This document shows, piece after piece, positions 1-34,790 of a stretch of DNA of 34,790 nucleotides. Numbering within the stretch: position 1 is the first letter of the stretch; every line of letters starts with the position of its first letter. The translations under genes and the position numbers were made by a program. The DNA is from a virus. A model generated the notes under the pieces. The model did no database searches. It saw nothing but the letters and a program-made list of their open reading frames with translations, and had not been told where the DNA came from. The stretch is taken from UHGV virus genome UHGV-0385761. One strand, written 5' to 3'.

Positions 1-819
1 GCACAGGATGGAATCTTGCAGGCAGAGGATGACTGGAATTGCGCTTGGCACTGTGGAGACACCAGCGGAAATCTGAATTATCTGAGTATCGAAGTATGCC
101 AGAGCATGGGTAATCTGGATGTATTTAAAGCAAACGAGGAAAAAGCATTGCAGTTGGCGGCACAGAAGTGTAAGCAGTACGGAATCACACCAAGCACAAG
201 CACAATCAGACTCCATCAGGAAGTGTATGCCACATCATGCCCTCACAGATCTGTAGAGATTCACGGCGGCAGAGAAGCTACAAAATCCTACTTTATTAAA
301 CGGATTAAGGAGTATATGGGTGGTAATGTCACGCCGCCAACTTATGTATCTGGAGGACAGGCGCAGGCTCAAGCTGCACAGAGACAGCCGGAAGTAGTAT
401 TTACTTACGCCGTCAAACTGGAGGACGGACGCATCTTGCCGTTTGTTCGCAATCTCACAGATTTTGCCGGGATTCAAGGTAAGCGCATCACGGATGTAGC
501 TATTAAGGTGGATAAAGGCTCCGTAAAATACAGAGTCCACGTGATTGGAAGAGGGTGGCTGCCTTATGTGACCGGATGTAACTGGAATGACCACAACAAC
601 GGCTATGCAGGTACAGGACAGCCAATCGATGCAATCGAGGTGTACTACAATACTCCAGCGGATTATGCGGCAAAATATGGCTACCAGAAAGCGCAGTACC
701 GTGTCAGTCCGGTAAATGGAACATACTGGGATTGGCAGTATGATAATGAGAACGGAAACGGACAGGACGGATATGCTGGAGCGTTCGGGCAGGCAATCGA
801 TAGATTCCAGTTGTTCTAA
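1..819 (+). CDS. Endolysin, N-acetylmuramoyl-L-alanine amidase (Amidase_2/PGRP) C-terminal part plus putative cell-wall-binding domain; partial, continues from the window end
   Basis: Frame 1 is open from nt 1. It carries AWHCGD, NxxSIEVC and the H..CP zinc-ligand motifs of Amidase_2. A C-terminal domain of about 150 aa follows. The stop is at 817-819. Confidence 0.8.
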   Translation, partial: AQDGILQAEDDWNCAWHCGDTSGNLNYLSIEVCQSMGNLDVFKANEEKALQLAAQKCKQYGITPSTSTIRLHQEVYATSCPHRSVEIHGGREATKSYFIKRIKEYMGGNVTPPTYVSGGQAQAQAAQRQPEVVFTYAVKLEDGRILPFVRNLTDFAGIQGKRITDVAIKVDKGSVKYRVHVIGRGWLPYVTGCNWNDHNNGYAGTGQPIDAIEVYYNTPADYAAKYGYQKAQYRVSPVNGTYWDWQYDNENGNGQDGYAGAFGQAIDRFQLF

Positions 820-825
820 TAAAAA

Positions 826-853
826 TCCCCTCGGAGATCAGTTATCTGAGGGG
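826..853 (+). terminator. Putative rho-independent terminator after the lysin
   Basis: CCCCTCGGAGAT-cagtt-ATCTGAGGGG, an imperfect stem of about 10 bp, followed by an A/T-rich tract. Confidence 0.4.
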
Positions 854-891
854 AATAATATTATTTTCCATCAAAATGTATTTTTAATAAA

Positions 892-919
892 TTCAATTCA
901 AACCCCTCTGTGCTATAAT
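892..919 (+). promoter_or_regulatory. Sigma70-like promoter with extended -10 (TGcTATAAT) for the downstream moron ORF
   Basis: TTCAAT (892-897), 16-bp spacer, TGCTATAAT (911-919). Confidence 0.45.
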
Positions 920-950
920 ATATGTAGTCAATACAAGAGGGGGAGCAAGT

Positions 951-1130
951 ATGGAATATCAAATATACGAATCTTACGATACATTTTTGCTTTACCAAGA
1001 GTTTTTGGAGATACCAGGTAATACATTCAAGTTCCGGCTGCCAGAAGGGATGATCCTGACAACCGAAATGATGCACACCTTTTTACGGGCGGCATATATG
1101 AGTGTTGGACGGATGGATCTGCCGTCCTGA
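951..1130 (+). CDS. Hypothetical 59-aa protein (moron between the lysin and attP/int)
   Basis: Strong RBS AGAGGGGGAG 5 nt before the ATG and its own promoter. Product MEYQIYESYDTFLLYQEFLEIPGNTFKF... has no recognisable family. The track misses it (under 60 aa) and shows a minus-strand antisense ORF here instead. Confidence 0.45.
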   Translation: MEYQIYESYDTFLLYQEFLEIPGNTFKFRLPEGMILTTEMMHTFLRAAYMSVGRMDLPS

Positions 1131-1145
1131 ATATTGTATCATTTA

Positions 1146-1195
1146 TTTTGTACTAATTATACTGCTCCAAATGGGGCTAAACACTTAGTACAAAA
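1146..1195. promoter_or_regulatory. Candidate attP core: perfect 11-bp inverted repeat TTTTGTACTAA / TTAGTACAAAA flanking a 28-bp spacer
   Basis: The 50-bp element sits 5 bp from the serine-recombinase stop codon. Its size and symmetry are typical of large-serine-integrase attP sites. Confidence 0.5.
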
Positions 1196-1199
1196 CAGA

Positions 1200-2600
1200 T
1201 TATAAAAAATCTACAGCTTTAATCGTATTGTCATCATTTAGGTAAATCTCCTGTATTGTGGATCGCCAAAAAGAACGCCTGTTTTCCGGAGACAGCGAAT
1301 CATACATCTGGCGAAAGTCAGTTTTTAATAGTTCTTCTACATAATGCAGGTTTCTCGTCTCTTCTTCCTCGCAAAAAGCAGCAGAAGCGGAATATTCTCT
1401 CTCCAATCTTTGGTACTCCTTATCGTAGTAATCGTAAGAAATCCGCCCTTTTTGAAATAATATATTTAATCGTTCCATTTCTTTTCTAAGCTTTTTCGGA
1501 TCTTTCGCTTTCTTTTGCTTTTTTAACTCTTCGCTGATCTGGTTGGTGCGAACCTTATACTTTTCGTACTCTCTTTCAAGATTTTCGAGCAGATATTTTT
1601 CGATAAGGTTCTGGCTCACCCTATGCCTATACGTGCAAATATGGTCTTTAAGCGCTCTATTGCAACGGTAGTAGCAGTACGTCCTTTTTTCCCACGTTTT
1701 ACGATTTATAACGGACGAGCATCCTGTACCGACTAATTTCTGTCCGCATACAGGGCAACGTATTAAACCAGTAAATAGGTATACTCTGCCAGATGGTGTG
1801 CTTTTTATATTTCTTTTCGAGATAGTTTGCATCTCATCCCATTCTTTTTCTGACAGGTATGCTGGACAATAAGGGTATCCTCTGTACGTCCCCTTGTAAA
1901 ATTCGCTCGATAACATTGTTCTCAACATTCCATAGCTAAAATCAATACCATAGGCCTCTTGCATGTACCGGACAGCACCTTTTTTGGAGTTATGGATTCT
2001 AAAATAATTAAAAAAATCTTCCACCATGTGTTCTGTTTCCGGATCCTTAACCATGCATTTCTTTCCATCCACAACGCCTGTTTTATATCCAAAAGGCATA
2101 TTTGCATCTCCGAATATTAACTTCCTCTGTCTTATAGATGCTTCATTCACAAATTTAATTCGCTCGGATGTGGTGTCTACTTCGTTTTGACCGATCGACA
2201 GCACTACATTTAACTGCAATCGTCCATCTCTTGTCTCCATGTTTATACCGGGCTCTGATACGGAAATCCAGCGAACACCATGATCATCAAGCACATCTTG
2301 CACCTTATAAAAATCAGAAAGATTTCGAAACCATCTGTCGAGTCTCCAGAAAATTATCACATCAATTTTATCCCTTTTTACGTCCTCTACAAGAGCGTGT
2401 ATGGCTTTTCTTTTCTTCAATTCTTTTCTGGCAGTCTTTCCCTCGTCCGCATAGACGCCTACTATAGACATATTGTTGTCTGTTGCGTATTGCTCCAGGC
2501 ATTCTTTCTGTGCTTGCAGAGACTTGCCATGTACGCTCTGCTCAAATGTGGAGACGCGGATGTATATGGCACACCGCAGTATTTTTTCTGGCATTTGCAT
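1200..2600 (-). CDS. Large serine recombinase (phage integrase)
   Basis: N-terminal resolvase domain with the YIRVSTFEQ catalytic serine motif, a recombinase domain, a CxxC...C zinc ribbon and a coiled-coil tail. The start is taken at MQMPEK (ATG 2600) after the RBS AAGGAGAG; the track's upstream extension lacks an RBS. Confidence 0.9.
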   Translation of the reverse strand: MQMPEKILRCAIYIRVSTFEQSVHGKSLQAQKECLEQYATDNNMSIVGVYADEGKTARKELKKRKAIHALVEDVKRDKIDVIIFWRLDRWFRNLSDFYKVQDVLDDHGVRWISVSEPGINMETRDGRLQLNVVLSIGQNEVDTTSERIKFVNEASIRQRKLIFGDANMPFGYKTGVVDGKKCMVKDPETEHMVEDFFNYFRIHNSKKGAVRYMQEAYGIDFSYGMLRTMLSSEFYKGTYRGYPYCPAYLSEKEWDEMQTISKRNIKSTPSGRVYLFTGLIRCPVCGQKLVGTGCSSVINRKTWEKRTYCYYRCNRALKDHICTYRHRVSQNLIEKYLLENLEREYEKYKVRTNQISEELKKQKKAKDPKKLRKEMERLNILFQKGRISYDYYDKEYQRLEREYSASAAFCEEEETRNLHYVEELLKTDFRQMYDSLSPENRRSFWRSTIQEIYLNDDNTIKAVDFL

Positions 2601-2769
2601 CACTCTCCTTTTGTAAAATATATTTAAAATTGGTACAAAAATAACAGCCAGCGCAAAACATATGTTCCGCTTGTGTGACTGCCCCGAAGATGATACAATA
2701 TTCGTGGATTTCAATCGCATATCTTCGGATATGTATACCGTCTCTGTTGGCGCAGGGGCGGTTTTTAAT

Positions 2770-3147
2770 TTACTGATTGATGATCATTCCTGCCCCGTCT
2801 CTGAAAGTTCCCGTAGCAATTTTAATAATGTCGTAGATATATCCGATGCCAAAACACCCGCCAGTGAGTAACCAAATAATACCAGTCCCAATTTTTCCTA
2901 CGTAAAATCTATGTATTCCTAGGACTCCTAGTAGGATTGCAAGGATAAGTGTTACGACCTTACTCTTTGGGCTAGTGCCTGATGCAAACCCTGAATTTAC
3001 CACATTTGCCTGAGCAGTGTTGTTAATCACAACGCTTGATGCTCCCGAAGTTTCGATCTTTTCAACTTGTTTCCCGCATTTTGGGCAAACAACGCAGTCT
3101 GCACTGATCTGCTCACCGCAATGCTTACAAAATTTTGTTTCGCTCAT
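2770..3147 (-). CDS. Zinc-ribbon plus TM2-domain membrane protein (lysogeny-module cargo; possible superinfection exclusion)
   Basis: [15 protein letters not shown] zinc ribbon at the N-terminus. The C-terminal TM2 domain motif is [39 protein letters not shown] precedes ATG 3147. Confidence 0.8.
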
Positions 3148-3276
3148 TTCATTTTCTCCTTTTCCTCTGTACTTTTCCCACAATTTATATATAAACGCCT
3201 AAGCGGTTATACCATATTAAATTAAAATCTTCCATCAATCCTTATAAAATATAAGAACAAATGTTCGAATAAAATG

Positions 3277-3305
3277 TTGATTTTTGTCCCCTGAGATAGT
3301 ATTAT
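3277..3305 (+). promoter_or_regulatory. Near-consensus promoter TTGATT-17-TATTAT flanked by TGTTCGAA / TTCGAACA inverted repeats (3262-3269, 3318-3325)
   Basis: Read directly from the sequence. The -35 hexamer overlaps an ATGTTGA motif that resembles the switch operator half-site TGTTGA. Confidence 0.45.
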
Positions 3306-3354
3306 ATGTTCAGGGATTTCGAACAAGTGTTTTTGTAGTTAGGAGGGACTCACG

Positions 3355-3465
3355 ATGGACGAATTAAATATCTTGTTATCCAAGCTCAACGGTAATGATT
3401 ATAAAATCATCCGGCAGCTTGTTTCGATATTACATAGGTATCTGGAGCGAAGAGGGAGACTTTAG
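3355..3465 (+). CDS. Hypothetical 36-aa peptide (MDELNILLSKLNGNDYKIIRQLVSILHRYLERRGRL)
   Basis: RBS AGGAGGG 7 nt upstream and a consensus promoter upstream. It is convergent with the repressor gene. Confidence 0.4.
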   Translation: MDELNILLSKLNGNDYKIIRQLVSILHRYLERRGRL

Positions 3466-3482
3466 TCTTCCCCTTTTTTATT
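3454..3482 (+). terminator. Putative terminator at the convergence of the 36-aa ORF and the repressor gene
   Basis: GGGAGAC-ttta-GTCTTCCC imperfect stem followed by CTTTTTTATT. Confidence 0.35.
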
Positions 3483-3854
3483 CAATCCAGATCCTACGCT
3501 TTTAAAATACTCTCTTATAACAAGTTTTGACTTCTCATCCATTTCCTGATATTTCTTCATCATTTCTATAATAATATCGTAAAAAGGATTTCCGACGCCG
3601 TCGTATTCAAGCAAGTCTTCTACGTAGTGGCCTACTTCATCAGATGGCTGTTTAAACATTTCTCCATTTCCGGATCTTAACCACTCTTCGTTCACGCTGT
3701 ATTTATTGCATAAATCAGAAATAACTCTATCACTCGGAATTGCTTTTCCTATTTCATATGTAGCAATCGTATTTCTTTTTAATCCAAGTTTATCAGCAAG
3801 TTCTTGCTGCGTTATTCCTATTGTCTTGCGCAGCTCTTTTATGCGCTCATTCAT
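3462..3854 (-). CDS. XRE-family HTH transcriptional repressor (cI-like phage repressor)
   Basis: N-terminal HTH_XRE (IKELRKTIGITQQELADKLGLKRNTIATYE). RBS AGGAGGTG precedes ATG 3854 (MNERIK...). The C-terminal domain is not peptidase S24. Confidence 0.85.
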   Translation of the reverse strand: MNERIKELRKTIGITQQELADKLGLKRNTIATYEIGKAIPSDRVISDLCNKYSVNEEWLRSGNGEMFKQPSDEVGHYVEDLLEYDGVGNPFYDIIIEMMKKYQEMDEKSKLVIREYFKSVGSGLNKKGED

Positions 3855-3878
3855 TGGCACACCTCCTATTCAATGTAG

Positions 3879-3908
3879 ATTATAAACTACAGAGAGATAA
3901 ATGTCAAT
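3879..3908 (-). promoter_or_regulatory. Consensus promoter for the repressor gene (TTGACA-18-TATAAT on the minus strand)
   Basis: Plus-strand TGTCAA at 3903-3908 and ATTATA at 3879-3884. Confidence 0.55.
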
Positions 3909-3915
3909 TAAAAAA

Positions 3916-3932
3916 TGTTGAAAAAATCAACA
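3916..3932. promoter_or_regulatory. Operator palindrome TGTTGA-aaaaa-TCAACA between divergent promoters; further TTGA/TCAA half-sites up to 3954
   Basis: Perfect 6+5+6 palindrome. ATCAAC (3926-3931) and GTTGAT (3949-3954) form a second, overlapping inverted repeat. Confidence 0.5.
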
Positions 3933-3940
3933 AAAAGGTA

Positions 3941-3969
3941 TTGACAAAGTTGATTAACCGACGTACAAT
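3941..3969 (+). promoter_or_regulatory. Consensus early rightward promoter TTGACA-17-TACAAT
   Basis: TTGACA 3941-3946 and TACAAT 3964-3969. It drives a leader of about 140 nt to the ORF at 4118. Confidence 0.55.
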
Positions 3970-4117
3970 AGTCGTACAACAACAAAACAACAACACAAAC
4001 CAAAACAGAAAACGCTGACCTATAAGCCGGATACGTTCCGGCACTGTAATGCAGCCGAAGCCGGTTCCAAGCCCGGAAGATGCAGAGGACAGAATATAAG
4101 AAAGGAGGAGTGAAGAG

Positions 4118-4474
4118 ATGCATGAAATTTTTTGCACACGCAAAACATTTTTAAGTGGAGAATCCATCGCAGCAATATCTTTTGAGCTTCCCGAAAAAGA
4201 GTGGGAAGAATTGAAAGAAACGCAAGGATGGCAATTCGTAGAAAGATTTTTAAATCGAAAGAGAAAAGGGGTTGTAAATAATTTCGAACTTTTAAAAGCG
4301 ATTAGTGCTGAACGAGAATTCAGTGAGATGATCATTGCGTTGGCGGAAGAATTTAAAACGCCTGAAAAGCTGGAAGAGGCTTTAAAAAAGGAAATTTCAG
4401 AGGAAGAGCTGCGACATACATTAGAAGCAGCTCAAGAAAGTGATTATCCTCTATTCTTTTCAGGCATGCAGTAA
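4118..4474 (+). CDS. Hypothetical protein in the cro position (no obvious HTH)
   Basis: RBS AAGGAGGAG. The product is an acidic 118-aa protein. It is the first gene of the rightward operon. Confidence 0.6.
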   Translation: MHEIFCTRKTFLSGESIAAISFELPEKEWEELKETQGWQFVERFLNRKRKGVVNNFELLKAISAEREFSEMIIALAEEFKTPEKLEEALKKEISEEELRHTLEAAQESDYPLFFSGMQ

Positions 4475-4671
4475 GCACAGCCGTTTCTGTTTACAGCAAG
4501 CATGGAAGCAAAAATCACAGCTTCTGTATAAGTGTCGCAGTTAAAAACATGTTCTGGTTTTATTTCATCGATTTGACATTGCGGTGTTTCGCGGTCTAGA
4601 TCGTGAATTTCTCCAGTGTTTTTGTTTAAAACAAATTGCTTTCCGTTAAAAGGTGAATTACAACGTCTCAT
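4444..4671 (-). CDS. Cys-rich hypothetical protein (75 aa), convergent within the early operon
   Basis: RBS AAAGGAG precedes ATG 4671 (MRRCNSPFNGKQFVLNKNTGEIHDLD...GCAYCMPE). It overlaps the 3' end of the 4118 ORF by 31 nt. Confidence 0.5.
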   Translation of the reverse strand: MRRCNSPFNGKQFVLNKNTGEIHDLDRETPQCQIDEIKPEHVFNCDTYTEAVIFASMLAVNRNGCAYCMPEKNRG

Positions 4672-4797
4672 AAAATCGCTCCTTTCGTAATACTCAGGCA
4701 TGGCAGTGCCCTGTATTTACAGTATAGGAGATAAACGAAAAGGAAGCAATCCCGCCACGGAGGTTACGACGGCAATAAAAATAGGAGGTAAAAGGTA

Positions 4798-5571
4798 TTG
4801 AATGAATTATTTACAATCAACACAGACGGTAACGAACCAACCGTATCTGCCAGAGATCTTCATAAGGCTCTTGGGATCAGAAAAAGATTTTCCGAATGGT
4901 TCGAAAAGAATTCGCAAGGATTTATTGAGAATGAGGATTTCTCCAACCCGTACCTGAAAGTACGAGTTCAGATCGAGGGTGGAAGAGAAGTACAGAGAGA
5001 GGTTGAAGATTTTGATTTGTCAGTAGACATGGCAAAGCACATCTGCCTAATGAGCAGAACTGACAAAGGGAGAGAATGCAGACAAAGATTAATTGACCTC
5101 GAAAAAGCATGGAACACACCAGAACAGGTAATGGCAAGAGCCTTAAAGATGGCAGGAAAGACCATTGACAGCCTAAAAGACAGGTGCAAATTCCTCGGAG
5201 GGCAGGTTGTGGAACAGCAGAAATTGATCGAGGAAATGACACCAAAAGCGAACTATGTTGACCATATTCTGGAATCAAAATCGTTGGTAGCGACTACGCA
5301 GATCGCCAAAGACTATGGAATGTCAGCGGTGCGATTTAACCGGATTCTGAACGATATGAAAATCCAGTACAAGGTTAATAAACAGTGGGTGCTCTACTCA
5401 AAATATCAGAATTGCGGCTATGTGCATAGTAAAACAATCGATATTACAAGGAGCAACGGAGATCCGGATGTAACAATGCAGACGCAGTGGACACAGAAAG
5501 GGCGCTTGTTTTTATACGAGGAGCTTAAGAAAAACGGCATCTATCCAGTAATTGAGCTGAACGCAGCATAA
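4798..5571 (+). CDS. Phage antirepressor (AntA/ORF6N N-terminal domain plus KilA-C C-terminal domain)
   Basis: N-terminal TVSARDLHKALGIRKRFSEWFEKN and C-terminal LVATTQIAKDYGMSAVRFNRILNDMKIQYK. TTG start after AGGAGGT. Confidence 0.85.
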   Translation: MNELFTINTDGNEPTVSARDLHKALGIRKRFSEWFEKNSQGFIENEDFSNPYLKVRVQIEGGREVQREVEDFDLSVDMAKHICLMSRTDKGRECRQRLIDLEKAWNTPEQVMARALKMAGKTIDSLKDRCKFLGGQVVEQQKLIEEMTPKANYVDHILESKSLVATTQIAKDYGMSAVRFNRILNDMKIQYKVNKQWVLYSKYQNCGYVHSKTIDITRSNGDPDVTMQTQWTQKGRLFLYEELKKNGIYPVIELNAA

Positions 5572-5581
5572 GGAGGTACGC

Positions 5582-5740
5582 ATGAGCGATAAAGATAAAA
5601 AAGAAATTGCAGAAATGGTAAGAAAGGCAAAGCATCTGGCAGAAAACGATCCGCAGGGCTTCATGCTCGCCAAGAATAGTATAGATATTTTAAAGGCGAG
5701 ATCTGACATGGATGCAGTAGATGAAAAAGAGAATAACTAG
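5582..5740 (+). CDS. Hypothetical 52-aa protein
   Basis: RBS AGGAGGT 4 nt before the ATG. Not in the track (under 60 aa). Confidence 0.45.
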   Translation: MSDKDKKEIAEMVRKAKHLAENDPQGFMLAKNSIDILKARSDMDAVDEKENN

Positions 5741-5792
5741 GACAACATATCTCGGACAATCCATCCAGCATACATAGTAGAGAGGTGATTTT

Positions 5793-5906
5793 ATGAAGCC
5801 AGATATGGAAAAAATCATACAAGTGTTGATGTCTCTTATCGAAGAACAGGAACATGTGAAAATTGATTACACACTCGAAAAGAGGACAGAAGAGGAAACC
5901 GCCTAG
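5793..5906 (+). CDS. Hypothetical 37-aa protein
   Basis: RBS GAGAGGTGA precedes the ATG. The stop lies inside the palindrome CCGCCTAGGCGG. Confidence 0.35.
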   Translation: MKPDMEKIIQVLMSLIEEQEHVKIDYTLEKRTEEETA

Positions 5907-5927
5907 GCGGTAGAAGGGAGGACAAGC

Positions 5928-6116
5928 ATGGAGATTAAAGGAACCTACCACTGCCAGACCACTCAGCAACCAAACACATTAAACAGCTGGGACATCCGCT
6001 CCGTATCGGTAGATCTGCCGGAAGAAGAGGACAAGCCTTATTGGATCAGAGCTGGAGTGGCAGTGATCGGGTTTATCTTGGTGCTACTGGCGTGGTATCT
6101 GGTGTTTGGGTATTAA
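5928..6116 (+). CDS. Small membrane protein (62 aa, C-terminal TM helix)
   Basis: RBS GAAGGGAGGA. Hydrophobic C-terminus GVAVIGFILVLLAWYLVFGY. Confidence 0.5.
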   Translation: MEIKGTYHCQTTQQPNTLNSWDIRSVSVDLPEEEDKPYWIRAGVAVIGFILVLLAWYLVFGY

Positions 6117-6201
6117 AAAGAGTGCTGTCACAGGGCGGCAACCCTCGAGCACTCAAGAAATTAAAACAGTTAAATTGTAGACGAAAAGGAGAAGTTTGTA
6201 A

Positions 6202-7632
6202 ATGAAAATTACGAAAATTAAGATCAAAAATCTTTATGGAATTACAGAATATGAAGGAGACGGAAAGAGTGTAGAGCTTTCCGGAACAAATGGAGCAGGC
6301 AAATCTTCCGTGATTGATGCGATTCGGTACGCACTTACAAATAAGTCAAATCGCAAGTATGTTGTGAGAAACGGAGAAACAGAGGGGGAAATTCTGATTG
6401 AAACAGATAACGGATTGAGAATCAATCGGAAGGCAAGAACGAATCAAGCGGATTACAAGAGCGTGAAGCAGAACGGTCATGAGGTGGGGAGTCCGGAAAC
6501 ATTTTTGAAAGATATTTTTACTCCACTGCAGCTGTCACCGGTTGAATTTATGGAGAAATCCGAAAAAGAGCAGAATGCAATTTTGCTTGATATGATCCAG
6601 TATGACTGGTCATTGCAGACAATTCGTGAATGGTTTGGTGAAATTCCAGATTGGGTATCTTACGATCAGAATATTTTACAAGTTTTGAATGATATACAGT
6701 CGGAAAACGGCATGTATTACAGGAATCGGCAGGATGTGAATAGAGATATTCGGAATAAAAAATCATTTGTTGAGGATATCGCAGATGCTATCCCGTCTGG
6801 ATACGATGCAGAAAAATGGGAAAATGAAAATCTTGGACAGCTGTATCAGGAAATCGAGCGCATCAGAAAAGAAAATGAACAGATTGAGAAAGCAAAGAGA
6901 TTTATTGAGCAGAGGGACAACAAAGTCCGATCATTTGAAGCGGATAAAGAGATTAAATTATCCGCATTGGAAAGGTCGTTTACTGCAGAGCGCGAACGCC
7001 TTTTGAAAGAAAATGAAAGGCTGCAGGCTCAGTTGAGAGAAAATCAAACAATGCTTGCTGGTATGGAAGAGAGAAAAGCGGACAAAGCAGAAGTGATCGT
7101 AAAAGAATATGAAGCGAATGTTGCGAAATATGACAGCTCTGTAGAAGAGTATAAAGAATTGTCAGAAAAAGAAGTACAGGATTATTCGGAATTGCAGAAT
7201 CAGGCATCTTATGCGGAAGAGATGAAATCCCACTTGAATGAATATCGTCGAATGGTTGATCTACAGAACGAAGTGGAGCGATTAAAAGCAGAATCCGAAG
7301 ATTTTACGCAGAAAATCGAAAAGGCACGGTCTCTTCCGGGAGAAATCTTAGAAACTGCAACTATTCCGATTTCCGGTCTTACAGTTGTAAACGGTGTTCC
7401 GCTGATTCACGGACTCCCAATCAGCAATCTATCAGACGGAGAAAAACTTGATCTGTGTATCGATGTGGCGATTCAGAAGCCGAATGGACTGCAGATCATC
7501 CTGATTGATGGAGTAGAGAAAATGTCTACAAAAATGCGGACAGAGCTGTATCAGAAGTGCAAAGATAAGGGATTACAGTTTATCGCAACAAGAACAACAG
7601 ATGAAGAAGATCTGACAGTGATTGAATTATAA
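6202..7632 (+). CDS. AAA/SMC-like ATPase (RecF/RecN/SbcC-type; Walker A GTNGAGKSS, LSDGEK signature, Walker B IILID)
   Basis: Motifs read directly. A long central coiled-coil. RBS AAAGGAGAAG. Confidence 0.85.
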   Translation: MKITKIKIKNLYGITEYEGDGKSVELSGTNGAGKSSVIDAIRYALTNKSNRKYVVRNGETEGEILIETDNGLRINRKARTNQADYKSVKQNGHEVGSPETFLKDIFTPLQLSPVEFMEKSEKEQNAILLDMIQYDWSLQTIREWFGEIPDWVSYDQNILQVLNDIQSENGMYYRNRQDVNRDIRNKKSFVEDIADAIPSGYDAEKWENENLGQLYQEIERIRKENEQIEKAKRFIEQRDNKVRSFEADKEIKLSALERSFTAERERLLKENERLQAQLRENQTMLAGMEERKADKAEVIVKEYEANVAKYDSSVEEYKELSEKEVQDYSELQNQASYAEEMKSHLNEYRRMVDLQNEVERLKAESEDFTQKIEKARSLPGEILETATIPISGLTVVNGVPLIHGLPISNLSDGEKLDLCIDVAIQKPNGLQIILIDGVEKMSTKMRTELYQKCKDKGLQFIATRTTDEEDLTVIEL

Positions 7633-7643
7633 GGAGAATCGAT

Positions 7644-8279
7644 ATGGAAGAAATGATTGTAAAAGAGGAAAAACACGAATTGAGTCCATTTGCGGACAGC
7701 CAGAGTTTTCAGAAAATTTTTGATATTGGAAAAATGTTTGCTACATCGCAGCTGGTGCCACAGAATTACCAAGGAAAACCAATGGATTGCACCATTGCAG
7801 TAGATATGGCGAATCGAATGGGCGTATCCCCTATGATGGTCATGCAGAATCTGTATGTTGTAAAAGGTAAGCCTACATGGAGTGGACAGGCTTGTATGAG
7901 TATGATCCGGGCAAGTGAAGAGTTTAAAAATGTCCGTCTGGTATATTCCGGAGAACCGAACACTGACGGCAGAGGATGCAGAGTTGAAGCGGAATACAAA
8001 AGTGATGGAACGAAAGCGATTGGAACTACAGTGACAATAGGAATGGCCAAAGAGATGAAATGGTATGACAAGCCGGGAAGCTTATGGAAAACCATGCCGG
8101 AGCAGATGCTCAGCTATAGAGCAGCGGCGTATTTTGCCAGATCCTATATTCCGAATGCTCTTATGGGAATGCACGTTGAGGGAGAACCGGAGGACATTTG
8201 TGAAAATGAGAGAGAAACTGTAGAAAACCCGTTTGATTTCGAAGCGGCAGTGCAAGAGGCACAGGAGGTATTTGAATGA
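7644..8279 (+). CDS. RecT-family single-strand annealing protein
   Basis: TSQLVPQNYQGKPMDCTIAVDMANRMGVSPMMVMQNLYVVKGKPTWS matches the conserved RecT core. RBS AAGGAGAA. Confidence 0.7.
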   Translation: MEEMIVKEEKHELSPFADSQSFQKIFDIGKMFATSQLVPQNYQGKPMDCTIAVDMANRMGVSPMMVMQNLYVVKGKPTWSGQACMSMIRASEEFKNVRLVYSGEPNTDGRGCRVEAEYKSDGTKAIGTTVTIGMAKEMKWYDKPGSLWKTMPEQMLSYRAAAYFARSYIPNALMGMHVEGEPEDICENERETVENPFDFEAAVQEAQEVFE

Positions 8280-9073
8280 TTTTAACACAGGAAAATTATT
8301 ACAGTAAAGAAGCGAATCAGGAGTATCTCAGTGTCTCGCAGTATAAGGATTTTTGCGGAACGATTGGGCGTGTTGGATGCGAGGAGCAGGCACTTGCAAA
8401 GCTGAATGGTGACTGGGAAATGGAGAAAACAACAGCTCTCCTGGTTGGTTCTTATGTGGATTCGCATTTCGAGGGAACGCTTGATTTATTTAAGGCTCAG
8501 AATCCTGAGATATTCACAAAAAAAGGCGAGTTAAAGGCAGAGTACCGAAAAGCAGAAGAAATCATAAACCGAATCGAAAGAGATCCTTTATTTATGATGT
8601 TTATGAGTGGAGAAAAGCAGAAGATCTTTACAGCTAATCTGTTTGGAGCGAAATGGAAAGTGAAGCTTGACAGCTATTTGCCCGGTAAATGCATCGTTGA
8701 TTTGAAAGTAATGAAATCCCTGAGAGAAGCGCATTACGCAAAAGACATGGGATTGATGGACTTTGTGAGATTTTGGGGCTATGACATACAAGCTGCCGTA
8801 TACCAAGAGGTAGTGAGGATCAATACAGGGGAACGATTGCCGTTTTATATCGCAGCAGCCAGCAAGGAGAAAGTTCCAGATATCGAGATTATCCAGATTC
8901 CGCAGGAATGGATGAATGATTGCTTGTCTGGAATGGAGATGAATGTATCAAAGATTCTCTCTCTGAAAAACGGAGAGATCGATCCAATCCGTTGTGAAGT
9001 TTGTGACTGGTGTAAGCACACCAAAATACTAAAAACGCCAATCTGGCCAGATAATTTGATAGGAGAAGTGTAG
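8276..9073 (+). CDS. PD-(D/E)XK nuclease (Cas4/RecB-like exonuclease partner of RecT)
   Basis: CIVDLKVMK (D..ExK) and GYDIQAAVYQ motifs. C-terminal Cys cluster CEVCDWC. ATGA start/stop overlap with the upstream gene. Confidence 0.75.
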   Translation: MILTQENYYSKEANQEYLSVSQYKDFCGTIGRVGCEEQALAKLNGDWEMEKTTALLVGSYVDSHFEGTLDLFKAQNPEIFTKKGELKAEYRKAEEIINRIERDPLFMMFMSGEKQKIFTANLFGAKWKVKLDSYLPGKCIVDLKVMKSLREAHYAKDMGLMDFVRFWGYDIQAAVYQEVVRINTGERLPFYIAAASKEKVPDIEIIQIPQEWMNDCLSGMEMNVSKILSLKNGEIDPIRCEVCDWCKHTKILKTPIWPDNLIGEV

Positions 9074-9352
9074 ATGAAAAAGTCAGACACGATAGTGACA
9101 GAATACGTTGAGTTCTGCTTGATCTGCGGAAAACCATACAACATCCATGGACATCATTTGATCTGTGGAAGAGGGAGAAGACAGAACGGAACAAAGGACA
9201 AGTTGATTCTTCCGGTGTGCAGTGATTGTCACGGGAAAATACACGAAAATAGTGTAAGCATGGCACTGTCTAAGATGGTAGGACAGGCAATCTATGAGCA
9301 GAACCATACACGAGAGGAATTTAGGGAACGATATGGACAATCATATTTTTGA
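9074..9352 (+). CDS. HNH endonuclease (small, zinc-binding)
   Basis: CLICGKP..HGHHLI...LILPVCSDCHGKIHEN. RBS GGAGAAGTG. Confidence 0.65.
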   Translation: MKKSDTIVTEYVEFCLICGKPYNIHGHHLICGRGRRQNGTKDKLILPVCSDCHGKIHENSVSMALSKMVGQAIYEQNHTREEFRERYGQSYF

Positions 9353-9737
9353 AATCAGAGGGAAATTTTACAAAGGACATTGTTTCCCGGGTCTGAATGA
9401 TTACATACATGAGATCGGGAAGAACCCGAAAGCAGGAAATCGAATGAAGCAACAGTATCAGATGATAGCCTGTAACGCCGTCAGGCTTGGTTTAAAGCGT
9501 TTTAAAACAGATAAGCCTATCATTCTACACTATACGTTTAAAGAGCCTAAAAAGGGCAATAAACGGGACAGAATGAATGTTTTCAGCTTTGCGGACAAGG
9601 TGATTGAAGACGCATTGCAGAAATGCGATGTGATTGTTAATGATGATCCGGCTCATGTCGTGAATACAACGCATGAGTTTGAGTATACAAGCGGAATCCC
9701 GTCGATCATTGTCCGAATTGAAGAGATAATGAGGTAG
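9333..9737 (+). CDS. RusA-family Holliday junction resolvase
   Basis: GLNDYIHEIGKNPKAGNRMKQQY and RDRMNVFSFADKVIEDALQKCDVIVNDDPAHVVN parallel the RusA motifs (NNRY...; D.DN...DAL...DD). The start is taken at MDNHIFEIRG; the upstream part of the track ORF lacks an RBS. Confidence 0.65.
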   Translation: MDNHIFEIRGKFYKGHCFPGLNDYIHEIGKNPKAGNRMKQQYQMIACNAVRLGLKRFKTDKPIILHYTFKEPKKGNKRDRMNVFSFADKVIEDALQKCDVIVNDDPAHVVNTTHEFEYTSGIPSIIVRIEEIMR

Positions 9738-9847
9738 AGAGCCTTGTTATAAATTGTAACCCGTTCATGTTCAGGTACGTCACACTACACTGAATACATA
9801 TCCCGGGAGAAATCCCGGGAGGAAAGGAGTGAAAGGCTCTAAGAACT

Positions 9848-10669
9848 ATGGCTAAAAAGTATTACTGGCTAAAACTGAAAAACAACTTTTTTAGTCAGCC
9901 GAAAATAAAAAAACTCAGAAAAATAGCCGGCGGGGATACTTACACGATCATATATCTGAAAATGCAGCTTTACAGTTTGGAAGATGATGGGAAGTTATAT
10001 TTTGACGGCATCGAAGAGAATTTTGTAGAAGAAATGGCGCTGAAGATAGATGAAGACCCGGAAAATGTAGGCGTTACAATTCAATTTTTGCTTGCGCAAG
10101 GACTTATGATTTTATGTGATGATAATGAGTATTTAATGACGGAAACGCAAGAATCAATAGGGTCAGAAAGTGACTCAGCGCAACGAGTTAGAGCGCATCG
10201 TGAGCGAAAAGCGTTACATTGTAACGATACAGTAACATTGTGTAACACAGAGAAAGAGATAGAGATAGAGAAAGAGATAGAGATAGAGAAAGAGAATAGA
10301 GATAGAGTAAAGAGAAAAGAGAAAGAAAAAGAGATAGAAGAGTTATTTGAGCGATTATGGAAAAAATATCCGGAGAAAAAAGGGAAAGGGCAGGTAAGTA
10401 AAAAGAGCAAGGAAAGGCTACTTGATATTGGCTACGAGCAATTCGAAAGAGCGATAAAACGCTATAAAGAAGATCTGAAAGAAAATGAATGGAGAAAACC
10501 ACAATACGGCAGCACCTTTTTTAACACCGGATATGAAGATTATCTCGACAAAAATTATCAGCCACCAGAGAGGACGGCAAAACCGCCGGTAAGTAGAAAC
10601 CTAAACAACTTTGAGCGCAGAGGATACGACATGGACTCTCTGGAAGAACAGCTGTTGAATTCGAATTAA
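9848..10669 (+). CDS. Phage replisome organizer (Phage_rep_org_N family) with internal origin iterons
   Basis: N-terminal YYWLKLKNNFFSQPKIKKL..GGDTYTIIYLKMQLYSL. The central EKEIEIEKEIEIEKE tract is encoded by the 18-bp DNA iterons. Confidence 0.85.
   Translation: MAKKYYWLKLKNNFFSQPKIKKLRKIAGGDTYTIIYLKMQLYSLEDDGKLYFDGIEENFVEEMALKIDEDPENVGVTIQFLLAQGLMILCDDNEYLMTETQESIGSESDSAQRVRAHRERKALHCNDTVTLCNTEKEIEIEKEIEIEKENRDRVKRKEKEKEIEELFERLWKKYPEKKGKGQVSKKSKERLLDIGYEQFERAIKRYKEDLKENEWRKPQYGSTFFNTGYEDYLDKNYQPPERTAKPPVSRNLNNFERRGYDMDSLEEQLLNSN
10250..10341. repeat. Origin-like iterons: GAGAAAGAGATAGAGATA in 2 perfect, 1 near-perfect and several degenerate copies, preceded by the GTTACATTGTAAC palindrome and phased GTAAC repeats (10213-10246)
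   Basis: Direct 18-bp tandem repeats read from the sequence, embedded in the replisome-organizer ORF as in lactococcal and streptococcal phages. Confidence 0.6.
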
Positions 10670-10678
10670 GGAGGAACT

Positions 10679-10753
10679 ATGGAACCAAAGAAAGTGATAA
10701 TAAATTATGCTCTGCTCTGCAAGGAATCGCAGAATCATGCAAGAGAATTTTGA
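10679..10753 (+). CDS. Possible 24-aa leader or mini-ORF (MEPKKVIINYALLCKESQNHAREF)
   Basis: Strong RBS AGGAGGA immediately upstream. It overlaps the start of the next ORF in another frame. Confidence 0.25.
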   Translation: MEPKKVIINYALLCKESQNHAREF

Positions 10754-11039
10754 GAAGATCTGGAACAAGCTGAACACCAACACTATCCAGCTGGAAAAGA
10801 TTAAGGACAAGGTTAACGAGGTATCTAAGACTGATTATGACAAGGCAGTGGAATGGTTAAGAGACAAAATGGAAGGTGGTCGCTATGACGGGGCGAAGCT
10901 GCTCATGGAGTCAGAAGCGGCAGGAATCAAACGGTCCGACATTATGAAAGCAAAGGCAGAGCTTGGAGTGAGAATCCAGACTACCGGATACGGAAAGAAT
11001 GTGAAAGCATGGTGGAGTTTAAAGGGTGAACAGGAATGA
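10707..11039 (+). CDS. Hypothetical protein (an alternative start at 10737 is possible)
   Basis: Long ORF with weak RBS candidates. No recognisable family. Confidence 0.5.
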   Translation: MLCSARNRRIMQENFEKIWNKLNTNTIQLEKIKDKVNEVSKTDYDKAVEWLRDKMEGGRYDGAKLLMESEAAGIKRSDIMKAKAELGVRIQTTGYGKNVKAWWSLKGEQE

Positions 11040-11145
11040 ACATGAAAAGATATGGGTTTAAGATTTGCAAGAAAAGACACGGAAACATGGATTTTTACAC
11101 AAAAGTTAGCTCCAAGCGCAAGAGAAAGAAGAGGGTGAGAGGAAA

Positions 11146-11445
11146 ATGAGTAGACCAGCACATTTTTTGGACAAGTACCGATTCCAGATTGAAGAAATGG
11201 TGAAACTTAGATGCACAGACGATCACATCCACAGGGTCTTGCACGACATCCAAAAGGACGTGCAGTTTTCCAAAGAAATTCTTGTTCGCTACATGGATGA
11301 GACTGGGATCAGGAAACGCAGAGTGGTAAAAGGATGGACGCAGGAACAGGTATTTGAATGGGAGGAATACTGCGAAAATCTAAGAGGAAACGAGAGAATC
11401 AAAGGAATGTTGATCGTTCCGGGAGACAAGAAGAAAGAAAAATAG
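11146..11445 (+). CDS. Hypothetical protein (99 aa)
   Basis: RBS GAGAGGAAA precedes ATG 11146. Confidence 0.6.
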   Translation: MSRPAHFLDKYRFQIEEMVKLRCTDDHIHRVLHDIQKDVQFSKEILVRYMDETGIRKRRVVKGWTQEQVFEWEEYCENLRGNERIKGMLIVPGDKKKEK

Positions 11446-11495
11446 AAAGGAGCCAGCCTCCGGCCGGGGCAAGGGTATACCGGGCTTCTGATAAA

Positions 11496-12857
11496 ATGGA
11501 AAATTTGATTATAGATTGCTTCGCCGGAGGAGGTGGAGCGAGCGTAGGAATAGAAATGGCACTTGGAAGACAAGTAGATATTGCAATCAATCACGATCAG
11601 GATGCAATTTTGATGCACAAGACAAACCATCCGAAAACATTGCATCTCACAGAAGATATCTTCAAGGTGGATTTGAAGAAATATGTGAAAGGAAAGCGAG
11701 TTGCTTTAATGTGGGCGAGTCCTGATTGTACCAGCCACAGTAAGGCGAAAGGTGGGAAGCCGAGGGAAAAAGGGCTTCGGATTTTGCCTTGGGCGGTATA
11801 CAAGCACGCAAAAGCAATCCTCCCCGATGTGATTATCATGGAAAACGTGGAAGAGATTCAGCAGTGGGGGCCTCTGGATGAAAACGGGCATCCGATTAAG
11901 GAACGGCGTGGGGAAGATTATAAGAAGTTCATTACGGCTATGAAAAGTCTTGGATATATTTTTGACTGCAGAGAGCTTATTGCGGCAGACTATGGGGCAC
12001 CAACTACAAGAAAGCGCTGGTATGCAATATTTCGAAGAGATGGAAAAGACATCGTGTGGCCAGAAAAGACGAATTTTAAATCCAGAGATCCGAAATGGCA
12101 GGAATGCGGGGCATATATCGATTGGTCTGATTTAGGGAAAACGATATTTGATAGACCAAAACCGTTGGCAGATGCAACGATGAAAAGGATTGCAAATGGA
12201 ATCAGAAAATATGTAATAGACAATCCATCTCCCTATATCGTGAGAAGTAAAGATGCTGTTGCATTTATGATTCAATATCACGGAGAAACAAAAATTGGAG
12301 AATCAAGAGGACAGTTGCTGACAGAACCAATTAAAACAATCGACACGTCAAATAGGTACGGGCTGGTGACAGCTTTTATTACAAAATTTTATAAGAGTGG
12401 AATCGGACAGGGATGCAACGAACCTTTACACACAATCACAACATCACCTGGACATTTTGGATTGATATCTGCGTTTTTAATTAAGTATTACGGAACTGGC
12501 GGAGGGCAAGAACTTTCAAATCCGCTTGCAACGATTACTACAAAAGATCGTTTCGGACTGGTAAATGTGATTCTGGATATCGAAGGCGAAAAGTATGCCA
12601 TGAAGGATATTTTCCTGAGAATGTTAAAACCGGAAGAACTTAAATTAATGCAGGGATTTCCGGAGGATTACATTATTGACAGGGATTACAAATACAGGAG
12701 ATATCCGATCGCAAAACAAGTGGCTAGAATCGGAAACAGTGTAGTGCCAATCATGGCACAGAAACTGGTAGAAGCAAACTGCCCGTATTTAAAAATCGGG
12801 AATAGGGTGCCGAACATAGAAATATACGAGGACGAGCAGCAAATTAGGTTTGCGTAG
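11496..12857 (+). CDS. Orphan DNA (cytosine-5)-methyltransferase
   Basis: Motif I FAGGGG, motif IV variant SPDCTSHS, motif VI ENV (IIMENVEE), QGFPEDY, and motif X GNSVVP. No restriction-endonuclease partner nearby. The N-terminal extension at 11358 is rejected because it overlaps the upstream ORF. Confidence 0.9.
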   Translation: MENLIIDCFAGGGGASVGIEMALGRQVDIAINHDQDAILMHKTNHPKTLHLTEDIFKVDLKKYVKGKRVALMWASPDCTSHSKAKGGKPREKGLRILPWAVYKHAKAILPDVIIMENVEEIQQWGPLDENGHPIKERRGEDYKKFITAMKSLGYIFDCRELIAADYGAPTTRKRWYAIFRRDGKDIVWPEKTNFKSRDPKWQECGAYIDWSDLGKTIFDRPKPLADATMKRIANGIRKYVIDNPSPYIVRSKDAVAFMIQYHGETKIGESRGQLLTEPIKTIDTSNRYGLVTAFITKFYKSGIGQGCNEPLHTITTSPGHFGLISAFLIKYYGTGGGQELSNPLATITTKDRFGLVNVILDIEGEKYAMKDIFLRMLKPEELKLMQGFPEDYIIDRDYKYRRYPIAKQVARIGNSVVPIMAQKLVEANCPYLKIGNRVPNIEIYEDEQQIRFA

Positions 12858-12872
12858 TAGGAGGAATGACTA

Positions 12873-13253
12873 ATGCCAAAAACAGAAGAAACATGGATGG
12901 ACGGGATCACCTCAGAAATGATGGAGCATATATGCGACAACCTGTGCAAGCATCCAGATCAGTTAAGCGGTGAAGCACTGGAAGATAAATGTGCAGAGTG
13001 CAAGATGGGGCGGTTTGTGTGCGATATCTTGAATCACCATAACAAGGTGGTTGATGCTGGAAATGCACAGTGCGCGAAACTGATGTGCGAGATACGTTAT
13101 CTGAAAGAGCGTGATACGGCGAAGAGGCCTATCGCATACAGTGGAACTAATAGAGCAGATTGTCCAATATGCGGGGCAACAGTAAGGGGAATTGGTAAAC
13201 CATTTGGAGAGTTTTGTGGAAAATGTGGCCAGAGATTGGACTGGGGTGAATAG
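12873..13253 (+). CDS. Cys-rich hypothetical protein with C-terminal zinc ribbon
   Basis: RBS AGGAGGAA. Several CxxC pairs (CPICG...CGKCG). Confidence 0.6.
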   Translation: MPKTEETWMDGITSEMMEHICDNLCKHPDQLSGEALEDKCAECKMGRFVCDILNHHNKVVDAGNAQCAKLMCEIRYLKERDTAKRPIAYSGTNRADCPICGATVRGIGKPFGEFCGKCGQRLDWGE

Positions 13254-13254
13254 C

Positions 13255-13434
13255 ATGGAAGAATTAAAGAAATGCCCGTTTTGTGGCGGAGAAGCAATGC
13301 TGAAAATCAATTACGGATTTGATGAAAAGGTTATTTCGTCTTTTGTGTACTGCGAAGAATGCGGAGTCGCAACGCGAAGATGTGCTTTAGAAACAACTGC
13401 TATAGGGAAATGGAACAGGAGGGTGGAAGAATGA
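13255..13434 (+). CDS. Lar-family restriction alleviation protein (zinc ribbon)
   Basis: ELKKCPFCGGEAMLK....VYCEECGVATRRCALETTAIGKWNRRV matches the Lar_restr_allev pattern (CPFCGG ... C..CG ... WNRR). Confidence 0.7.
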   Translation: MEELKKCPFCGGEAMLKINYGFDEKVISSFVYCEECGVATRRCALETTAIGKWNRRVEE

Positions 13435-13586
13435 TTAAAGTAAAAGCGGAGGCAAATTATGGTTTTGCTGGAACAAATATGACATTTGAAGAAGAGTTTG
13501 GTGATGATGTAACTGATGAGGAAATCGAAGAAGCTATGAGAGATATGGTTATGGAACAGGTTAATTGGTCATGGGAGCGGGTTTAA
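13431..13586 (+). CDS. Hypothetical acidic 51-aa protein
   Basis: RBS GGAGGGTGGAAGA. ATGA overlap with the Lar stop. Confidence 0.45.
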   Translation: MIKVKAEANYGFAGTNMTFEEEFGDDVTDEEIEEAMRDMVMEQVNWSWERV

Positions 13587-13588
13587 TT

Positions 13589-13963
13589 ATGAATAGAGAA
13601 ATCCTTTTTAAAGCGAAGAGAATAGATAATGGTGAATGGGTGGAAGGGGATTTAGAGCGTACGAAATATGATGATGTAATCTGGATTGTAGATGTGCGTG
13701 GAGAAAAGTGTTATAGATGCGATTCAGACACCATATGCCAGTACATCGGACTTACCGACAAGAACGACAAGAAAATCTGGGAGAATGATATTGTAGAACT
13801 TCCAGATGAAGAAGGTTATTTTACATGTGAATGGGAAGAAGACGCCGCAAGATTTGTTATGAATGGGGATGGATTAACTGTTAATTTTGATAACTATTGG
13901 AGTTACCAGACGGAAGTGGCAGGAAACATTTTTGACAATCCAGAGCTGTTGGAGGTGGAGTGA
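13589..13963 (+). CDS. YopX-family protein
   Basis: N-terminal ILFKAKRIDNGEWVEG and the typical C-terminus GNIFDNPELLEVE. Confidence 0.7.
   Translation: MNREILFKAKRIDNGEWVEGDLERTKYDDVIWIVDVRGEKCYRCDSDTICQYIGLTDKNDKKIWENDIVELPDEEGYFTCEWEEDAARFVMNGDGLTVNFDNYWSYQTEVAGNIFDNPELLEVE
13947..13963 (+). repeat. Junction motif TGTTGGAGGTGGAGTGA, copy 1 (also at 14226-14242 and 14378-14394)
   Basis: A 17-nt sequence repeated three times. Each copy encodes the C-terminal LLEVE* of the upstream ORF and the RBS plus start of the next. Confidence 0.7.
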
Positions 13964-13968
13964 ATAAC

Positions 13969-14178
13969 ATGGGAGAATTAAAGAAATGCCCATTTTGCGA
14001 TTCCGACAGAGGATATTATATGCTGGAAAGAGTACATAGAGCTTTATTGTTTAATTTTGACGGTGAACCGATCGGAGGAACAGAAGATATGACAGACTAT
14101 GCGGGGCGTAGAAAACAATGTATCAACTGTCATAAGATACTCCCCAAAAAAATGTTTGAGGAAGTGATGGAAAAGTAA
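13969..14178 (+). CDS. Second Lar-like zinc-ribbon protein
   Basis: MGELKKCPFCDS...CINCHK. RBS GGAGGTGGAG. Confidence 0.6.
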   Translation: MGELKKCPFCDSDRGYYMLERVHRALLFNFDGEPIGGTEDMTDYAGRRKQCINCHKILPKKMFEEVMEK

Positions 14179-14225
14179 ATTATTATTCCAAATTTCAGAA
14201 GAGCATTTGGAAAAATATTTTGAAC

Positions 14226-14242
14226 TGTTGGAGGTGGAGTGA
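14226..14242 (+). repeat. Junction motif copy 2, preceded by a start-less ORF remnant encoding ...EHLEKYFELLEVE*
   Basis: The frame ending at TGA 14240-14242 has no initiator codon back to the stop at 14165-14167, so it is a remnant of a deleted YopX-like C-terminus. Confidence 0.6.
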
Positions 14243-14394
14243 TGAAAAAATATGATATTTTAATTGCAAAATTGTATGCGTGCTGTGGAAATCAGGAAGA
14301 GTTTCCGCGTGAGCCGATTACCGTTGATACTAATAAAATGAGTGAGTTATTAGAAGGTGTATTTATAGAAGCGGGATTGTTGGAGGTAGAGTGA
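14242..14394 (+). CDS. Hypothetical 50-aa protein ending GLLEVE
   Basis: The start overlaps junction motif copy 2. The C-terminus mimics the YopX ending. Confidence 0.4.
   Translation: MKKYDILIAKLYACCGNQEEFPREPITVDTNKMSELLEGVFIEAGLLEVE
14378..14394 (+). repeat. Junction motif copy 3 (TGTTGGAGGTAGAGTGA)
   Basis: One mismatch. It has the same stop/start architecture (TGATG). Confidence 0.65.
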
Positions 14395-14585
14395 TGAAAA
14401 TAATGATAACTATATTGCGCAAAAATGGAGAATGCAGAACTTGGACAAATGCAAGTGCGGAAGAACACTTAGTAATGAGTCTTACAGCTTACGCGGAAGG
14501 TGTAAAAAGATGTGCGGAATCATGGGGAAAAGAAACGGAAGAAGTGGAAAGAGTGCTGAAAGAAGCGCTGGAAAGCGAGAGATAA
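14394..14585 (+). CDS. Hypothetical 63-aa protein
   Basis: TGATG stop/start coupling at junction motif copy 3. Confidence 0.5.
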   Translation: MKIMITILRKNGECRTWTNASAEEHLVMSLTAYAEGVKRCAESWGKETEEVERVLKEALESER

Positions 14586-14588
14586 AGT

Positions 14589-14777
14589 ATGAACGAATTA
14601 GAGAAAATCGTGGAAGAAATCGAATCCATGAAAAATGACGCCTACGAAACCTTGAAAGAAGAAAGAAAAAGACACGGAGCCAGTAAAACAGCAGAAGAAC
14701 TGGAAAGCTATATTTATGGGATGACCCGTGCAATAGATGTCGTAGAGAAATATGCAGATAAGGAGAATGTGGAATGA
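14589..14777 (+). CDS. Hypothetical 62-aa protein (N-terminus paralogous to the next ORF)
   Basis: MNELEKIVEEIE here versus MNVLEKILEEIEE in the 14774 ORF. Confidence 0.5.
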   Translation: MNELEKIVEEIESMKNDAYETLKEERKRHGASKTAEELESYIYGMTRAIDVVEKYADKENVE

Positions 14778-15283
14778 ACGTACTAGAGAAGATTTTAGAG
14801 GAAATTGAAGAACGTGTGAACATGGTTAAAAACATTCCAGTCAATGAAGATGATGATTTTCTGGATGGCGAGGAGTGTTATGAAGCCGGAAGAATACAAG
14901 GTCGGTATGAAGAGCTGGTATGGTGCAGAAATATGATTCGTTCCCACATGGATGAAGTTCAAAACTGTGGAGATTACAGCCGAAGAAAATGGTATCAAAA
15001 AGGATACGAGGACGGAAAGAAAGATAATGACTGGATTCCGGTAAGTGAGAAATTGCCGGAAGATGATGATATGAGATTCTATATGTGTATTGTCGAAAAT
15101 CACGAAGAGGATTTGCCGATGTTCTGCCAGTATGATAGAGAATATGGATTTGGATTTTGGCGTGATATTTACGATTCGGCAACCTTAGGATTTGTTGATA
15201 CGGAGTTTAGTACAAATGATGAATTGGGGTATGAAAAGGTTGTAGCATGGCAGCCACTTCCAGAACCATACAAGGAGAAATAA
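14774..15283 (+). CDS. DUF551-domain protein
   Basis: C-terminal WIPVSEKLPEDDD...VVAWQPLPEPYKE. ATGA overlap with the upstream ORF. Confidence 0.6.
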   Translation: MNVLEKILEEIEERVNMVKNIPVNEDDDFLDGEECYEAGRIQGRYEELVWCRNMIRSHMDEVQNCGDYSRRKWYQKGYEDGKKDNDWIPVSEKLPEDDDMRFYMCIVENHEEDLPMFCQYDREYGFGFWRDIYDSATLGFVDTEFSTNDELGYEKVVAWQPLPEPYKEK

Positions 15284-15284
15284 C

Positions 15285-15476
15285 ATGGACATTTTAATCA
15301 CAATCGCATTTTTGACCCTTTACTACATATTGGGACTGGGAACTGCGATTACTTTAAAGACAGGATTGGAAGAGGATGTAAAACTAGAAGGTGCGGATTA
15401 CCTGATGGCTGCGGGATTCCCGATACTGTTATTTGTGGTGTTTTTGGATTGGATTGTGCGAAAGATAGTGAGGTAG
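15285..15476 (+). CDS. Small membrane protein (2 predicted TM helices)
   Basis: Hydrophobic segments ILITIAFLTLYYILGLG and AAGFPILLFVVFLDWIV. Confidence 0.5.
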   Translation: MDILITIAFLTLYYILGLGTAITLKTGLEEDVKLEGADYLMAAGFPILLFVVFLDWIVRKIVR

Positions 15477-15480
15477 GAAG

Positions 15481-16029
15481 ATGAAAAAATTTAACTGGGA
15501 TGAATTTAAAAATGAATACGATAAGATTGCGGTGTACTGTAAGACTGAGGAGGAAGCGGTAGACTTTTGTAAGCAGATGCACGAACATGGAATGAAGCGG
15601 TGTAACGGAGAAAGTTATTTGAAAAATACAAATTATATGCGCAACGAAGGAACGTGTTATTACGGAAGCGGAGAATATTCGACTCGTGATTTTGCGGAAA
15701 AGTACAATTATAAAATCTTAGAATGGAGTGATTACATGGACAAAGAATTTACCAAGGCAGATCTGAGAGATGGGATGGTAGTTGAGCAAAGAAATGGTGA
15801 AATGTATCTTGTATTGGCCGGGATGGTAGTGAGAAGAGGCGGACGCAATCATATAGGCGGTTATGATGATGACTTGAAATGGGAAGGTTATACAGGAGGA
15901 GACATCGTTAAAGTCTATAGGATTACTCCGGAATCACTCAGACGCATAGAAGATGTGTTTATTAAAAGCAACCTTGAACTCATCTGGGAGCGCAAAGAAC
16001 CAAAGAAAATGACAGTGGAAGAAATGTGA
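15481..16029 (+). CDS. Hypothetical protein (182 aa)
   Basis: RBS AGGAAG precedes the ATG. No recognisable family. Confidence 0.6.
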   Translation: MKKFNWDEFKNEYDKIAVYCKTEEEAVDFCKQMHEHGMKRCNGESYLKNTNYMRNEGTCYYGSGEYSTRDFAEKYNYKILEWSDYMDKEFTKADLRDGMVVEQRNGEMYLVLAGMVVRRGGRNHIGGYDDDLKWEGYTGGDIVKVYRITPESLRRIEDVFIKSNLELIWERKEPKKMTVEEM

Positions 16030-16076
16030 CAGAAGTTGGAAGAGCTGACAGGAGAGAAAATTGAGGTGGTACAGGA

Positions 16077-16346
16077 ATGACAAGAGATACTATGAAGCGC
16101 AGAAAGGAGACAGCGGGAGTTATCCGAAAGATTGAAGCGTACACTATGGCAACGAAAAAGCCCTGTGAGACAGCTCTAAAGCAACAGGGGCATGAACCAT
16201 TTAAGTGCGACTTTAAAAGCGCACAGAGGCCGAATAAGGACGCTGTGGAGTACATAGCAGAGAAATACAACATAAAAGAGCGGATCCCGGGAGGTGATAG
16301 AGTTGGACAAGAAAACACTGAAAAAGTACAAACCAAACAAAGATAG
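16077..16346 (+). CDS. Hypothetical protein (89 aa)
   Basis: RBS GGAGGTGGTACAGGA. It overlaps the start of the late activator gene. Confidence 0.45.
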   Translation: MTRDTMKRRKETAGVIRKIEAYTMATKKPCETALKQQGHEPFKCDFKSAQRPNKDAVEYIAEKYNIKERIPGGDRVGQENTEKVQTKQR

Positions 16347-16731
16347 ACTTATCCGGATTGAGAACCAGATACAAGAACTCTGCGAACGGGAACCAACTGT
16401 TGTTATGGGGAAAGTAACTGGATCCAGCGCAGATTTTCCGTACACCGAAGTGAGAACATCTGTACAAATGTATGATCCTTACGAGGAAGAGAATATAAGA
16501 CGTCAGATCAGAAGAAAAGAAGCGGACAGGCTGCGGATTCTGAAAGAGCAAAAAGAAGTAGAGGACTACATAAATGGGATTGATGATCCGGAGATTAAGG
16601 AGATATTTGAGTTATCGTTTCTCGAGGGTAAGAAGCAGGATGAAGTTGCGGAGATAGTAAATATTGACAGAAGTTACGTGTCGAAAAAAATAAGTGACTA
16701 TCTTAAACTTTCACACTTTTCACAAAAATAA
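16300..16731 (+). CDS. Late-gene transcriptional activator, sigma-70 region-4-like (ArpU/RinA-type)
   Basis: C-terminal DPEIKEIFELSFLEGKKQDEVAEIVNIDRSYVSKKISDYLK HTH. It sits immediately upstream of the packaging genes. The start is uncertain (TTG 16300 after GGGAGG, or GTG 16294). Confidence 0.6.
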   Translation, partial: ELDKKTLKKYKPNKDRLIRIENQIQELCEREPTVVMGKVTGSSADFPYTEVRTSVQMYDPYEEENIRRQIRRKEADRLRILKEQKEVEDYINGIDDPEIKEIFELSFLEGKKQDEVAEIVNIDRSYVSKKISDYLKLSHFSQK

Positions 16732-16794
16732 TATGCTATAATTATTCTAGAACGATTGTATATTGTTCTAAAACAATCTTTCCAAACATTCGGA

Positions 16795-16837
16795 ACACCG
16801 CCGGACTTTCACCCTTTCTCGTCTGGCGGTGTTTTTA
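16795..16837 (+). terminator. Strong rho-independent terminator (ACACCGCCGGAC...GTCTGGCGGTGT followed by TTTTT)
   Basis: 14-bp stem with one G-U pair, a 14-nt loop and a T5 run, directly after the activator gene. Confidence 0.65.
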
Positions 16838-16838
16838 T

Positions 16839-16883
16839 GCCGTGGCAAATGTAGGGCAGACAGGTTCGACTCCTGTACACGGC
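16839..16883 (+). other. tRNA-like minihelix fragment: acceptor-like GCCGTGG...ACACGGC plus a perfect T-arm ACAGG-TTCGACT-CCTGT, with no D or anticodon arms
   Basis: The T-loop consensus TTCGANT sits in a 5-bp stem. The 6/7-bp acceptor pairing is only 16 nt away, too short for a full tRNA. Confidence 0.4.
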
Positions 16884-16956
16884 TTTGTGATGTAAGGTTT
16901 GCGGCTTACCAGCTGGGGGTTGCTGTAGGGAGTGCACACCGGCGTTACATCACAAA
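16884..16956. repeat. 12-bp perfect inverted repeat TTTGTGATGTAA / TTACATCACAAA enclosing a 49-nt GC-rich loop
   Basis: Read directly. It lies immediately 3' of the tRNA-like fragment. Confidence 0.55.
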
Positions 16957-17078
16957 TGGTACCAAAACGCAGATATCCGCAGATTTGCAAAACAAACAAA
17001 AATAGATTCAGCAATCTATATTTAGTGTCAGTACCTGAGTGCGGATAGGGTAAAGGATGTCAATAAAAGGCATCCTAC

Positions 17079-17151
17079 GGGTGTATAGCTCAGTAGGTAG
17101 AGCAATCGGCTGTTAACCGATGTGTCGCAGGTTCGAGTCCTGCTATACCCG
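17079..17151 (+). tRNA. tRNA-Asn (anticodon GTT), no encoded CCA
   Basis: GGGTGTA acceptor pairs with TATACCC (one G-U). D-arm GCTCAGTAGGTAGAGC, anticodon loop CTGTTAA, T-arm GCAGGTTCGAGTCCTGC. Confidence 0.85.
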
Positions 17152-17155
17152 TTGT

Positions 17156-17288
17156 GGACTACTGCAAGTTACTCCTTTTTTTATAAAATGATCACTCAAG
17201 ATTCCGAGAGATCATATAGATTTTGATTGTGTACTTGGTTATTTTGGTTTTGTTGCTGTTATAATTCTTTCATTTTGCAGTAGTCCTA
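17156..17288. repeat. 11-bp inverted repeat GGACTACTGCA (17156-17166) / TGCAGTAGTCC (17278-17288) bracketing the AT-rich region between the tRNA and terS
   Basis: Read directly. It is a candidate packaging (pac/cos) or regulatory element. Confidence 0.4.
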
Positions 17289-17344
17289 AATTCTTAGCAT
17301 CCAGAGATGGGTGCTTTTATTATGTTTTAAAGGTGGTGGGTCGG

Positions 17345-17812
17345 ATGGCAAAAGGTAAATATCAGGAATGGCTAGAGCCGGAAGGCTTGCTAAAGATAGA
17401 GGGATGGGCGAGAGATGGTCTGACAGACGAGCAGATAGCAAATAACATAGGGATATCGGTATCTTGCTTGAATAACTGGAAAAACAAGTATGTGGAGATT
17501 TTGGAGTCCCTAAAAAAGGGAAAAGAAGTTGTTGATCGTCAAGTTGAGAACGCTCTGCTAAAACGTGCGCTTGGATATGAGTACACGGAAACAACCAGGG
17601 AATACATACCGGAACTTGATGAAATGAAAACTACAAAAAAGGTCACAAAGCAAGTAGCACCGGACACGACAGCCCAGATCTTTTGGTTGAAGAACCGGAA
17701 ACCGGACAAATGGAGGGATAAGCAGGAATACGAGGACAGAACAGCAATTGAGAAGCTGGATGAAATCTTGAAAGGATTGCATGACAATGCAGCTAAGCAA
17801 AAAACAGAATGA
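17345..17812 (+). CDS. Terminase small subunit
   Basis: HTH-like LTDEQIANNIGISVSCLNNWKNKY. It sits immediately upstream of TerL. RBS AAAGGTGGTGGG. Confidence 0.8.
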   Translation: MAKGKYQEWLEPEGLLKIEGWARDGLTDEQIANNIGISVSCLNNWKNKYVEILESLKKGKEVVDRQVENALLKRALGYEYTETTREYIPELDEMKTTKKVTKQVAPDTTAQIFWLKNRKPDKWRDKQEYEDRTAIEKLDEILKGLHDNAAKQKTE

Positions 17813-19028
17813 ATACATCATAAACGCAACTCATAGATGGAATATCAAGTCCGGAGCGGTTCGTTCTGGAAAGTCCTTTGTAGACACTGCTTATATTGTC
17901 CCAAAAAGAATCAGAGATAGAGCTGGACTCCCCGGCTTGAATGTAATCATGGGTGTCTCCAAAGAATCCATAGAGCGAAACGTACTCCAACCGATGAGGG
18001 AAATCTATACCAGTGATCTAATCGGGAACATTAACAACCGGAATGTGGCAAGAGTATGCGGAGAGGATGTCTATTGTCTCGGAGCAGAAAAGGTCAGTCA
18101 GGTTGCGAAGATACAGGGAGCGTCCATTAAGTACTGTTACGGCGATGAGATAGCAAAATGGAACAAAGAGGTGTTCCAGATGCTTAAATCCCGTCTCGAT
18201 AAGACGTATTCCTGTTTTGATGGAGCTTGCAACCCGGAGAATCCGACACATTGGCTAAAAGAATTTCTCGACAATAAAAAATTAGATATCTATTTGCAGA
18301 GATACACGATTTTCGACAATCCGTTTCTGGCTCCAGATTTCGTGGAGAAGCTCTGCATCGAATATGACGGTACCGTTTATTATGACCGGTTGATTCTTGG
18401 TCTATGGAAACGAGCAGAGGGAGCGATTTACCGCAAATTTGCAGATCATCCGAAAGATTTTGTCAAAGAGCCGACTGCATCCGATCTGACAGAGATTGTC
18501 ATTGGCGTGGACTTTGGTGGTAATAAGTCTGGTCATTCTTTCGTGGCAAGAGGGTATGACCGAGACAATAATGTATACGGATTGAAGAGTATCCGATACA
18601 TGAATACGGACACGAAAAGGTTTAAAGAGGGAATTGATTCAAACATTCTGAATGATCTTCTTATTCAATTTGTTGATGAGGTGCAAGAAAAGTATGGAAA
18701 GGTTGATTTTATTTACTGGGATAACGCGGAGACTACGCTCGGCCAGAGTATACGGAATGCCATGATGAAAGCGCATCCGAATGTAATTGTGAGACCGGCT
18801 AAGAAAATTAGGATAAAAGACCGGATTGAGTGCGTCTTAAGGCTCATGGGAGCTGGGCGCTTTTTTATTACAGAGGATTGCGAAACATTATCGACAGCAT
18901 TACAAGAAGCGGTGTGGGATGAAAAAGCATTAAAAGACGATCGTCTGGATGACGGAAGTAGTGATATTGATACACTGGATGCATTTGAGTACACGATAGA
19001 ACGCGACATTAAAATGCTGACAGAGTGA
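17781..19028 (+). CDS. Terminase large subunit
   Basis: Walker A KSGAVRSGKSF, Walker B-like YGDEIA, and a C-terminal nuclease region. Confidence 0.9.
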   Translation: MTMQLSKKQNEYIINATHRWNIKSGAVRSGKSFVDTAYIVPKRIRDRAGLPGLNVIMGVSKESIERNVLQPMREIYTSDLIGNINNRNVARVCGEDVYCLGAEKVSQVAKIQGASIKYCYGDEIAKWNKEVFQMLKSRLDKTYSCFDGACNPENPTHWLKEFLDNKKLDIYLQRYTIFDNPFLAPDFVEKLCIEYDGTVYYDRLILGLWKRAEGAIYRKFADHPKDFVKEPTASDLTEIVIGVDFGGNKSGHSFVARGYDRDNNVYGLKSIRYMNTDTKRFKEGIDSNILNDLLIQFVDEVQEKYGKVDFIYWDNAETTLGQSIRNAMMKAHPNVIVRPAKKIRIKDRIECVLRLMGAGRFFITEDCETLSTALQEAVWDEKALKDDRLDDGSSDIDTLDAFEYTIERDIKMLTE

Positions 19029-19036
19029 GGTGCAAG

Positions 19037-20371
19037 ATGTTTAAGTTTATTAACAAGGTTATTACAGGAGTGTTTAACATGATAAGCAGAACCACGATGA
19101 AGCAGGTGTTGAGAGAATCTCCTGCAATTACAAGCACAATGGTGCAGAAAATAAATGAATGGAACAGCATGCTCTCTGGGAATGCAGACTGGTGCAAGGA
19201 TTATGTGAAGTCCCTGAGGATTGAACAGGGGATATGTAGAGAGTTTGCAGATGTTGTGCTGTCGGAAATGGAAATAAAAATATCGAACGATAAGCTCTTA
19301 AAACTGTTTGAGAAAACCACAGAGAGCCTGAATGAGAATCTACAGGACGGTCTTGGACTTGGTTCGTTCTGCCTAAAACCCCTTGGAAATGAACAGGCAG
19401 AGTTCGTGACAGCAGATAAGTTCATCCCGGTGAGCTTTGGAAATGATGAGAAGCCGAACGATATAGTCTTTCTGGACTTCCGAGCCATAGACGATGCAAA
19501 GTATTATGTTCGCCTGGAGCGGCACAGTATCAAAAACGGATTCCTCGAGATCACAAACGAAGCCTATTGCTCATCCACAAGATATGGATTTGACCGGAAA
19601 ATCTCTCTGGAAAGCTTAGAAGCATGGGCTGGACTGCCGGAACATGTAGCGTATCCGGGAGTTAAAGAGATGGATTTTGGGTACTACAGAAATCCGATAA
19701 AAAACAGGGTTGATGACACGCCATGCGGTGTGTCTATTTTTGATTCCGCAATCAATCTTATCGAAAGAGCTGACGTGCAGGGAGCAAGGATAGACTGGGA
19801 GTTTGAATCCGGAGAAAGAGCAATCCATGTGGATGCCACAGCTATCAAAAGAGAGCCGGATGGACGGAATGGAGTATCTAAGCTAAATAAGCGTTTGTAT
19901 GTCGGAATCGACAGCGAGGATGGATTTTACAAAGAGTTCTCGCCGGAATTCCGGGAAGAGAATCTAATAAACGGTCTGGATAACTACCTCAGACAGATCG
20001 AGCTTGTAGTTGGACTTGCATTCGGAGATTTAAGCAATCCGCAGAGCACCGACAAGACAGCTACGGAAGTAAAAGCATCCAAAAACCGGAAGTACAACCG
20101 AGTAAAGGCGATTCAAGATAATTTAAGGGACTGCTTAGAGGATTTTGTAAGAGGTATGGCGTTCCACGAGGGGATGCTTCATTCCGGATATGAGTTTATC
20201 TGCAGTTTTAAAGATTCGATCCTGACAGACGAAGAAACGGACAGACAACTGATGCTAAATGAGATAGCAGCCGGAATCAGATCACACTGGGAGTACAGGG
20301 TTCGATTCCTCGGGGAGGATGAAGAAACTGCAAAAGCGAATGTGCCGGATCAAGGTGGAGTAATGGAGTGA
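19037..20371 (+). CDS. Portal protein (SPP1 gp6-like)
   Basis: Size, position and conserved portal core. RBS GAGG 6 nt before ATG 19037. Confidence 0.85.
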   Translation: MFKFINKVITGVFNMISRTTMKQVLRESPAITSTMVQKINEWNSMLSGNADWCKDYVKSLRIEQGICREFADVVLSEMEIKISNDKLLKLFEKTTESLNENLQDGLGLGSFCLKPLGNEQAEFVTADKFIPVSFGNDEKPNDIVFLDFRAIDDAKYYVRLERHSIKNGFLEITNEAYCSSTRYGFDRKISLESLEAWAGLPEHVAYPGVKEMDFGYYRNPIKNRVDDTPCGVSIFDSAINLIERADVQGARIDWEFESGERAIHVDATAIKREPDGRNGVSKLNKRLYVGIDSEDGFYKEFSPEFREENLINGLDNYLRQIELVVGLAFGDLSNPQSTDKTATEVKASKNRKYNRVKAIQDNLRDCLEDFVRGMAFHEGMLHSGYEFICSFKDSILTDEETDRQLMLNEIAAGIRSHWEYRVRFLGEDEETAKANVPDQGGVME

Positions 20372-20377
20372 TAGGTA

Positions 20378-21535
20378 ATGGATAAGCCAGATGTCGAAAA
20401 AATGTCTCTCAGAATGGAATCTATCTGGATGGATGCTGAGAACCGGATCATACAGGATATCGTTCGCAGGATACGCAAGACTGGAAAGATCACATCCACT
20501 GCAGATTACCAGATTAACAGACTGGTAGAGATGGGGAAGAGCGCCGAAGAGGTGGAAAAAATCCTAAAAGATGCTCTGAAAGCTACGTACCCGGAGATGT
20601 TTAAACTTTATGACGATATAGCAGAGTGGCAGTACGTGCGAGATAAAAGCATATATGAGCAGGTTAATAGAGAATTTATACCAGCAGAGGAAAATGAACA
20701 GCTCAAGCAGGTGTCACAGGCTGTCAGAAAGCAGACACAGGACGAGTTGCATAACCTTGCAAGGTCTTATGGATTCTCGGTCTTAATGGGTAATCGTCGC
20801 GTATTTATGCCGTTTTCGGAGTATTACCAGCGATATGTCGATATGGCAATCGCAGACGTGATAAGCGGTGCCTTTGATTACAACACGGTCATCCGTAGAG
20901 TTGTCACACAGATGACGAACAGTGGGTTAAGAACCGTGGACTACGCTACAGGATACAGCAACAGAGTACATGTGGCAGTACGAAGAAGCGTATTGACTGG
21001 AGTATCGCAGATCACAGGAGAAATGAACAGGATCAATGCTGACAAGCTTGGCACGAATTATTACGAGGTAGACTGGCATCCAGGAGCCAGACCGGAACAC
21101 CGCAAGTGGCAAGGAAAAGTGTACAGCAAAGAAGAACTGGTGTCTGTATGCGGTCTTGGAACTGCTACTGGTCTACAAGGAGCTAACTGCTACCATGACT
21201 ATTACCCATTTGTAAAAGGTGCGTCTGAGCGGCAGTGGTCGGACGAATGGCTAAGAAAGCAGAATGCCATAGAAAGCAAGATAAAGCGGTGGCAAGGAAA
21301 AGAGCTGGATGTCTATGGAATCACACAGCAACAGCGAAGAATGGAAACCGCAATGAGAGCGCAGCGGTCTAAAATCGTGGCACTAAAGACTGCCAGAGCG
21401 GATGCGGATCAGATCTTAAACATGCGAGTGAAATACAGAGCACAGCTGTACGAGTACACCAAATTCTGCCGACAAATGGGCGTAGAGCAACAAAGAGAAC
21501 GGATATACATGGATATGTTAGGGAGAGTCGCATAG
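20378..21535 (+). CDS. Minor head protein, Phage_Mu_F / SPP1 gp7-like
   Basis: YYEVDWHPGARPEHRKWQGKVYS matches the Mu F-like head morphogenesis motif. Confidence 0.8.
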   Translation: MDKPDVEKMSLRMESIWMDAENRIIQDIVRRIRKTGKITSTADYQINRLVEMGKSAEEVEKILKDALKATYPEMFKLYDDIAEWQYVRDKSIYEQVNREFIPAEENEQLKQVSQAVRKQTQDELHNLARSYGFSVLMGNRRVFMPFSEYYQRYVDMAIADVISGAFDYNTVIRRVVTQMTNSGLRTVDYATGYSNRVHVAVRRSVLTGVSQITGEMNRINADKLGTNYYEVDWHPGARPEHRKWQGKVYSKEELVSVCGLGTATGLQGANCYHDYYPFVKGASERQWSDEWLRKQNAIESKIKRWQGKELDVYGITQQQRRMETAMRAQRSKIVALKTARADADQILNMRVKYRAQLYEYTKFCRQMGVEQQRERIYMDMLGRVA

Positions 21536-21637
21536 GCGGCTCTTTTATTTTGTCCTGCCAAATGACGAGAAACTGGGTACTTACTTGAGACATGTGGTGC
21601 GACCACGAGAAAAAGCGAAGCGAAAGGAAGATGAAGC

Positions 21638-22186
21638 ATGAAAAGAGAGTTTTTAGAAGAAATGGGATTGGAAAAAGAACAGATTGACAAGATTCTGGAT
21701 GCCAATTCCGCAGATGTCGGAAAAGCAAGAAGAGATTACGACAACATCAAATCTGAGCTTGATACGACAAAACAGCAGCTTGCAGACGCAAACACGGCTA
21801 TCGAGGGGTTCGGAGATTACGAAGAAATTAAAGGACAGGTGGCTGATTACAAGCAGAAGTATGAAGCATCAGAGGCGGAGAAAGTGCAGATCAAACAGGA
21901 TTATGAGTTTAATGGAAAACTTGAATCCGCAGCGAAAAAGCATGGTGCGAGAGCGTTAAAAGCAGTACTCCCGTTTCTGAAAACAGATGATCTAAAAGCG
22001 TCTAAAAATCAAGATACAGACATCGAGAACGCTTTTAAAGAGCTGAAAGAGAACGAAGAAAGCAAGTTTCTGTTTGCAGACGATGAACCAATTAAGAATC
22101 CGGTTCTTGGCGGCGGAGCAGAGAAACCGGGTGCTTTTGATGCGGTAGCAGCTGCTATGGGACTCACAGAAAAAGATTTTAAATGA
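21638..22186 (+). CDS. Scaffolding protein (Phage_GP20-like)
   Basis: N-terminal MKREFLEEMGLEKEQIDKIL. Coiled-coil and acidic composition. Confidence 0.7.
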   Translation: MKREFLEEMGLEKEQIDKILDANSADVGKARRDYDNIKSELDTTKQQLADANTAIEGFGDYEEIKGQVADYKQKYEASEAEKVQIKQDYEFNGKLESAAKKHGARALKAVLPFLKTDDLKASKNQDTDIENAFKELKENEESKFLFADDEPIKNPVLGGGAEKPGAFDAVAAAMGLTEKDFK

Positions 22187-22200
22187 TAAGGAGATAAGAT

Positions 22201-23058
22201 ATGGCAAATTCAATTACGCTTAGAAAACAGTATTCCACAATGCTCGACCTCGTGTACAAGAAAAGCTCACTCACATCCGTTTTGGATGGTCCGAGTGATC
22301 TGATCCGCGAGGGAGCAAACGCGAATGAGATTTTAATTCCAAAAATGTCCATGCAGGGACTTGCAAATTATGACAAGTCTGCTGGATATGTAAATGGTGA
22401 TGTAACTCTCGATTACGAGACTGTTAAATGTACCTATGACAGAGGACGTAAATTTAACGTTGATGCTATGGATAACATCGAGAGTGCTGGTGTTGCATTC
22501 GGACGTCTGGCTGGAGAATTTATCCGTACACAGGTAGTTCCAGAGCTGGACGCATGGAGATTTTCACAGTACGCACAGATTTCCGGTATTACAACTGCAA
22601 ACGGCGCACTTGCAGATGGCAAAGCCACTCTCGCAGCATTAAGAGCAGCGAGAAACGCGATCGAAGATGCAGAGGGAGATGTATCTACATGCTATCTGTT
22701 TATTAACCCGGCTCTTGTAGGCATGGTTGAAGATCTGGATACGACAGCATCTAAGAGAGCACTGGATGGATGGGCTGGCATTATTAGAGTTCCATCCGCA
22801 AGATTCTACACAAAAATCGATCTGACCGCAAACGGTGCCGGTGGTTTTGCGAAGAACGCACAGGGTAAAGCGATTAACTTTATGGCGATTGACAGAAACG
22901 CTGCTATCCAGTACCAGAAACACACTGTTCCGAAGATTATTTCTCCGGATCAGAACCAGTCTGCTGATGCTTATATGTACGCATACAGAACGGTTGGAAT
23001 GTGCGATGCATACGAAAACAAGCTGAAAGGAATCTACTGCCACCACGTGGGGGAATAA
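22201..23058 (+). CDS. Major capsid protein
   Basis: Position after the scaffold gene, size 285 aa, strong RBS AAGGAGAT. Confidence 0.7.
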   Translation: MANSITLRKQYSTMLDLVYKKSSLTSVLDGPSDLIREGANANEILIPKMSMQGLANYDKSAGYVNGDVTLDYETVKCTYDRGRKFNVDAMDNIESAGVAFGRLAGEFIRTQVVPELDAWRFSQYAQISGITTANGALADGKATLAALRAARNAIEDAEGDVSTCYLFINPALVGMVEDLDTTASKRALDGWAGIIRVPSARFYTKIDLTANGAGGFAKNAQGKAINFMAIDRNAAIQYQKHTVPKIISPDQNQSADAYMYAYRTVGMCDAYENKLKGIYCHHVGE

Positions 23059-23141
23059 TTCCCTCTGACGATGTAGCCTTAGTTGGCAGAGGGAAAGTCG
23101 GAAAGGCAAAAGTAGGTAAAGCGAAATAGGAGGTATGAGTT

Positions 23142-23402
23142 ATGGCATATACACCAACTACATGGAATGACGGCGACGTTATGACAGCAGAAAAAATGAA
23201 TAAGTTAGAGCAGGGCGTGAAGAATGAGCAGGTTGGACCAGCGGGACCAAGTTACACTCTTCCAGCAGCAAGCAAAACAACACTGGGCGGTGTGAAACAG
23301 GCTGCGTTTGTAGCAGAAGCGGCAGGAGAGAATGTGACAAAGGCGGAATTCAAAGCTCTTCTTGATGCATTAAAGGCAGCCGGACAGATGGCAAGAGAGT
23401 AA
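23142..23402 (+). CDS. Small head-associated protein (Ala-rich, 86 aa)
   Basis: RBS AGGAGGT. Position after the major capsid gene. Confidence 0.5.
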   Translation: MAYTPTTWNDGDVMTAEKMNKLEQGVKNEQVGPAGPSYTLPAASKTTLGGVKQAAFVAEAAGENVTKAEFKALLDALKAAGQMARE

Positions 23403-23413
23403 AAGGAGCACCT

Positions 23414-23788
23414 ATGTTAGTAGACTACAGTTACTACATTGAGGATTTCGGGGGAGAGAAAATCTCCTCTGAGTCCGATTTTAAAAGAATCAGAAATTTG
23501 GCAGAAACGCATCTTTGCAACTTTACGTTTAACAGAATTAAAAATGATGTAGAGAATGAGCATTTGATTAAATCGTGTATTTGTGAAATGTGCGATACAA
23601 TCTATGACATGACCTTAAAAGACGGCGGAAAAGTTAAAAAGTCCGAAAATACAGACGGGTACTCTGTGTCTTATGTAACAGAGCGTATTGACGGACAGGA
23701 CACAGAAAAAGCGCTTGAGAATAAGCTGTACCGGATTGCGAAAGTCTATCTCGGTAATACTGGCTTACTGTATCGCGGAGTATGCTAA
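23414..23788 (+). CDS. Head-tail connector/adaptor protein (putative)
   Basis: Position and size. RBS AAAGGAG. Confidence 0.5.
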   Translation: MLVDYSYYIEDFGGEKISSESDFKRIRNLAETHLCNFTFNRIKNDVENEHLIKSCICEMCDTIYDMTLKDGGKVKKSENTDGYSVSYVTERIDGQDTEKALENKLYRIAKVYLGNTGLLYRGVC

Positions 23789-24117
23789 TAAATTCAGACG
23801 CCACCCTGTACAGCCGGAAGTATAACCCGTCTACTCGGCTGGATGAGTGGGAACGAACCTACATCCCGGAAGTGTGGTGGTACAAAAACGAAAAGTCGCA
23901 GATCACGACAGATGGATTAAAGCAAGCAGACACCTACATCGTCAGAATCCCGGACACGAGCGTGGCTGTCAAAAAAGATGATTATCTTGTAAAAGGAGAT
24001 TGTAAGGTTGACATGCAGACCATCAAGGATTTGGATGGGCTGGATAAGACCAGAGTCACATCTGCAAACTACAATACTTTTGGCGGCAATCCGCATATTA
24101 AGGTGGTGGGAATATAA
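23782..24117 (+). CDS. Head-closure / head-tail joining protein (putative)
   Basis: Order in the morphogenesis operon. Translationally coupled start. Confidence 0.45.
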   Translation: MLINSDATLYSRKYNPSTRLDEWERTYIPEVWWYKNEKSQITTDGLKQADTYIVRIPDTSVAVKKDDYLVKGDCKVDMQTIKDLDGLDKTRVTSANYNTFGGNPHIKVVGI

Positions 24118-24518
24118 TGGCAAAAGGAAAGAAAAAATTCCAGATTGAGACGCCGAGAGGTAAGATATCAACTTACACGATTTCCAAGGGAAATTTGAAA
24201 GGAAGGACAATAGCGAGACTCGACTGGAATCCGAACTTTAGACCGAATATGGAATCTGGTTTCGCAAACGCACAGGAGTTTGTTGATTCTGAGTGCATCC
24301 GGCGTATGAACCCGGAGACTCCAAGACGGACAGGAGCACTGGTTAAGTCAGCGACTCTTGGCAGCGTGATCGGCAGTGGTGAGATCAACCAGATTGTGCC
24401 TTATGCACGTAGACAGTATTACGAGCATAAGGAAAAATCACGATGGTTTGAGCGCATGAAGAACCGGCACAGGGACTCTATCTTGAAAGGAGCGGCGAAC
24501 TATGTCAAATCTCACTGA
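24117..24518 (+). CDS. Neck/tail-attachment protein (putative)
   Basis: RBS GGTGGTGGGA. Position. Confidence 0.5.
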   Translation: MAKGKKKFQIETPRGKISTYTISKGNLKGRTIARLDWNPNFRPNMESGFANAQEFVDSECIRRMNPETPRRTGALVKSATLGSVIGSGEINQIVPYARRQYYEHKEKSRWFERMKNRHRDSILKGAANYVKSH

Positions 24519-24921
24519 CAGTGTCAGATCGTACATCCTCATGTGCCCGTTTTTAAGCGATGGGCGTGTAAATGTGGACTATATCGGAACGGATATGGGA
24601 TATTCAATCGACCCTCTTCCGTGTGATCCAATTATCCAGAGATATATGGATGGTGGAGCAAAAAAGCAGTTCCAGTTTGCATTTACAAGCCAAGAGGAAT
24701 ACGATCAGGACGCAAGGATAAATATTGAGAACAGCGGATTCTTCCAAAGTTTTGAGGAATGGCTGGAACAGCAGAGTTTTAATGGCAATCTACCGGAACT
24801 CGGAGAAAAGAAGAATCCAATATCAATCGAAACTTTAAACAGCGGCTATCTGTACGATATAAACGGCGAAAATGCCAAATATCGCATAGAGTGCCGCTTA
24901 ATCTATACACAGGAGGTATAA
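24502..24921 (+). CDS. Tail completion protein (putative)
   Basis: Position immediately before the major tail gene. Confidence 0.45.
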   Translation: MSNLTDSVRSYILMCPFLSDGRVNVDYIGTDMGYSIDPLPCDPIIQRYMDGGAKKQFQFAFTSQEEYDQDARINIENSGFFQSFEEWLEQQSFNGNLPELGEKKNPISIETLNSGYLYDINGENAKYRIECRLIYTQEV

Positions 24922-24923
24922 AT

Positions 24924-25451
24924 ATGGCAGAGAAAAAGTCTGAATTAGTTGGACGCCACAAACGGGTGGCATACATGAACACGGACGCTACCGGAAGTTC
25001 GCCAAAATTCGAACGCATGACGAATTTTACAACCATGACAAATGGAAAAAACCCGAAAGAGTATTCCAGACAGTACGTGGATGAGATCGCGGAGCGTGCA
25101 GACGTTGTGGGGTACGCGCCGGCAATTGAATATTCGTTTGACCGGTACACAAACAACCCGGTACACGAAAAAATCGCAACAATCCACGATGGCGAAAAGC
25201 TTGGAGATGACGCACATGTAGAGGTTGTAGTTGTCGATTTCTTCAAGAAAAGTGACAAGGGCGATAAGTGTTACGCTACAAAAAGAACCTATGCGGTTAT
25301 CCCGGATTCGGACGGAGACGGAACGGATGCGCTTGTGTATAGCGGATCTCTTAAATCTGTGTCCGACATCGAGGAAGGATACGTTACAGAAACTGATTTT
25401 ACAAGCAAGACGGTTACTTACACCAAAGGTGATTACGCAGCAGCTGAATGA
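24924..25451 (+). CDS. Major tail protein
   Basis: RBS AGGAGGT precedes ATG 24924. Size 175 aa. Position before the chaperone pair and TMP. Confidence 0.65.
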   Translation: MAEKKSELVGRHKRVAYMNTDATGSSPKFERMTNFTTMTNGKNPKEYSRQYVDEIAERADVVGYAPAIEYSFDRYTNNPVHEKIATIHDGEKLGDDAHVEVVVVDFFKKSDKGDKCYATKRTYAVIPDSDGDGTDALVYSGSLKSVSDIEEGYVTETDFTSKTVTYTKGDYAAAE

Positions 25452-25471
25452 AAGAAAAGGAGAGTGAGCCA

Positions 25472-25837
25472 ATGAGCCAGTGGAAATGGAATGACGTAGA
25501 GTTTGAAATCGATATGGACGATGTAGAGTTTTTGGAAAGGTATGAAAAAGTATTTGAAAACATCGAGCCGAGGGAGAAGAAGCTTGAAAAGGTTGGAAAA
25601 ATATCCGAAATAACCAGAGAATATTGTTTGCTGTTTTATGATATTTTTGACGGGATTTTCGGAGAAGGTACTTCTGAAAAACTTTTTGACGGGAAAATGA
25701 ATTTAAGAGTTTGCGAAGAGTGCTATGATTCGTTCATTGCTGTATGTGAAAAAGAAATCAATGCCGTAAACAAGAGAAGAAATTCTGTTGTTAGCAAATA
25801 TACTCCGAATAGAGCTCAGAGACGTGCAAAGAAATAA
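25472..25837 (+). CDS. Tail assembly chaperone (gpG-like)
   Basis: RBS AAAGGAGAG. Acidic protein directly upstream of the Gp15-like ORF. Confidence 0.6.
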   Translation: MSQWKWNDVEFEIDMDDVEFLERYEKVFENIEPREKKLEKVGKISEITREYCLLFYDIFDGIFGEGTSEKLFDGKMNLRVCEECYDSFIAVCEKEINAVNKRRNSVVSKYTPNRAQRRAKK

Positions 25838-25838
25838 C

Positions 25839-26411
25839 ATGAATTTTTTCTACGAAGAGTTGCCAAACACAGTAAATGTGAAAGGTGAAAACATCAAGGT
25901 TATTACGGATTTCCGTGAATACATCAGGCTTTTGGACATGTTAAAAGATCAAGAGCTTGATGCTCTTCAAAAATTCGCGATCATACAGCAATATTTTCTC
26001 GATGACATAGTCGCAGACGAAGAAGCTATAAGCGCATTGTCCTGCTTTATAACGATGGATACAAATTGCGTAGAGGTTGCGGAGACAGGTGATTGTGGGA
26101 GACCACAAGAAAAGCCGAAGAAAAATTTGTTCTCATACTCCATTGATTATCCGTATATATTATCCGGCTTTCTCAGGGATTACGGGATTGATTTAATCGA
26201 CATTAAATATATGCACTGGTGGAAATTCCGGATGCTTTTCGATGGTCTGTCTGACGATACAGAAATCAAGCAGCGAATAATGTACCGCAGCGTTGATTTA
26301 TCGGAAATCAAAGACAAAGAAGAGAGAAAACGAATTAAAAAGATCCAGAAATCAATTCAATTGCCACCTGAGAGTCTGACGGATTATGATATCGGAAACG
26401 CTTTCATGTGA
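25839..26411 (+). CDS. Tail assembly chaperone, Phage_Gp15-like (possible +1 coupling to the upstream ORF)
   Basis: The ATG lies 1 nt after the upstream TAA (AAA TAA C ATG). Its frame is open from 25775. Confidence 0.6.
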   Translation: MNFFYEELPNTVNVKGENIKVITDFREYIRLLDMLKDQELDALQKFAIIQQYFLDDIVADEEAISALSCFITMDTNCVEVAETGDCGRPQEKPKKNLFSYSIDYPYILSGFLRDYGIDLIDIKYMHWWKFRMLFDGLSDDTEIKQRIMYRSVDLSEIKDKEERKRIKKIQKSIQLPPESLTDYDIGNAFM

Positions 26412-26421
26412 GGTGATGAAG

Positions 26422-26574
26422 ATGGATAAAATAAAGAAACCGCCACTGATAAGAAAGTGGTATAGATGTCCGGTGTGCGGGTGCAAACTCTTGATTTATG
26501 ATAATGCAACTGTCTGTACCAATGTATTTATTAAGTGCCGGACATGTAAAAAAGAAGTAGAGATTAAGATTTAA
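26422..26574 (+). CDS. Zinc-ribbon mini-protein (50 aa; CPVCGC...CRTCKK)
   Basis: RBS GAGGTGA 5 nt before the ATG. It lies between the chaperone and TMP. Confidence 0.45.
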   Translation: MDKIKKPPLIRKWYRCPVCGCKLLIYDNATVCTNVFIKCRTCKKEVEIKI

Positions 26575-26625
26575 GCACTTTAAATTGAGCCATTGAGCCT
26601 GTGCTATCCATAAAGGAGGGATAGT

Positions 26626-28956
26626 ATGGGTTACGATGGCTCATTAAAATTTAATACAGAAATAAACGAATCTGGATTTAATTCAGGAATTTCCAAACTT
26701 GGCAGTGTTGCAAGTGGTGGATTGAAAGTTATTGCCGGATCAGTAGCTGGCGTTGCTGCAGCATTTGGGGCAGTGTCTAAAATGTCTCTTGATTCTGTTG
26801 CAAGCTTGGAGCAGAACATAGGCGGTGTTGAGACGCTGTTTAAAGATAGCGCGCAGACAGTGATTGATAACGCGAACAATGCGTATAAGACAGCTGGTGT
26901 ATCCGCAAATAAGTACATGGAGACTGTGACAAGCTTTTCTGCATCACTTTTACAGGGGCTTGGGAATAACACCGCAGAAGCTGCTAAAATAGCGGATATG
27001 GCAATGGTAGACATGTCTGACAATGCGAATAAATTCGGTTCCAACATGACGGATATCCAAAATGCTTATCAGGGATTCGCGAAGCAGAACTACACAATGT
27101 TGGATAACCTGAAGCTTGGATATGGTGGAACGCAGGCTGAAATGATACGCCTGATTAATGATAGCGGCATTTTGAACGAGAAAATAGAAAATCTCGACAA
27201 TGTGTCATTTGATCAGATTATTCAGGCAATCCACAAGATTCAGGAAAATATGGGTATTGCCGGAACGACAAGCGCAGAAGCATTGACTACCATAGAGGGT
27301 TCTGTGCAATCCGCAAAAGCCGCGTTTGACAACTTTTTAAATGGTTCAAGTTCCCCACAGGAGTTGGCAGACGCTGTAAAGGCTGCGGCTGAAAATATAA
27401 CAAATAATTTAATGCAGATTGTTCCAAGACTTGCAAAAGAACTCCCAGAGGTTGGAAACCTGTTGATGGACAGTCTTTCGCAGTCACTTAACTCTGGAAA
27501 ACTCGGAGAAATGATGCAGATCGGTGGACAAGTCATTTCCAACATAACAACTGGAATTATACAAGCATTGCCCGGAATTGTAACTGCATCAGCGCAGATT
27601 ATAAGCTCATTTGCACAAAATATCAGCACCAGCATACCTCAGCTATTATCATCCGGAATTCAGATCATACAGGCAATAATAAATGGGATGATGCAGGTAT
27701 TACCGTCTGTTGGCTTGCTTATAACTCAACTTATTACAACTCTATACGAGCAGATAACATCTCAGGGGCCAAGTTTGTTGCAGCAAGGCTATGAATTGTT
27801 AAGCAATCTGATTGATGGATTCGTAAAGGCAATTCCAGAAGCGTTGCCGAAAGTGCTTGATTTCATACAGGGCATTGGAGAAAAGCTCGCAGAAGCTGCA
27901 CCAGTGATGATTCAAAAAGGATTTGAGTTGTTGCAGAAATTGGTAGAAGGAATTGTGAGTGCAATACCGATATTGATTGAGCGAGTTCCGGAAATTATTT
28001 CGACATTCGCAAACATAATCAATGATAATTTCCCTACAATCCTGATGAAGGGTGCTGAATTACTTGGTCAGTTGGCGCTCGGACTTATTCAGGCAATACC
28101 GACTCTGATTGCAAATATTCCACAGATTATATCAGCTATCGTTGATACATTAATGGCGTTCCAGTGGTTGAATCTTGGTAAAACCATTATAACCGCATTA
28201 GGAAACGGAATTAAATCTATGGTTGGTTTCGTCACAGAATGCGGAAAAAGCATATTGAACGGAATCAAATCATCTGTTCAAAATTTGCCAACTTTATTGC
28301 GCGATATCGGTCGAACTGCAATGACTGGGTTTTCTAATGTGATACAAACTTCAATCGTTGCAGTAAAAAATGCCGCTTCGAATATTGTAAGTACTATCGT
28401 AAGTACAATCTCTTCCATTCCCGGACAGATGGCTTCTATCGGCAGCAATATTGTTCAGGGGCTGTGGAATGGAATATCCAACATGACGGGATGGATCATT
28501 GATAAAATAGGTGGATTCGCTGATAGTGTAGTTACAGCTATTTGTGATTTTTTTGGTATAAAATCACCGTCCAGAGTTATGCGAGATCAGGTTGGTAAGT
28601 ATCTTGCAATGGGAGTTGGCGTTGGATATGAAGAGTACATGCCGTATGAAGAAATGAAAAAAGTATCCGGTAAGGTGGTGTCGCAGTTGTCCGCATCTGT
28701 GAGTGGTGTAACGTTATCAGTGCCGGAAAGCGCTGGAAGTCAAACGTACCAGAAAAGCGTTGGAATTCAAAAAGCCAACAACAACGATGATCTAATCTAC
28801 GCAGTAGATCGATTATCCAGACTCGCAAACCGGCCGCTTGAAATTATCAATAAAATTGATTCTGTTGAGACGTCCAGAGTACTTGCGGCACCAATGGAAA
28901 AACAAATAGAAAAGAATTCGAGTTTTCGGAAGATGTTAGGAGGAGACAGAGATTGA
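26626..28956 (+). CDS. Tail tape measure protein
   Basis: 776 aa. TMP core (AGVSANKYMETVTSFSASLLQG...) with Gly/Ala/Ile-rich hydrophobic repeats. Confidence 0.9.
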   Translation: MGYDGSLKFNTEINESGFNSGISKLGSVASGGLKVIAGSVAGVAAAFGAVSKMSLDSVASLEQNIGGVETLFKDSAQTVIDNANNAYKTAGVSANKYMETVTSFSASLLQGLGNNTAEAAKIADMAMVDMSDNANKFGSNMTDIQNAYQGFAKQNYTMLDNLKLGYGGTQAEMIRLINDSGILNEKIENLDNVSFDQIIQAIHKIQENMGIAGTTSAEALTTIEGSVQSAKAAFDNFLNGSSSPQELADAVKAAAENITNNLMQIVPRLAKELPEVGNLLMDSLSQSLNSGKLGEMMQIGGQVISNITTGIIQALPGIVTASAQIISSFAQNISTSIPQLLSSGIQIIQAIINGMMQVLPSVGLLITQLITTLYEQITSQGPSLLQQGYELLSNLIDGFVKAIPEALPKVLDFIQGIGEKLAEAAPVMIQKGFELLQKLVEGIVSAIPILIERVPEIISTFANIINDNFPTILMKGAELLGQLALGLIQAIPTLIANIPQIISAIVDTLMAFQWLNLGKTIITALGNGIKSMVGFVTECGKSILNGIKSSVQNLPTLLRDIGRTAMTGFSNVIQTSIVAVKNAASNIVSTIVSTISSIPGQMASIGSNIVQGLWNGISNMTGWIIDKIGGFADSVVTAICDFFGIKSPSRVMRDQVGKYLAMGVGVGYEEYMPYEEMKKVSGKVVSQLSASVSGVTLSVPESAGSQTYQKSVGIQKANNNDDLIYAVDRLSRLANRPLEIINKIDSVETSRVLAAPMEKQIEKNSSFRKMLGGDRD

Positions 28957-30422
28957 GTTTATCTGTAAAATTCAACGATCAGGAACTCGGGCGATACTTG
29001 AGTGTATTGTCCGGGTTTTCTCCGTTTAGCGGAGTAAATAGAGAGACAGAACTTCTTGACGGAGCAGAAAGTGCAAAAGGAGAGGATTTTGGCTATATAA
29101 CATATAAATCAAAGACACTTGAAATGCCATTTGAAATTAAAGGCGATATTTTAGAAAGTTATGATGCGATTCAGAAGATCCTAAACGTCACAGAGCCGAA
29201 AAGGCTTGTGTTTGGGAATTATCCGGATCGCTATTTTTATGCTGTCCCTGACGGTAATTTTGATATAACACAGGTTGCAATGTTTGGGAAAGGCACGATC
29301 ACATGGCTCATCCCAGACGGGGTAGCATACTCCACTACAGAATTTGCATTTGACGGAGTGCAAGAAGATGGATACCAGACAATTACCATCCAAAACAACG
29401 GTACCGAGTGGACGGATGTGGACTATGAGATTACCCACAAGCACGAGAACGGCTTTATTGGATTGGTCAGCCAGTATGGAGTAATTCAGCTTGGGAAACA
29501 AGAAGAAGCGGACGGAGAGAACTACGAAGCGTCCGAAGAACTGTTTAACGGTTACAGTCTGTTTCAAGACGATCACGGTACCTCTTATCAGAACCCAGAA
29601 AACACCACACAGGGAACGCTCGAAGTCAAGAATGTTGCCGGATATAACGTCATGGCATTAAAAGGTGGACAGGCAACATACGGATACTGGAACGGTGGAA
29701 TGAAAACCCTTACTATCCCGGTGGACAGCGAGGGCAGACGTGGAGCGAAGAACTTTTACTGTTACACCCAGCACTGGTTCGAGACTGGATTGATGGGACA
29801 GACGGGAGCACAGACTATTGCGTTTCTTACAGGGAAAAATGAAGTGATCTGCTCCATGTCTATTAACAAGAGTGATGCCACAGGTAATACGGCGCGTATC
29901 GAGTGGTTTGCCCCAGGGAACACCTTGCTCAGACGGGAAGAGTTCCAGCCGACAGCCTACGAGGGCAATCCGTTTAACCTAAAAATGGGATGCCACAACG
30001 ACTTTTTAAAAGAGGGAGAAAAGCTGCGGATTTTCTGGTATGGAAGCTATATGGAGAGAAACATACCGGAAATAAAGGATATGGAATGCGAAAAAATCCA
30101 GATCTGGATCGGGCAGTGGGGAGACAGAAACCTCACAAACCAGTACGTTACACACAACTATTTAAAAAGCATCCGATTCCGGAAAGACAATGTCGATAAG
30201 TATAAGGATGTGCCGAACCGGTATCGTGCCGGAGATGTGGTGTCTATAGACGGAGAGAGTACAAAGGTCTATGTAAACGGGATGCCGGCAAAAGGAGATG
30301 AGATTAATGGATCCAATTATCCAAAAGTTCCACCGGGGACAACGGAAGTGCAGTTCTGCTACTCTTCCTTTTCCTCTCCGCCGCCACAGATTAAAGCAAA
30401 AATACGGGAGGTATATTTGTAA
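28953..30422 (+). CDS. Distal tail protein (Dit), extended
   Basis: Position after TMP. Siphovirus tail-component N-terminus. The length of 489 aa implies inserted domains. Confidence 0.75.
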   Translation: MSLSVKFNDQELGRYLSVLSGFSPFSGVNRETELLDGAESAKGEDFGYITYKSKTLEMPFEIKGDILESYDAIQKILNVTEPKRLVFGNYPDRYFYAVPDGNFDITQVAMFGKGTITWLIPDGVAYSTTEFAFDGVQEDGYQTITIQNNGTEWTDVDYEITHKHENGFIGLVSQYGVIQLGKQEEADGENYEASEELFNGYSLFQDDHGTSYQNPENTTQGTLEVKNVAGYNVMALKGGQATYGYWNGGMKTLTIPVDSEGRRGAKNFYCYTQHWFETGLMGQTGAQTIAFLTGKNEVICSMSINKSDATGNTARIEWFAPGNTLLRREEFQPTAYEGNPFNLKMGCHNDFLKEGEKLRIFWYGSYMERNIPEIKDMECEKIQIWIGQWGDRNLTNQYVTHNYLKSIRFRKDNVDKYKDVPNRYRAGDVVSIDGESTKVYVNGMPAKGDEINGSNYPKVPPGTTEVQFCYSSFSSPPPQIKAKIREVYL

Positions 30423-33400
30423 TGGATAACATCAGAATTGCGATTATAAGCACAAATAACACGCCAGTAGCGTACATGGACAACGGGCATAAAAAGTCCA
30501 TGCACTACTGGAATGATAAGCTGCACGAATACTTACAGGGTACGGCGAATGCTTACACTTTTACGGTAAATGCAAAGCATCCAGACGCACAGCATATCAA
30601 AGCTGGGAATAAGGTGGCATTTACTTACAAGGGGAAATCATACTACTTAAACATTGTAAATACCGATCAAACGGAACAGACGATTACTGCTACGGCATGG
30701 TCACTGTCGTTTGAGCTTATTAACGAGGATGCTGGAGAATACAAAGCTGGAAAAGCCATGAGTTTTGAAGAGTACCTCGCCGTCTTTGATGCTGAGAGAA
30801 CGCTTAAATTGGGACTCAATGAGGTGTCGGACAAACGGATCACCAACGAATGGACAGGTACAACGTCCGTATTAAAGAGATTATTCTCCCTGGCTAATGT
30901 CTTTTCTGCGGAGATCGAATTTGAGACAGTACTGAACAGAGACTACTCTTTAAAAGAGATTGTCCTAAATGTATATCGGAAACACTCCGATACAGACAGC
31001 GGAGTCGGAGAATACCGGAATGACATTGTACTGCGGTACGGGAAAGGAATTACCGGAATTCGAAAAACCACAGATGCCGAGAAGCTTTACACCTGCATCC
31101 AGCCGACCGGAAAGGACGGTCTGACGATCAATGGACTGGACAAAAAAGAATACGATGAGAACGGGAATATCGAGTACTTTACAGACGGTGCGATCATCCG
31201 CGCACCACAGGCAAGGGACCGGTTCCCATCCAACATCGTAAATAAGGCTGATGCTTATATCCTGATGCGTAAAGAGTACGATACAGACAGCAAGGACAAG
31301 CTGCACAGCATGGCATTATCTGACCTCAAGACCGCATCCGAGCCAGTAGTAACCTACGAGGTGGACGGATATTTTGACACCAACATCGGGGACACCGTGA
31401 GGATGCAGGATCAGGAGTGGACACCAGTGCTTTATCTACAGGCGAGAGTGTCCGAACAGGTGCGCAGTCTTACAAATCCAAAGACAGCAAAGACGGTATT
31501 TACAAACTACAAAGAGCTTACATCCGAAATTTCGGACAGCTTATTACAGAGGATGCAAGACCTTATTAATAAAAATAAGGTTTATACTTGCTCTATCTCA
31601 ACAAACAACGGCATTATTTTTAAAAATGGCATCGGTAGCACTACTCTGACCGCTTACGCTTACGATAACGGCGTGGACGTCACAGGAAATCTGGAAATCC
31701 GGTGGAGTAAAGATGGGACAGAGTTTTACGTTGGTAAGAGCGTTACGGTTAATGCAGAGGATGTGGATGTAAAAGTAGTGTACTCTTTTACGGCGTTTGA
31801 AAACGGCGTGCGTAGAGGGTATTACGAGGTTACGATCACGGATGTAATGGATGGAGAGGATGGAAAAGACGGAGAACAGGGTCCGCAAGGTGAGAAAGGA
31901 GAGCAAGGCGAACAGGGACCTCCGGGTCCACAAGGCGCTCCGGGATTGGATGGTATACAGGGTCCAAAAGGGGATCAGGGAATCCCGGGAAAAGATGGGA
32001 AGGACGGAAAAACACAGTACACCCACATTGCTTATGCAAACAGCGCAGATGGGTCTAAAGATTTTTCTGTATCCGACAGTAATCGGGAATATATCGGAAT
32101 GTATGTTGATTTTACGCAAAATGACAGCGCAGACCCGACAAAATATGCATGGAGTAAGATCAAAGGCGCAGATGGGGCGATTGGAACACCCGGAAAGCCG
32201 GGAGCTGATGGAAAGACCCCATATCTACATATCGCCTATGCAAACAGCGCAGATGGCAAGACGGGATTTTCCACCACGGATGGTACAAATAAGCTCTATA
32301 TCGGGCAGTATACAGATTATACACAGGCAGATAGTACAGATGCTGCGAAATATACATGGACAAAGATCAAAGGCGAACAGGGGGAACGTGGTCCTCAGGG
32401 AGTCCCGGGTTTGCAGGGAATACAAGGTCCTAAAGGTGAACAGGGAATACAGGGACCTCAAGGAAATACAGGTGCTACTGGACCGCAGGGACCAGCCGGA
32501 CAGTCCACCTATTTTCATATTAAGTATTCCTCAGTTGCGAATCCTACCTCAAGTAGCCAGATGACGGAAACGCCGTCTACATACATTGGTACTTACGTAG
32601 ATTTTACGCAAGCAGATAGCGAAGATCCAAAGAAATATGCCTGGTCACGCTTCCAGGGAGTGCAAGGACCACAGGGAACGCAGGGGATTCCGGGGACAAA
32701 TGGCGCAAACGGCAAGACAAGCTATCTTCACATTAAATATTCTAATGATGGAGGAAAAACGTTTACCGGAAACAGCGGAGAAGATGTGGGAACGTATATC
32801 GGTACTTGTGTGGATTACAATCAGTCCGATCCTGCAAGTGTTGGATCTTATAAGTGGGCGAAGATTAAAGGAGAACAAGGAGCTACCGGTCCACAAGGAC
32901 CTCAAGGAAATGCAGGTGCAACAGGTCCCAAGGGGCCACAAGGAGCGACTGGCCCGAAAGGACCGCAGGGGGCAACTGGTGCAACGGGACCGCAAGGGGC
33001 AACTGGAAACGGAATAAAGTCTATCACGAATTATTATCTTGCAACGGCAAGCGGAAGCGGTGTGTCGGCGTCCACATCAGGATGGACTACAACTGTACAA
33101 GCAATAACGGCGTCAAAAAAATATCTGTGGAATTATGAAGTTGTTACCTATACAAATGGTAGCACGTATCAATCAGCACCATGTATCATCGGAGCATATG
33201 GTGATAAGGGAGCGACCGGTGCTACAGGAGCAACAGGACCAAGTGGCATAATTGTATCTTCTACGGCTCCGTCAAATCCTAAAGTTGGCCAGTTATGGCA
33301 AACGGCATCCGGTCAGCCGATCAAGCGGTGGGATGGAAGTAGGTGGGTGATCCATTATATTTCTGTTGATAACTTAAACGCACAGACTTTAAGTGCGATA

Positions 33401-34060
33401 GCGGCAGATCTTGGAACTGTAACTGCCGGACTTATTAAGGATAAGAATGGAACAATGCTTATCGATGTTACATCCGGAAAGATTATTAGCAAGAAAAACG
33501 TGCAAGGAGCAGTGGAAAATGTTGCGTCATTGAGTAATGCGTATTTGGCTTTCTCTGGTAAGGCTCCGACAACAGATCGAGCTACTATGAGCGTGAACTT
33601 GCAAAACATCATGTTTACAAATGAAAATACAAGAAAAGCAACGACAATCCAGTTTGAGGATGAAATGATATATGCAAGAAATTCTGTATCCCCACGTATA
33701 AGCATATATGCGTATCGCAATTACGATTCCGGCACCGTGAAAGGTCCATATACAAGCACAAACTCCGCTAATAACATCCGTGTAGAGTTAAAAAGGAGAG
33801 GGTGTATGGTAACATGTAATATCACAATGCTTGCGCAGTTCCCGAATAGCGGAAGCTTCGGAGCGTTTAACGAGGTGCGAATCCCTGTTGGGTATCGCCC
33901 AGTGCTCGACATCAGAACACCTTACAACGAGGTGTCCGGCTCCCGGATCCTTGGAACTGGTCGATATCTAATCAGCAAAGACGGTGGAATTTCAATCTAT
34001 GTCAATAACCCAAATTGGACAGAGAGGCACTTGTCTATCACATGGATTACGGATGACTAA
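30422..34060 (+). CDS. Tail-associated protein / receptor-binding protein (Tal) with collagen-like GXY tracts and four tandem repeat modules
   Basis: N-terminal Tal-like region. Six GXY runs between 31852 and 33250. Four modules of about 57 aa of the form Y(L/T)HI(A/K)Y..........YIG.Y.D(F/Y).Q.DS.D..KY.W.KIKG. Confidence 0.85.
   Translation: [1212 protein letters not shown]
31852..33250 (+). repeat. Collagen-like (GXY)n coding repeats interleaved with tandem modules of about 170 bp inside Tal
   Basis: [54 protein letters not shown] and five further tracts. Confidence 0.8.
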
Positions 34061-34082
34061 AGGAGTGAATATGGAGATTAGA

Positions 34083-34107
34083 GCAAGACCGTGATGGTCT
34101 TATTTTT
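34083..34107 (+). terminator. Rho-independent terminator after Tal (AAGACC-gtgat-GGTCTT followed by ATTTTTAT)
   Basis: Perfect 6-bp stem and a T-run. It precedes the lysis cassette. Confidence 0.5.
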
Positions 34108-34138
34108 ATACTTTAAAATCAGAAAGGAAAGTGAGGAT

Positions 34139-34591
34139 ATGAAGAAAATGGAGCAGTTGGCAAATGTAAAAGCGTTTTTATGCATGGTGTTTGGAGCTAT
34201 TGCTGGAGGATTCGTAAACCTGATCGGAGGATGGTCCGAGGACTTGACTACATTACTTATTTTTATGGGTGTAGACTTTGTTCTTGGATTGCTGATCGCT
34301 GCCTTTTGGAAAAAGAGCAACAAATCAGAGAACGGTGCGCTAAGCAGCTACTCAGCGTGGAAAGGTTTGTGCAGAAAAGGGGTATCCCTACTGATCGTAC
34401 TTATTGCATATCGGCTGGATGTTACTCTCGGCGTAGACTACATCCGTACAGCCGTGGTACTGGCATTTATAGCAAATGAGGGTATCTCGATTTTGGAAAA
34501 TGTTGGAATTATGGGCGTGAAATATCCGGAAGCGTTAAAAAAAGCACTGGATGTTTTAACAAATAAATCACAGGAGCAGGAGGGCGAGTAA
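34139..34591 (+). CDS. Holin (Phage_holin_4_1 / TcdE-like)
   Basis: Three hydrophobic helices; ...[27 protein letters not shown].... RBS GAAAGGAAAGTGAGGAT. The start is taken after the terminator. Confidence 0.8.
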
Positions 34592-34634
34592 TCGTCCTCT
34601 TTTATTGTGCGACATCGCACGGAAAGGAGAAAAT

Positions 34635-34790
34635 ATGAGTATTTGTCGTGGAGTAGCAGGAAACAGAGGAAGAAATCCAGTGGGAATCTTTATCCATAAT
34701 GACGCTGGTAGTCAGAATGCGAACGCAGCGTTTTACAGAAATTGGATACAGACACATCCCTTGGAAAATGGATTTGCGCACTATTATGTA
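34635..34790 (+). CDS. Endolysin Amidase_2 N-terminus (partial; continues in frame at window position 1)
   Basis: [39 protein letters not shown]...NGFAHYYV. 156 nt is exactly 52 codons, so the frame runs into nt 1. Confidence 0.8.

Follow-up and report, generated by a model that had tools for sequence, protein, structure and literature searches.

The window, that is, the whole 34,790-nucleotide stretch of DNA analyzed here, is very probably one complete, non-integrated unit of a temperate siphovirus genome, written from a circular assembly that was opened arbitrarily within the endolysin gene. The DNA that was sequenced would have been topologically or effectively circular, either as a circle, excised or replicating, or as virion DNA that was permuted and concatemeric. 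This circle would have been closed by the assembler, and the linear record would then have been opened at an arbitrary base, which falls between endolysin codons 52 and 53. A break inside a gene is expected because coding density is roughly 90%, and the split endolysin is a routine consequence of assembly, with nothing biologically odd about it. The features of the window are as follows.

1..34790, + strand: very probably one full unit of a temperate siphovirus genome, 42.5% G+C, with the circle opened in the endolysin gene
1..819, + strand: 3' part of the endolysin gene, codons 53-324 plus stop, with the rest of the Amidase_2 domain
951..1130, + strand: 59-aa ORF, the final gene before attP, in the moron position; identical protein in prophages
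1131..1210, no strand: attP, imperfect dyad with arms 1131-1169 and 1172-1210 about a central AA (1170-1171)
1200..2720, - strand: predicted large serine recombinase (integrase), 506 aa; Pfam Resolvase and Zn_ribbon_recom
2770..3183, - strand: zinc-ribbon/TM2-domain membrane protein of the lysogeny module; Pfam TM2 6.1e-20, Zn_Ribbon_1 1.2e-05
3462..3860, - strand: CI-like HTH repressor; Pfam HTH_3 2e-13, Phage_CI_repr 8.6e-05
4798..16731, + strand: early and middle genes, from PHROGs and Pfam
17078..17152, + strand: tRNA-Asn (GTT), from ARAGORN
17333..19028, + strand: terminase small subunit (17333-17812) and large subunit (17781-19028)
19025..34060, + strand: virion module, from PHROGs and Pfam
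34139..34591, + strand: holin, 150 aa; Pfam Phage_holin_4_1, E = 9e-32
34635..34790, + strand: 5' part of the endolysin gene, codons 1-52, with ATG at 34635 and a GGAG ribosome-binding site upstream

The earlier note on this DNA had proposed that one endolysin gene is split in phase over both ends, and the joined sequence bears this out. The final 156 nt (34635..34790) translate as MSICRG...ENGFAHYYV, frame 1 from the first base of the window reads AQDGILQAEDDWNCAWHCGD... up to a stop at 817-819, and the two parts joined in frame form a single 975-nt ORF of 324 codons plus stop (the product given earlier as 325 aa is 324 aa, the larger figure including the stop). One contiguous match to Pfam Amidase_2 (PF01510), which had been suggested as a check, was obtained over the junction: residues 12-134 correspond without interruption to positions 2-130 of the 131-position profile, with 64.2 bits (cut-off, 26) and an E value of 2e-17, and the join at residues 52|53 lies inside this match. 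Alignments with two endolysin amidases of solved structure, 4OLS (E = 2.6e-30) and 8C4D, cross the join and are ungapped there, with the blocks IHNDAG, AHYY, AWH.GD, IEVCQSM, RLH and CPHRS identical or nearly so. These are conserved endolysin blocks that presumably include the active-site residues and the zinc ligands. The C-terminal region of the endolysin, about 150 aa, has no Pfam match.

At the DNA level, the joined ORF is 99.7% identical to an independent contig (L002), with no gaps over 975 nt and three mismatches in the whole gene, and the region around the join is identical at 121 of 121 positions. It is also 90.3% identical, again without gaps, to gp20 of phiRg507T2_3 (MT980837), which is likewise 975 nt long. 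The 30-mer centred on the join is found unbroken in two further viral contigs, five fetched loci as well as MT980837 span the join colinearly, and intact 324-aa lysins with 95-97% identity are present in integrated prophages, one of them on a 3.5-Mb chromosome. The end-to-end join is thereby confirmed; it is far beyond chance, and no base is lost or doubled.

The genes on either side of the join follow the order given in the earlier note: holin, lysin / lysin, small ORF ("moron"), attP, int. Between the end of the holin gene (34591) and the start of the lysin gene lie 43 nt, and the same holin-then-lysin arrangement is seen in loci L052 and L053. An identical 150-aa holin precedes the lysins of many prophages, where it is found with three different lysins. 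Downstream of the lysin, the 59-aa ORF has no Pfam match, and prophages adjoining different host genes encode an identical protein at their right-hand end. A promoter and terminator scan of positions 780-1260 retrieved nothing above shuffled expectation, and a stem-loop that follows the lysin stop (817-863) falls short of the scanner's terminator rule, so that this ORF is a putative moron by position only.

The remaining genes make up a complete set. The early and middle genes encode an anti-repressor, an AAA/SbcC-like ATPase, RecT, an exonuclease, an HNH-like protein and RusA, followed in the same region by a replisome organizer, a C5 DNA methyltransferase and a sigma-like late regulator. The terminase genes are supported by matches to phrog_309 (1.2e-67), phrog_2 (2.5e-36) and Pfam Terminase_6N (1e-11), and the virion module comprises a portal, minor capsid protein 2, scaffold, major head protein and connectors, together with tail proteins, a tape measure, Dit and a 1212-aa tail fiber. 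The set covers lysogeny, recombination, replication, packaging, head, tail and lysis, with no module doubled or absent. The window measures 34.8 kb, against a range of 34.9-37.8 kb in isolated R. gnavus phages (PMC10072058, PMC13435783). Exact-protein look-ups of the 132-aa repressor and the 506-aa integrase retrieved no record, which may reflect different start-codon calls or a new allele.

The window resembles Ruminococcus phage RG-TP1 (PQ571303; "cluster D" of PMC13435783), which was induced from Mediterraneibacter gnavus DB_YZ_1. The two share gene order all round the genome, the window being a pure rotation of RG-TP1 with a near-constant circular offset, and the local order of lysin, 59-aa ORF and reverse-strand integrase is the same. 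The integrases show 86-98% identity in tblastx segments, and the TerL proteins are 72.9% identical. The RG-TP1 record is itself a circle opened in a gene: its termini overlap by 141 nt, and joining them yields an ORF of 678 codons. Its length is 36,030 bp including this overlap, whereas the window has 34,790 and no overlap. The two genomes differ in that only 28% of window bases 1-25,000 aligns by megablast, at about 89% identity, and in that RG-TP1 carries another holin and an 807-nt lysin gene, so that no more of the query aligned there than its final ~84 nt, around the stop codon of the lysin. RG-TP1 has Sak4, ERCC4 and primase-helicase genes where the window has RecT, exonuclease and replisome organizer.

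This degree of divergence, with the best complete relative covering just 28% of those bases, is one of the points that would fit an artefactual join, in which two related phages had been collapsed or a repeat had induced a false circle; the phage group is highly mosaic, as seen from the one holin with three different lysins, and several variants occur together in gut samples. However, a single independent contig (L002) matches the sequence on either side of the join at 99.7%, with only three mismatches over the whole gene, the flanking order (holin upstream, 59-aa ORF downstream) is repeated in L046, L052 and L056, synteny with RG-TP1 is unbroken round the whole circle, and modules are neither duplicated nor missing. 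An assembly artefact is thus highly unlikely.

The ends themselves carry no direct repeat: no exact repeat of ≥10 nt was found there, and the sole match in a head-versus-tail comparison of the window is an 11-nt inverted one at chance level (E = 0.43). The description of the window as a terminally redundant contig is therefore not upheld, since neither an exact nor an approximate redundancy is present at its termini. The window lacks the mark that a circular assembly normally leaves in its sequence, and it is the endolysin gene and its homologues that point to closure; an assembly overlap, if any, was trimmed before this record. Among the RgGU phages, 29 of 29 were assembled as circles and later reoriented by hand (PMC13435783).

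Nothing specific favors virion DNA with fixed ends (cos or short direct terminal repeats) and a window written from those true ends, beyond the fact that some siphoviruses of this size are cos type. The ends fall well inside a conserved catalytic domain at a distance of 17 kb from the terminase genes, terminal repeats are lacking, isolated relatives were assembled as circles, and the relatives of the terminase include those of pac-type Streptococcus thermophilus phages and PBSX-family terminases, which together leave this arrangement next to no probability. The terminase relatives are distant, at 25-34% identity, with the tblastn set that contains S. thermophilus O1205 and 858 and PBSX-family S. 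aureus sequences at only 25-28%, and a PDB search with TerL retrieved only the D6E terminase (E = 8e-14). The module of portal, minor capsid protein 2, scaffold and major capsid protein without a protease resembles that of pac-type dairy phages. The terminase relatives hint weakly that packaging may be by headful and that virion DNA may be physically permuted. Of the term "circularly permuted" used earlier, the arbitrary opening of a closed circle is retained, whereas physical permutation has this faint indication only.

The integrase gene reported earlier beside attP is present, and its class can now be specified. Its product matches Pfam Resolvase (PF00239; 94.2 bits, 1.1e-26) and Zn_ribbon_recom (PF13408; 37.6 bits, 3e-09), with Recombinase (PF07508) at 19.3 bits, slightly under the 21.1-bit cut-off. 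Judged by these domains, it is a large serine recombinase, unlike the tyrosine type of some relatives. A scan of the genome collection with this integrase retrieved only relatives with 63-78% amino acid identity, in other Lachnospiraceae genomes, which helped to locate the point at which homology ends. The attP site overlaps the region of the int stop codon; its two 39-nt arms are complementary at 28 of 39 positions and are separated by 2 nt (AA), and it contains a 9-bp core, GCTCCAAAT (1164-1172), in common with attB. The attP region is identical to that of RG-TP1 at 95 of 95 positions and, because RG-TP1 was induced from M. gnavus, the host of the present phage would be Mediterraneibacter (Ruminococcus) gnavus or a close relative. 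Contig L002 diverges from the window at about position 1141. This was considered as a prophage/host junction and dropped because the break precedes the crossover by 29 nt and its flank is unlike the host flank seen elsewhere; a different integration module is the more likely cause.

Half of attP is fused to a host gene in at least 27 fetched loci, 23 of attL type, in which the P' half is joined to the host gene, and 4 of attR type, in which the P half is joined, all with the common core. Both hybrids occur on one 37.9-kb viral contig (L013, L043). Joining the host flanks reconstructs an attB that lies in a single 343-aa ORF with one NMT1 match (4e-26), and in the lysogen form of this NMT1-family lipoprotein gene a stop follows after 82 aa. 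No naturally empty attB was present among the retrieved loci, and attB is a reconstruction, with AGTACAGCAGTCATCGTTTTGTCGGCTCCAAATCCTGTGACGAGTTCCAGTTCAATGCCC as the predicted empty sequence. The target lipoprotein probably serves an ABC transporter as its solute-binding protein. Integrated relatives have the map attL-int ... holin-lysin(intact)-59-aa ORF-attR. Sequence OODQ01000399.1 begins with host|P' and finishes with a full attP, which shows integrated and circular forms together in a single gut sample.

Given that the phage is temperate and that its relatives are very often integrated, as the 23 attL-type and 4 attR-type loci illustrate, the window could in principle have been taken out of a bacterial contig as an integrated prophage, or as tandem prophages, with host DNA on either side. 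A single prophage would, however, run from attL to attR with its lysin intact, as in L044, L046 and L053, and this version is already contradicted: the window ends in the lysin gene and not at att sites, it holds an un-recombined attP in its interior, and Pfam and PHROGs searches over its genes found no host gene. For head-to-tail tandem prophages an attP between units is expected, and the information content would be that of the same circle. With both versions taken together, integration is an extremely improbable origin for the window. The intact attP, the half-sites fused to host DNA elsewhere and the restored 343-aa host gene support instead an excised or circular form. The conclusion of the earlier note, a circular phage contig and not a prophage with host flanks, thus stands on complete modules, rotation relative to RG-TP1 and an intact attP; its proposed checks for the absence of host genes and of attL/attR gave no host gene in the window and an intact attP in place of the hybrids.

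In the life cycle that this arrangement suggests, the serine integrase would recombine attP, about its central AA, with an attB that shares GCTCCAAAT and lies inside the host NMT1-family lipoprotein gene. Integration would cut the lipoprotein to 82 aa and generate the prophage map described above, and excision would bring back both attP and the host gene. Large serine recombinase phages that split a host gene include Listeria A118 and phi10403S, in comK, and Bacillus subtilis SPbeta, in spsM. The present phage is like these in its combination of a resolvase-type catalytic domain with recombinase and zinc-ribbon domains, in an attP of about 80 bp that forms an imperfect dyad about a central dinucleotide and has minimal identity to attB, and in a host ORF that is truncated by integration and restored by excision. 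It differs in its target, an NMT1-family lipoprotein, and in that nothing observed here points to excision serving as a regulatory switch. No recombination directionality factor was identified in the window.

Another group of near relatives consists of phiRg507T2_3, phiRgPS_6 and related Ruminococcus phages (MT980836-41; Buttimer et al. 2023, PMC10072058). These are temperate siphoviruses with genomes of 36.5-37.8 kb, in which holin, lysin and integrase follow in that order. Their endolysin gene is likewise 975 nt and 90% identical, and tail fiber, Dit and holin segments reach 87-94%, whereas the genes for head and packaging show little relationship at the DNA level and the integrase gene of phiRg507T2_3 is shorter, at 1155 nt. 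PMC10072058 gives phiRgPS6 a 21-bp attP/attB that is intergenic, as against the serine integrase and the 9-bp core within a gene found here.

The record is best handled as a complete circular genome and not as a prophage with host flanks, and rotating it before annotation, for example to terS at 17333, avoids calling the endolysin as two fragments. What is added is a map of attP, attL, attR and the inferred attB for a serine-integrase lineage of R. gnavus phages that includes RG-TP1; a text search of PMC10072058 and PMC13435783 retrieved an att site for phiRgPS6 only. Since integration cuts the product from 343 to 82 aa and precise excision restores the gene, the prophage might act on R. gnavus nutrient uptake as a reversible genetic switch ("active lysogeny") through the NMT1-family gene, a role that we consider very unlikely. 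The mapped att sites could aid the calling of prophage boundaries in gut metagenomes. For R. gnavus, a gut species that is hard to engineer, the integrase might be worth considering as an integration tool.

The endolysin gene is divided between the two ends of the window. Translation of the last 156 nt gives an ATG at 34635, preceded by a GGAG ribosome-binding site, and 52 stop-free residues, while the 3' part runs in frame 1 from base 1 (AQDGILQAEDDWNCAWHCGD...) to a stop at 817-819. Concatenation of both ends yields one ORF of 975 nt (324 codons plus stop), showing that the gene is split in phase, as the earlier note had proposed; the 325 aa given there had counted the stop codon. The joined product has the contiguous domain expected across the junction, a single Pfam Amidase_2 match of 64.2 bits (cut-off 26) that pairs residues 12-134 with profile positions 2-130 of 131. 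This stretch includes the join, at residues 52|53, and the alignments to two endolysin amidases of known structure, 4OLS (E = 2.6e-30) and 8C4D (E = 4.4e-23), span it with no gap there. The C-terminal ~150 aa (residues ~175-324; window 370-816, plus strand), presumably the cell-wall-binding part, gave no Pfam match at E <= 0.01, and the PDB matches stop short of it. Two segments in this region look alike by eye (...GYAGTGQPIDAIEVYY... and ...GYAGAFGQAIDRFQLF).

The junction recurs in independent sequences. A 30-mer centred on it is intact in two other IMG/VR contigs, and the alignments of public loci L001, L002, L021, L044, and L046 pass colinearly through 34790|1. The joined ORF matches the independent contig L002 at 99.7% identity with 0 gaps and 3 mismatches (121/121 around the join), and gp20 of Ruminococcus phage phiRg507T2_3, also exactly 975 nt, at 90.3% with 0 gaps. 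Intact 324-aa lysins, 95-97% identical, occur in integrated prophages on large scaffolds and a 3.5-Mb NCBI chromosome, with FAHYYVAQDGILQ contiguous in them. No base is lost or doubled at the join. A chimeric join is unlikely, as both lysin halves match one contig (L002) with so few mismatches, the genes flanking both sides recur elsewhere, and synteny with the induced Mediterraneibacter gnavus phage RG-TP1 is unbroken.

The seamless join supports the circular half of the earlier reading of a "circular or terminally redundant" contig, but not the other half, as no terminal redundancy, exact or approximate, was found between the window's two ends. That these are fixed physical DNA ends is implausible, since they would fall well inside a catalytic domain and have no terminal repeat. 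A circular assembly written as a linear record would normally split a gene in this way, here with the overlap trimmed and the start not reoriented. RG-TP1, the closest isolated relative, likewise has a gene divided between its record ends (PQ571303.1, L059). This record carries a 141-nt direct terminal repeat (1-141 and 35890-36030), and its ends, once joined, give a 678-codon ORF as against the short CDS (14-748, 'DNA primase/helicase') annotated at its start, so the point at which the record opens appears to interrupt the gene. GenBank lists the record as linear despite the repeat. According to a 2026 study covering 29 phages of R. gnavus, all genomes were assembled into circular contigs and then manually reoriented to start at terS (PMC13435783).

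Annotation by PHROGs and Pfam shows that the window is a complete temperate siphovirus, and found no host housekeeping genes in it, as had been anticipated. The earlier interpretation is thereby supported, with the correction that the integrase is of the serine type.

Features of the window (coordinates, strand, feature)
34635..819, plus, endolysin (Amidase_2 on the joined product)
951-1130, plus, 59-aa ORF
1200-2720, minus, serine integrase
2770-3183, minus, 137-aa membrane protein (N-terminal zinc ribbon, C-terminal TM2 domain)
3462-3860, minus, CI-like repressor
4798-5571, plus, anti-repressor
6202-7632, plus, AAA/SbcC-like ATPase
7644-8279, plus, RecT
8276-9073, plus, exonuclease
9294-9737, plus, RusA
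9848-10669, plus, replisome organiser
11358-12857, plus, C5 methyltransferase
16294-16731, plus, sigma-like late regulator
17078-17152, plus, tRNA-Asn (GTT)
17333-17812, plus, TerS
17781-19028, plus, TerL
19025-20371, plus, portal
20378-21535, plus, minor capsid protein 2
21638-22186, plus, scaffold
22201-23058, plus, major head protein
23414-26411, plus, connector and tail genes
26626-28956, plus, tape measure
28953-30422, plus, Dit
30422-34060, plus, tail fibre (1212 aa)
34139-34591, plus, holin (150 aa)

The zinc-ribbon/TM2 gene lies between integrase and repressor, at the position of an annotated superinfection-exclusion gene in phiRg507T2_3. The tRNA-Asn gene occupies the gap between late regulator and terS, and its sole DNA match outside the R. 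gnavus phage group is to a tRNA-Asn from an Exiguobacterium phage. ORFs 25448-25837 and 25788-26411 (plus strand), which precede the tape measure gene, overlap by 50 nt, in the usual place of tail assembly chaperones made via programmed frameshifting. An identical holin is partnered elsewhere (L047-L052) by 245-aa Amidase_2, 267-aa Amidase_3, and 324-aa Amidase_2 lysins, which indicates module shuffling within the lysis cassette. The assembly collection indexes an identical copy of the 59-aa protein in about 2,000 blocks; among the places listed (L052-L058), it lies at, or a few genes from, the prophage right-hand end, with host neighbours of at least two kinds (Mn-catalase/Asn-synthase and PHP/Trp-repressor). 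It accompanies the prophage end whatever the integration site.

The integrase stop codon is directly followed by an imperfect inverted repeat, with 39-nt arms (1131-1169 and 1172-1210) complementary at 28/39 positions and separated by AA; this element (1131-1210) is built as one would expect of a serine-integrase attP. In integrated relatives from Lachnospiraceae genomes, DNA homology to the window stops at 1164-1185. Querying public contigs with each attP half-site retrieved the attP form (P' half beside a P arm like that of the window, or closely similar to it) in 7 loci, an attL-type form (P' half joined at an identical position to a conserved sequence other than the P arm) in 23, and an attR-type form (P half joined to another conserved sequence) in 4, with both hybrids on one 37.9-kb viral contig (L013, L043). 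The 9-bp core GCTCCAAAT is all that the four att sites share. When the two host flanks are put together, one ORF of 343 aa is recovered, which carries a lipoprotein signal (...LLTGC) and has a single NMT1/THI5-like match (4e-26); in the lysogen, this ORF is cut short after 82 aa. The intact attP inside the window and the lack of host DNA contradict a single integrated prophage. An excerpted prophage would look the opposite of the window, where attP is internal and un-recombined and both ends fall within the lysin gene, so the non-integrated reading proposed earlier holds.

In two loci (L016:1-46 and L023:5371-5457), the sequence fused to the P' half, at the identical position before AA, differs from both the P arm and the host flank usually found there (...GGCGAACATGG|AATGGGG and ...GGTGTCGGAACGG|AATGGGG). 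They may represent secondary integration at pseudo-attB sites, or a target that has diverged in a different host. The 35,699-bp contig OODQ01000399.1 (IMGVR_UViG_3300045988_017335) opens on 20 nt of host flank followed by the P' arm (L018/L041) and ends with a complete attP (L020/L030). Its assembly seems to have passed from the integrated form to the excised circle, suggesting that the two were present together in this gut sample.

TerL carries a Terminase_6N domain, and its relatives outside Ruminococcus, at only 25-28% identity, include those of the pac-type Streptococcus thermophilus phages O1205 and 858 and PBSX-family terminases; its sole PDB match is the D6E terminase. With portal, minor capsid protein 2, scaffold, and major head protein but no protease, the head module resembles those of pac-type phages. 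Headful packaging is the likely, though putative, mode, under which virion DNA would be physically circularly permuted.

The nearest phages in the collection all infect R. gnavus and are 87-92% identical over mosaic segments; of window bases 1-25,000, 28% align with the best complete relative, at ~89% identity. By tblastx, matches to RG-TP1 keep the same order around the whole circle, with a circular offset that stays nearly constant (~24-27 kb modulo 36,030), so the window is a pure rotation of the RG-TP1 genome plan. The attP region of RG-TP1 is identical to that of the window (95/95), which points to M. gnavus as host. Isolated R. gnavus phages measure 34.9-37.8 kb in two papers (PMC10072058, PMC13435783), making 34,790 bp a normal full length; a text search of both papers found an att site only for phiRgPS6. 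Within the RG-TP1-like serine-integrase lineage of temperate siphoviruses from R. gnavus, the window phage represents a new mosaic member. The phenomenon itself was known before, and a modest by-product is that attP, attL, attR, and the inferred attB are now mapped for this lineage.

Follow-up and report, generated by a model that had tools for sequence, protein, structure and literature searches.

Morons were reportedly defined by Juhala, Hendrix and co-workers for HK97/HK022 and lambda, and examples are lambda bor and lom, and HK97 gp15. Small genes in the slot between the lysin and the attachment site are commonplace. Two other groups of small phage proteins have to be considered for a gene in that slot. 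One is formed by the small acidic anti-defence proteins of Firmicutes prophages, such as the AcrIIA-type anti-CRISPRs of Listeria and Streptococcus phages. The other includes the small recombination directionality factors (RDFs) of phages that integrate by means of a serine integrase, such as TP901-1 Orf7 and SPbeta SprB. Here we present the case of a 59-codon gene, which we name ORF59, in a phage of Mediterraneibacter gnavus, a gut commensal associated with IBD whose temperate phages are considered for microbiome engineering.

The window, that is, the whole stretch of DNA analysed, is a complete circularly permuted genome of 34,790 bp from a temperate siphophage of Mediterraneibacter (Ruminococcus) gnavus. 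The nearest isolated phage is RG-TP1, with 94% identity across positions 817-2775 and the same gene order: endolysin (gp40), a 59-aa hypothetical protein (gp41) and serine integrase (gp42). The product of gp41 (XPO97306.1) is a 95% identical orthologue of ORF59, likewise placed between endolysin and serine integrase, and its annotation says only hypothetical protein. Amongst 50,697 isolated-phage records, RG-TP1 alone carries the gene, and two papers on R. gnavus phages make no mention of it and contain no transcript or phenotype data for it. ORF59 is very probably an ordinary phage moron, and the gene is already annotated elsewhere as a hypothetical protein.

In several respects the locus resembles the morons described before. 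ORF59 is an extra unit that separates two sequences which adjoin each other in close relatives, it comes with a promoter-like element and a ribosome-binding site of its own, it sits in the lysin-to-att slot, it is dispensable (about one third of the relatives are without it), and it assorts independently. Two textbook traits are missing: no terminator belonging to the unit lies downstream, and its composition does not stand out, the GC content being 0.428 for ORF59 and 0.425 for the genome. The product also differs from many characterised morons, which are membrane or surface proteins, in being a soluble acidic protein of 59 aa. We conclude that positions 854-1135 very probably form an autonomous single-gene moron cassette in the lysin-to-attP slot. 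The combined reading of a gene in an autonomous cassette, to which a function is attached as a suggestion marked as such, we regard as probable. Table 1 collects the features of the locus.

Table 1. Features in and around the ORF59 cassette, in window coordinates.
Feature	Position	Strand	Remarks
Amidase endolysin	N-terminal part 34636-34790, continues 1-819	+	stop codon 817-819
Hairpin after endolysin stop	826-854		10-bp GC-rich stem, dG -17.8, z -4.4
Left direct-repeat copy, degenerate AATAATATT	854..862	+	exact TGAATATT in L030
Antisense 71-aa ORF, GTG start	861..1076	-	spurious; from mechanical six-frame ORF list
Inverted repeat CCCCTCT / AGAGGGG	903..942 (arms 903-909 / 936-942)	+	overlaps ribosome-binding site
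Extended -10 promoter element TGCTATAAT (putative)	911-919	+	31 nt before ATG; no good -35
Ribosome-binding site AGAGGGGGAG	936-945	+	5 nt before ATG
ORF59 coding sequence	951..1130	+	59 codons; pN/pS 0.093; 55 DNA variants
Right direct-repeat copy TGAATATT	1128..1135	+	first three bases are the ORF59 stop codon
Constant linker ATATTGTATCA	1131..1141	+	last sequence common to all relatives before the interchangeable attP-integrase modules
attP of large serine integrase	1147..1195		11-bp inverted arms, 27-bp centre
attP inverted arms TTTTGTACTAA / TTAGTACAAAA	1147-1157 / 1185-1195		centred on 1171
Large serine recombinase (integrase)	1200..2594	-	Resolvase, Recombinase and Zn_ribbon_recom domains; convergent with ORF59

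An earlier note on this DNA had proposed that the plus-strand ORF is the gene and that the longer antisense ORF is an artefact. The plus-strand ORF is in place with the 59-aa translation that the note quoted. For a test of selection we use ORF59 DNA from 63 IMG/VR viral contigs, one MAG and RG-TP1, in total 65 copies that reduce to 55 distinct sequences. All 55 variants have exactly 59 codons and a stop, with no indel and no internal stop. The variable sites are distributed 21/8/34 over codon positions 1/2/3, and the ORF59 frame has a pN/pS of 0.093. In four of the other five frames pN/pS ranges from about 1.0 to 3.5. The fifth has 0.26, and it is the minus-strand frame in which the third positions coincide with those of ORF59. 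Because of this substitution pattern, with its low pN/pS and variation dominated by third positions, ORF59 is almost certainly a real protein-coding gene under strong purifying selection.

The opposite reading is that the real gene is the minus-strand ORF, or else that the region is non-coding and both ORFs are due to chance. The minus-strand ORF is longer than ORF59, and it was listed mechanically among the six frames. Its own frame has a pN/pS of 1.0, stops break it in 38 of the 55 variants, about half of the relatives have entirely different DNA in place of the part that would encode its C-terminal third, and the translated ORF has no homologue or family match. The plus frame varies mostly at third positions and has homologues down to 33% identity. 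As the note had suggested, we looked at which frame the homologues conserve, and it is the plus frame (pN/pS 0.093 versus 1.0). To judge by the substitution pattern, the minus-strand gene is already refuted, and we give this reading next to no credence.

The borders of the cassette are given by comparing filled and empty sites. The unit comprises about 274 bp flanked by an 8-bp direct repeat, TGAATATT. The clearest filled site to read is that of L030, GGGG/TGAATATT/ATTTTCC ... CCGTCC/TGAATATT/GTATCA (slashes mark the borders), with about 274 bp between the repeats. The empty site reads GGGG/TGAATATTGTATCA, and it is found in the isolated phages phiRg507T2_3 and phiRg519T2, in which the lysin hairpin runs straight into TGAATATTGTATCA; this element begins with a sequence equal to the ORF59 stop codon. 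On the left, the edge of the slot is the hairpin at 826-854, kept in all relatives including those with different lysins. On the right, the relatives share only TGA(GA)ATATTGTATCA 3' of ORF59, and then split into discrete classes.

An exact-match scan finds the empty junction in 34 IMG/VR contigs, versus 63 filled contigs. Both states are found with the serine-integrase types A, B, D and F and with the tyrosine-integrase type E, and the window's own att/integrase class also follows empty sites. Tyrosine type C has been seen only with filled sites, and the tyrosine type of the phiRg phages only with empty ones. Because the same att/integrase classes follow empty and filled sites, the presence of ORF59 assorts freely with integrase type across the contigs compared. 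Few accessory genes at the prophage end assort freely; the cassette is one of them, and among the related viral contigs sampled about two thirds have it. The suggestion that ORF59 is a moron is upheld by a discrete cassette, an exact empty-site allele, the 8-bp direct repeat and free assortment with integrase type, and also by the distant homologues described below, which are lone inserted genes in other phages.

The position of attP, and with it the placement of ORF59 between lysin and attP that had been proposed, is fixed by prophage junctions. At least 14 integrated relatives match the window through 1172 and then continue into host DNA. Circular genomes of the window's class read TTTTGTACTAATTATACTGCTCCAAAT/GGGGCTAAACACTTAGTACAAAA and keep the full att site. 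The integrated copies have the same left half, followed by CCTGTGACGAG..., which comes from the 5' part of a host gene; its product is a lipoprotein with an NMT1/THI5-like substrate-binding domain. From the aligned junctions, the crossover is at or just left of 1172. The attP is thus a site of about 50 bp with inverted arms, it adjoins a recombinase gene, and prophage junctions break inside it. Since it lies just downstream of ORF59 and is broken after 1172, ORF59 is the terminal gene of the prophage and reads outward over the junction. Another junction, TTTGGTGG/ACCGGACGGGG, was considered as a host junction and rejected; it is a hybrid spacer in front of a type-B-like attP.

The expression signals of ORF59 are those described before, a near-ideal ribosome-binding site with a 5-nt spacer (AGAGGGGGAG) and, about 30 bp upstream, an extended -10 element (TGcTATAAT, TGCTATAAT). 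Transcription is predicted to start near 926. The motif TGNTATAAT occurs 4 times in the window versus 1.66 expected, and since 8 of 100 shuffles reach 4 copies, the single promoter match is not significant alone. A generic -35/-10 promoter scan of the window does not call the site at 911-919 because it has no usable -35. The support is comparative. In all 65 homologous loci, TGNTATAAT is kept 22-32 nt before the ATG, and a GGAG or GAGG is found at most 20 nt from it. These 65 loci represent three upstream contexts: in 32 the lysin hairpin borders on the cassette, as it does in the window; 23 have the cassette after an insert of about 1.3 kb; and 10 have it after other inserts. In the 23 loci with the 1.3-kb insert, the leader is unrelated to that of the window, yet TGNTATAAT and the GGAG/GAGG are kept. 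In the 10 loci with other inserts, the leader is of the window type. The L012 insert is a cassette on the minus strand, with genes for 141-aa, 113-aa and 80-aa HTH_3 proteins. Several distant homologues also have -10-like elements upstream, and L071 has in addition a hairpin with a T-run just upstream. There is thus good comparative support for a sigma-A-type extended -10 promoter belonging to ORF59 itself. Promoter and ribosome-binding site had been credited to the gene from the window only; the evidence, still at the level of sequence, now extends to 65 of 65 loci across unrelated upstream contexts.

The hairpin that had been called the lysin terminator is found just upstream of the unit, with the stem and stability given in Table 1. 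Probably a terminator in both directions, it has its better T-run on the minus strand and no adjacent U-tract on the plus strand, which makes it stronger for minus-strand than for plus-strand transcripts. With its poor plus-strand U-tract, and with ORF59 in the same direction as the late operon, some late read-through into ORF59 is possible. Such read-through RNA would differ in structure from the cassette's own transcript. The RNA of positions 900-960 folds at -16.9 kcal/mol (z -2.8), and the leader starting at about 926 is unstructured (-0.7). The CCCCTCT/AGAGGGG repeat, limited to relatives with the cassette directly after the lysin terminator, could by pairing occlude the ribosome-binding site only in transcripts that start upstream, for instance by read-through from the lysin. 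There is a hint here that the pairing could favour translation from the cassette's own transcript. We find no 10-mer or longer match between the promoter region and the immunity region, and no operator-like sequence that they share.

Three further roles have to be weighed against the autonomous cassette. In the first of them, ORF59 closes the late or lysis operon, shares its transcript with the lysin and acts in lysis or virion release, and TGnTATAAT is fortuitous. Holin and lysin do have the orientation of ORF59 in the window phage, the hairpin without an adjacent plus-strand U-tract may leak, and the promoter match by itself lacks significance. Several observations make this role improbable. 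About one third of the related phages have the same lysin without ORF59. In 33 of the 65 loci an insert of about 1.3 kb or similar precedes ORF59 and the -10 and ribosome-binding site are still kept, with the insert genes on the minus strand where examined (L012). Distant homologues are away from lysis genes and opposite to all their neighbours, the ribosome-binding site would be paired in read-through RNA, and the protein has no membrane segment. A different proposal makes ORF59 the RDF, or excision helper, for the large serine integrase next to it. Like TP901-1 Orf7 and SPbeta SprB, ORF59 is small and has a large serine recombinase with its attP alongside, the latter 17 nt away, and the first isolated relatives without ORF59 (phiRg507T2_3 and phiRg519T2) carry a tyrosine integrase. 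An RDF is expected to co-vary with its integrase, and ORF59 does not: the same protein (at least 85% identity) is joined to large serine recombinases of four unrelated types (that of the window and others of 510, 472 and 491 aa) with different att sites, and also to two tyrosine integrases. ORF59 is missing from some genomes with each of five integrase types (A, B, D, E and F), amongst them that of the window, and distant homologues are far from any integrase. In the case of an RDF, a promoter with no sign of repressor control would do harm, and no operator-like sequence in common with the immunity region points to such control. There is no likeness to Xis or RDF families amongst Pfam, PHROG, NCBIfam or PDB matches, and the protein is acidic (pI 4.6), not basic. 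In the absence of co-variation with any one integrase/att system, and with empty sites for types A, B, D, E and F, we reject the RDF role as highly improbable.

The remaining role is that of a lysis-lysogeny regulator, such as an anti-repressor or a modulator that binds a CI-like repressor or a late activator. The repressor gene of the window phage is at 3462-3860 on the minus strand. Small acidic helical proteins are often anti-repressors, and two distant homologues are suggestive, one (L075) being divergent from a Sigma70_r4 late-activator-like gene and the other (L068) from an HTH_3 gene. Set against this, ORF59 comes and goes irrespective of what else the genome carries, and similar backbones are found with either allele, empty or filled; conservation of the protein is high, in contrast to the variable regulatory modules that adjoin it; an anti-repressor with a constitutive promoter would destabilise lysogeny; and no conserved partner gene is found alongside. 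We consider a regulator unlikely, and we continue with the autonomous moron cassette.

The ORF59 product has 59 aa, a pI of 4.6 and a net charge of -4.4, with no transmembrane segment and no signal peptide. The earlier note could name nothing that the protein resembles and pointed to profile searches and structure prediction. Homologues are found, and no described family is. There are 38 close homologue clusters in a set of 5.8 billion proteins; an exhaustive profile search over 1.84 billion representatives gives 28 matches, and a second profile search gives 82 clusters. Altogether, the family has about 80 clusters with 33-100% identity, of 59-68 aa and with a pI of 4.0-5.6 throughout, and follows the pattern Y-E-S-x-E-x-x-L-L-Y-x-E-F-x-x-I-P-x-N ... 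P-E-G-x-x-x-T-x-E-M-M-x-x-F-L-x-x-A-Y. Scans of the window protein and 16 diverse members against Pfam, PHROGs, NCBIfam and PADLOC give noise only, and there is likewise no family or fold match amongst PDB sequences, PDB folds and BFVD. By these comparisons the protein belongs to no described family. Domain fusions were considered as a hint to function and rejected, as the longer database entries are cases of over-extended starts. The AF2 model built from a diverse alignment is confident (pLDDT 86, pTM 0.69) and predicts a two-helix hairpin: a helix at 9-20, an extended conserved loop with an IPGN turn and a helix at 38-52, with residues 5-6 and 35-36 joined by a small beta bridge.

The distant homologues in our survey of genomic contexts are 33-66% identical to ORF59, and they occur in several kinds of places. 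Three are at prophage ends: one lies between a GH25 lysin and a convergent tyrosine integrase (L082); one follows an Amidase_3 lysin and RnlA/RnlB, and precedes host genes (L071); and one comes after a GH25 lysin, UmuC/SRAP and a DUF6932 nucleotidyltransferase (L084). In L083 the homologue adjoins Thoeris ThsA/ThsB, and in L068 it is divergent from a cassette of HTH_3, a 302-aa protein and DUF4062. Other homologues (L072-L079) are counter-oriented single genes inside lytic operons. In L072-L076, a lone homologue opposite to every neighbour has early genes (DUF551) on one side and late genes (terminase or Sigma70_r4) on the other, and in L078 and L079 a lone counter-oriented homologue lies near other early genes. 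The sole constant across these distant contexts is a single self-contained gene in an accessory position.

If the putative promoter is active, the host sigma-A RNA polymerase would transcribe ORF59 independently of the late operon, and the gene would then probably be expressed in the lysogen too. A small acidic cytoplasmic two-helix product would be expected to bind another protein and not DNA, as DNA binding is unlikely for a protein so uniformly acidic, compact and helical. The most probable partner would be a defence or regulatory protein of the host, or else one made by a competing phage, and ORF59 may then be an anti-defence or exclusion-type factor that aids the phage or the lysogen while being dispensable for the basic life cycle. 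The size and charge of the protein and its neighbourhood are what suggest such a role, and the patchy distribution points loosely in the same direction. We put forward a part in phage-host or phage-phage conflict through protein binding tentatively, as a possibility of some substance.

The comparison with AcrIIA-type anti-CRISPRs illustrates what the likeness consists of. Members of the ORF59 family are also short (59-68 aa), acidic (pI 4-5.6) and stand-alone, and they are also patchily distributed in accessory hot spots, near RnlAB, Thoeris and DUF4062. These traits are permissive and not diagnostic of anti-defence, so that the likeness is circumstantial. The family differs in having no similarity to any solved structure, and PDB sequence-profile and fold searches show no similarity between ORF59 and characterised inhibitors. 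It differs also in that ORF59 is flanked in the window by lysin and integrase, with no HTH 'Aca' gene alongside; the HTH genes near ORF59 in some relatives are on the other strand or in other operons. A more specific version is conceivable, if rather doubtful: that ORF59 founds a family of acidic two-helix proteins of about 60 aa in temperate phages of gut Lachnospiraceae, which would inhibit bacterial defence (e.g. CRISPR-Cas, Thoeris or toxin-antitoxin/Abi) or a rival phage, and which, expressed constitutively from the prophage end, would guard the incoming phage and the lysogen's own prophage. Should ORF59 prove an inhibitor of host immunity or of competing phages, the means of anti-defence or exclusion known from Clostridia phages would grow by one family; otherwise ORF59 is a well-documented but ordinary small moron. 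The natural phages with and without ORF59 on the same backbone and with the same integrase type provide a ready comparison for function, and the gene is short enough for synthesis and screening against defence systems.

Two smaller observations concern the region downstream of ORF59. A terminator scan finds no terminator-like site between the ORF59 stop codon and attP, and the attP inverted repeat folds as RNA (dG -18.9) without a U-tract. With outward reading over attP, and more speculatively, antisense transcription into int might take place only in the excised circle, which would couple the promoter to the integration state. The integrase gene itself probably starts with MPEKIL at 2594, not at the 2720 of the mechanical ORF, because the L012 orthologue starts at the equivalent Met and cross-phage conservation resumes at 2595.

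The attP site and the integrase gene together form a block (1142-2594 of the window) with a constant segment on either side, 1131-1141 on the left and 2595-2775 on the right. To judge from sequence comparison, the block behaves as a swappable module between these two segments. Among otherwise related phages, the same slot holds at least four serine and at least three tyrosine integrase types, and to the right of the block conservation restarts exactly at the integrase start codon. This codon is probably at 2594. The integrase orthologue in the related locus L012 starts with the equivalent methionine (MPEKIL...), with an AGGAGA ribosome binding site ahead of it, and the 126 nt upstream of 2594 are the conserved segment between modules. 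Two related loci, L051 (5181-5400) and L057 (2202-2440), carry a hybrid spacer. It combines, in this order, the left part of the attP region belonging to a 472-aa integrase, an unrelated stretch of about 100 nt, and a left half-site (diverged) with the crossover point of a 510-aa integrase. Such a spacer has the appearance of a relic left when one integrase module replaced another. The features discussed here are collected in the table.

Coordinates of features in the window and in related loci (L-numbers; each with its own coordinates)
Feature	Location	Strand	Remark
attP of the serine integrase	window 1147-1195		position fixed to a single base
Integrase, mechanical ORF, 506 aa	window 1200-2720	-	over-extended at its start
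137-aa protein, zinc ribbon and TM2 domain	window 2770-3183	-	just upstream of integrase
Extra cassette	L012 3690-4990	-	equivalent of window 854-950
Distant ORF59 homologue with its neighbours	L071 4798-6204		adjoins RnlA/RnlB
Distant ORF59 homologue with its neighbours	L083 1984-5201		adjoins Thoeris ThsA/ThsB
Distant ORF59 homologue with its neighbours	L068 3511-6192		adjoins HTH_3, 302-aa and DUF4062 cassette

The host-gene side of the integration comes from a prophage junction comparison at one junction (L014, 5181-5461). As read from that junction, this phage type integrates in lysogens within a lipoprotein gene of the host, whose product has an NMT1/THI5-like substrate-binding domain, and splits the gene.

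On the other side of attP, the lysin hairpin and ORF59, the 59-codon plus-strand gene next to attP, are separated in many relatives by an additional cassette some 1.3 kb long. The cassette encodes a 141-aa and a 113-aa protein, neither with a family, and an 80-aa HTH_3 protein. Its orientation is divergent to that of ORF59, so that more than one accessory unit occupies the slot, each independent of the others. In the hairpin that follows the lysin (826-854), the T-run of the minus strand (GGGGATTTTTATT) is far better than that of the plus strand, and termination by this hairpin is probably no less effective for the minus-strand cassettes of the relatives than for the late operon. The ORF59 family tends to occur in accessory islands together with defence genes, as in the three loci with distant homologues.

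The gene of the 137-aa TM2 protein lies between the integrase and a CI-like repressor (3462-3860, minus strand), and is a candidate for a membrane protein expressed in lysogeny; relatives have different lipoprotein genes at this position. The extended -10 element found upstream of ORF59, TGNTATAAT, has three further exact matches in the window, at 16734-16742, 17257-17265 (plus strand) and 28126-28134 (minus strand).

What the first reader, a model, noticed from the sequence alone, without database searches (positions are those of the whole stretch)
1146..1195. Perfect 11-bp inverted repeat directly 3' of the large serine recombinase: candidate attP core
TTTTGTACTAA (1146-1156) and TTAGTACAAAA (1185-1195) are exact reverse complements flanking a 28-bp spacer, and the element ends 5 bp from the integrase stop codon. 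Large serine integrases recognise attP sites of about 50 bp with partial dyad symmetry around a central crossover dinucleotide. Here the symmetry is unusually perfect. A host attB would carry a shorter, less symmetric version around the same central dinucleotide.
Basis: partly seen in the sequence, partly recalled or inferred. Interest (0 to 1): 0.55.

Follow-up and report, generated by a model that had tools for sequence, protein, structure and literature searches.

The report
Phage attachment site of serine integrase
The inverted repeat is the attachment site (attP) through which this Ruminococcus gnavus phage inserts itself into a bacterial transporter gene, which is an ordinary kind of feature but was not previously mapped for these phages.

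Summary
TTTTGTACTAA (1146-1156) and TTAGTACAAAA (1185-1195) are perfect reverse complements around a 28-bp spacer, 4 bp from the stop codon of a 466-aa large serine recombinase (1200-2600, minus strand).

The repeat alone proves little: about 0.5 such repeats are expected per window by chance. Comparison with other sequences settles it.

- Lysogen contigs of Mediterraneibacter (Ruminococcus) gnavus carry window sequence up to position 1172 joined to host DNA (attL), and window sequence from 1164 onward joined to host DNA (attR).
- Prophage-free strains carry the intact attB inside an NMT1-like ABC-transporter substrate-binding-protein gene, at codons ..VTGFGADK...
- attP and attB share only 9 bp (GCTCCAAAT, 1164-1172).
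- Natural variants confine the crossover to CCAAAT (1167-1172). This interval contains the dyad centre AA (1170-1171).
- The frame TTGTACTAA-N10-CCR-NN-YGG-N10-TTAGTACAA recurs in 37 viral-contig stretches. Where flanking sequence is held, it lies 4-18 bp after the stop of a homologous recombinase (26-97% identity).
- The frame is absent from a sibling phage with a tyrosine integrase.

This is a new member of a known kind. It is useful as a new integrase/attP/attB set for R. gnavus, but not surprising.

The parts
1146..1195 (.). attP of the phage: a 50-bp dyad-symmetric site bound and recombined by the adjacent large serine integrase
   Evidence: The sequence is shown and the dyad. Lysogen junctions fall at its centre.
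1146..1156 (+). Left outer arm TTTTGTACTAA, on the int-distal P side. TTGTACTAA (1148-1156) is the family-invariant part and is presumed to be the zinc-ribbon-domain recognition motif.
   Evidence: The arm is retained in attL of lysogens.
1185..1195 (+). Right outer arm TTAGTACAAAA, on the int-proximal P' side.
   Evidence: It is retained in attR of lysogens. The same arm is present in all 7 protein-found prophages whose held sequence extends past the integrase stop.
1165..1176 (+). Inner symmetric core CTCCA-AA-TGGGG. The family consensus is CYCCR-NN-YGGRG. It is presumed to be the recombinase-domain contact region.
1164..1172 (+). 9-bp identity block shared by attP and attB: GCTCCAAAT, which reads ATTTGGAGC on the integrase-sense strand.
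   Evidence: In lysogens the BLAST matches to phage and to host overlap by exactly these 9 bp at both junctions.
1167..1172 (+). Crossover interval as narrowed by natural variants (CCAAAT).
   Evidence: Contig IMGVR_3300045988_017801 carries attL with TTTGGGG (phage allele) and attR with TTTGGAG (host allele) on the same contig. L049 shows the same.
1170..1171 (+). Central, non-palindromic dinucleotide AA (TT on the integrase-sense strand). This is the inferred site of the 2-nt staggered cleavage and sets integration polarity.
   Evidence: It is the geometric centre of the dyad: (1146+1195)/2 = 1170.5. It lies inside the mapped crossover interval. Relatives have TT, CC or AA here, never a palindromic pair.
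1200..2600 (-). Large serine integrase, 466 aa. It has a YIRVS catalytic-serine motif, a Resolvase N-terminal domain, a recombinase domain and a zinc-ribbon domain.

Best explanation
The 50-bp element at 1146-1195 is the phage attachment site (attP) of the large serine integrase encoded immediately next to it.

What is shown. The window is a circularly permuted complete temperate phage genome of Mediterraneibacter (Ruminococcus) gnavus. The phage integrates by a conservative reciprocal exchange between this site and an attB. The attB lies inside a host gene for an NMT1-like ABC-transporter substrate-binding lipoprotein, at codons ..E-L-V-T-G-F-G-A-D-K... The exchange produces two hybrid sites. 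attL joins the host N-terminal gene part to the int-distal arm. attR joins the int-proximal arm to the host C-terminal gene part. The exchange point lies within CCAAAT (1167-1172).

What is inferred from the established mechanism of large serine recombinases. Integrase dimers bind each site. The zinc-ribbon domains read the outer TTGTACTAA arms and the recombinase domains read the inner YGGRG motifs. The two sites synapse. All four strands are cut with a 2-nt stagger at the central AA/TT (1170-1171). Subunits rotate 180 degrees and the ends are religated. The non-palindromic centre fixes the orientation of the prophage. Excision would need a still unidentified recombination directionality factor.

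Integration splits the host gene after codon 82 and presumably inactivates it.
For: Gene and genome context
- The adjacent gene is a large serine recombinase. Its N-terminal domain matches TP901-1 integrase.
- The genome is circular. The endolysin gene runs from 34636 across the window end to 819. The layout lysis genes - attP - int - repressor is the usual temperate-phage order.

The two junctions
- attL: six lysogen loci, two of them from complete 3.3-3.5 Mb genomes, match the window up to 1172 and then continue in host DNA. Ten more viral-contig stretches show the same junction.
- attR: 22 of the 28 pattern-bearing stretches carry the window's int 3' end and P' arm up to the position equivalent to 1164, then host DNA. 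The other 6 carry attP.

The intact target
- attB is intact in prophage-free M. gnavus contigs. It reads GTCACAGG-ATTTGGAGC-CGACAAAACG (L084 1734-1742).
- It is flanked by the same host genes as in the lysogens, at 99.5-99.9% identity.

Both junctions on one contig
- Two viral contigs carry both junctions, 35,987 and about 37,700 bp apart. The window is 34,790 bp.
- A phage/host polymorphism at the fourth base right of the centre is phage-type in attL and host-type in attR on the same contig. This places the exchange within ATTTGG.

Relatives
- Prophages with 66-78% identical integrases, in Dorea, Coprococcus, Eubacterium and other Lachnospiraceae genomes, have the same arm after the int stop. 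They then continue in the orthologous host gene at the same codons.
- The full dyad frame occurs in 37 viral-contig stretches. With L001 and L003 that makes 39 loci, and in 37 of them the frame lies 4-18 bp after the stop of an integrase homologue. In the other two the site lies too close to the end of the held sequence.
- The frame is absent from a sibling phage with a tyrosine integrase in the same slot.
Against: - No experiment is available. Cleavage at exactly 1170-1171, and which protein domains contact which bases, are inferred from other serine integrases.
- No lysogen with an integrase 100% identical to the window's was found. The lysogens carry integrases about 91-97% identical at DNA or protein level, although their att arms are identical to the window's.
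- The attB left half-site resembles the attP half-sites poorly (2-3 of 13 inner positions). The expected 5-bp inward shift of the outer motif in attB is only weakly visible.
- The Pfam Recombinase domain scores just below its curated cut-off (19.5 against 21.1 bits).
Confidence: 0.94

Rival explanations
1. The inverted repeat is a bidirectional intrinsic terminator, or another RNA hairpin, between the convergent small ORF (951-1130, plus strand) and the integrase gene (minus strand).
For: The element lies between two convergent genes. As RNA it folds far better than shuffled sequence on both strands (z = -5.4 and -3.7).
Against: - The good fold follows automatically from the dyad symmetry.
- The stem is A+T-rich, the loop region is 28 nt, and no T-run follows on either strand. 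The terminator scan does not call it, although it does call a nearby site at 2737-2762.
- The arms are conserved as a fixed sequence (TTGTACTAA) in prophages found through the protein alone, while the flanking bases vary. There is no covariation.
- In the prophage the two arms are about 36 kb apart, so the hairpin cannot form in the state where int would need terminating.
- Rfam finds nothing here.
Confidence: 0.03
2. The repeat is a chance inverted repeat in A+T-rich intergenic DNA and has no function.
For: About 0.48 perfect 11-nt inverted repeats with a spacer of 60 nt or less are expected per window. 30% of simulated windows have one, and the window has another at 16884-16956.
Against: - The same frame recurs in 37 viral-contig stretches next to homologous integrases.
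- Lysogen junctions fall exactly at its centre.
- TTGTACTAA is enriched in the window (3 occurrences against 0.13 expected).
Confidence: 0.01
3. The repeat is an operator for another dimeric DNA-binding protein, such as the repressor or an excision factor. On this view the true crossover site only happens to be nearby.
For: Perfect palindromic arms are typical of operators. A Cro/CI-type repressor is encoded at 3462-3860.
Against: - The crossover interval (1167-1172) contains the exact centre of the dyad.
- The site travels with the serine-integrase gene. It is replaced together with that gene in sibling phages that keep the same flanking backbone.
- It is conserved next to integrases down to 26% identity in otherwise different phages.
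Confidence: 0.02

Closest known systems
attP sites of characterised large serine integrases: Listeria phage A118/LI integrase, lactococcal phage TP901-1, Streptomyces phage phiC31, mycobacteriophage Bxb1
   Same: - The site is about 50 bp with imperfect dyad symmetry about a non-palindromic central dinucleotide.
- It lies next to the integrase gene.
- Identity with attB is limited to a short core.
- attL and attR are simple hybrid sites with no target duplication.
- The integrase has the Resolvase N-terminal domain, recombinase domain and zinc-ribbon architecture. Its N-terminal domain matches the TP901-1 integrase structure 3bvp (E = 1e-11).
   Different: - The site sequence (TTGTACTAA arms, CYCCR-NN-YGGRG core), the attB (an NMT1-like substrate-binding-protein gene) and the host (gut Lachnospiraceae) are all different.
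- Outside the catalytic domain the integrase finds no solved relative by sequence.
- Nothing here is tested biochemically.
Prophages that integrate inside host genes through serine integrases, such as A118 in comK and SPbeta in spsM (from my own knowledge)
   Same: The attB lies inside a protein-coding gene. Integration splits that gene, and excision should restore it precisely.
   Different: There is no evidence here that excision is used as a regulatory switch. The split gene encodes a transporter binding protein of unknown substrate.
attP of R. gnavus phage phiRgPS6 (Buttimer et al. 2023, PMC10072058)
   Same: It has the same host species, a related phage backbone and the same genomic slot between the endolysin and integrase genes.
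   Different: That phage uses a tyrosine integrase with a 21-bp core identical in attP and attB, in an intergenic site. It lacks the dyad described here.

Membership tests
attP site of a large serine recombinase (phage serine integrase) | Adjacent gene encodes a large serine recombinase (catalytic Resolvase domain, recombinase domain, and zinc-ribbon domain with a coiled coil) | tested here: met
   Resolvase E = 9e-27. Zn_ribbon_recom E = 2.7e-9. Recombinase PF07508 matches over its full length, 19.5 bits against a cut-off of 21.1. Coiled-coil-like weak hits fall at residues 340-407. PHROG 95 'integrase' E = 1e-98. The YIRVS motif aligns with the TP901-1 N-terminal domain.
attP site of a large serine recombinase (phage serine integrase) | Site of roughly 40-50 bp with imperfect dyad symmetry about a non-palindromic central dinucleotide | tested here: met
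   The site spans 50 bp (1146-1195). 28 of 40 positions are symmetric and the centre is AA at 1170-1171. Relatives have TT, CC or AA at the centre.
attP site of a large serine recombinase (phage serine integrase) | Prophage junctions (attL, attR) are hybrids that break at the centre of the site | tested here: met
   attL matches the window up to 1172. attR matches from 1164. The crossover is narrowed to 1167-1172. Two contigs carry both junctions.
attP site of a large serine recombinase (phage serine integrase) | Intact attB in prophage-free hosts, sharing only a short core with attP, with conservative exchange and no target duplication | tested here: met
   L084 1734-1742 ATTTGGAGC is the only shared block. 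The host flanks of attL and attR abut exactly in the intact gene.
attP site of a large serine recombinase (phage serine integrase) | Site co-varies with the integrase type: present with homologous integrases, absent with unrelated ones | tested here: met
   37 of 39 loci with the frame have a homologous integrase 4-18 bp away. All 7 protein-found prophages whose held sequence extends past the integrase stop have the arm. A tyrosine-integrase sibling and a second serine-integrase cassette in the same slot lack it.
attP site of a large serine recombinase (phage serine integrase) | Outer (zinc-ribbon-domain) motif lies about 5 bp closer to the centre in attB than in attP | tested here: inconclusive
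   At a 5-bp shift the attB halves match TTAGTACAA at 4 of 9 and 5 of 9 positions. These are local maxima but not unique ones.
attP site of a large serine recombinase (phage serine integrase) | Double-strand cleavage with a 2-nt 3' overhang at the central dinucleotide; integration without host factors; excision requires a directionality factor | not testable with these tools
   Needs biochemistry. No directionality factor was looked for.
Intrinsic (rho-independent) terminator | G+C-rich stem, short loop, followed by a T-run | tested here: not met
   The stem is A+T-rich, the intervening region is 28 nt, and there is no T-run on either strand. The scan does not call it.

The most novel reading that the evidence does not exclude
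The attP-integrase unit is a swappable cassette set into a shared regulatory chassis.

- A perfect 14-nt inverted pair (GAATATTGTATCAT, 1129-1142 and 2690-2703) brackets the cassette in this phage. The same pair brackets the cassette in sibling phages carrying a tyrosine integrase or an unrelated serine integrase.
- The int-proximal copy lies in a conserved structured element. That element has an extended -10-like TGATACAAT and a plus-strand terminator (2737-2767). It could produce a small antisense RNA of about 60 nt that controls integrase expression.

Separately, the attP belongs to a motif-defined family (TTGTACTAA-N10-CCR-NN-YGG-N10-TTAGTACAA). That family is shared by integrases down to 26% identity. 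It includes natural polarity flips: AA versus TT at the centre gives the opposite prophage orientation in the same host gene.
Probability: 0.2. Interest if true: 0.5.

Novelty: new member of a known kind. Interest (0 to 1): 0.3.

Why it matters
It gives a complete, sequence-level integrase/attP/attB/attL/attR set for serine-integrase phages of R. gnavus, a gut bacterium associated with inflammatory bowel disease.

A 2026 survey of 29 such phages states that their integration sites were not identified, so lysogeny could not be told from pseudolysogeny (PMC13435783). The junction sequences reported here allow simple PCR tests for lysogeny.

The result also names the host gene that is split by integration. 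It offers a new candidate integrase and site pair for genetic tools in Lachnospiraceae.

The family-wide motif allows attP prediction from sequence for a broad group of related integrases.

None of this changes how serine integrases are understood to work.

Tried and rejected
- **Exact-protein look-up of the window's integrase** found no contig. I went round this with the neighbouring 59-aa ORF and with DNA patterns.
- **Full-text search for the arm sequences** TTGTACTAA / TTAGTACAA returned only unrelated primers and vector sequences.
- **Rfam**, at E-value threshold on 700-3500 and at gathering threshold on the whole window, found nothing at the site. The only hit was tRNA-Asn at 17079-17151.
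- **A third integrase half-site for autoregulation.** TTGGTACAAAA (2630-2640), just upstream of the int start, looked like a candidate. I rejected this. The motif is part of an int-upstream region that is equally conserved in a tyrosine-integrase phage (L002) and another serine-integrase cassette (L055). In relatives the G is often A (TTTTTATAC), unlike the invariant attP arms.
- **The 14-nt inverted pair as terminal repeats of a mobile int cassette.** This idea is weakened. The right copy belongs to the conserved backbone upstream of int, not to the swapped segment. It remains unexplained.
- **Narrowing the left edge of the crossover** with a Coprococcus attB failed. Protein P0101 came from a different species than prophage L011.
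- **The 5-bp attB/attP motif shift** was inconclusive.
- **One script timed out** and was rerun in a faster form.

Full report
**What is in the sequence**

One search confirms TTTTGTACTAA at 1146-1156 and TTAGTACAAAA at 1185-1195. They are exact reverse complements separated by 28 bp.
- The repeat finder reports 39-nt arms (1131-1169 and 1172-1210) that are 72% complementary with 2 nt between them.
- My own count gives 28 of 40 positions symmetric about a centre between 1170 and 1171.
- The inner part reads CTCCA-AA-TGGGG.

The neighbouring minus-strand ORF is best started at the ATG at 2600. This start has an AAAGGAGAG ribosome-binding site, and relatives start at the equivalent position. That gives a 466-aa protein with its stop codon at 1200-1202, 4 bases from the right arm. 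The protein has a Resolvase catalytic domain, a zinc-ribbon recombinase domain and a just-sub-threshold full-length Recombinase domain. It also matches PHROG 95 'integrase' and the TP901-1 integrase N-terminal structure.

The window is a circularly permuted whole phage genome. The endolysin gene starts at 34636 and continues at position 1. Its nearest relatives are temperate phages of Ruminococcus (Mediterraneibacter) gnavus, notably RG-TP1.

**Is the repeat more than chance?**

Not by itself. Simulated windows of the same first-order composition contain on average 0.48 perfect 11-nt inverted repeats with spacers up to 60 nt. 30% of them contain at least one. The real window has a second one at 16884-16956. 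The case therefore rests on comparison with other sequences.

**Junction mapping**

*attL.* The 59-aa ORF at 951-1130 is encoded identically in many assemblies. In six of the ten loci returned, two of them from complete 3.3-3.5 Mb genomes, the sequence follows the window to ...TTTTGTACTAATTATACTGC(T/C)CCAAAT. It then switches to host DNA, CCTGTGACGAG....

*attR.* I searched viral and metagenomic collections for the integrase-proximal arm.
- 22 stretches carry the window's int 3' end and arm, continuing ...GCCCCATTTGGAGC and then host CGACAAAACGATGAC....
- 6 stretches carry the full attP.

*The host gene.* The host pieces on the two sides are the N-terminal 82 codons and the remainder of one gene. 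It encodes an NMT1-like ABC-transporter substrate-binding lipoprotein. NCBI names this protein for M. gnavus.

*attB.* Prophage-free contigs carry the gene intact, with attB reading GAACTCGTCACAGG-ATTTGGAGC-CGACAAAACGATGAC.

*BLAST boundaries.* These make the mapping exact.
- Phage homology ends at window 1172 in attL and at 1164 in attR.
- Host homology ends at L084 1742 and 1734.
- attP and attB therefore share exactly 9 bp, GCTCCAAAT at window 1164-1172, and nothing is duplicated or lost.

*Both junctions on one contig.* Two viral contigs carry both junctions in direct orientation, 35,987 and about 37,700 bp apart. On one of them attL reads TTTGGGG, the allele of a variant attP also seen free in L047 and L072. 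attR reads TTTGGAG, the host allele. The exchange therefore happened within ATTTGG, which is window 1167-1172. The dyad centre (1170-1171) lies inside this 6-bp interval.

**Family evidence**

Eight genome loci encode integrases 66-78% identical to the window's. In seven of them the held sequence extends past the stop codon, and it is followed by the same TTGTACTAA arm, about 11 bp and CYCCR. After that comes the orthologous host gene at the same codons.

In four loci the centre reads TT on the integrase strand, and the integrase abuts the C-terminal part of the host gene, as in the window's type. In three loci the centre reads AA. For two of these (L005, L010) translation confirms that the integrase abuts the N-terminal gene fragment. 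This is a natural polarity flip, as expected if the central dinucleotide alone sets orientation.

The frame TTGTACTAA-N10-CCR-NN-YGG-N10-TTAGTACAA occurs in 37 viral-contig stretches. With about 24 specified bases, essentially none are expected by chance; this is my own estimate, not a computed value. With L001 and L003 that makes 39 loci. In 37 of them a homologue of the integrase (26-97% identity) ends 4-18 bp from the arm. In the other two the site lies too close to the end of the held sequence. The centre is TT, CC or AA, never palindromic.

Sibling phages with the same backbone but a different integrase lack the site. phiRg507T2_3 has a tyrosine integrase. L055 has another serine integrase, whose attB is in a Mn-catalase gene. 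In both, the sequence diverges immediately after GAATATTGTATCA at window 1129-1141.

**Rivals**

As RNA the element folds well (z = -5.4 and -3.7). That is a trivial consequence of the dyad. There is no T-run, the stem is A+T-rich, the terminator scan ignores it, and Rfam has nothing. In the prophage the arms are about 36 kb apart. The arms are conserved as fixed sequence rather than by compensatory change. The chance and operator readings are excluded by the junction data.

**Mechanism**

*Shown:* site identity, the four att sequences, the 6-bp crossover interval, conservative exchange, linkage to the integrase, and disruption of the host gene.

*Inferred from the known mechanism of large serine recombinases:* dimer binding, with zinc-ribbon domains on the outer arms and recombinase domains on the inner YGGRG. 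Also inferred are a 2-nt staggered cut at AA/TT 1170-1171, subunit rotation, and the need for a directionality factor for excision.

The attB right half resembles the attP halves (9 of 13 inner positions). The left half does not (2-3 of 13). The expected 5-bp inward shift of the outer motif is only weakly visible.

**Novelty**

The kind of element is textbook. The specific site, attB and host gene were not found in the literature held here.
- The 2023 R. gnavus phage paper maps only a tyrosine-integrase attP.
- The 2026 phage-library paper says integration sites of the serine-integrase phages were not identified.

I file this as a new member of a known kind, with modest interest.

**Seen in passing**

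- A perfect 14-nt inverted pair brackets the cassette, with 2 hits against 0.02 expected. It also brackets unrelated integrase cassettes.
- The int-proximal copy sits in a conserved structured element. Its plus-strand terminator has G-U pairs that are valid only on the plus strand.

The function of this pair is unexplained.

Noticed in passing
window 1129-1142 and 2690-2703: A perfect 14-nt inverted pair GAATATTGTATCAT / ATGATACAATATTC brackets attP plus int (2 hits against 0.02 expected). At least the 12-nt core AATATTGTATCA also brackets a tyrosine-integrase cassette (L002 2355/3838) and a different serine-integrase cassette (L055 3182/4936). On the outward-facing strands each copy reads as an extended -10 (TGATACAAT). 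Function unknown.
   Followed up: partly
window 2676-2767 (+): The int-upstream element is conserved across phages with different integrase types. It has a stem CCGAAGAT/ATCTTCGG around the 14-mer, with compensatory changes in distant relatives (for example GAGGGATTG/CAATCCCTC). A plus-strand terminator follows at 2737-2767, and its G-U pairs work only on the plus strand. It is a candidate small antisense RNA or antisense-transcript terminator upstream of int. There is no Rfam match.
   Followed up: partly
window 951-1130 (+), promoter-like TGCTATAAT at 911-919: A 59-aa ORF with no Pfam or PHROG match. The identical protein is indexed in 1986 blocks of the assembly collection. It always sits at the prophage end next to attP, whichever integrase cassette follows. 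It is preceded by an extended -10-like sequence after the endolysin terminator, so it could be a lysogen-expressed moron.
   Followed up: partly
L053, L054, L058 (attL) and L055 (attP), positions about 3182-3265: Sibling phages carry a second, unrelated serine-integrase cassette (510 aa) in the same slot. Its attP/attL junction falls after ...GATGTGCGAAAGAA and its attB is in a Mn-catalase gene. L054 and L055 lie 38 kb apart on one contig, which suggests a tandem or mixed assembly.
   Followed up: no
L005, L006, L010 versus L004, L008, L009, L011 (about 40 bp after the integrase stop); L034 and L036 attP: A natural polarity flip within the family. Some relatives have AA instead of TT at the dyad centre on the integrase strand. 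They sit in the same host gene in the opposite orientation, with the integrase next to the N-terminal fragment.
   Followed up: yes
L082 and L083 position about 1732-1745: The M. gnavus attB is polymorphic next to the crossover. One allele reads ACGGGG-TT-TGGAGCC and the other ACAGGA-TT-TGGAGCC. One attL (L094) has ACGGGA. This might affect integration efficiency.
   Followed up: no
window 16855-17152: tRNA-Asn (GTT) lies at 17078-17152. Upstream there is a 12-nt perfect inverted repeat (16884-16895 / 16945-16956) and a fragment resembling a tRNA 3' end (GGTTCGACTCCTGT, about 16864-16877).
   Followed up: no
window 15207-15215 (-): A third copy of the attP arm 9-mer TTGTACTAA lies inside an ORF. 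It has no partner arm and is probably chance.
   Followed up: no
L044/L063 (IMGVR_3300045988_017335) and L071/L081 (OODQ01000399.1), 35,699 bp: One contig has attP at one end and attR at the other, with a repeated 48-nt end. This is probably an assembly of mixed excised and integrated forms from one sample.
   Followed up: no
L001 1883-3487 (RG-TP1 gp42): The GenBank record annotates the RG-TP1 integrase as a 534-aa 'hypothetical protein' from an upstream start. The conserved ribosome-binding site and the relatives support a start giving 466 aa.
   Followed up: partly

What the first reader, a model, noticed from the sequence alone, without database searches (positions are those of the whole stretch)
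16839..16956. tRNA-like minihelix (acceptor plus T-arm only) fused to a 12-bp-stem hairpin, 200 bp upstream of a genuine tRNA gene
ACAGG-TTCGACT-CCTGT is a perfect tRNA T-arm. It is followed by ACACGGC, which pairs 6/7 with GCCGTGG lying only 16 nt upstream. There is no room for D and anticodon arms. The structure therefore resembles a tRNA top-half minihelix or the 3' fragment that phages carry in attP when they integrate into tRNA genes. This phage uses a serine integrase 16 kb away, so the fragment may be a fossil of an earlier tRNA-targeting integration module. Alternatively it may be a functional tRNA-like element. Immediately downstream, TTTGTGATGTAA...TTACATCACAAA forms a 12-bp stem around a 49-nt GC-rich loop.
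Basis: partly seen in the sequence, partly recalled or inferred. Interest (0 to 1): 0.55.

Follow-up and report, generated by a model that had tools for sequence, protein, structure and literature searches.

The report
Truncated tRNA-like gene in gut phage
A family of human-gut (Ruminococcus gnavus-type) phages always carries, just upstream of a real tRNA gene, a 46-base miniature tRNA that has lost its anticodon arm but keeps its shape through compensating mutations, so it is probably a working RNA rather than a relic, though its job is still unknown.

Summary
Window 16839-16884 folds as a 6-bp acceptor stem, a 2-3-bp D-like hairpin with a GG loop, and a canonical T-arm, followed by discriminator U and no encoded CCA. 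It abuts a 12-bp-stem hairpin (16884-16956). ARAGORN and Rfam do not call it.

In 191 related phage or metagenome loci (128 distinct), the same slot always holds one of three interchangeable tRNA-like cassettes:
- type A (the window's, 46 nt);
- type B (45 nt);
- type C (71-73 nt), a cloverleaf whose anticodon arm is decaying.

Compensatory changes support all three helices. One lineage has 5 substitutions, 4 of them in two compensated pairs (P about 5e-4). Acceptor and T-arm match tRNA-Thr genes, so this is a truncated tRNA-Thr derivative. The attP-fossil idea fails. No Lachnospiraceae tRNA shares the 3' end, the element includes its own 5' acceptor strand, and it occurs in relatives with different integrases.

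Best reading (inferred, not shown): it is a late-transcribed tRNA top-half/elbow mimic cut by RNase P and RNase Z. Together with the downstream tRNA-Asn it would bracket and release a conserved, roughly 190-nt structured RNA. A decoy role against tRNA-targeting defences is not excluded.

The parts
16734..16742 (+). Extended -10-like promoter element TGCTATAAT, just after the stop codon of the RinA-like late regulator gene (16294-16731)
   Evidence: Read. Promoter-like sites in this stretch appear. The equivalent position in L131 holds TTGACA-17-TATACT. The regulator matches Sigma70_r4 and phrog_36.
16794..16838 (+). Strong intrinsic-terminator-like hairpin: 12-13-bp stem, a 14-nt loop containing CACCCTTTCT, and a U-tract ending 3 nt before the mini-tRNA
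   Evidence: Inverted repeat I2. Folding energy -21.1 kcal/mol, z = -6.5. Five different terminators occupy this place in relatives, always 3-7 nt before the tRNA-like element.
16839..16884 (+). Type A mini-tRNA: acceptor 16839-16844 / 16878-16883; D-like hairpin 16845-16846 / 16856-16857 with a loop ending in GG; T-arm 16860-16876 (T-loop TTCGACT); unpaired A16877; discriminator T16884; no CCA
   Evidence: Sequence. Pair counts and shuffle controls. RNAalifold consensus. Covariance model R1 scores 70.5 bits here. Not called by ARAGORN or Rfam.
16884..16956 (+). Variable hairpin, form H1: outer stem 16884-16895 / 16945-16956; probable inner stem GCGGC 16901-16905 / GTTGC 16919-16923; apical loop with invariant CAGCTG 16910-16915; invariant 3' internal loop GGGAGTGCACACCGG 16928-16942
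   Evidence: Inverted repeat I3. Alignment A3 and RNAalifold support the outer stem, mostly through G.U changes plus compensatory changes in L169. Four alternative forms exist, and two loci lack the hairpin. The inner stem was derived by hand from the variants.
16957..17078 (+). Nearly invariant spacer with four small hairpins and a possible long-range helix ATCCGCA 16975-16981 / TGCGGAT 17040-17046. Together with H1 it makes up the roughly 190-nt RNA 'X' that lies between the tRNA-like element and the tRNA.
   Evidence: Alignment and alifold of 46 distinct spacers. MFE of 16885-17077 has z = -2.8. Most variants of the long-range helix (6 of 16 non-consensus loci) are G.U changes; a fourth variant, CGCGGAT in 10 loci, breaks the terminal pair. 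No Rfam hit.
17079..17151 (+). Genuine tRNA-Asn(GTT), with no encoded CCA. Its trailer TTGTGG resembles the trailer TTGTGA that follows the mini-tRNA.
   Evidence: ARAGORN; Rfam tRNA at 72.6 bits. Replaced by tRNA-Ile(TAT) in some relatives.
17156..17315 (+). 12-bp long-range inverted repeat (17156-17167 / 17275-17286) around an AT-rich stretch containing TGtTATAAT (17257-17265), then a terminator-like hairpin (17296-17315) just before terS (17333/17345-17812). This is context, not part of the mini-tRNA.
   Evidence: Inverted repeat I4. Terminator scan. terS and terL identified.

Best explanation
**Shown.** 16839-16884 is a conserved, structurally constrained, truncated tRNA. It is most similar to tRNA-Thr genes. 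It keeps only the top half of a tRNA: acceptor stem, T-arm, and a miniature D-hairpin that can complete the elbow. It has no anticodon arm.

It is the first element of a non-coding module with this order: terminator, tRNA-like element, variable hairpin, invariant spacer, real tRNA. The module sits between the late regulator gene and terS in a family of R. gnavus-type gut phages.

**Inferred mechanism.**
1. The module is transcribed by read-through or antitermination of the upstream terminator, on the same strand as tRNA-Asn.
2. Host RNase P cuts at G16839. Host RNase Z cuts after U16884, as it does for the CCA-less tRNA-Asn, which has the same UUGUG trailer.
3. The mini-tRNA therefore serves as a shape-only processing handle. 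Together with RNase P cleavage at the 5' end of the downstream tRNA, it excises the roughly 190-nt structured RNA 'X' (16885-17078) with defined ends, and it separates the module from the upstream transcript.

Because only the shape read by tRNA-processing enzymes is needed, the anticodon arm is free to decay (type C) or disappear (types A and B), and different tRNA-like cassettes can replace one another.
For: **Retention.** All 191 homologous loci with enough upstream sequence (128 distinct) carry a tRNA-like cassette: 44 type A, 90 type B, 57 type C. The loci were collected with an anchor that lies outside the element. The neighbouring hairpin, by contrast, exists in 4 forms and is deleted in 2 loci.

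**Structure under selection.**
- 96.2% of cells are paired, and 5 of 14 pairs have changed on both sides. 0 of 500 shuffles reach the observed covariation score, and slid controls give 28-54% paired.
- RNAalifold finds the same three helices unaided.
- In the L163/L172/L207 lineage, 4 of 5 substitutions form two compensated pairs: 2:71 C-G to U-A, with both intermediates seen in L111 and L174, and 7:19 G-C to A-U. A simulation gives P about 5e-4.
- Many changes are G.U pairs. These pair only in plus-strand RNA.

**The anticodon arm is dispensable.** Type C has three different 'anticodon' loops, a stem mismatch (L134) and a 1-nt deletion (L202). Its acceptor, D and T stems are kept through compensatory changes.

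**Origin.** The acceptor and T-arm match tRNA-Thr genes of Companilactobacillus and of other phage contigs in 23 of 25 positions. The type B linker keeps the D-loop string TCAGTTGG.

**Features expected of a processing substrate.**
- G at +1.
- U or C at -1.
- T-loop UUCGA invariant.
- Discriminator U invariant.
- No CCA encoded.
- The same UUGUG trailer as tRNA-Asn.
- The hairpin starts 0-4 nt after the discriminator in every form.
- The RNA between the two tRNA-shaped elements is the most conserved part of the module and is predicted to be structured.

**Precedent.** MHV68 TMERs are viral tRNA-like elements fused to hairpins. They are not aminoacylated and are released by RNase Z (PMC4337559).
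Against: - There is no expression or end-mapping data.
- A strong terminator ends 3 nt upstream with no promoter in between, so transcription depends on read-through.
- The single-sequence MFE prefers another fold.
- The acceptor/T stack is 11 bp plus a mismatch in types A and B but 13 bp (9/4) in type C. That is awkward if ruler-like enzymes are the only readers.
- In H1 the discriminator can pair with A16956, which might hinder RNase Z.
- The phages are closely related, so the covariation rests on few independent events.
- The mini-tRNA is kept in L128/L130, where the hairpin is deleted, and the retained D-like hairpin is more than a minimal RNase P/Z substrate needs. So it may have a role of its own.
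- Cassette swapping between near-identical flanks could instead reflect diversifying selection.
Confidence: 0.45

Rival explanations
1. tRNA top-half decoy or mimic. After processing and CCA addition, the mini-tRNA accumulates as an abundant, non-decoding look-alike of the tRNA acceptor/T-arm/elbow. It titrates a host factor that reads that surface. Candidates are a defence nuclease or toxin acting on acceptor stems, T-loops or CCA ends, or an elbow reader such as RNase P, a T-box or the CCA-adding enzyme.
For: - Selection acts on the acceptor, the T-arm and also the D-like hairpin that completes the elbow.
- The mini-tRNA is kept even where the adjacent hairpin is deleted (L128/L130).
- Three divergent cassettes and four hairpin forms reassort between near-identical flanks. 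This is the pattern typical of conflict loci.
- The slot is an accessory-gene hot spot: a hicAB cassette sits directly upstream in 5 loci.
Against: - This is purely circumstantial. No partner is identified, and the window contains no tRNA-related enzyme or known anti-defence gene.
- The coaxial stack length differs between types A/B and type C.
- The abundance and CCA status of the RNA are unknown.
- A decoy would have to compete with the whole cellular tRNA pool.
Confidence: 0.2
2. Neutral relic: a tRNA-Thr pseudogene that suffered an internal deletion and is conserved only because these phages diverged recently. It has no function.
For: - It clearly descends from a tRNA.
- tRNA finders reject it.
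- The sampled phages are close relatives, with flanks about 80-99% identical.
- Single mismatches occur in L021, L159 and L174.
Against: - It is present in 191 of 191 loci, while the adjacent hairpin and the upstream genes come and go.
- Compensated double changes are specific to the truncated fold, including pair 7:19, which does not exist in a full tRNA (P about 5e-4).
- The linkers of types A and B match at only about 8 of 19 positions, yet both keep the same three helices.
- Type C shows selective decay of only the anticodon arm.
Confidence: 0.08
3. Fossil attP core, or a 3' tRNA fragment left by a former tRNA-targeting integration module.
For: - The T-arm plus 3' acceptor strand resembles what tRNA-integrating phages carry.
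- Some related prophages use tRNA-associated attB sites (PMC10072058).
Against: - It contains the 5' acceptor strand as well, which attP cores do not need.
- No exact host match was found among 185,579 species genomes. The degenerate search found only Lactobacillaceae tRNA-Thr genes and prophage copies.
- It lies between the late regulator and terS, far from the integrase.
- It is present regardless of integrase type.
- It evolves by compensatory change, which a recombination core would not do.
Confidence: 0.02
4. A DNA-level site (cos/pac, an operator for the late regulator, or an origin), or part of a small protein-coding gene, rather than an RNA.
For: - The region is next to terS, where packaging and late-promoter sites usually lie.
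- There are many 6-bp palindromes nearby (GGTACC, CAGCTG, GTGCAC, AGATCT).
- ORFs 16829-17005 (+) and 16835-17014 (-) exist.
- RG-TP1 annotates a CDS here.
Against: - Nine of 19 distinct minihelices have G1.U72, and many hairpin variants are G.U pairs. On the other strand or in a DNA cruciform these would be C.A mismatches.
- The cassettes differ in length (45, 46 and 71-73 nt) and the hairpins range from 53 to 81 nt, so no reading frame is preserved.
- The invariant T-loop UUCGA and the tRNA ancestry have no DNA-level rationale.
Confidence: 0.03
5. An aminoacylated minihelix: charged by ThrRS or another synthetase, or used like the tRNA-like domain of tmRNA, and feeding a translational or non-ribosomal aminoacyl-transfer reaction.
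For: - Minihelices can be charged in vitro (background knowledge; reviewed in PMC9976931, listed).
- The acceptor stem is tRNA-Thr-like and the discriminator is invariant.
Against: - The acceptor pairs known to matter for ThrRS vary. Pair 1:72 is G-C in 10 and G.U in 9 distinct sequences, and 2:71 changes from C-G to U-A (the identity rules are background knowledge).
- The G3.U70 needed for alanine is absent (C3-G70 in A/B, G3-C70 in C).
- There is no tag reading frame. ARAGORN finds no tmRNA, and the Rfam tmRNA model gives 7.6 bits for the T-arm only.
- Type C has a different acceptor stem altogether.
Confidence: 0.04

Closest known systems
MHV68 TMERs (viral tRNA-like element fused to pre-miRNA hairpins)
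   Same: A virus-encoded, non-decoding tRNA-like element is directly followed by a stem-loop RNA. In TMERs the tRNA-like part is not aminoacylated and RNase Z separates the two parts (PMC4337559). The layout here is the same: tRNA-like element, then a hairpin starting 0-4 nt after the discriminator.
   Different: TMERs are eukaryotic Pol III genes whose internal promoter lies in a full-size cloverleaf, and their hairpins enter the miRNA pathway. Here the host is a bacterium, the element lacks the anticodon arm, it lies in a Pol-type read-through transcript, and the downstream RNA is bounded on its other side by a real tRNA. Processing has not been shown.
mascRNA / MEN-beta tRNA-like elements of MALAT1 and NEAT1 (background knowledge)
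   Same: A tRNA-shaped module with a non-functional anticodon region is used as an RNase P and RNase Z cleavage signal. It defines the ends of a neighbouring non-coding RNA and releases a small CCA-tailed tRNA-like RNA.
   Different: Those elements are eukaryotic, keep a (short) anticodon stem, and lie at the 3' end of a long nuclear RNA. The resemblance is recalled, not tested here.
Acceptor-T-arm minihelix ('top half') substrates of RNase P, RNase Z, the CCA-adding enzyme and some synthetases
   Same: The coaxial acceptor/T-stem stack with a canonical T-loop is the part retained here. Readers of the tRNA elbow are reviewed in PMC4810234 (listed).
   Different: Minihelices are laboratory constructs or hypothetical ancestors. 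This is a natural gene. It also keeps a miniature D-hairpin, and its acceptor stem has 6 pairs plus a mismatch.
tRNA-like domain of tmRNA
   Same: Acceptor stem, T-arm and a D-loop analogue without an anticodon arm.
   Different: tmRNA joins the domain to a long helix, pseudoknots and a tag reading frame, and needs G3.U70. None of these is present.
tRNA 3' fragments in phage attP sites
   Same: Contains a T-arm and a 3' acceptor strand derived from a tRNA.
   Different: It also contains the 5' strand, matches no host tRNA, is not near the integrase, and shows compensatory evolution.
Phage non-coding RNAs found beside tRNA genes (ROOL, GOLLD; T4 stable RNAs C and D, the latter from memory)
   Same: ROOL and GOLLD are encoded in phages and prophages, 'often near tRNA islands', and their function is unknown (PMC12286853). 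Here too a structured RNA of unknown function (16885-17078) sits in a phage tRNA module.
   Different: There is no sequence or structure match to any Rfam family, including ROOL and GOLLD. The RNA here is about 190 nt rather than 500-800 nt. A tRNA-like bookend has not, to my knowledge, been described for those RNAs.

Membership tests
Canonical tRNA | Cloverleaf with an anticodon arm carrying a 7-nt loop and an anticodon | tested here: not met
   Only 14 nt lie between the acceptor 5' strand and the T-stem. ARAGORN finds a single tRNA in the window, the Asn gene. The Rfam tRNA model gives no hit here even at E up to 10.
Canonical tRNA | 7-bp acceptor stem stacked on a 5-bp T-stem with a UUCRANY T-loop | tested here: inconclusive
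   The T-arm is canonical (ACAGG/UUCGACU/CCUGU) and its T-loop UUCGA is invariant. The acceptor has 6 pairs, and position 7 pairs with position 19 instead of 66.
Canonical tRNA | D-loop G18 G19 available to pair with the T-loop and form the elbow | not testable with these tools
   A GG dinucleotide ends the D-like loop in both type A (..UAGG) and type B (..UUGG). Tertiary pairing cannot be computed here.
tmRNA | Tag reading frame, pseudoknots, and G3.U70 in the acceptor stem | tested here: not met
   ARAGORN reports no tmRNA. The Rfam tmRNA model gives 7.6 bits against a gathering score of 47, covering the T-arm only. Pair 3:70 is C-G.
attP tRNA fragment | Identity of 20 nt or more to the 3' part of a host tRNA gene | tested here: not met
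   The exact 21-mer has 0 hits in GTDB species genomes. The degenerate 20-mer hits only Lactobacillaceae tRNA-Thr genes, two prophage copies and chance coding-region matches.
attP tRNA fragment | Located next to the integrase, and dependent on that integration module | tested here: not met
   The integrase is at 1200-2720 and the element at 16839. The element is present in relatives with a tyrosine integrase and an intergenic attB.
tRNA-like processing handle (mascRNA / TMER type) | tRNA-shaped but non-decoding element directly adjoining another non-coding RNA | tested here: met
   There is no anticodon arm. The hairpin begins 0-4 nt after the discriminator in all four forms. A structured, conserved RNA follows.
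tRNA-like processing handle (mascRNA / TMER type) | Cleavage by RNase P at the 5' end and RNase Z at the 3' end, then CCA addition | not testable with these tools
   Only compatible features are seen: G at +1, U or C at -1, discriminator U, no CCA, and a UUGUG trailer shared with the CCA-less tRNA-Asn.
Any described RNA family (Rfam 15, including Y RNA-like, ROOL, GOLLD and self-cleaving ribozymes) | Score at or above the family's gathering threshold | tested here: not met
   Only tRNA-Asn passes in the window and in 13 related loci. At E up to 10 nothing meaningful overlaps 16839-17078.
Selenocysteine-type or 9/4 tRNA (for the type C cassette of relatives) | Long acceptor stem (8-9 bp) with a short T-stem, a long variable arm and a UCA anticodon | tested here: not met
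   Type C aligns best to the tRNA-Sec model with a 9/4 stack, but scores 28.3 bits against a gathering score of 47. It has no long variable arm. ARAGORN reads its 'anticodon' as CGC, and the loop varies between variants.

The most novel reading that the evidence does not exclude
Gut phages encode a dedicated 'anticodon-less tRNA', a roughly 46-nt RNA that reproduces only the acceptor/T-arm/elbow surface. They use it as an RNA decoy or inhibitor against host immunity that recognises that surface: nucleases that clip CCA tails, cut acceptor stems or cut T-loops, or toxins that modify tRNA 3' ends. The three interchangeable cassettes (A, B, C) and the four hairpin forms would then be alleles in an arms race.
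Probability: 0.2. Interest if true: 0.85.

Novelty: new variant of a known kind. Interest (0 to 1): 0.6.

Why it matters
Phage tRNA genes are usually explained by codon usage or by replacing tRNAs that host defences destroy. Here a phage lineage keeps, without exception, a tRNA that cannot decode. That shows selection on the non-decoding half of the tRNA shape.

If the processing-handle reading is right, this is a natural bacterial counterpart of the tRNA-flanked release of non-coding RNAs known from herpesvirus TMERs and from MALAT1/mascRNA. It would also point to an uncharacterised, roughly 190-nt, late-expressed phage RNA as the real cargo. If the decoy reading is right, it would be a new class of RNA-based anti-defence.

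There are practical consequences too. tRNA finders miss types A and B, and ARAGORN labels type C 'tRNA-Ala', a label that has entered GenBank records. Gene callers also place spurious CDSs over the element.

Tried and rejected
- **ARAGORN and Rfam** (gathering and E up to 10) on the window and 13 relatives gave no family for the mini-tRNA, the hairpin or the spacer. This includes tmRNA, Y RNA-like RNAs, HDV-like, hammerhead, twister, pistol and hatchet ribozymes, ROOL and GOLLD.
- **Host tRNA with the same 3' end:** the exact search returned nothing and the degenerate search returned no Lachnospiraceae tRNA.
- **First viral scan** with the 14-mer GTCTGGCGGTGTTT was too unspecific. About 80 of 120 loci were chance matches, and I reused them as negative controls.
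- **Covariance model R1** on about 770 kb of unrelated and tRNA-rich viral loci found no other truncated tRNA-likes. The short hits proved to be 3' halves of ordinary tRNAs.
- **Single-sequence folding** does not recover the T-arm and is not significant.
- **MAFFT/RNAalifold on the H1 hairpin** resolved only the outer stem. The inner stem had to be derived by hand and remains tentative.
- **HDV-like topology for the hairpin** was considered (it would cleave itself off the tRNA-like element, as reported for ribozymes beside phage tRNAs). I rejected it because the 5'-most bases pair with the 3'-most bases, which is not the HDV nesting, and because Rfam found nothing.
- **Small-ORF reading** was rejected on frame inconsistency between cassettes.
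- **Literature searches** for phage anticodon-less or truncated tRNA-like elements found no description of this element.
Full report
**1. What is in the sequence**

The window is a temperate siphophage of the Ruminococcus (Mediterraneibacter) gnavus phage group. The region 16300-17400 matches phiRM10, RG-TP1, phiRg507T2_2 and relatives at 75-87% identity. The finding lies in a roughly 600-nt non-coding stretch between two genes:
- a RinA-like late regulator gene (16294-16731; Sigma70_r4, phrog_36; annotated 'RinA family' in relatives);
- terS and terL (17333-19028).

- GCCGTGG at 16839-16845;
- T-arm ACAGG-TTCGACT-CCTGT at 16860-16876;
- ACACGGC at 16877-16883, pairing 6/7 with GCCGTGG;
- a perfect 12-bp inverted repeat 16884-16895 / 16945-16956 around 49 nt that are 65% G+C, against 42.5% for the window;
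- tRNA-Asn(GTT) 194 nt downstream;
- a serine integrase at 1200-2720.

Two corrections are needed. The linker is 14 nt, not 16. It is also not featureless (see section 3).

**2. Is it more than chance?**

Not on its own.
- A T-loop-like GGTTCGANTCC occurs 4 times in the window against 1.7 expected, once inside a coding region.
- The 46-mer's MFE is unremarkable and does not even contain the T-arm (z = -1.6).
- ARAGORN and Rfam do not call it. At E up to 10 the only trace is a 7.6-bit local match of the tmRNA model to the T-arm.

The case rests on comparison with relatives.

**3. Comparative evidence**

I collected homologous loci with sequence anchors that lie outside the element: 111 from IMG/VR and 93 from metagenomes. 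191 of them have at least 300 nt upstream of the anchor, and 128 of these are distinct. Two further matches were chance hits in unrelated coding sequence.

Every one of the 191 has a tRNA-like cassette in the same slot, starting 3-7 nt after the U-tract of an intrinsic terminator:
- Type A (the window's, 46 nt): 44 loci.
- Type B (45 nt): 90 loci. Sequence GCCGTG-GTC-AGTTGG-GAC-AA-GCGGG-TTCGATC-CCTGC-A-CACGGT-T.
- Type C (71-73 nt, a full-size cloverleaf): 57 loci.

The neighbours are far less constant:
- Five different terminators and different upstream genes occur.
- A hicAB cassette sits directly upstream in five loci.
- The hairpin exists in four unrelated forms and is deleted in L128/L130.
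- The downstream tRNA is Asn or Ile.
- All minihelix-by-hairpin combinations occur, so the parts reassort freely.

An alignment of the 19 distinct A/B sequences (A2) was scored against a three-helix structure: acceptor of 6 bp, D-like hairpin of 2-3 bp, T-arm of 5 bp.
- 96.2% of cells are paired.
- 5 of 14 pairs have changed on both sides.
- 0 of 500 column shuffles reach the observed covariation score.
- Slid controls give 28-54% paired.
- RNAalifold, given no structure, returns the same three helices.

The individual changes are informative:
- T-stem 49:65 is A-U in type A and G-C in type B.
- T-stem 51:63 is A-U, G.U or G-C.
- Acceptor 2:71 goes from C-G to U-A in L163/L172/L207, and both intermediates are present (U.G in L111, C.A in L174).
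- The D-like pair 7:19 goes from G-C to A-U in the same lineage, and 8:18 is C-G in type A and U-A in type B.

Pair 7:19 does not exist in a normal tRNA, where position 7 pairs with 66. So this compensation occurred in the truncated molecule. In the L163 lineage 4 of 5 substitutions fall into two compensated pairs. A simulation of 5 random substitutions gives P about 5e-4.

Nine of the 19 sequences have G1.U72, and the hairpin varies largely through G.U pairs. These pair only in RNA of the plus strand, the strand of tRNA-Asn and of all neighbouring genes.

A covariance model built from A2 hits the window once (16839-16884; 70.5 bits, E = 2e-16). It gives only 20-34 bits to full tRNAs that share the acceptor sequence. 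It found no other truncated forms in about 770 kb of control and tRNA-rich viral DNA.

**4. Type C shows which parts matter**

GenBank records of phiRg507T2_2 and three relatives call this cassette tRNA-Ala(CGC), following ARAGORN. Several facts argue against that label:
- It has G3-C70, not the G3.U70 of alanine tRNAs.
- It falls below the Rfam tRNA threshold.
- It aligns best, still below threshold, to the tRNA-Sec model with a 9-bp acceptor and a 4-bp T-stem (28.3 bits).
- The 9/4 fold is backed by compensatory changes in L169: UAU/GUG to UAU/AUA, and UUGG/CCAA to CCGG/CCGG.

Among its 14 variants the 'anticodon' arm has three different loops, a stem mismatch (L134) and a 1-nt deletion (L202). 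The acceptor, D and T stems are maintained, including a D-stem A.C mismatch repaired to G-C in one metagenome variant. In all three cassette types the decoding end is dispensable and the top half is not.

**5. Origin**

- The degenerate 3'-end pattern retrieved genuine tRNA-Thr(CGT) genes of Companilactobacillus. Their sequence is GCCGTGT...ACAGGTTCGACTCCTGCACACGGCA, which is 23/25 identical to the type A T-arm plus acceptor.
- A pattern for full-size tRNAs with this acceptor retrieved phage tRNA-Thr(UGU) genes that also have discriminator U, for example L262.
- The type B linker retains the D-loop string TCAGTTGG.

The mini-tRNA is therefore a tRNA-Thr-like gene that lost the anticodon arm and most of the D-stem.

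**6. The attP-fossil reading fails**

- The exact 3' 21-mer is absent from 185,579 species genomes.
- No Lachnospiraceae tRNA matches the degenerate pattern.
- The element has its own 5' strand.
- It is about 14 kb from the integrase.
- It is present in phages that use a tyrosine integrase with an intergenic attB (PMC10072058).
- It evolves by compensatory change.

**7. How it most likely works (inference)**

The conserved order is: late regulator gene, sigma70-like promoter, strong terminator, tRNA-like element, hairpin, invariant spacer, real tRNA, terS. This order holds even where the regulator and the terminator are non-homologous. So the module is probably the first part of a transcript that reads through the terminator.

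The element has what RNase P, RNase Z and the CCA-adding enzyme read:
- an acceptor/T stack;
- an invariant UUCGA T-loop;
- a GG-ended D-like loop that could complete the elbow;
- G at +1 and U or C at -1;
- an invariant discriminator U;
- no CCA;
- the same UUGUG trailer as the CCA-less tRNA-Asn.

The hairpin begins 0-4 nt after the discriminator in all forms. The stretch between the mini-tRNA and the tRNA (16885-17078) has these properties:
- It is the most conserved part of the module.
- It folds better than shuffles (z = -2.8).
- It contains four small hairpins.
- It has a possible long-range helix 16975-16981 / 17040-17046. Six variant loci change it only to G.U pairs, and ten break its terminal pair.

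The simplest mechanism is that the mini-tRNA is a shape-only processing handle. RNase Z at its 3' end and RNase P at the 5' end of the downstream tRNA would excise this roughly 190-nt RNA. RNase P at its own 5' end would detach the module from the upstream transcript. This explains the universal retention, the loss of the anticodon arm and the interchangeability of cassettes. It parallels the herpesvirus TMERs (PMC4337559) and, from background knowledge, MALAT1/mascRNA.

None of the cleavages has been shown. Points against this mechanism:
- The terminator lies only 3 nt upstream.
- The stack lengths differ (11-12 bp in A/B, 13 bp in C).
- The discriminator can pair into the H1 stem.
- A D-like hairpin is retained that a minimal substrate would not need.
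- The mini-tRNA persists where the hairpin is deleted.

**8. Main rival**

The mini-tRNA may itself be the product: a top-half/elbow decoy. Three observations fit a conflict locus:
- Cassettes and hairpins reassort between near-identical flanks.
- A hicAB moron sits in the same slot.
- Defences exist that recognise the T-arm plus acceptor and clip CCA tails (Cas12a3, PMC12851939).

No partner is known, however. Neutral decay, a DNA-level site, a small ORF and aminoacylation are each contradicted by specific observations (see the rival explanations).

**9. Comparison and novelty**

The element is not a member of any of these:
- the tRNA family (no anticodon arm);
- tmRNA (no tag, no G3.U70);
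- attP fragments;
- any Rfam family.

It works, at most, like a mascRNA- or TMER-type tRNA-like handle, or like a minihelix substrate. I found no description of a phage-encoded, anticodon-arm-less tRNA-like gene in six targeted literature searches. I rate it a new variant of a known kind (tRNA-like or tRNA-derived non-coding elements). Interest is moderate to high because retention and covariation are strong while function is open.

Noticed in passing
window 16885-17078: A roughly 190-nt non-coding RNA candidate ('X') lies between the mini-tRNA and tRNA-Asn. It consists of a variable hairpin plus a nearly invariant spacer of about 120 nt with four small hairpins and a possible long-range helix, ATCCGCA 16975-16981 / TGCGGAT 17040-17046. 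Six variant loci change that helix only to G.U pairs, and ten loci break its terminal pair. No Rfam match. It may be the real cargo of the module.
   Followed up: partly
window 16910-16915 and 16928-16942; other hairpin forms in L101, L143, L022: Each hairpin form carries a palindrome in an apical loop: H1 CAGCUG, H2 (A)UUCCGGAA(U), H3 CCGG, H4 CGCGCG/CGAUCG. H1 and H2 also share a conserved GGRAGUGC on the 3' side. Self-complementary loops could mediate kissing dimers or bind a protein. This was not tested.
   Followed up: no
window 16719-16838; L131 about 4722-4815: The layout 'late regulator gene, sigma70-like promoter, strong terminator within about 60-90 nt, late module and terS' is kept even when the regulator and terminator are non-homologous. 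It resembles the lambdoid Q / PR' / tR' arrangement and suggests that late expression depends on antitermination.
   Followed up: partly
window 16807-16820: The 14-nt terminator loop contains CACCCUUUCU, which resembles the 3' end of 16S rRNA (anti-Shine-Dalgarno region). CCCTTTCT is invariant in the five-phage alignment A1 and present in every locus assigned to this terminator type, which was itself defined by a pattern containing that string.
   Followed up: no
window 17156-17315: A perfect 12-bp inverted repeat (17156-17167 / 17275-17286) brackets an AT-rich 107 nt that contains an extended -10-like TGtTATAAT (17257-17265). A terminator-like hairpin (17296-17315) sits immediately before the terS ribosome-binding site.
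   Followed up: partly
L001 665-737 (phiRg507T2_2); also phiRg507T2_3, phiRgIBDN1, phiRg519T2: The gene annotated 'tRNA-Ala' in these GenBank records is the type C tRNA-like cassette. It has G3-C70, scores below the Rfam tRNA threshold, has a 9/4 acceptor/T stack and a variable 'anticodon' loop. It is probably not an alanine tRNA.
   Followed up: yes
L003 577-720 (RG-TP1, XPO97280.1); window ORFs 16829-17005 (+) and 16835-17014 (-): A hypothetical-protein CDS is annotated across the terminator and mini-tRNA in RG-TP1. The cassette length differences (45, 46 and 71-73 nt) break any common frame, so the CDS is probably spurious.
   Followed up: partly
L111 8892-9554; also L120, L163, L172, L207: A hicA/hicB toxin-antitoxin pair (Pfam HicA_toxin, HicB_lk_antitox), with its own promoter and terminator, is inserted exactly between the upstream terminator and the mini-tRNA. 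This marks the junction as an accessory-gene hot spot.
   Followed up: yes
L125 940-1404 (Blautia phage Montmirail): A more distant phage has, at the equivalent place between its late regulator and tRNA-Asn, a different GC-rich non-coding stretch of about 460 nt. It has no mini-tRNA and no Rfam match, and small hypothetical CDSs are annotated over it.
   Followed up: no
window 20299-20309: A perfect T-loop-like GGTTCGATTCC lies inside ORF 19025-20371, the reading frame that follows terL. It is a chance occurrence that shows the motif alone is not diagnostic.
   Followed up: partly
L004, L038, L108 versus the window, 17079-17151: The real tRNA at the 3' end of the module is Asn(GTT) in most phages and Ile(TAT) in others. 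L038 and L108 have an extra tRNA-Arg(CCT) about 1 kb away. So the decoding tRNA is also a swappable cassette.
   Followed up: partly
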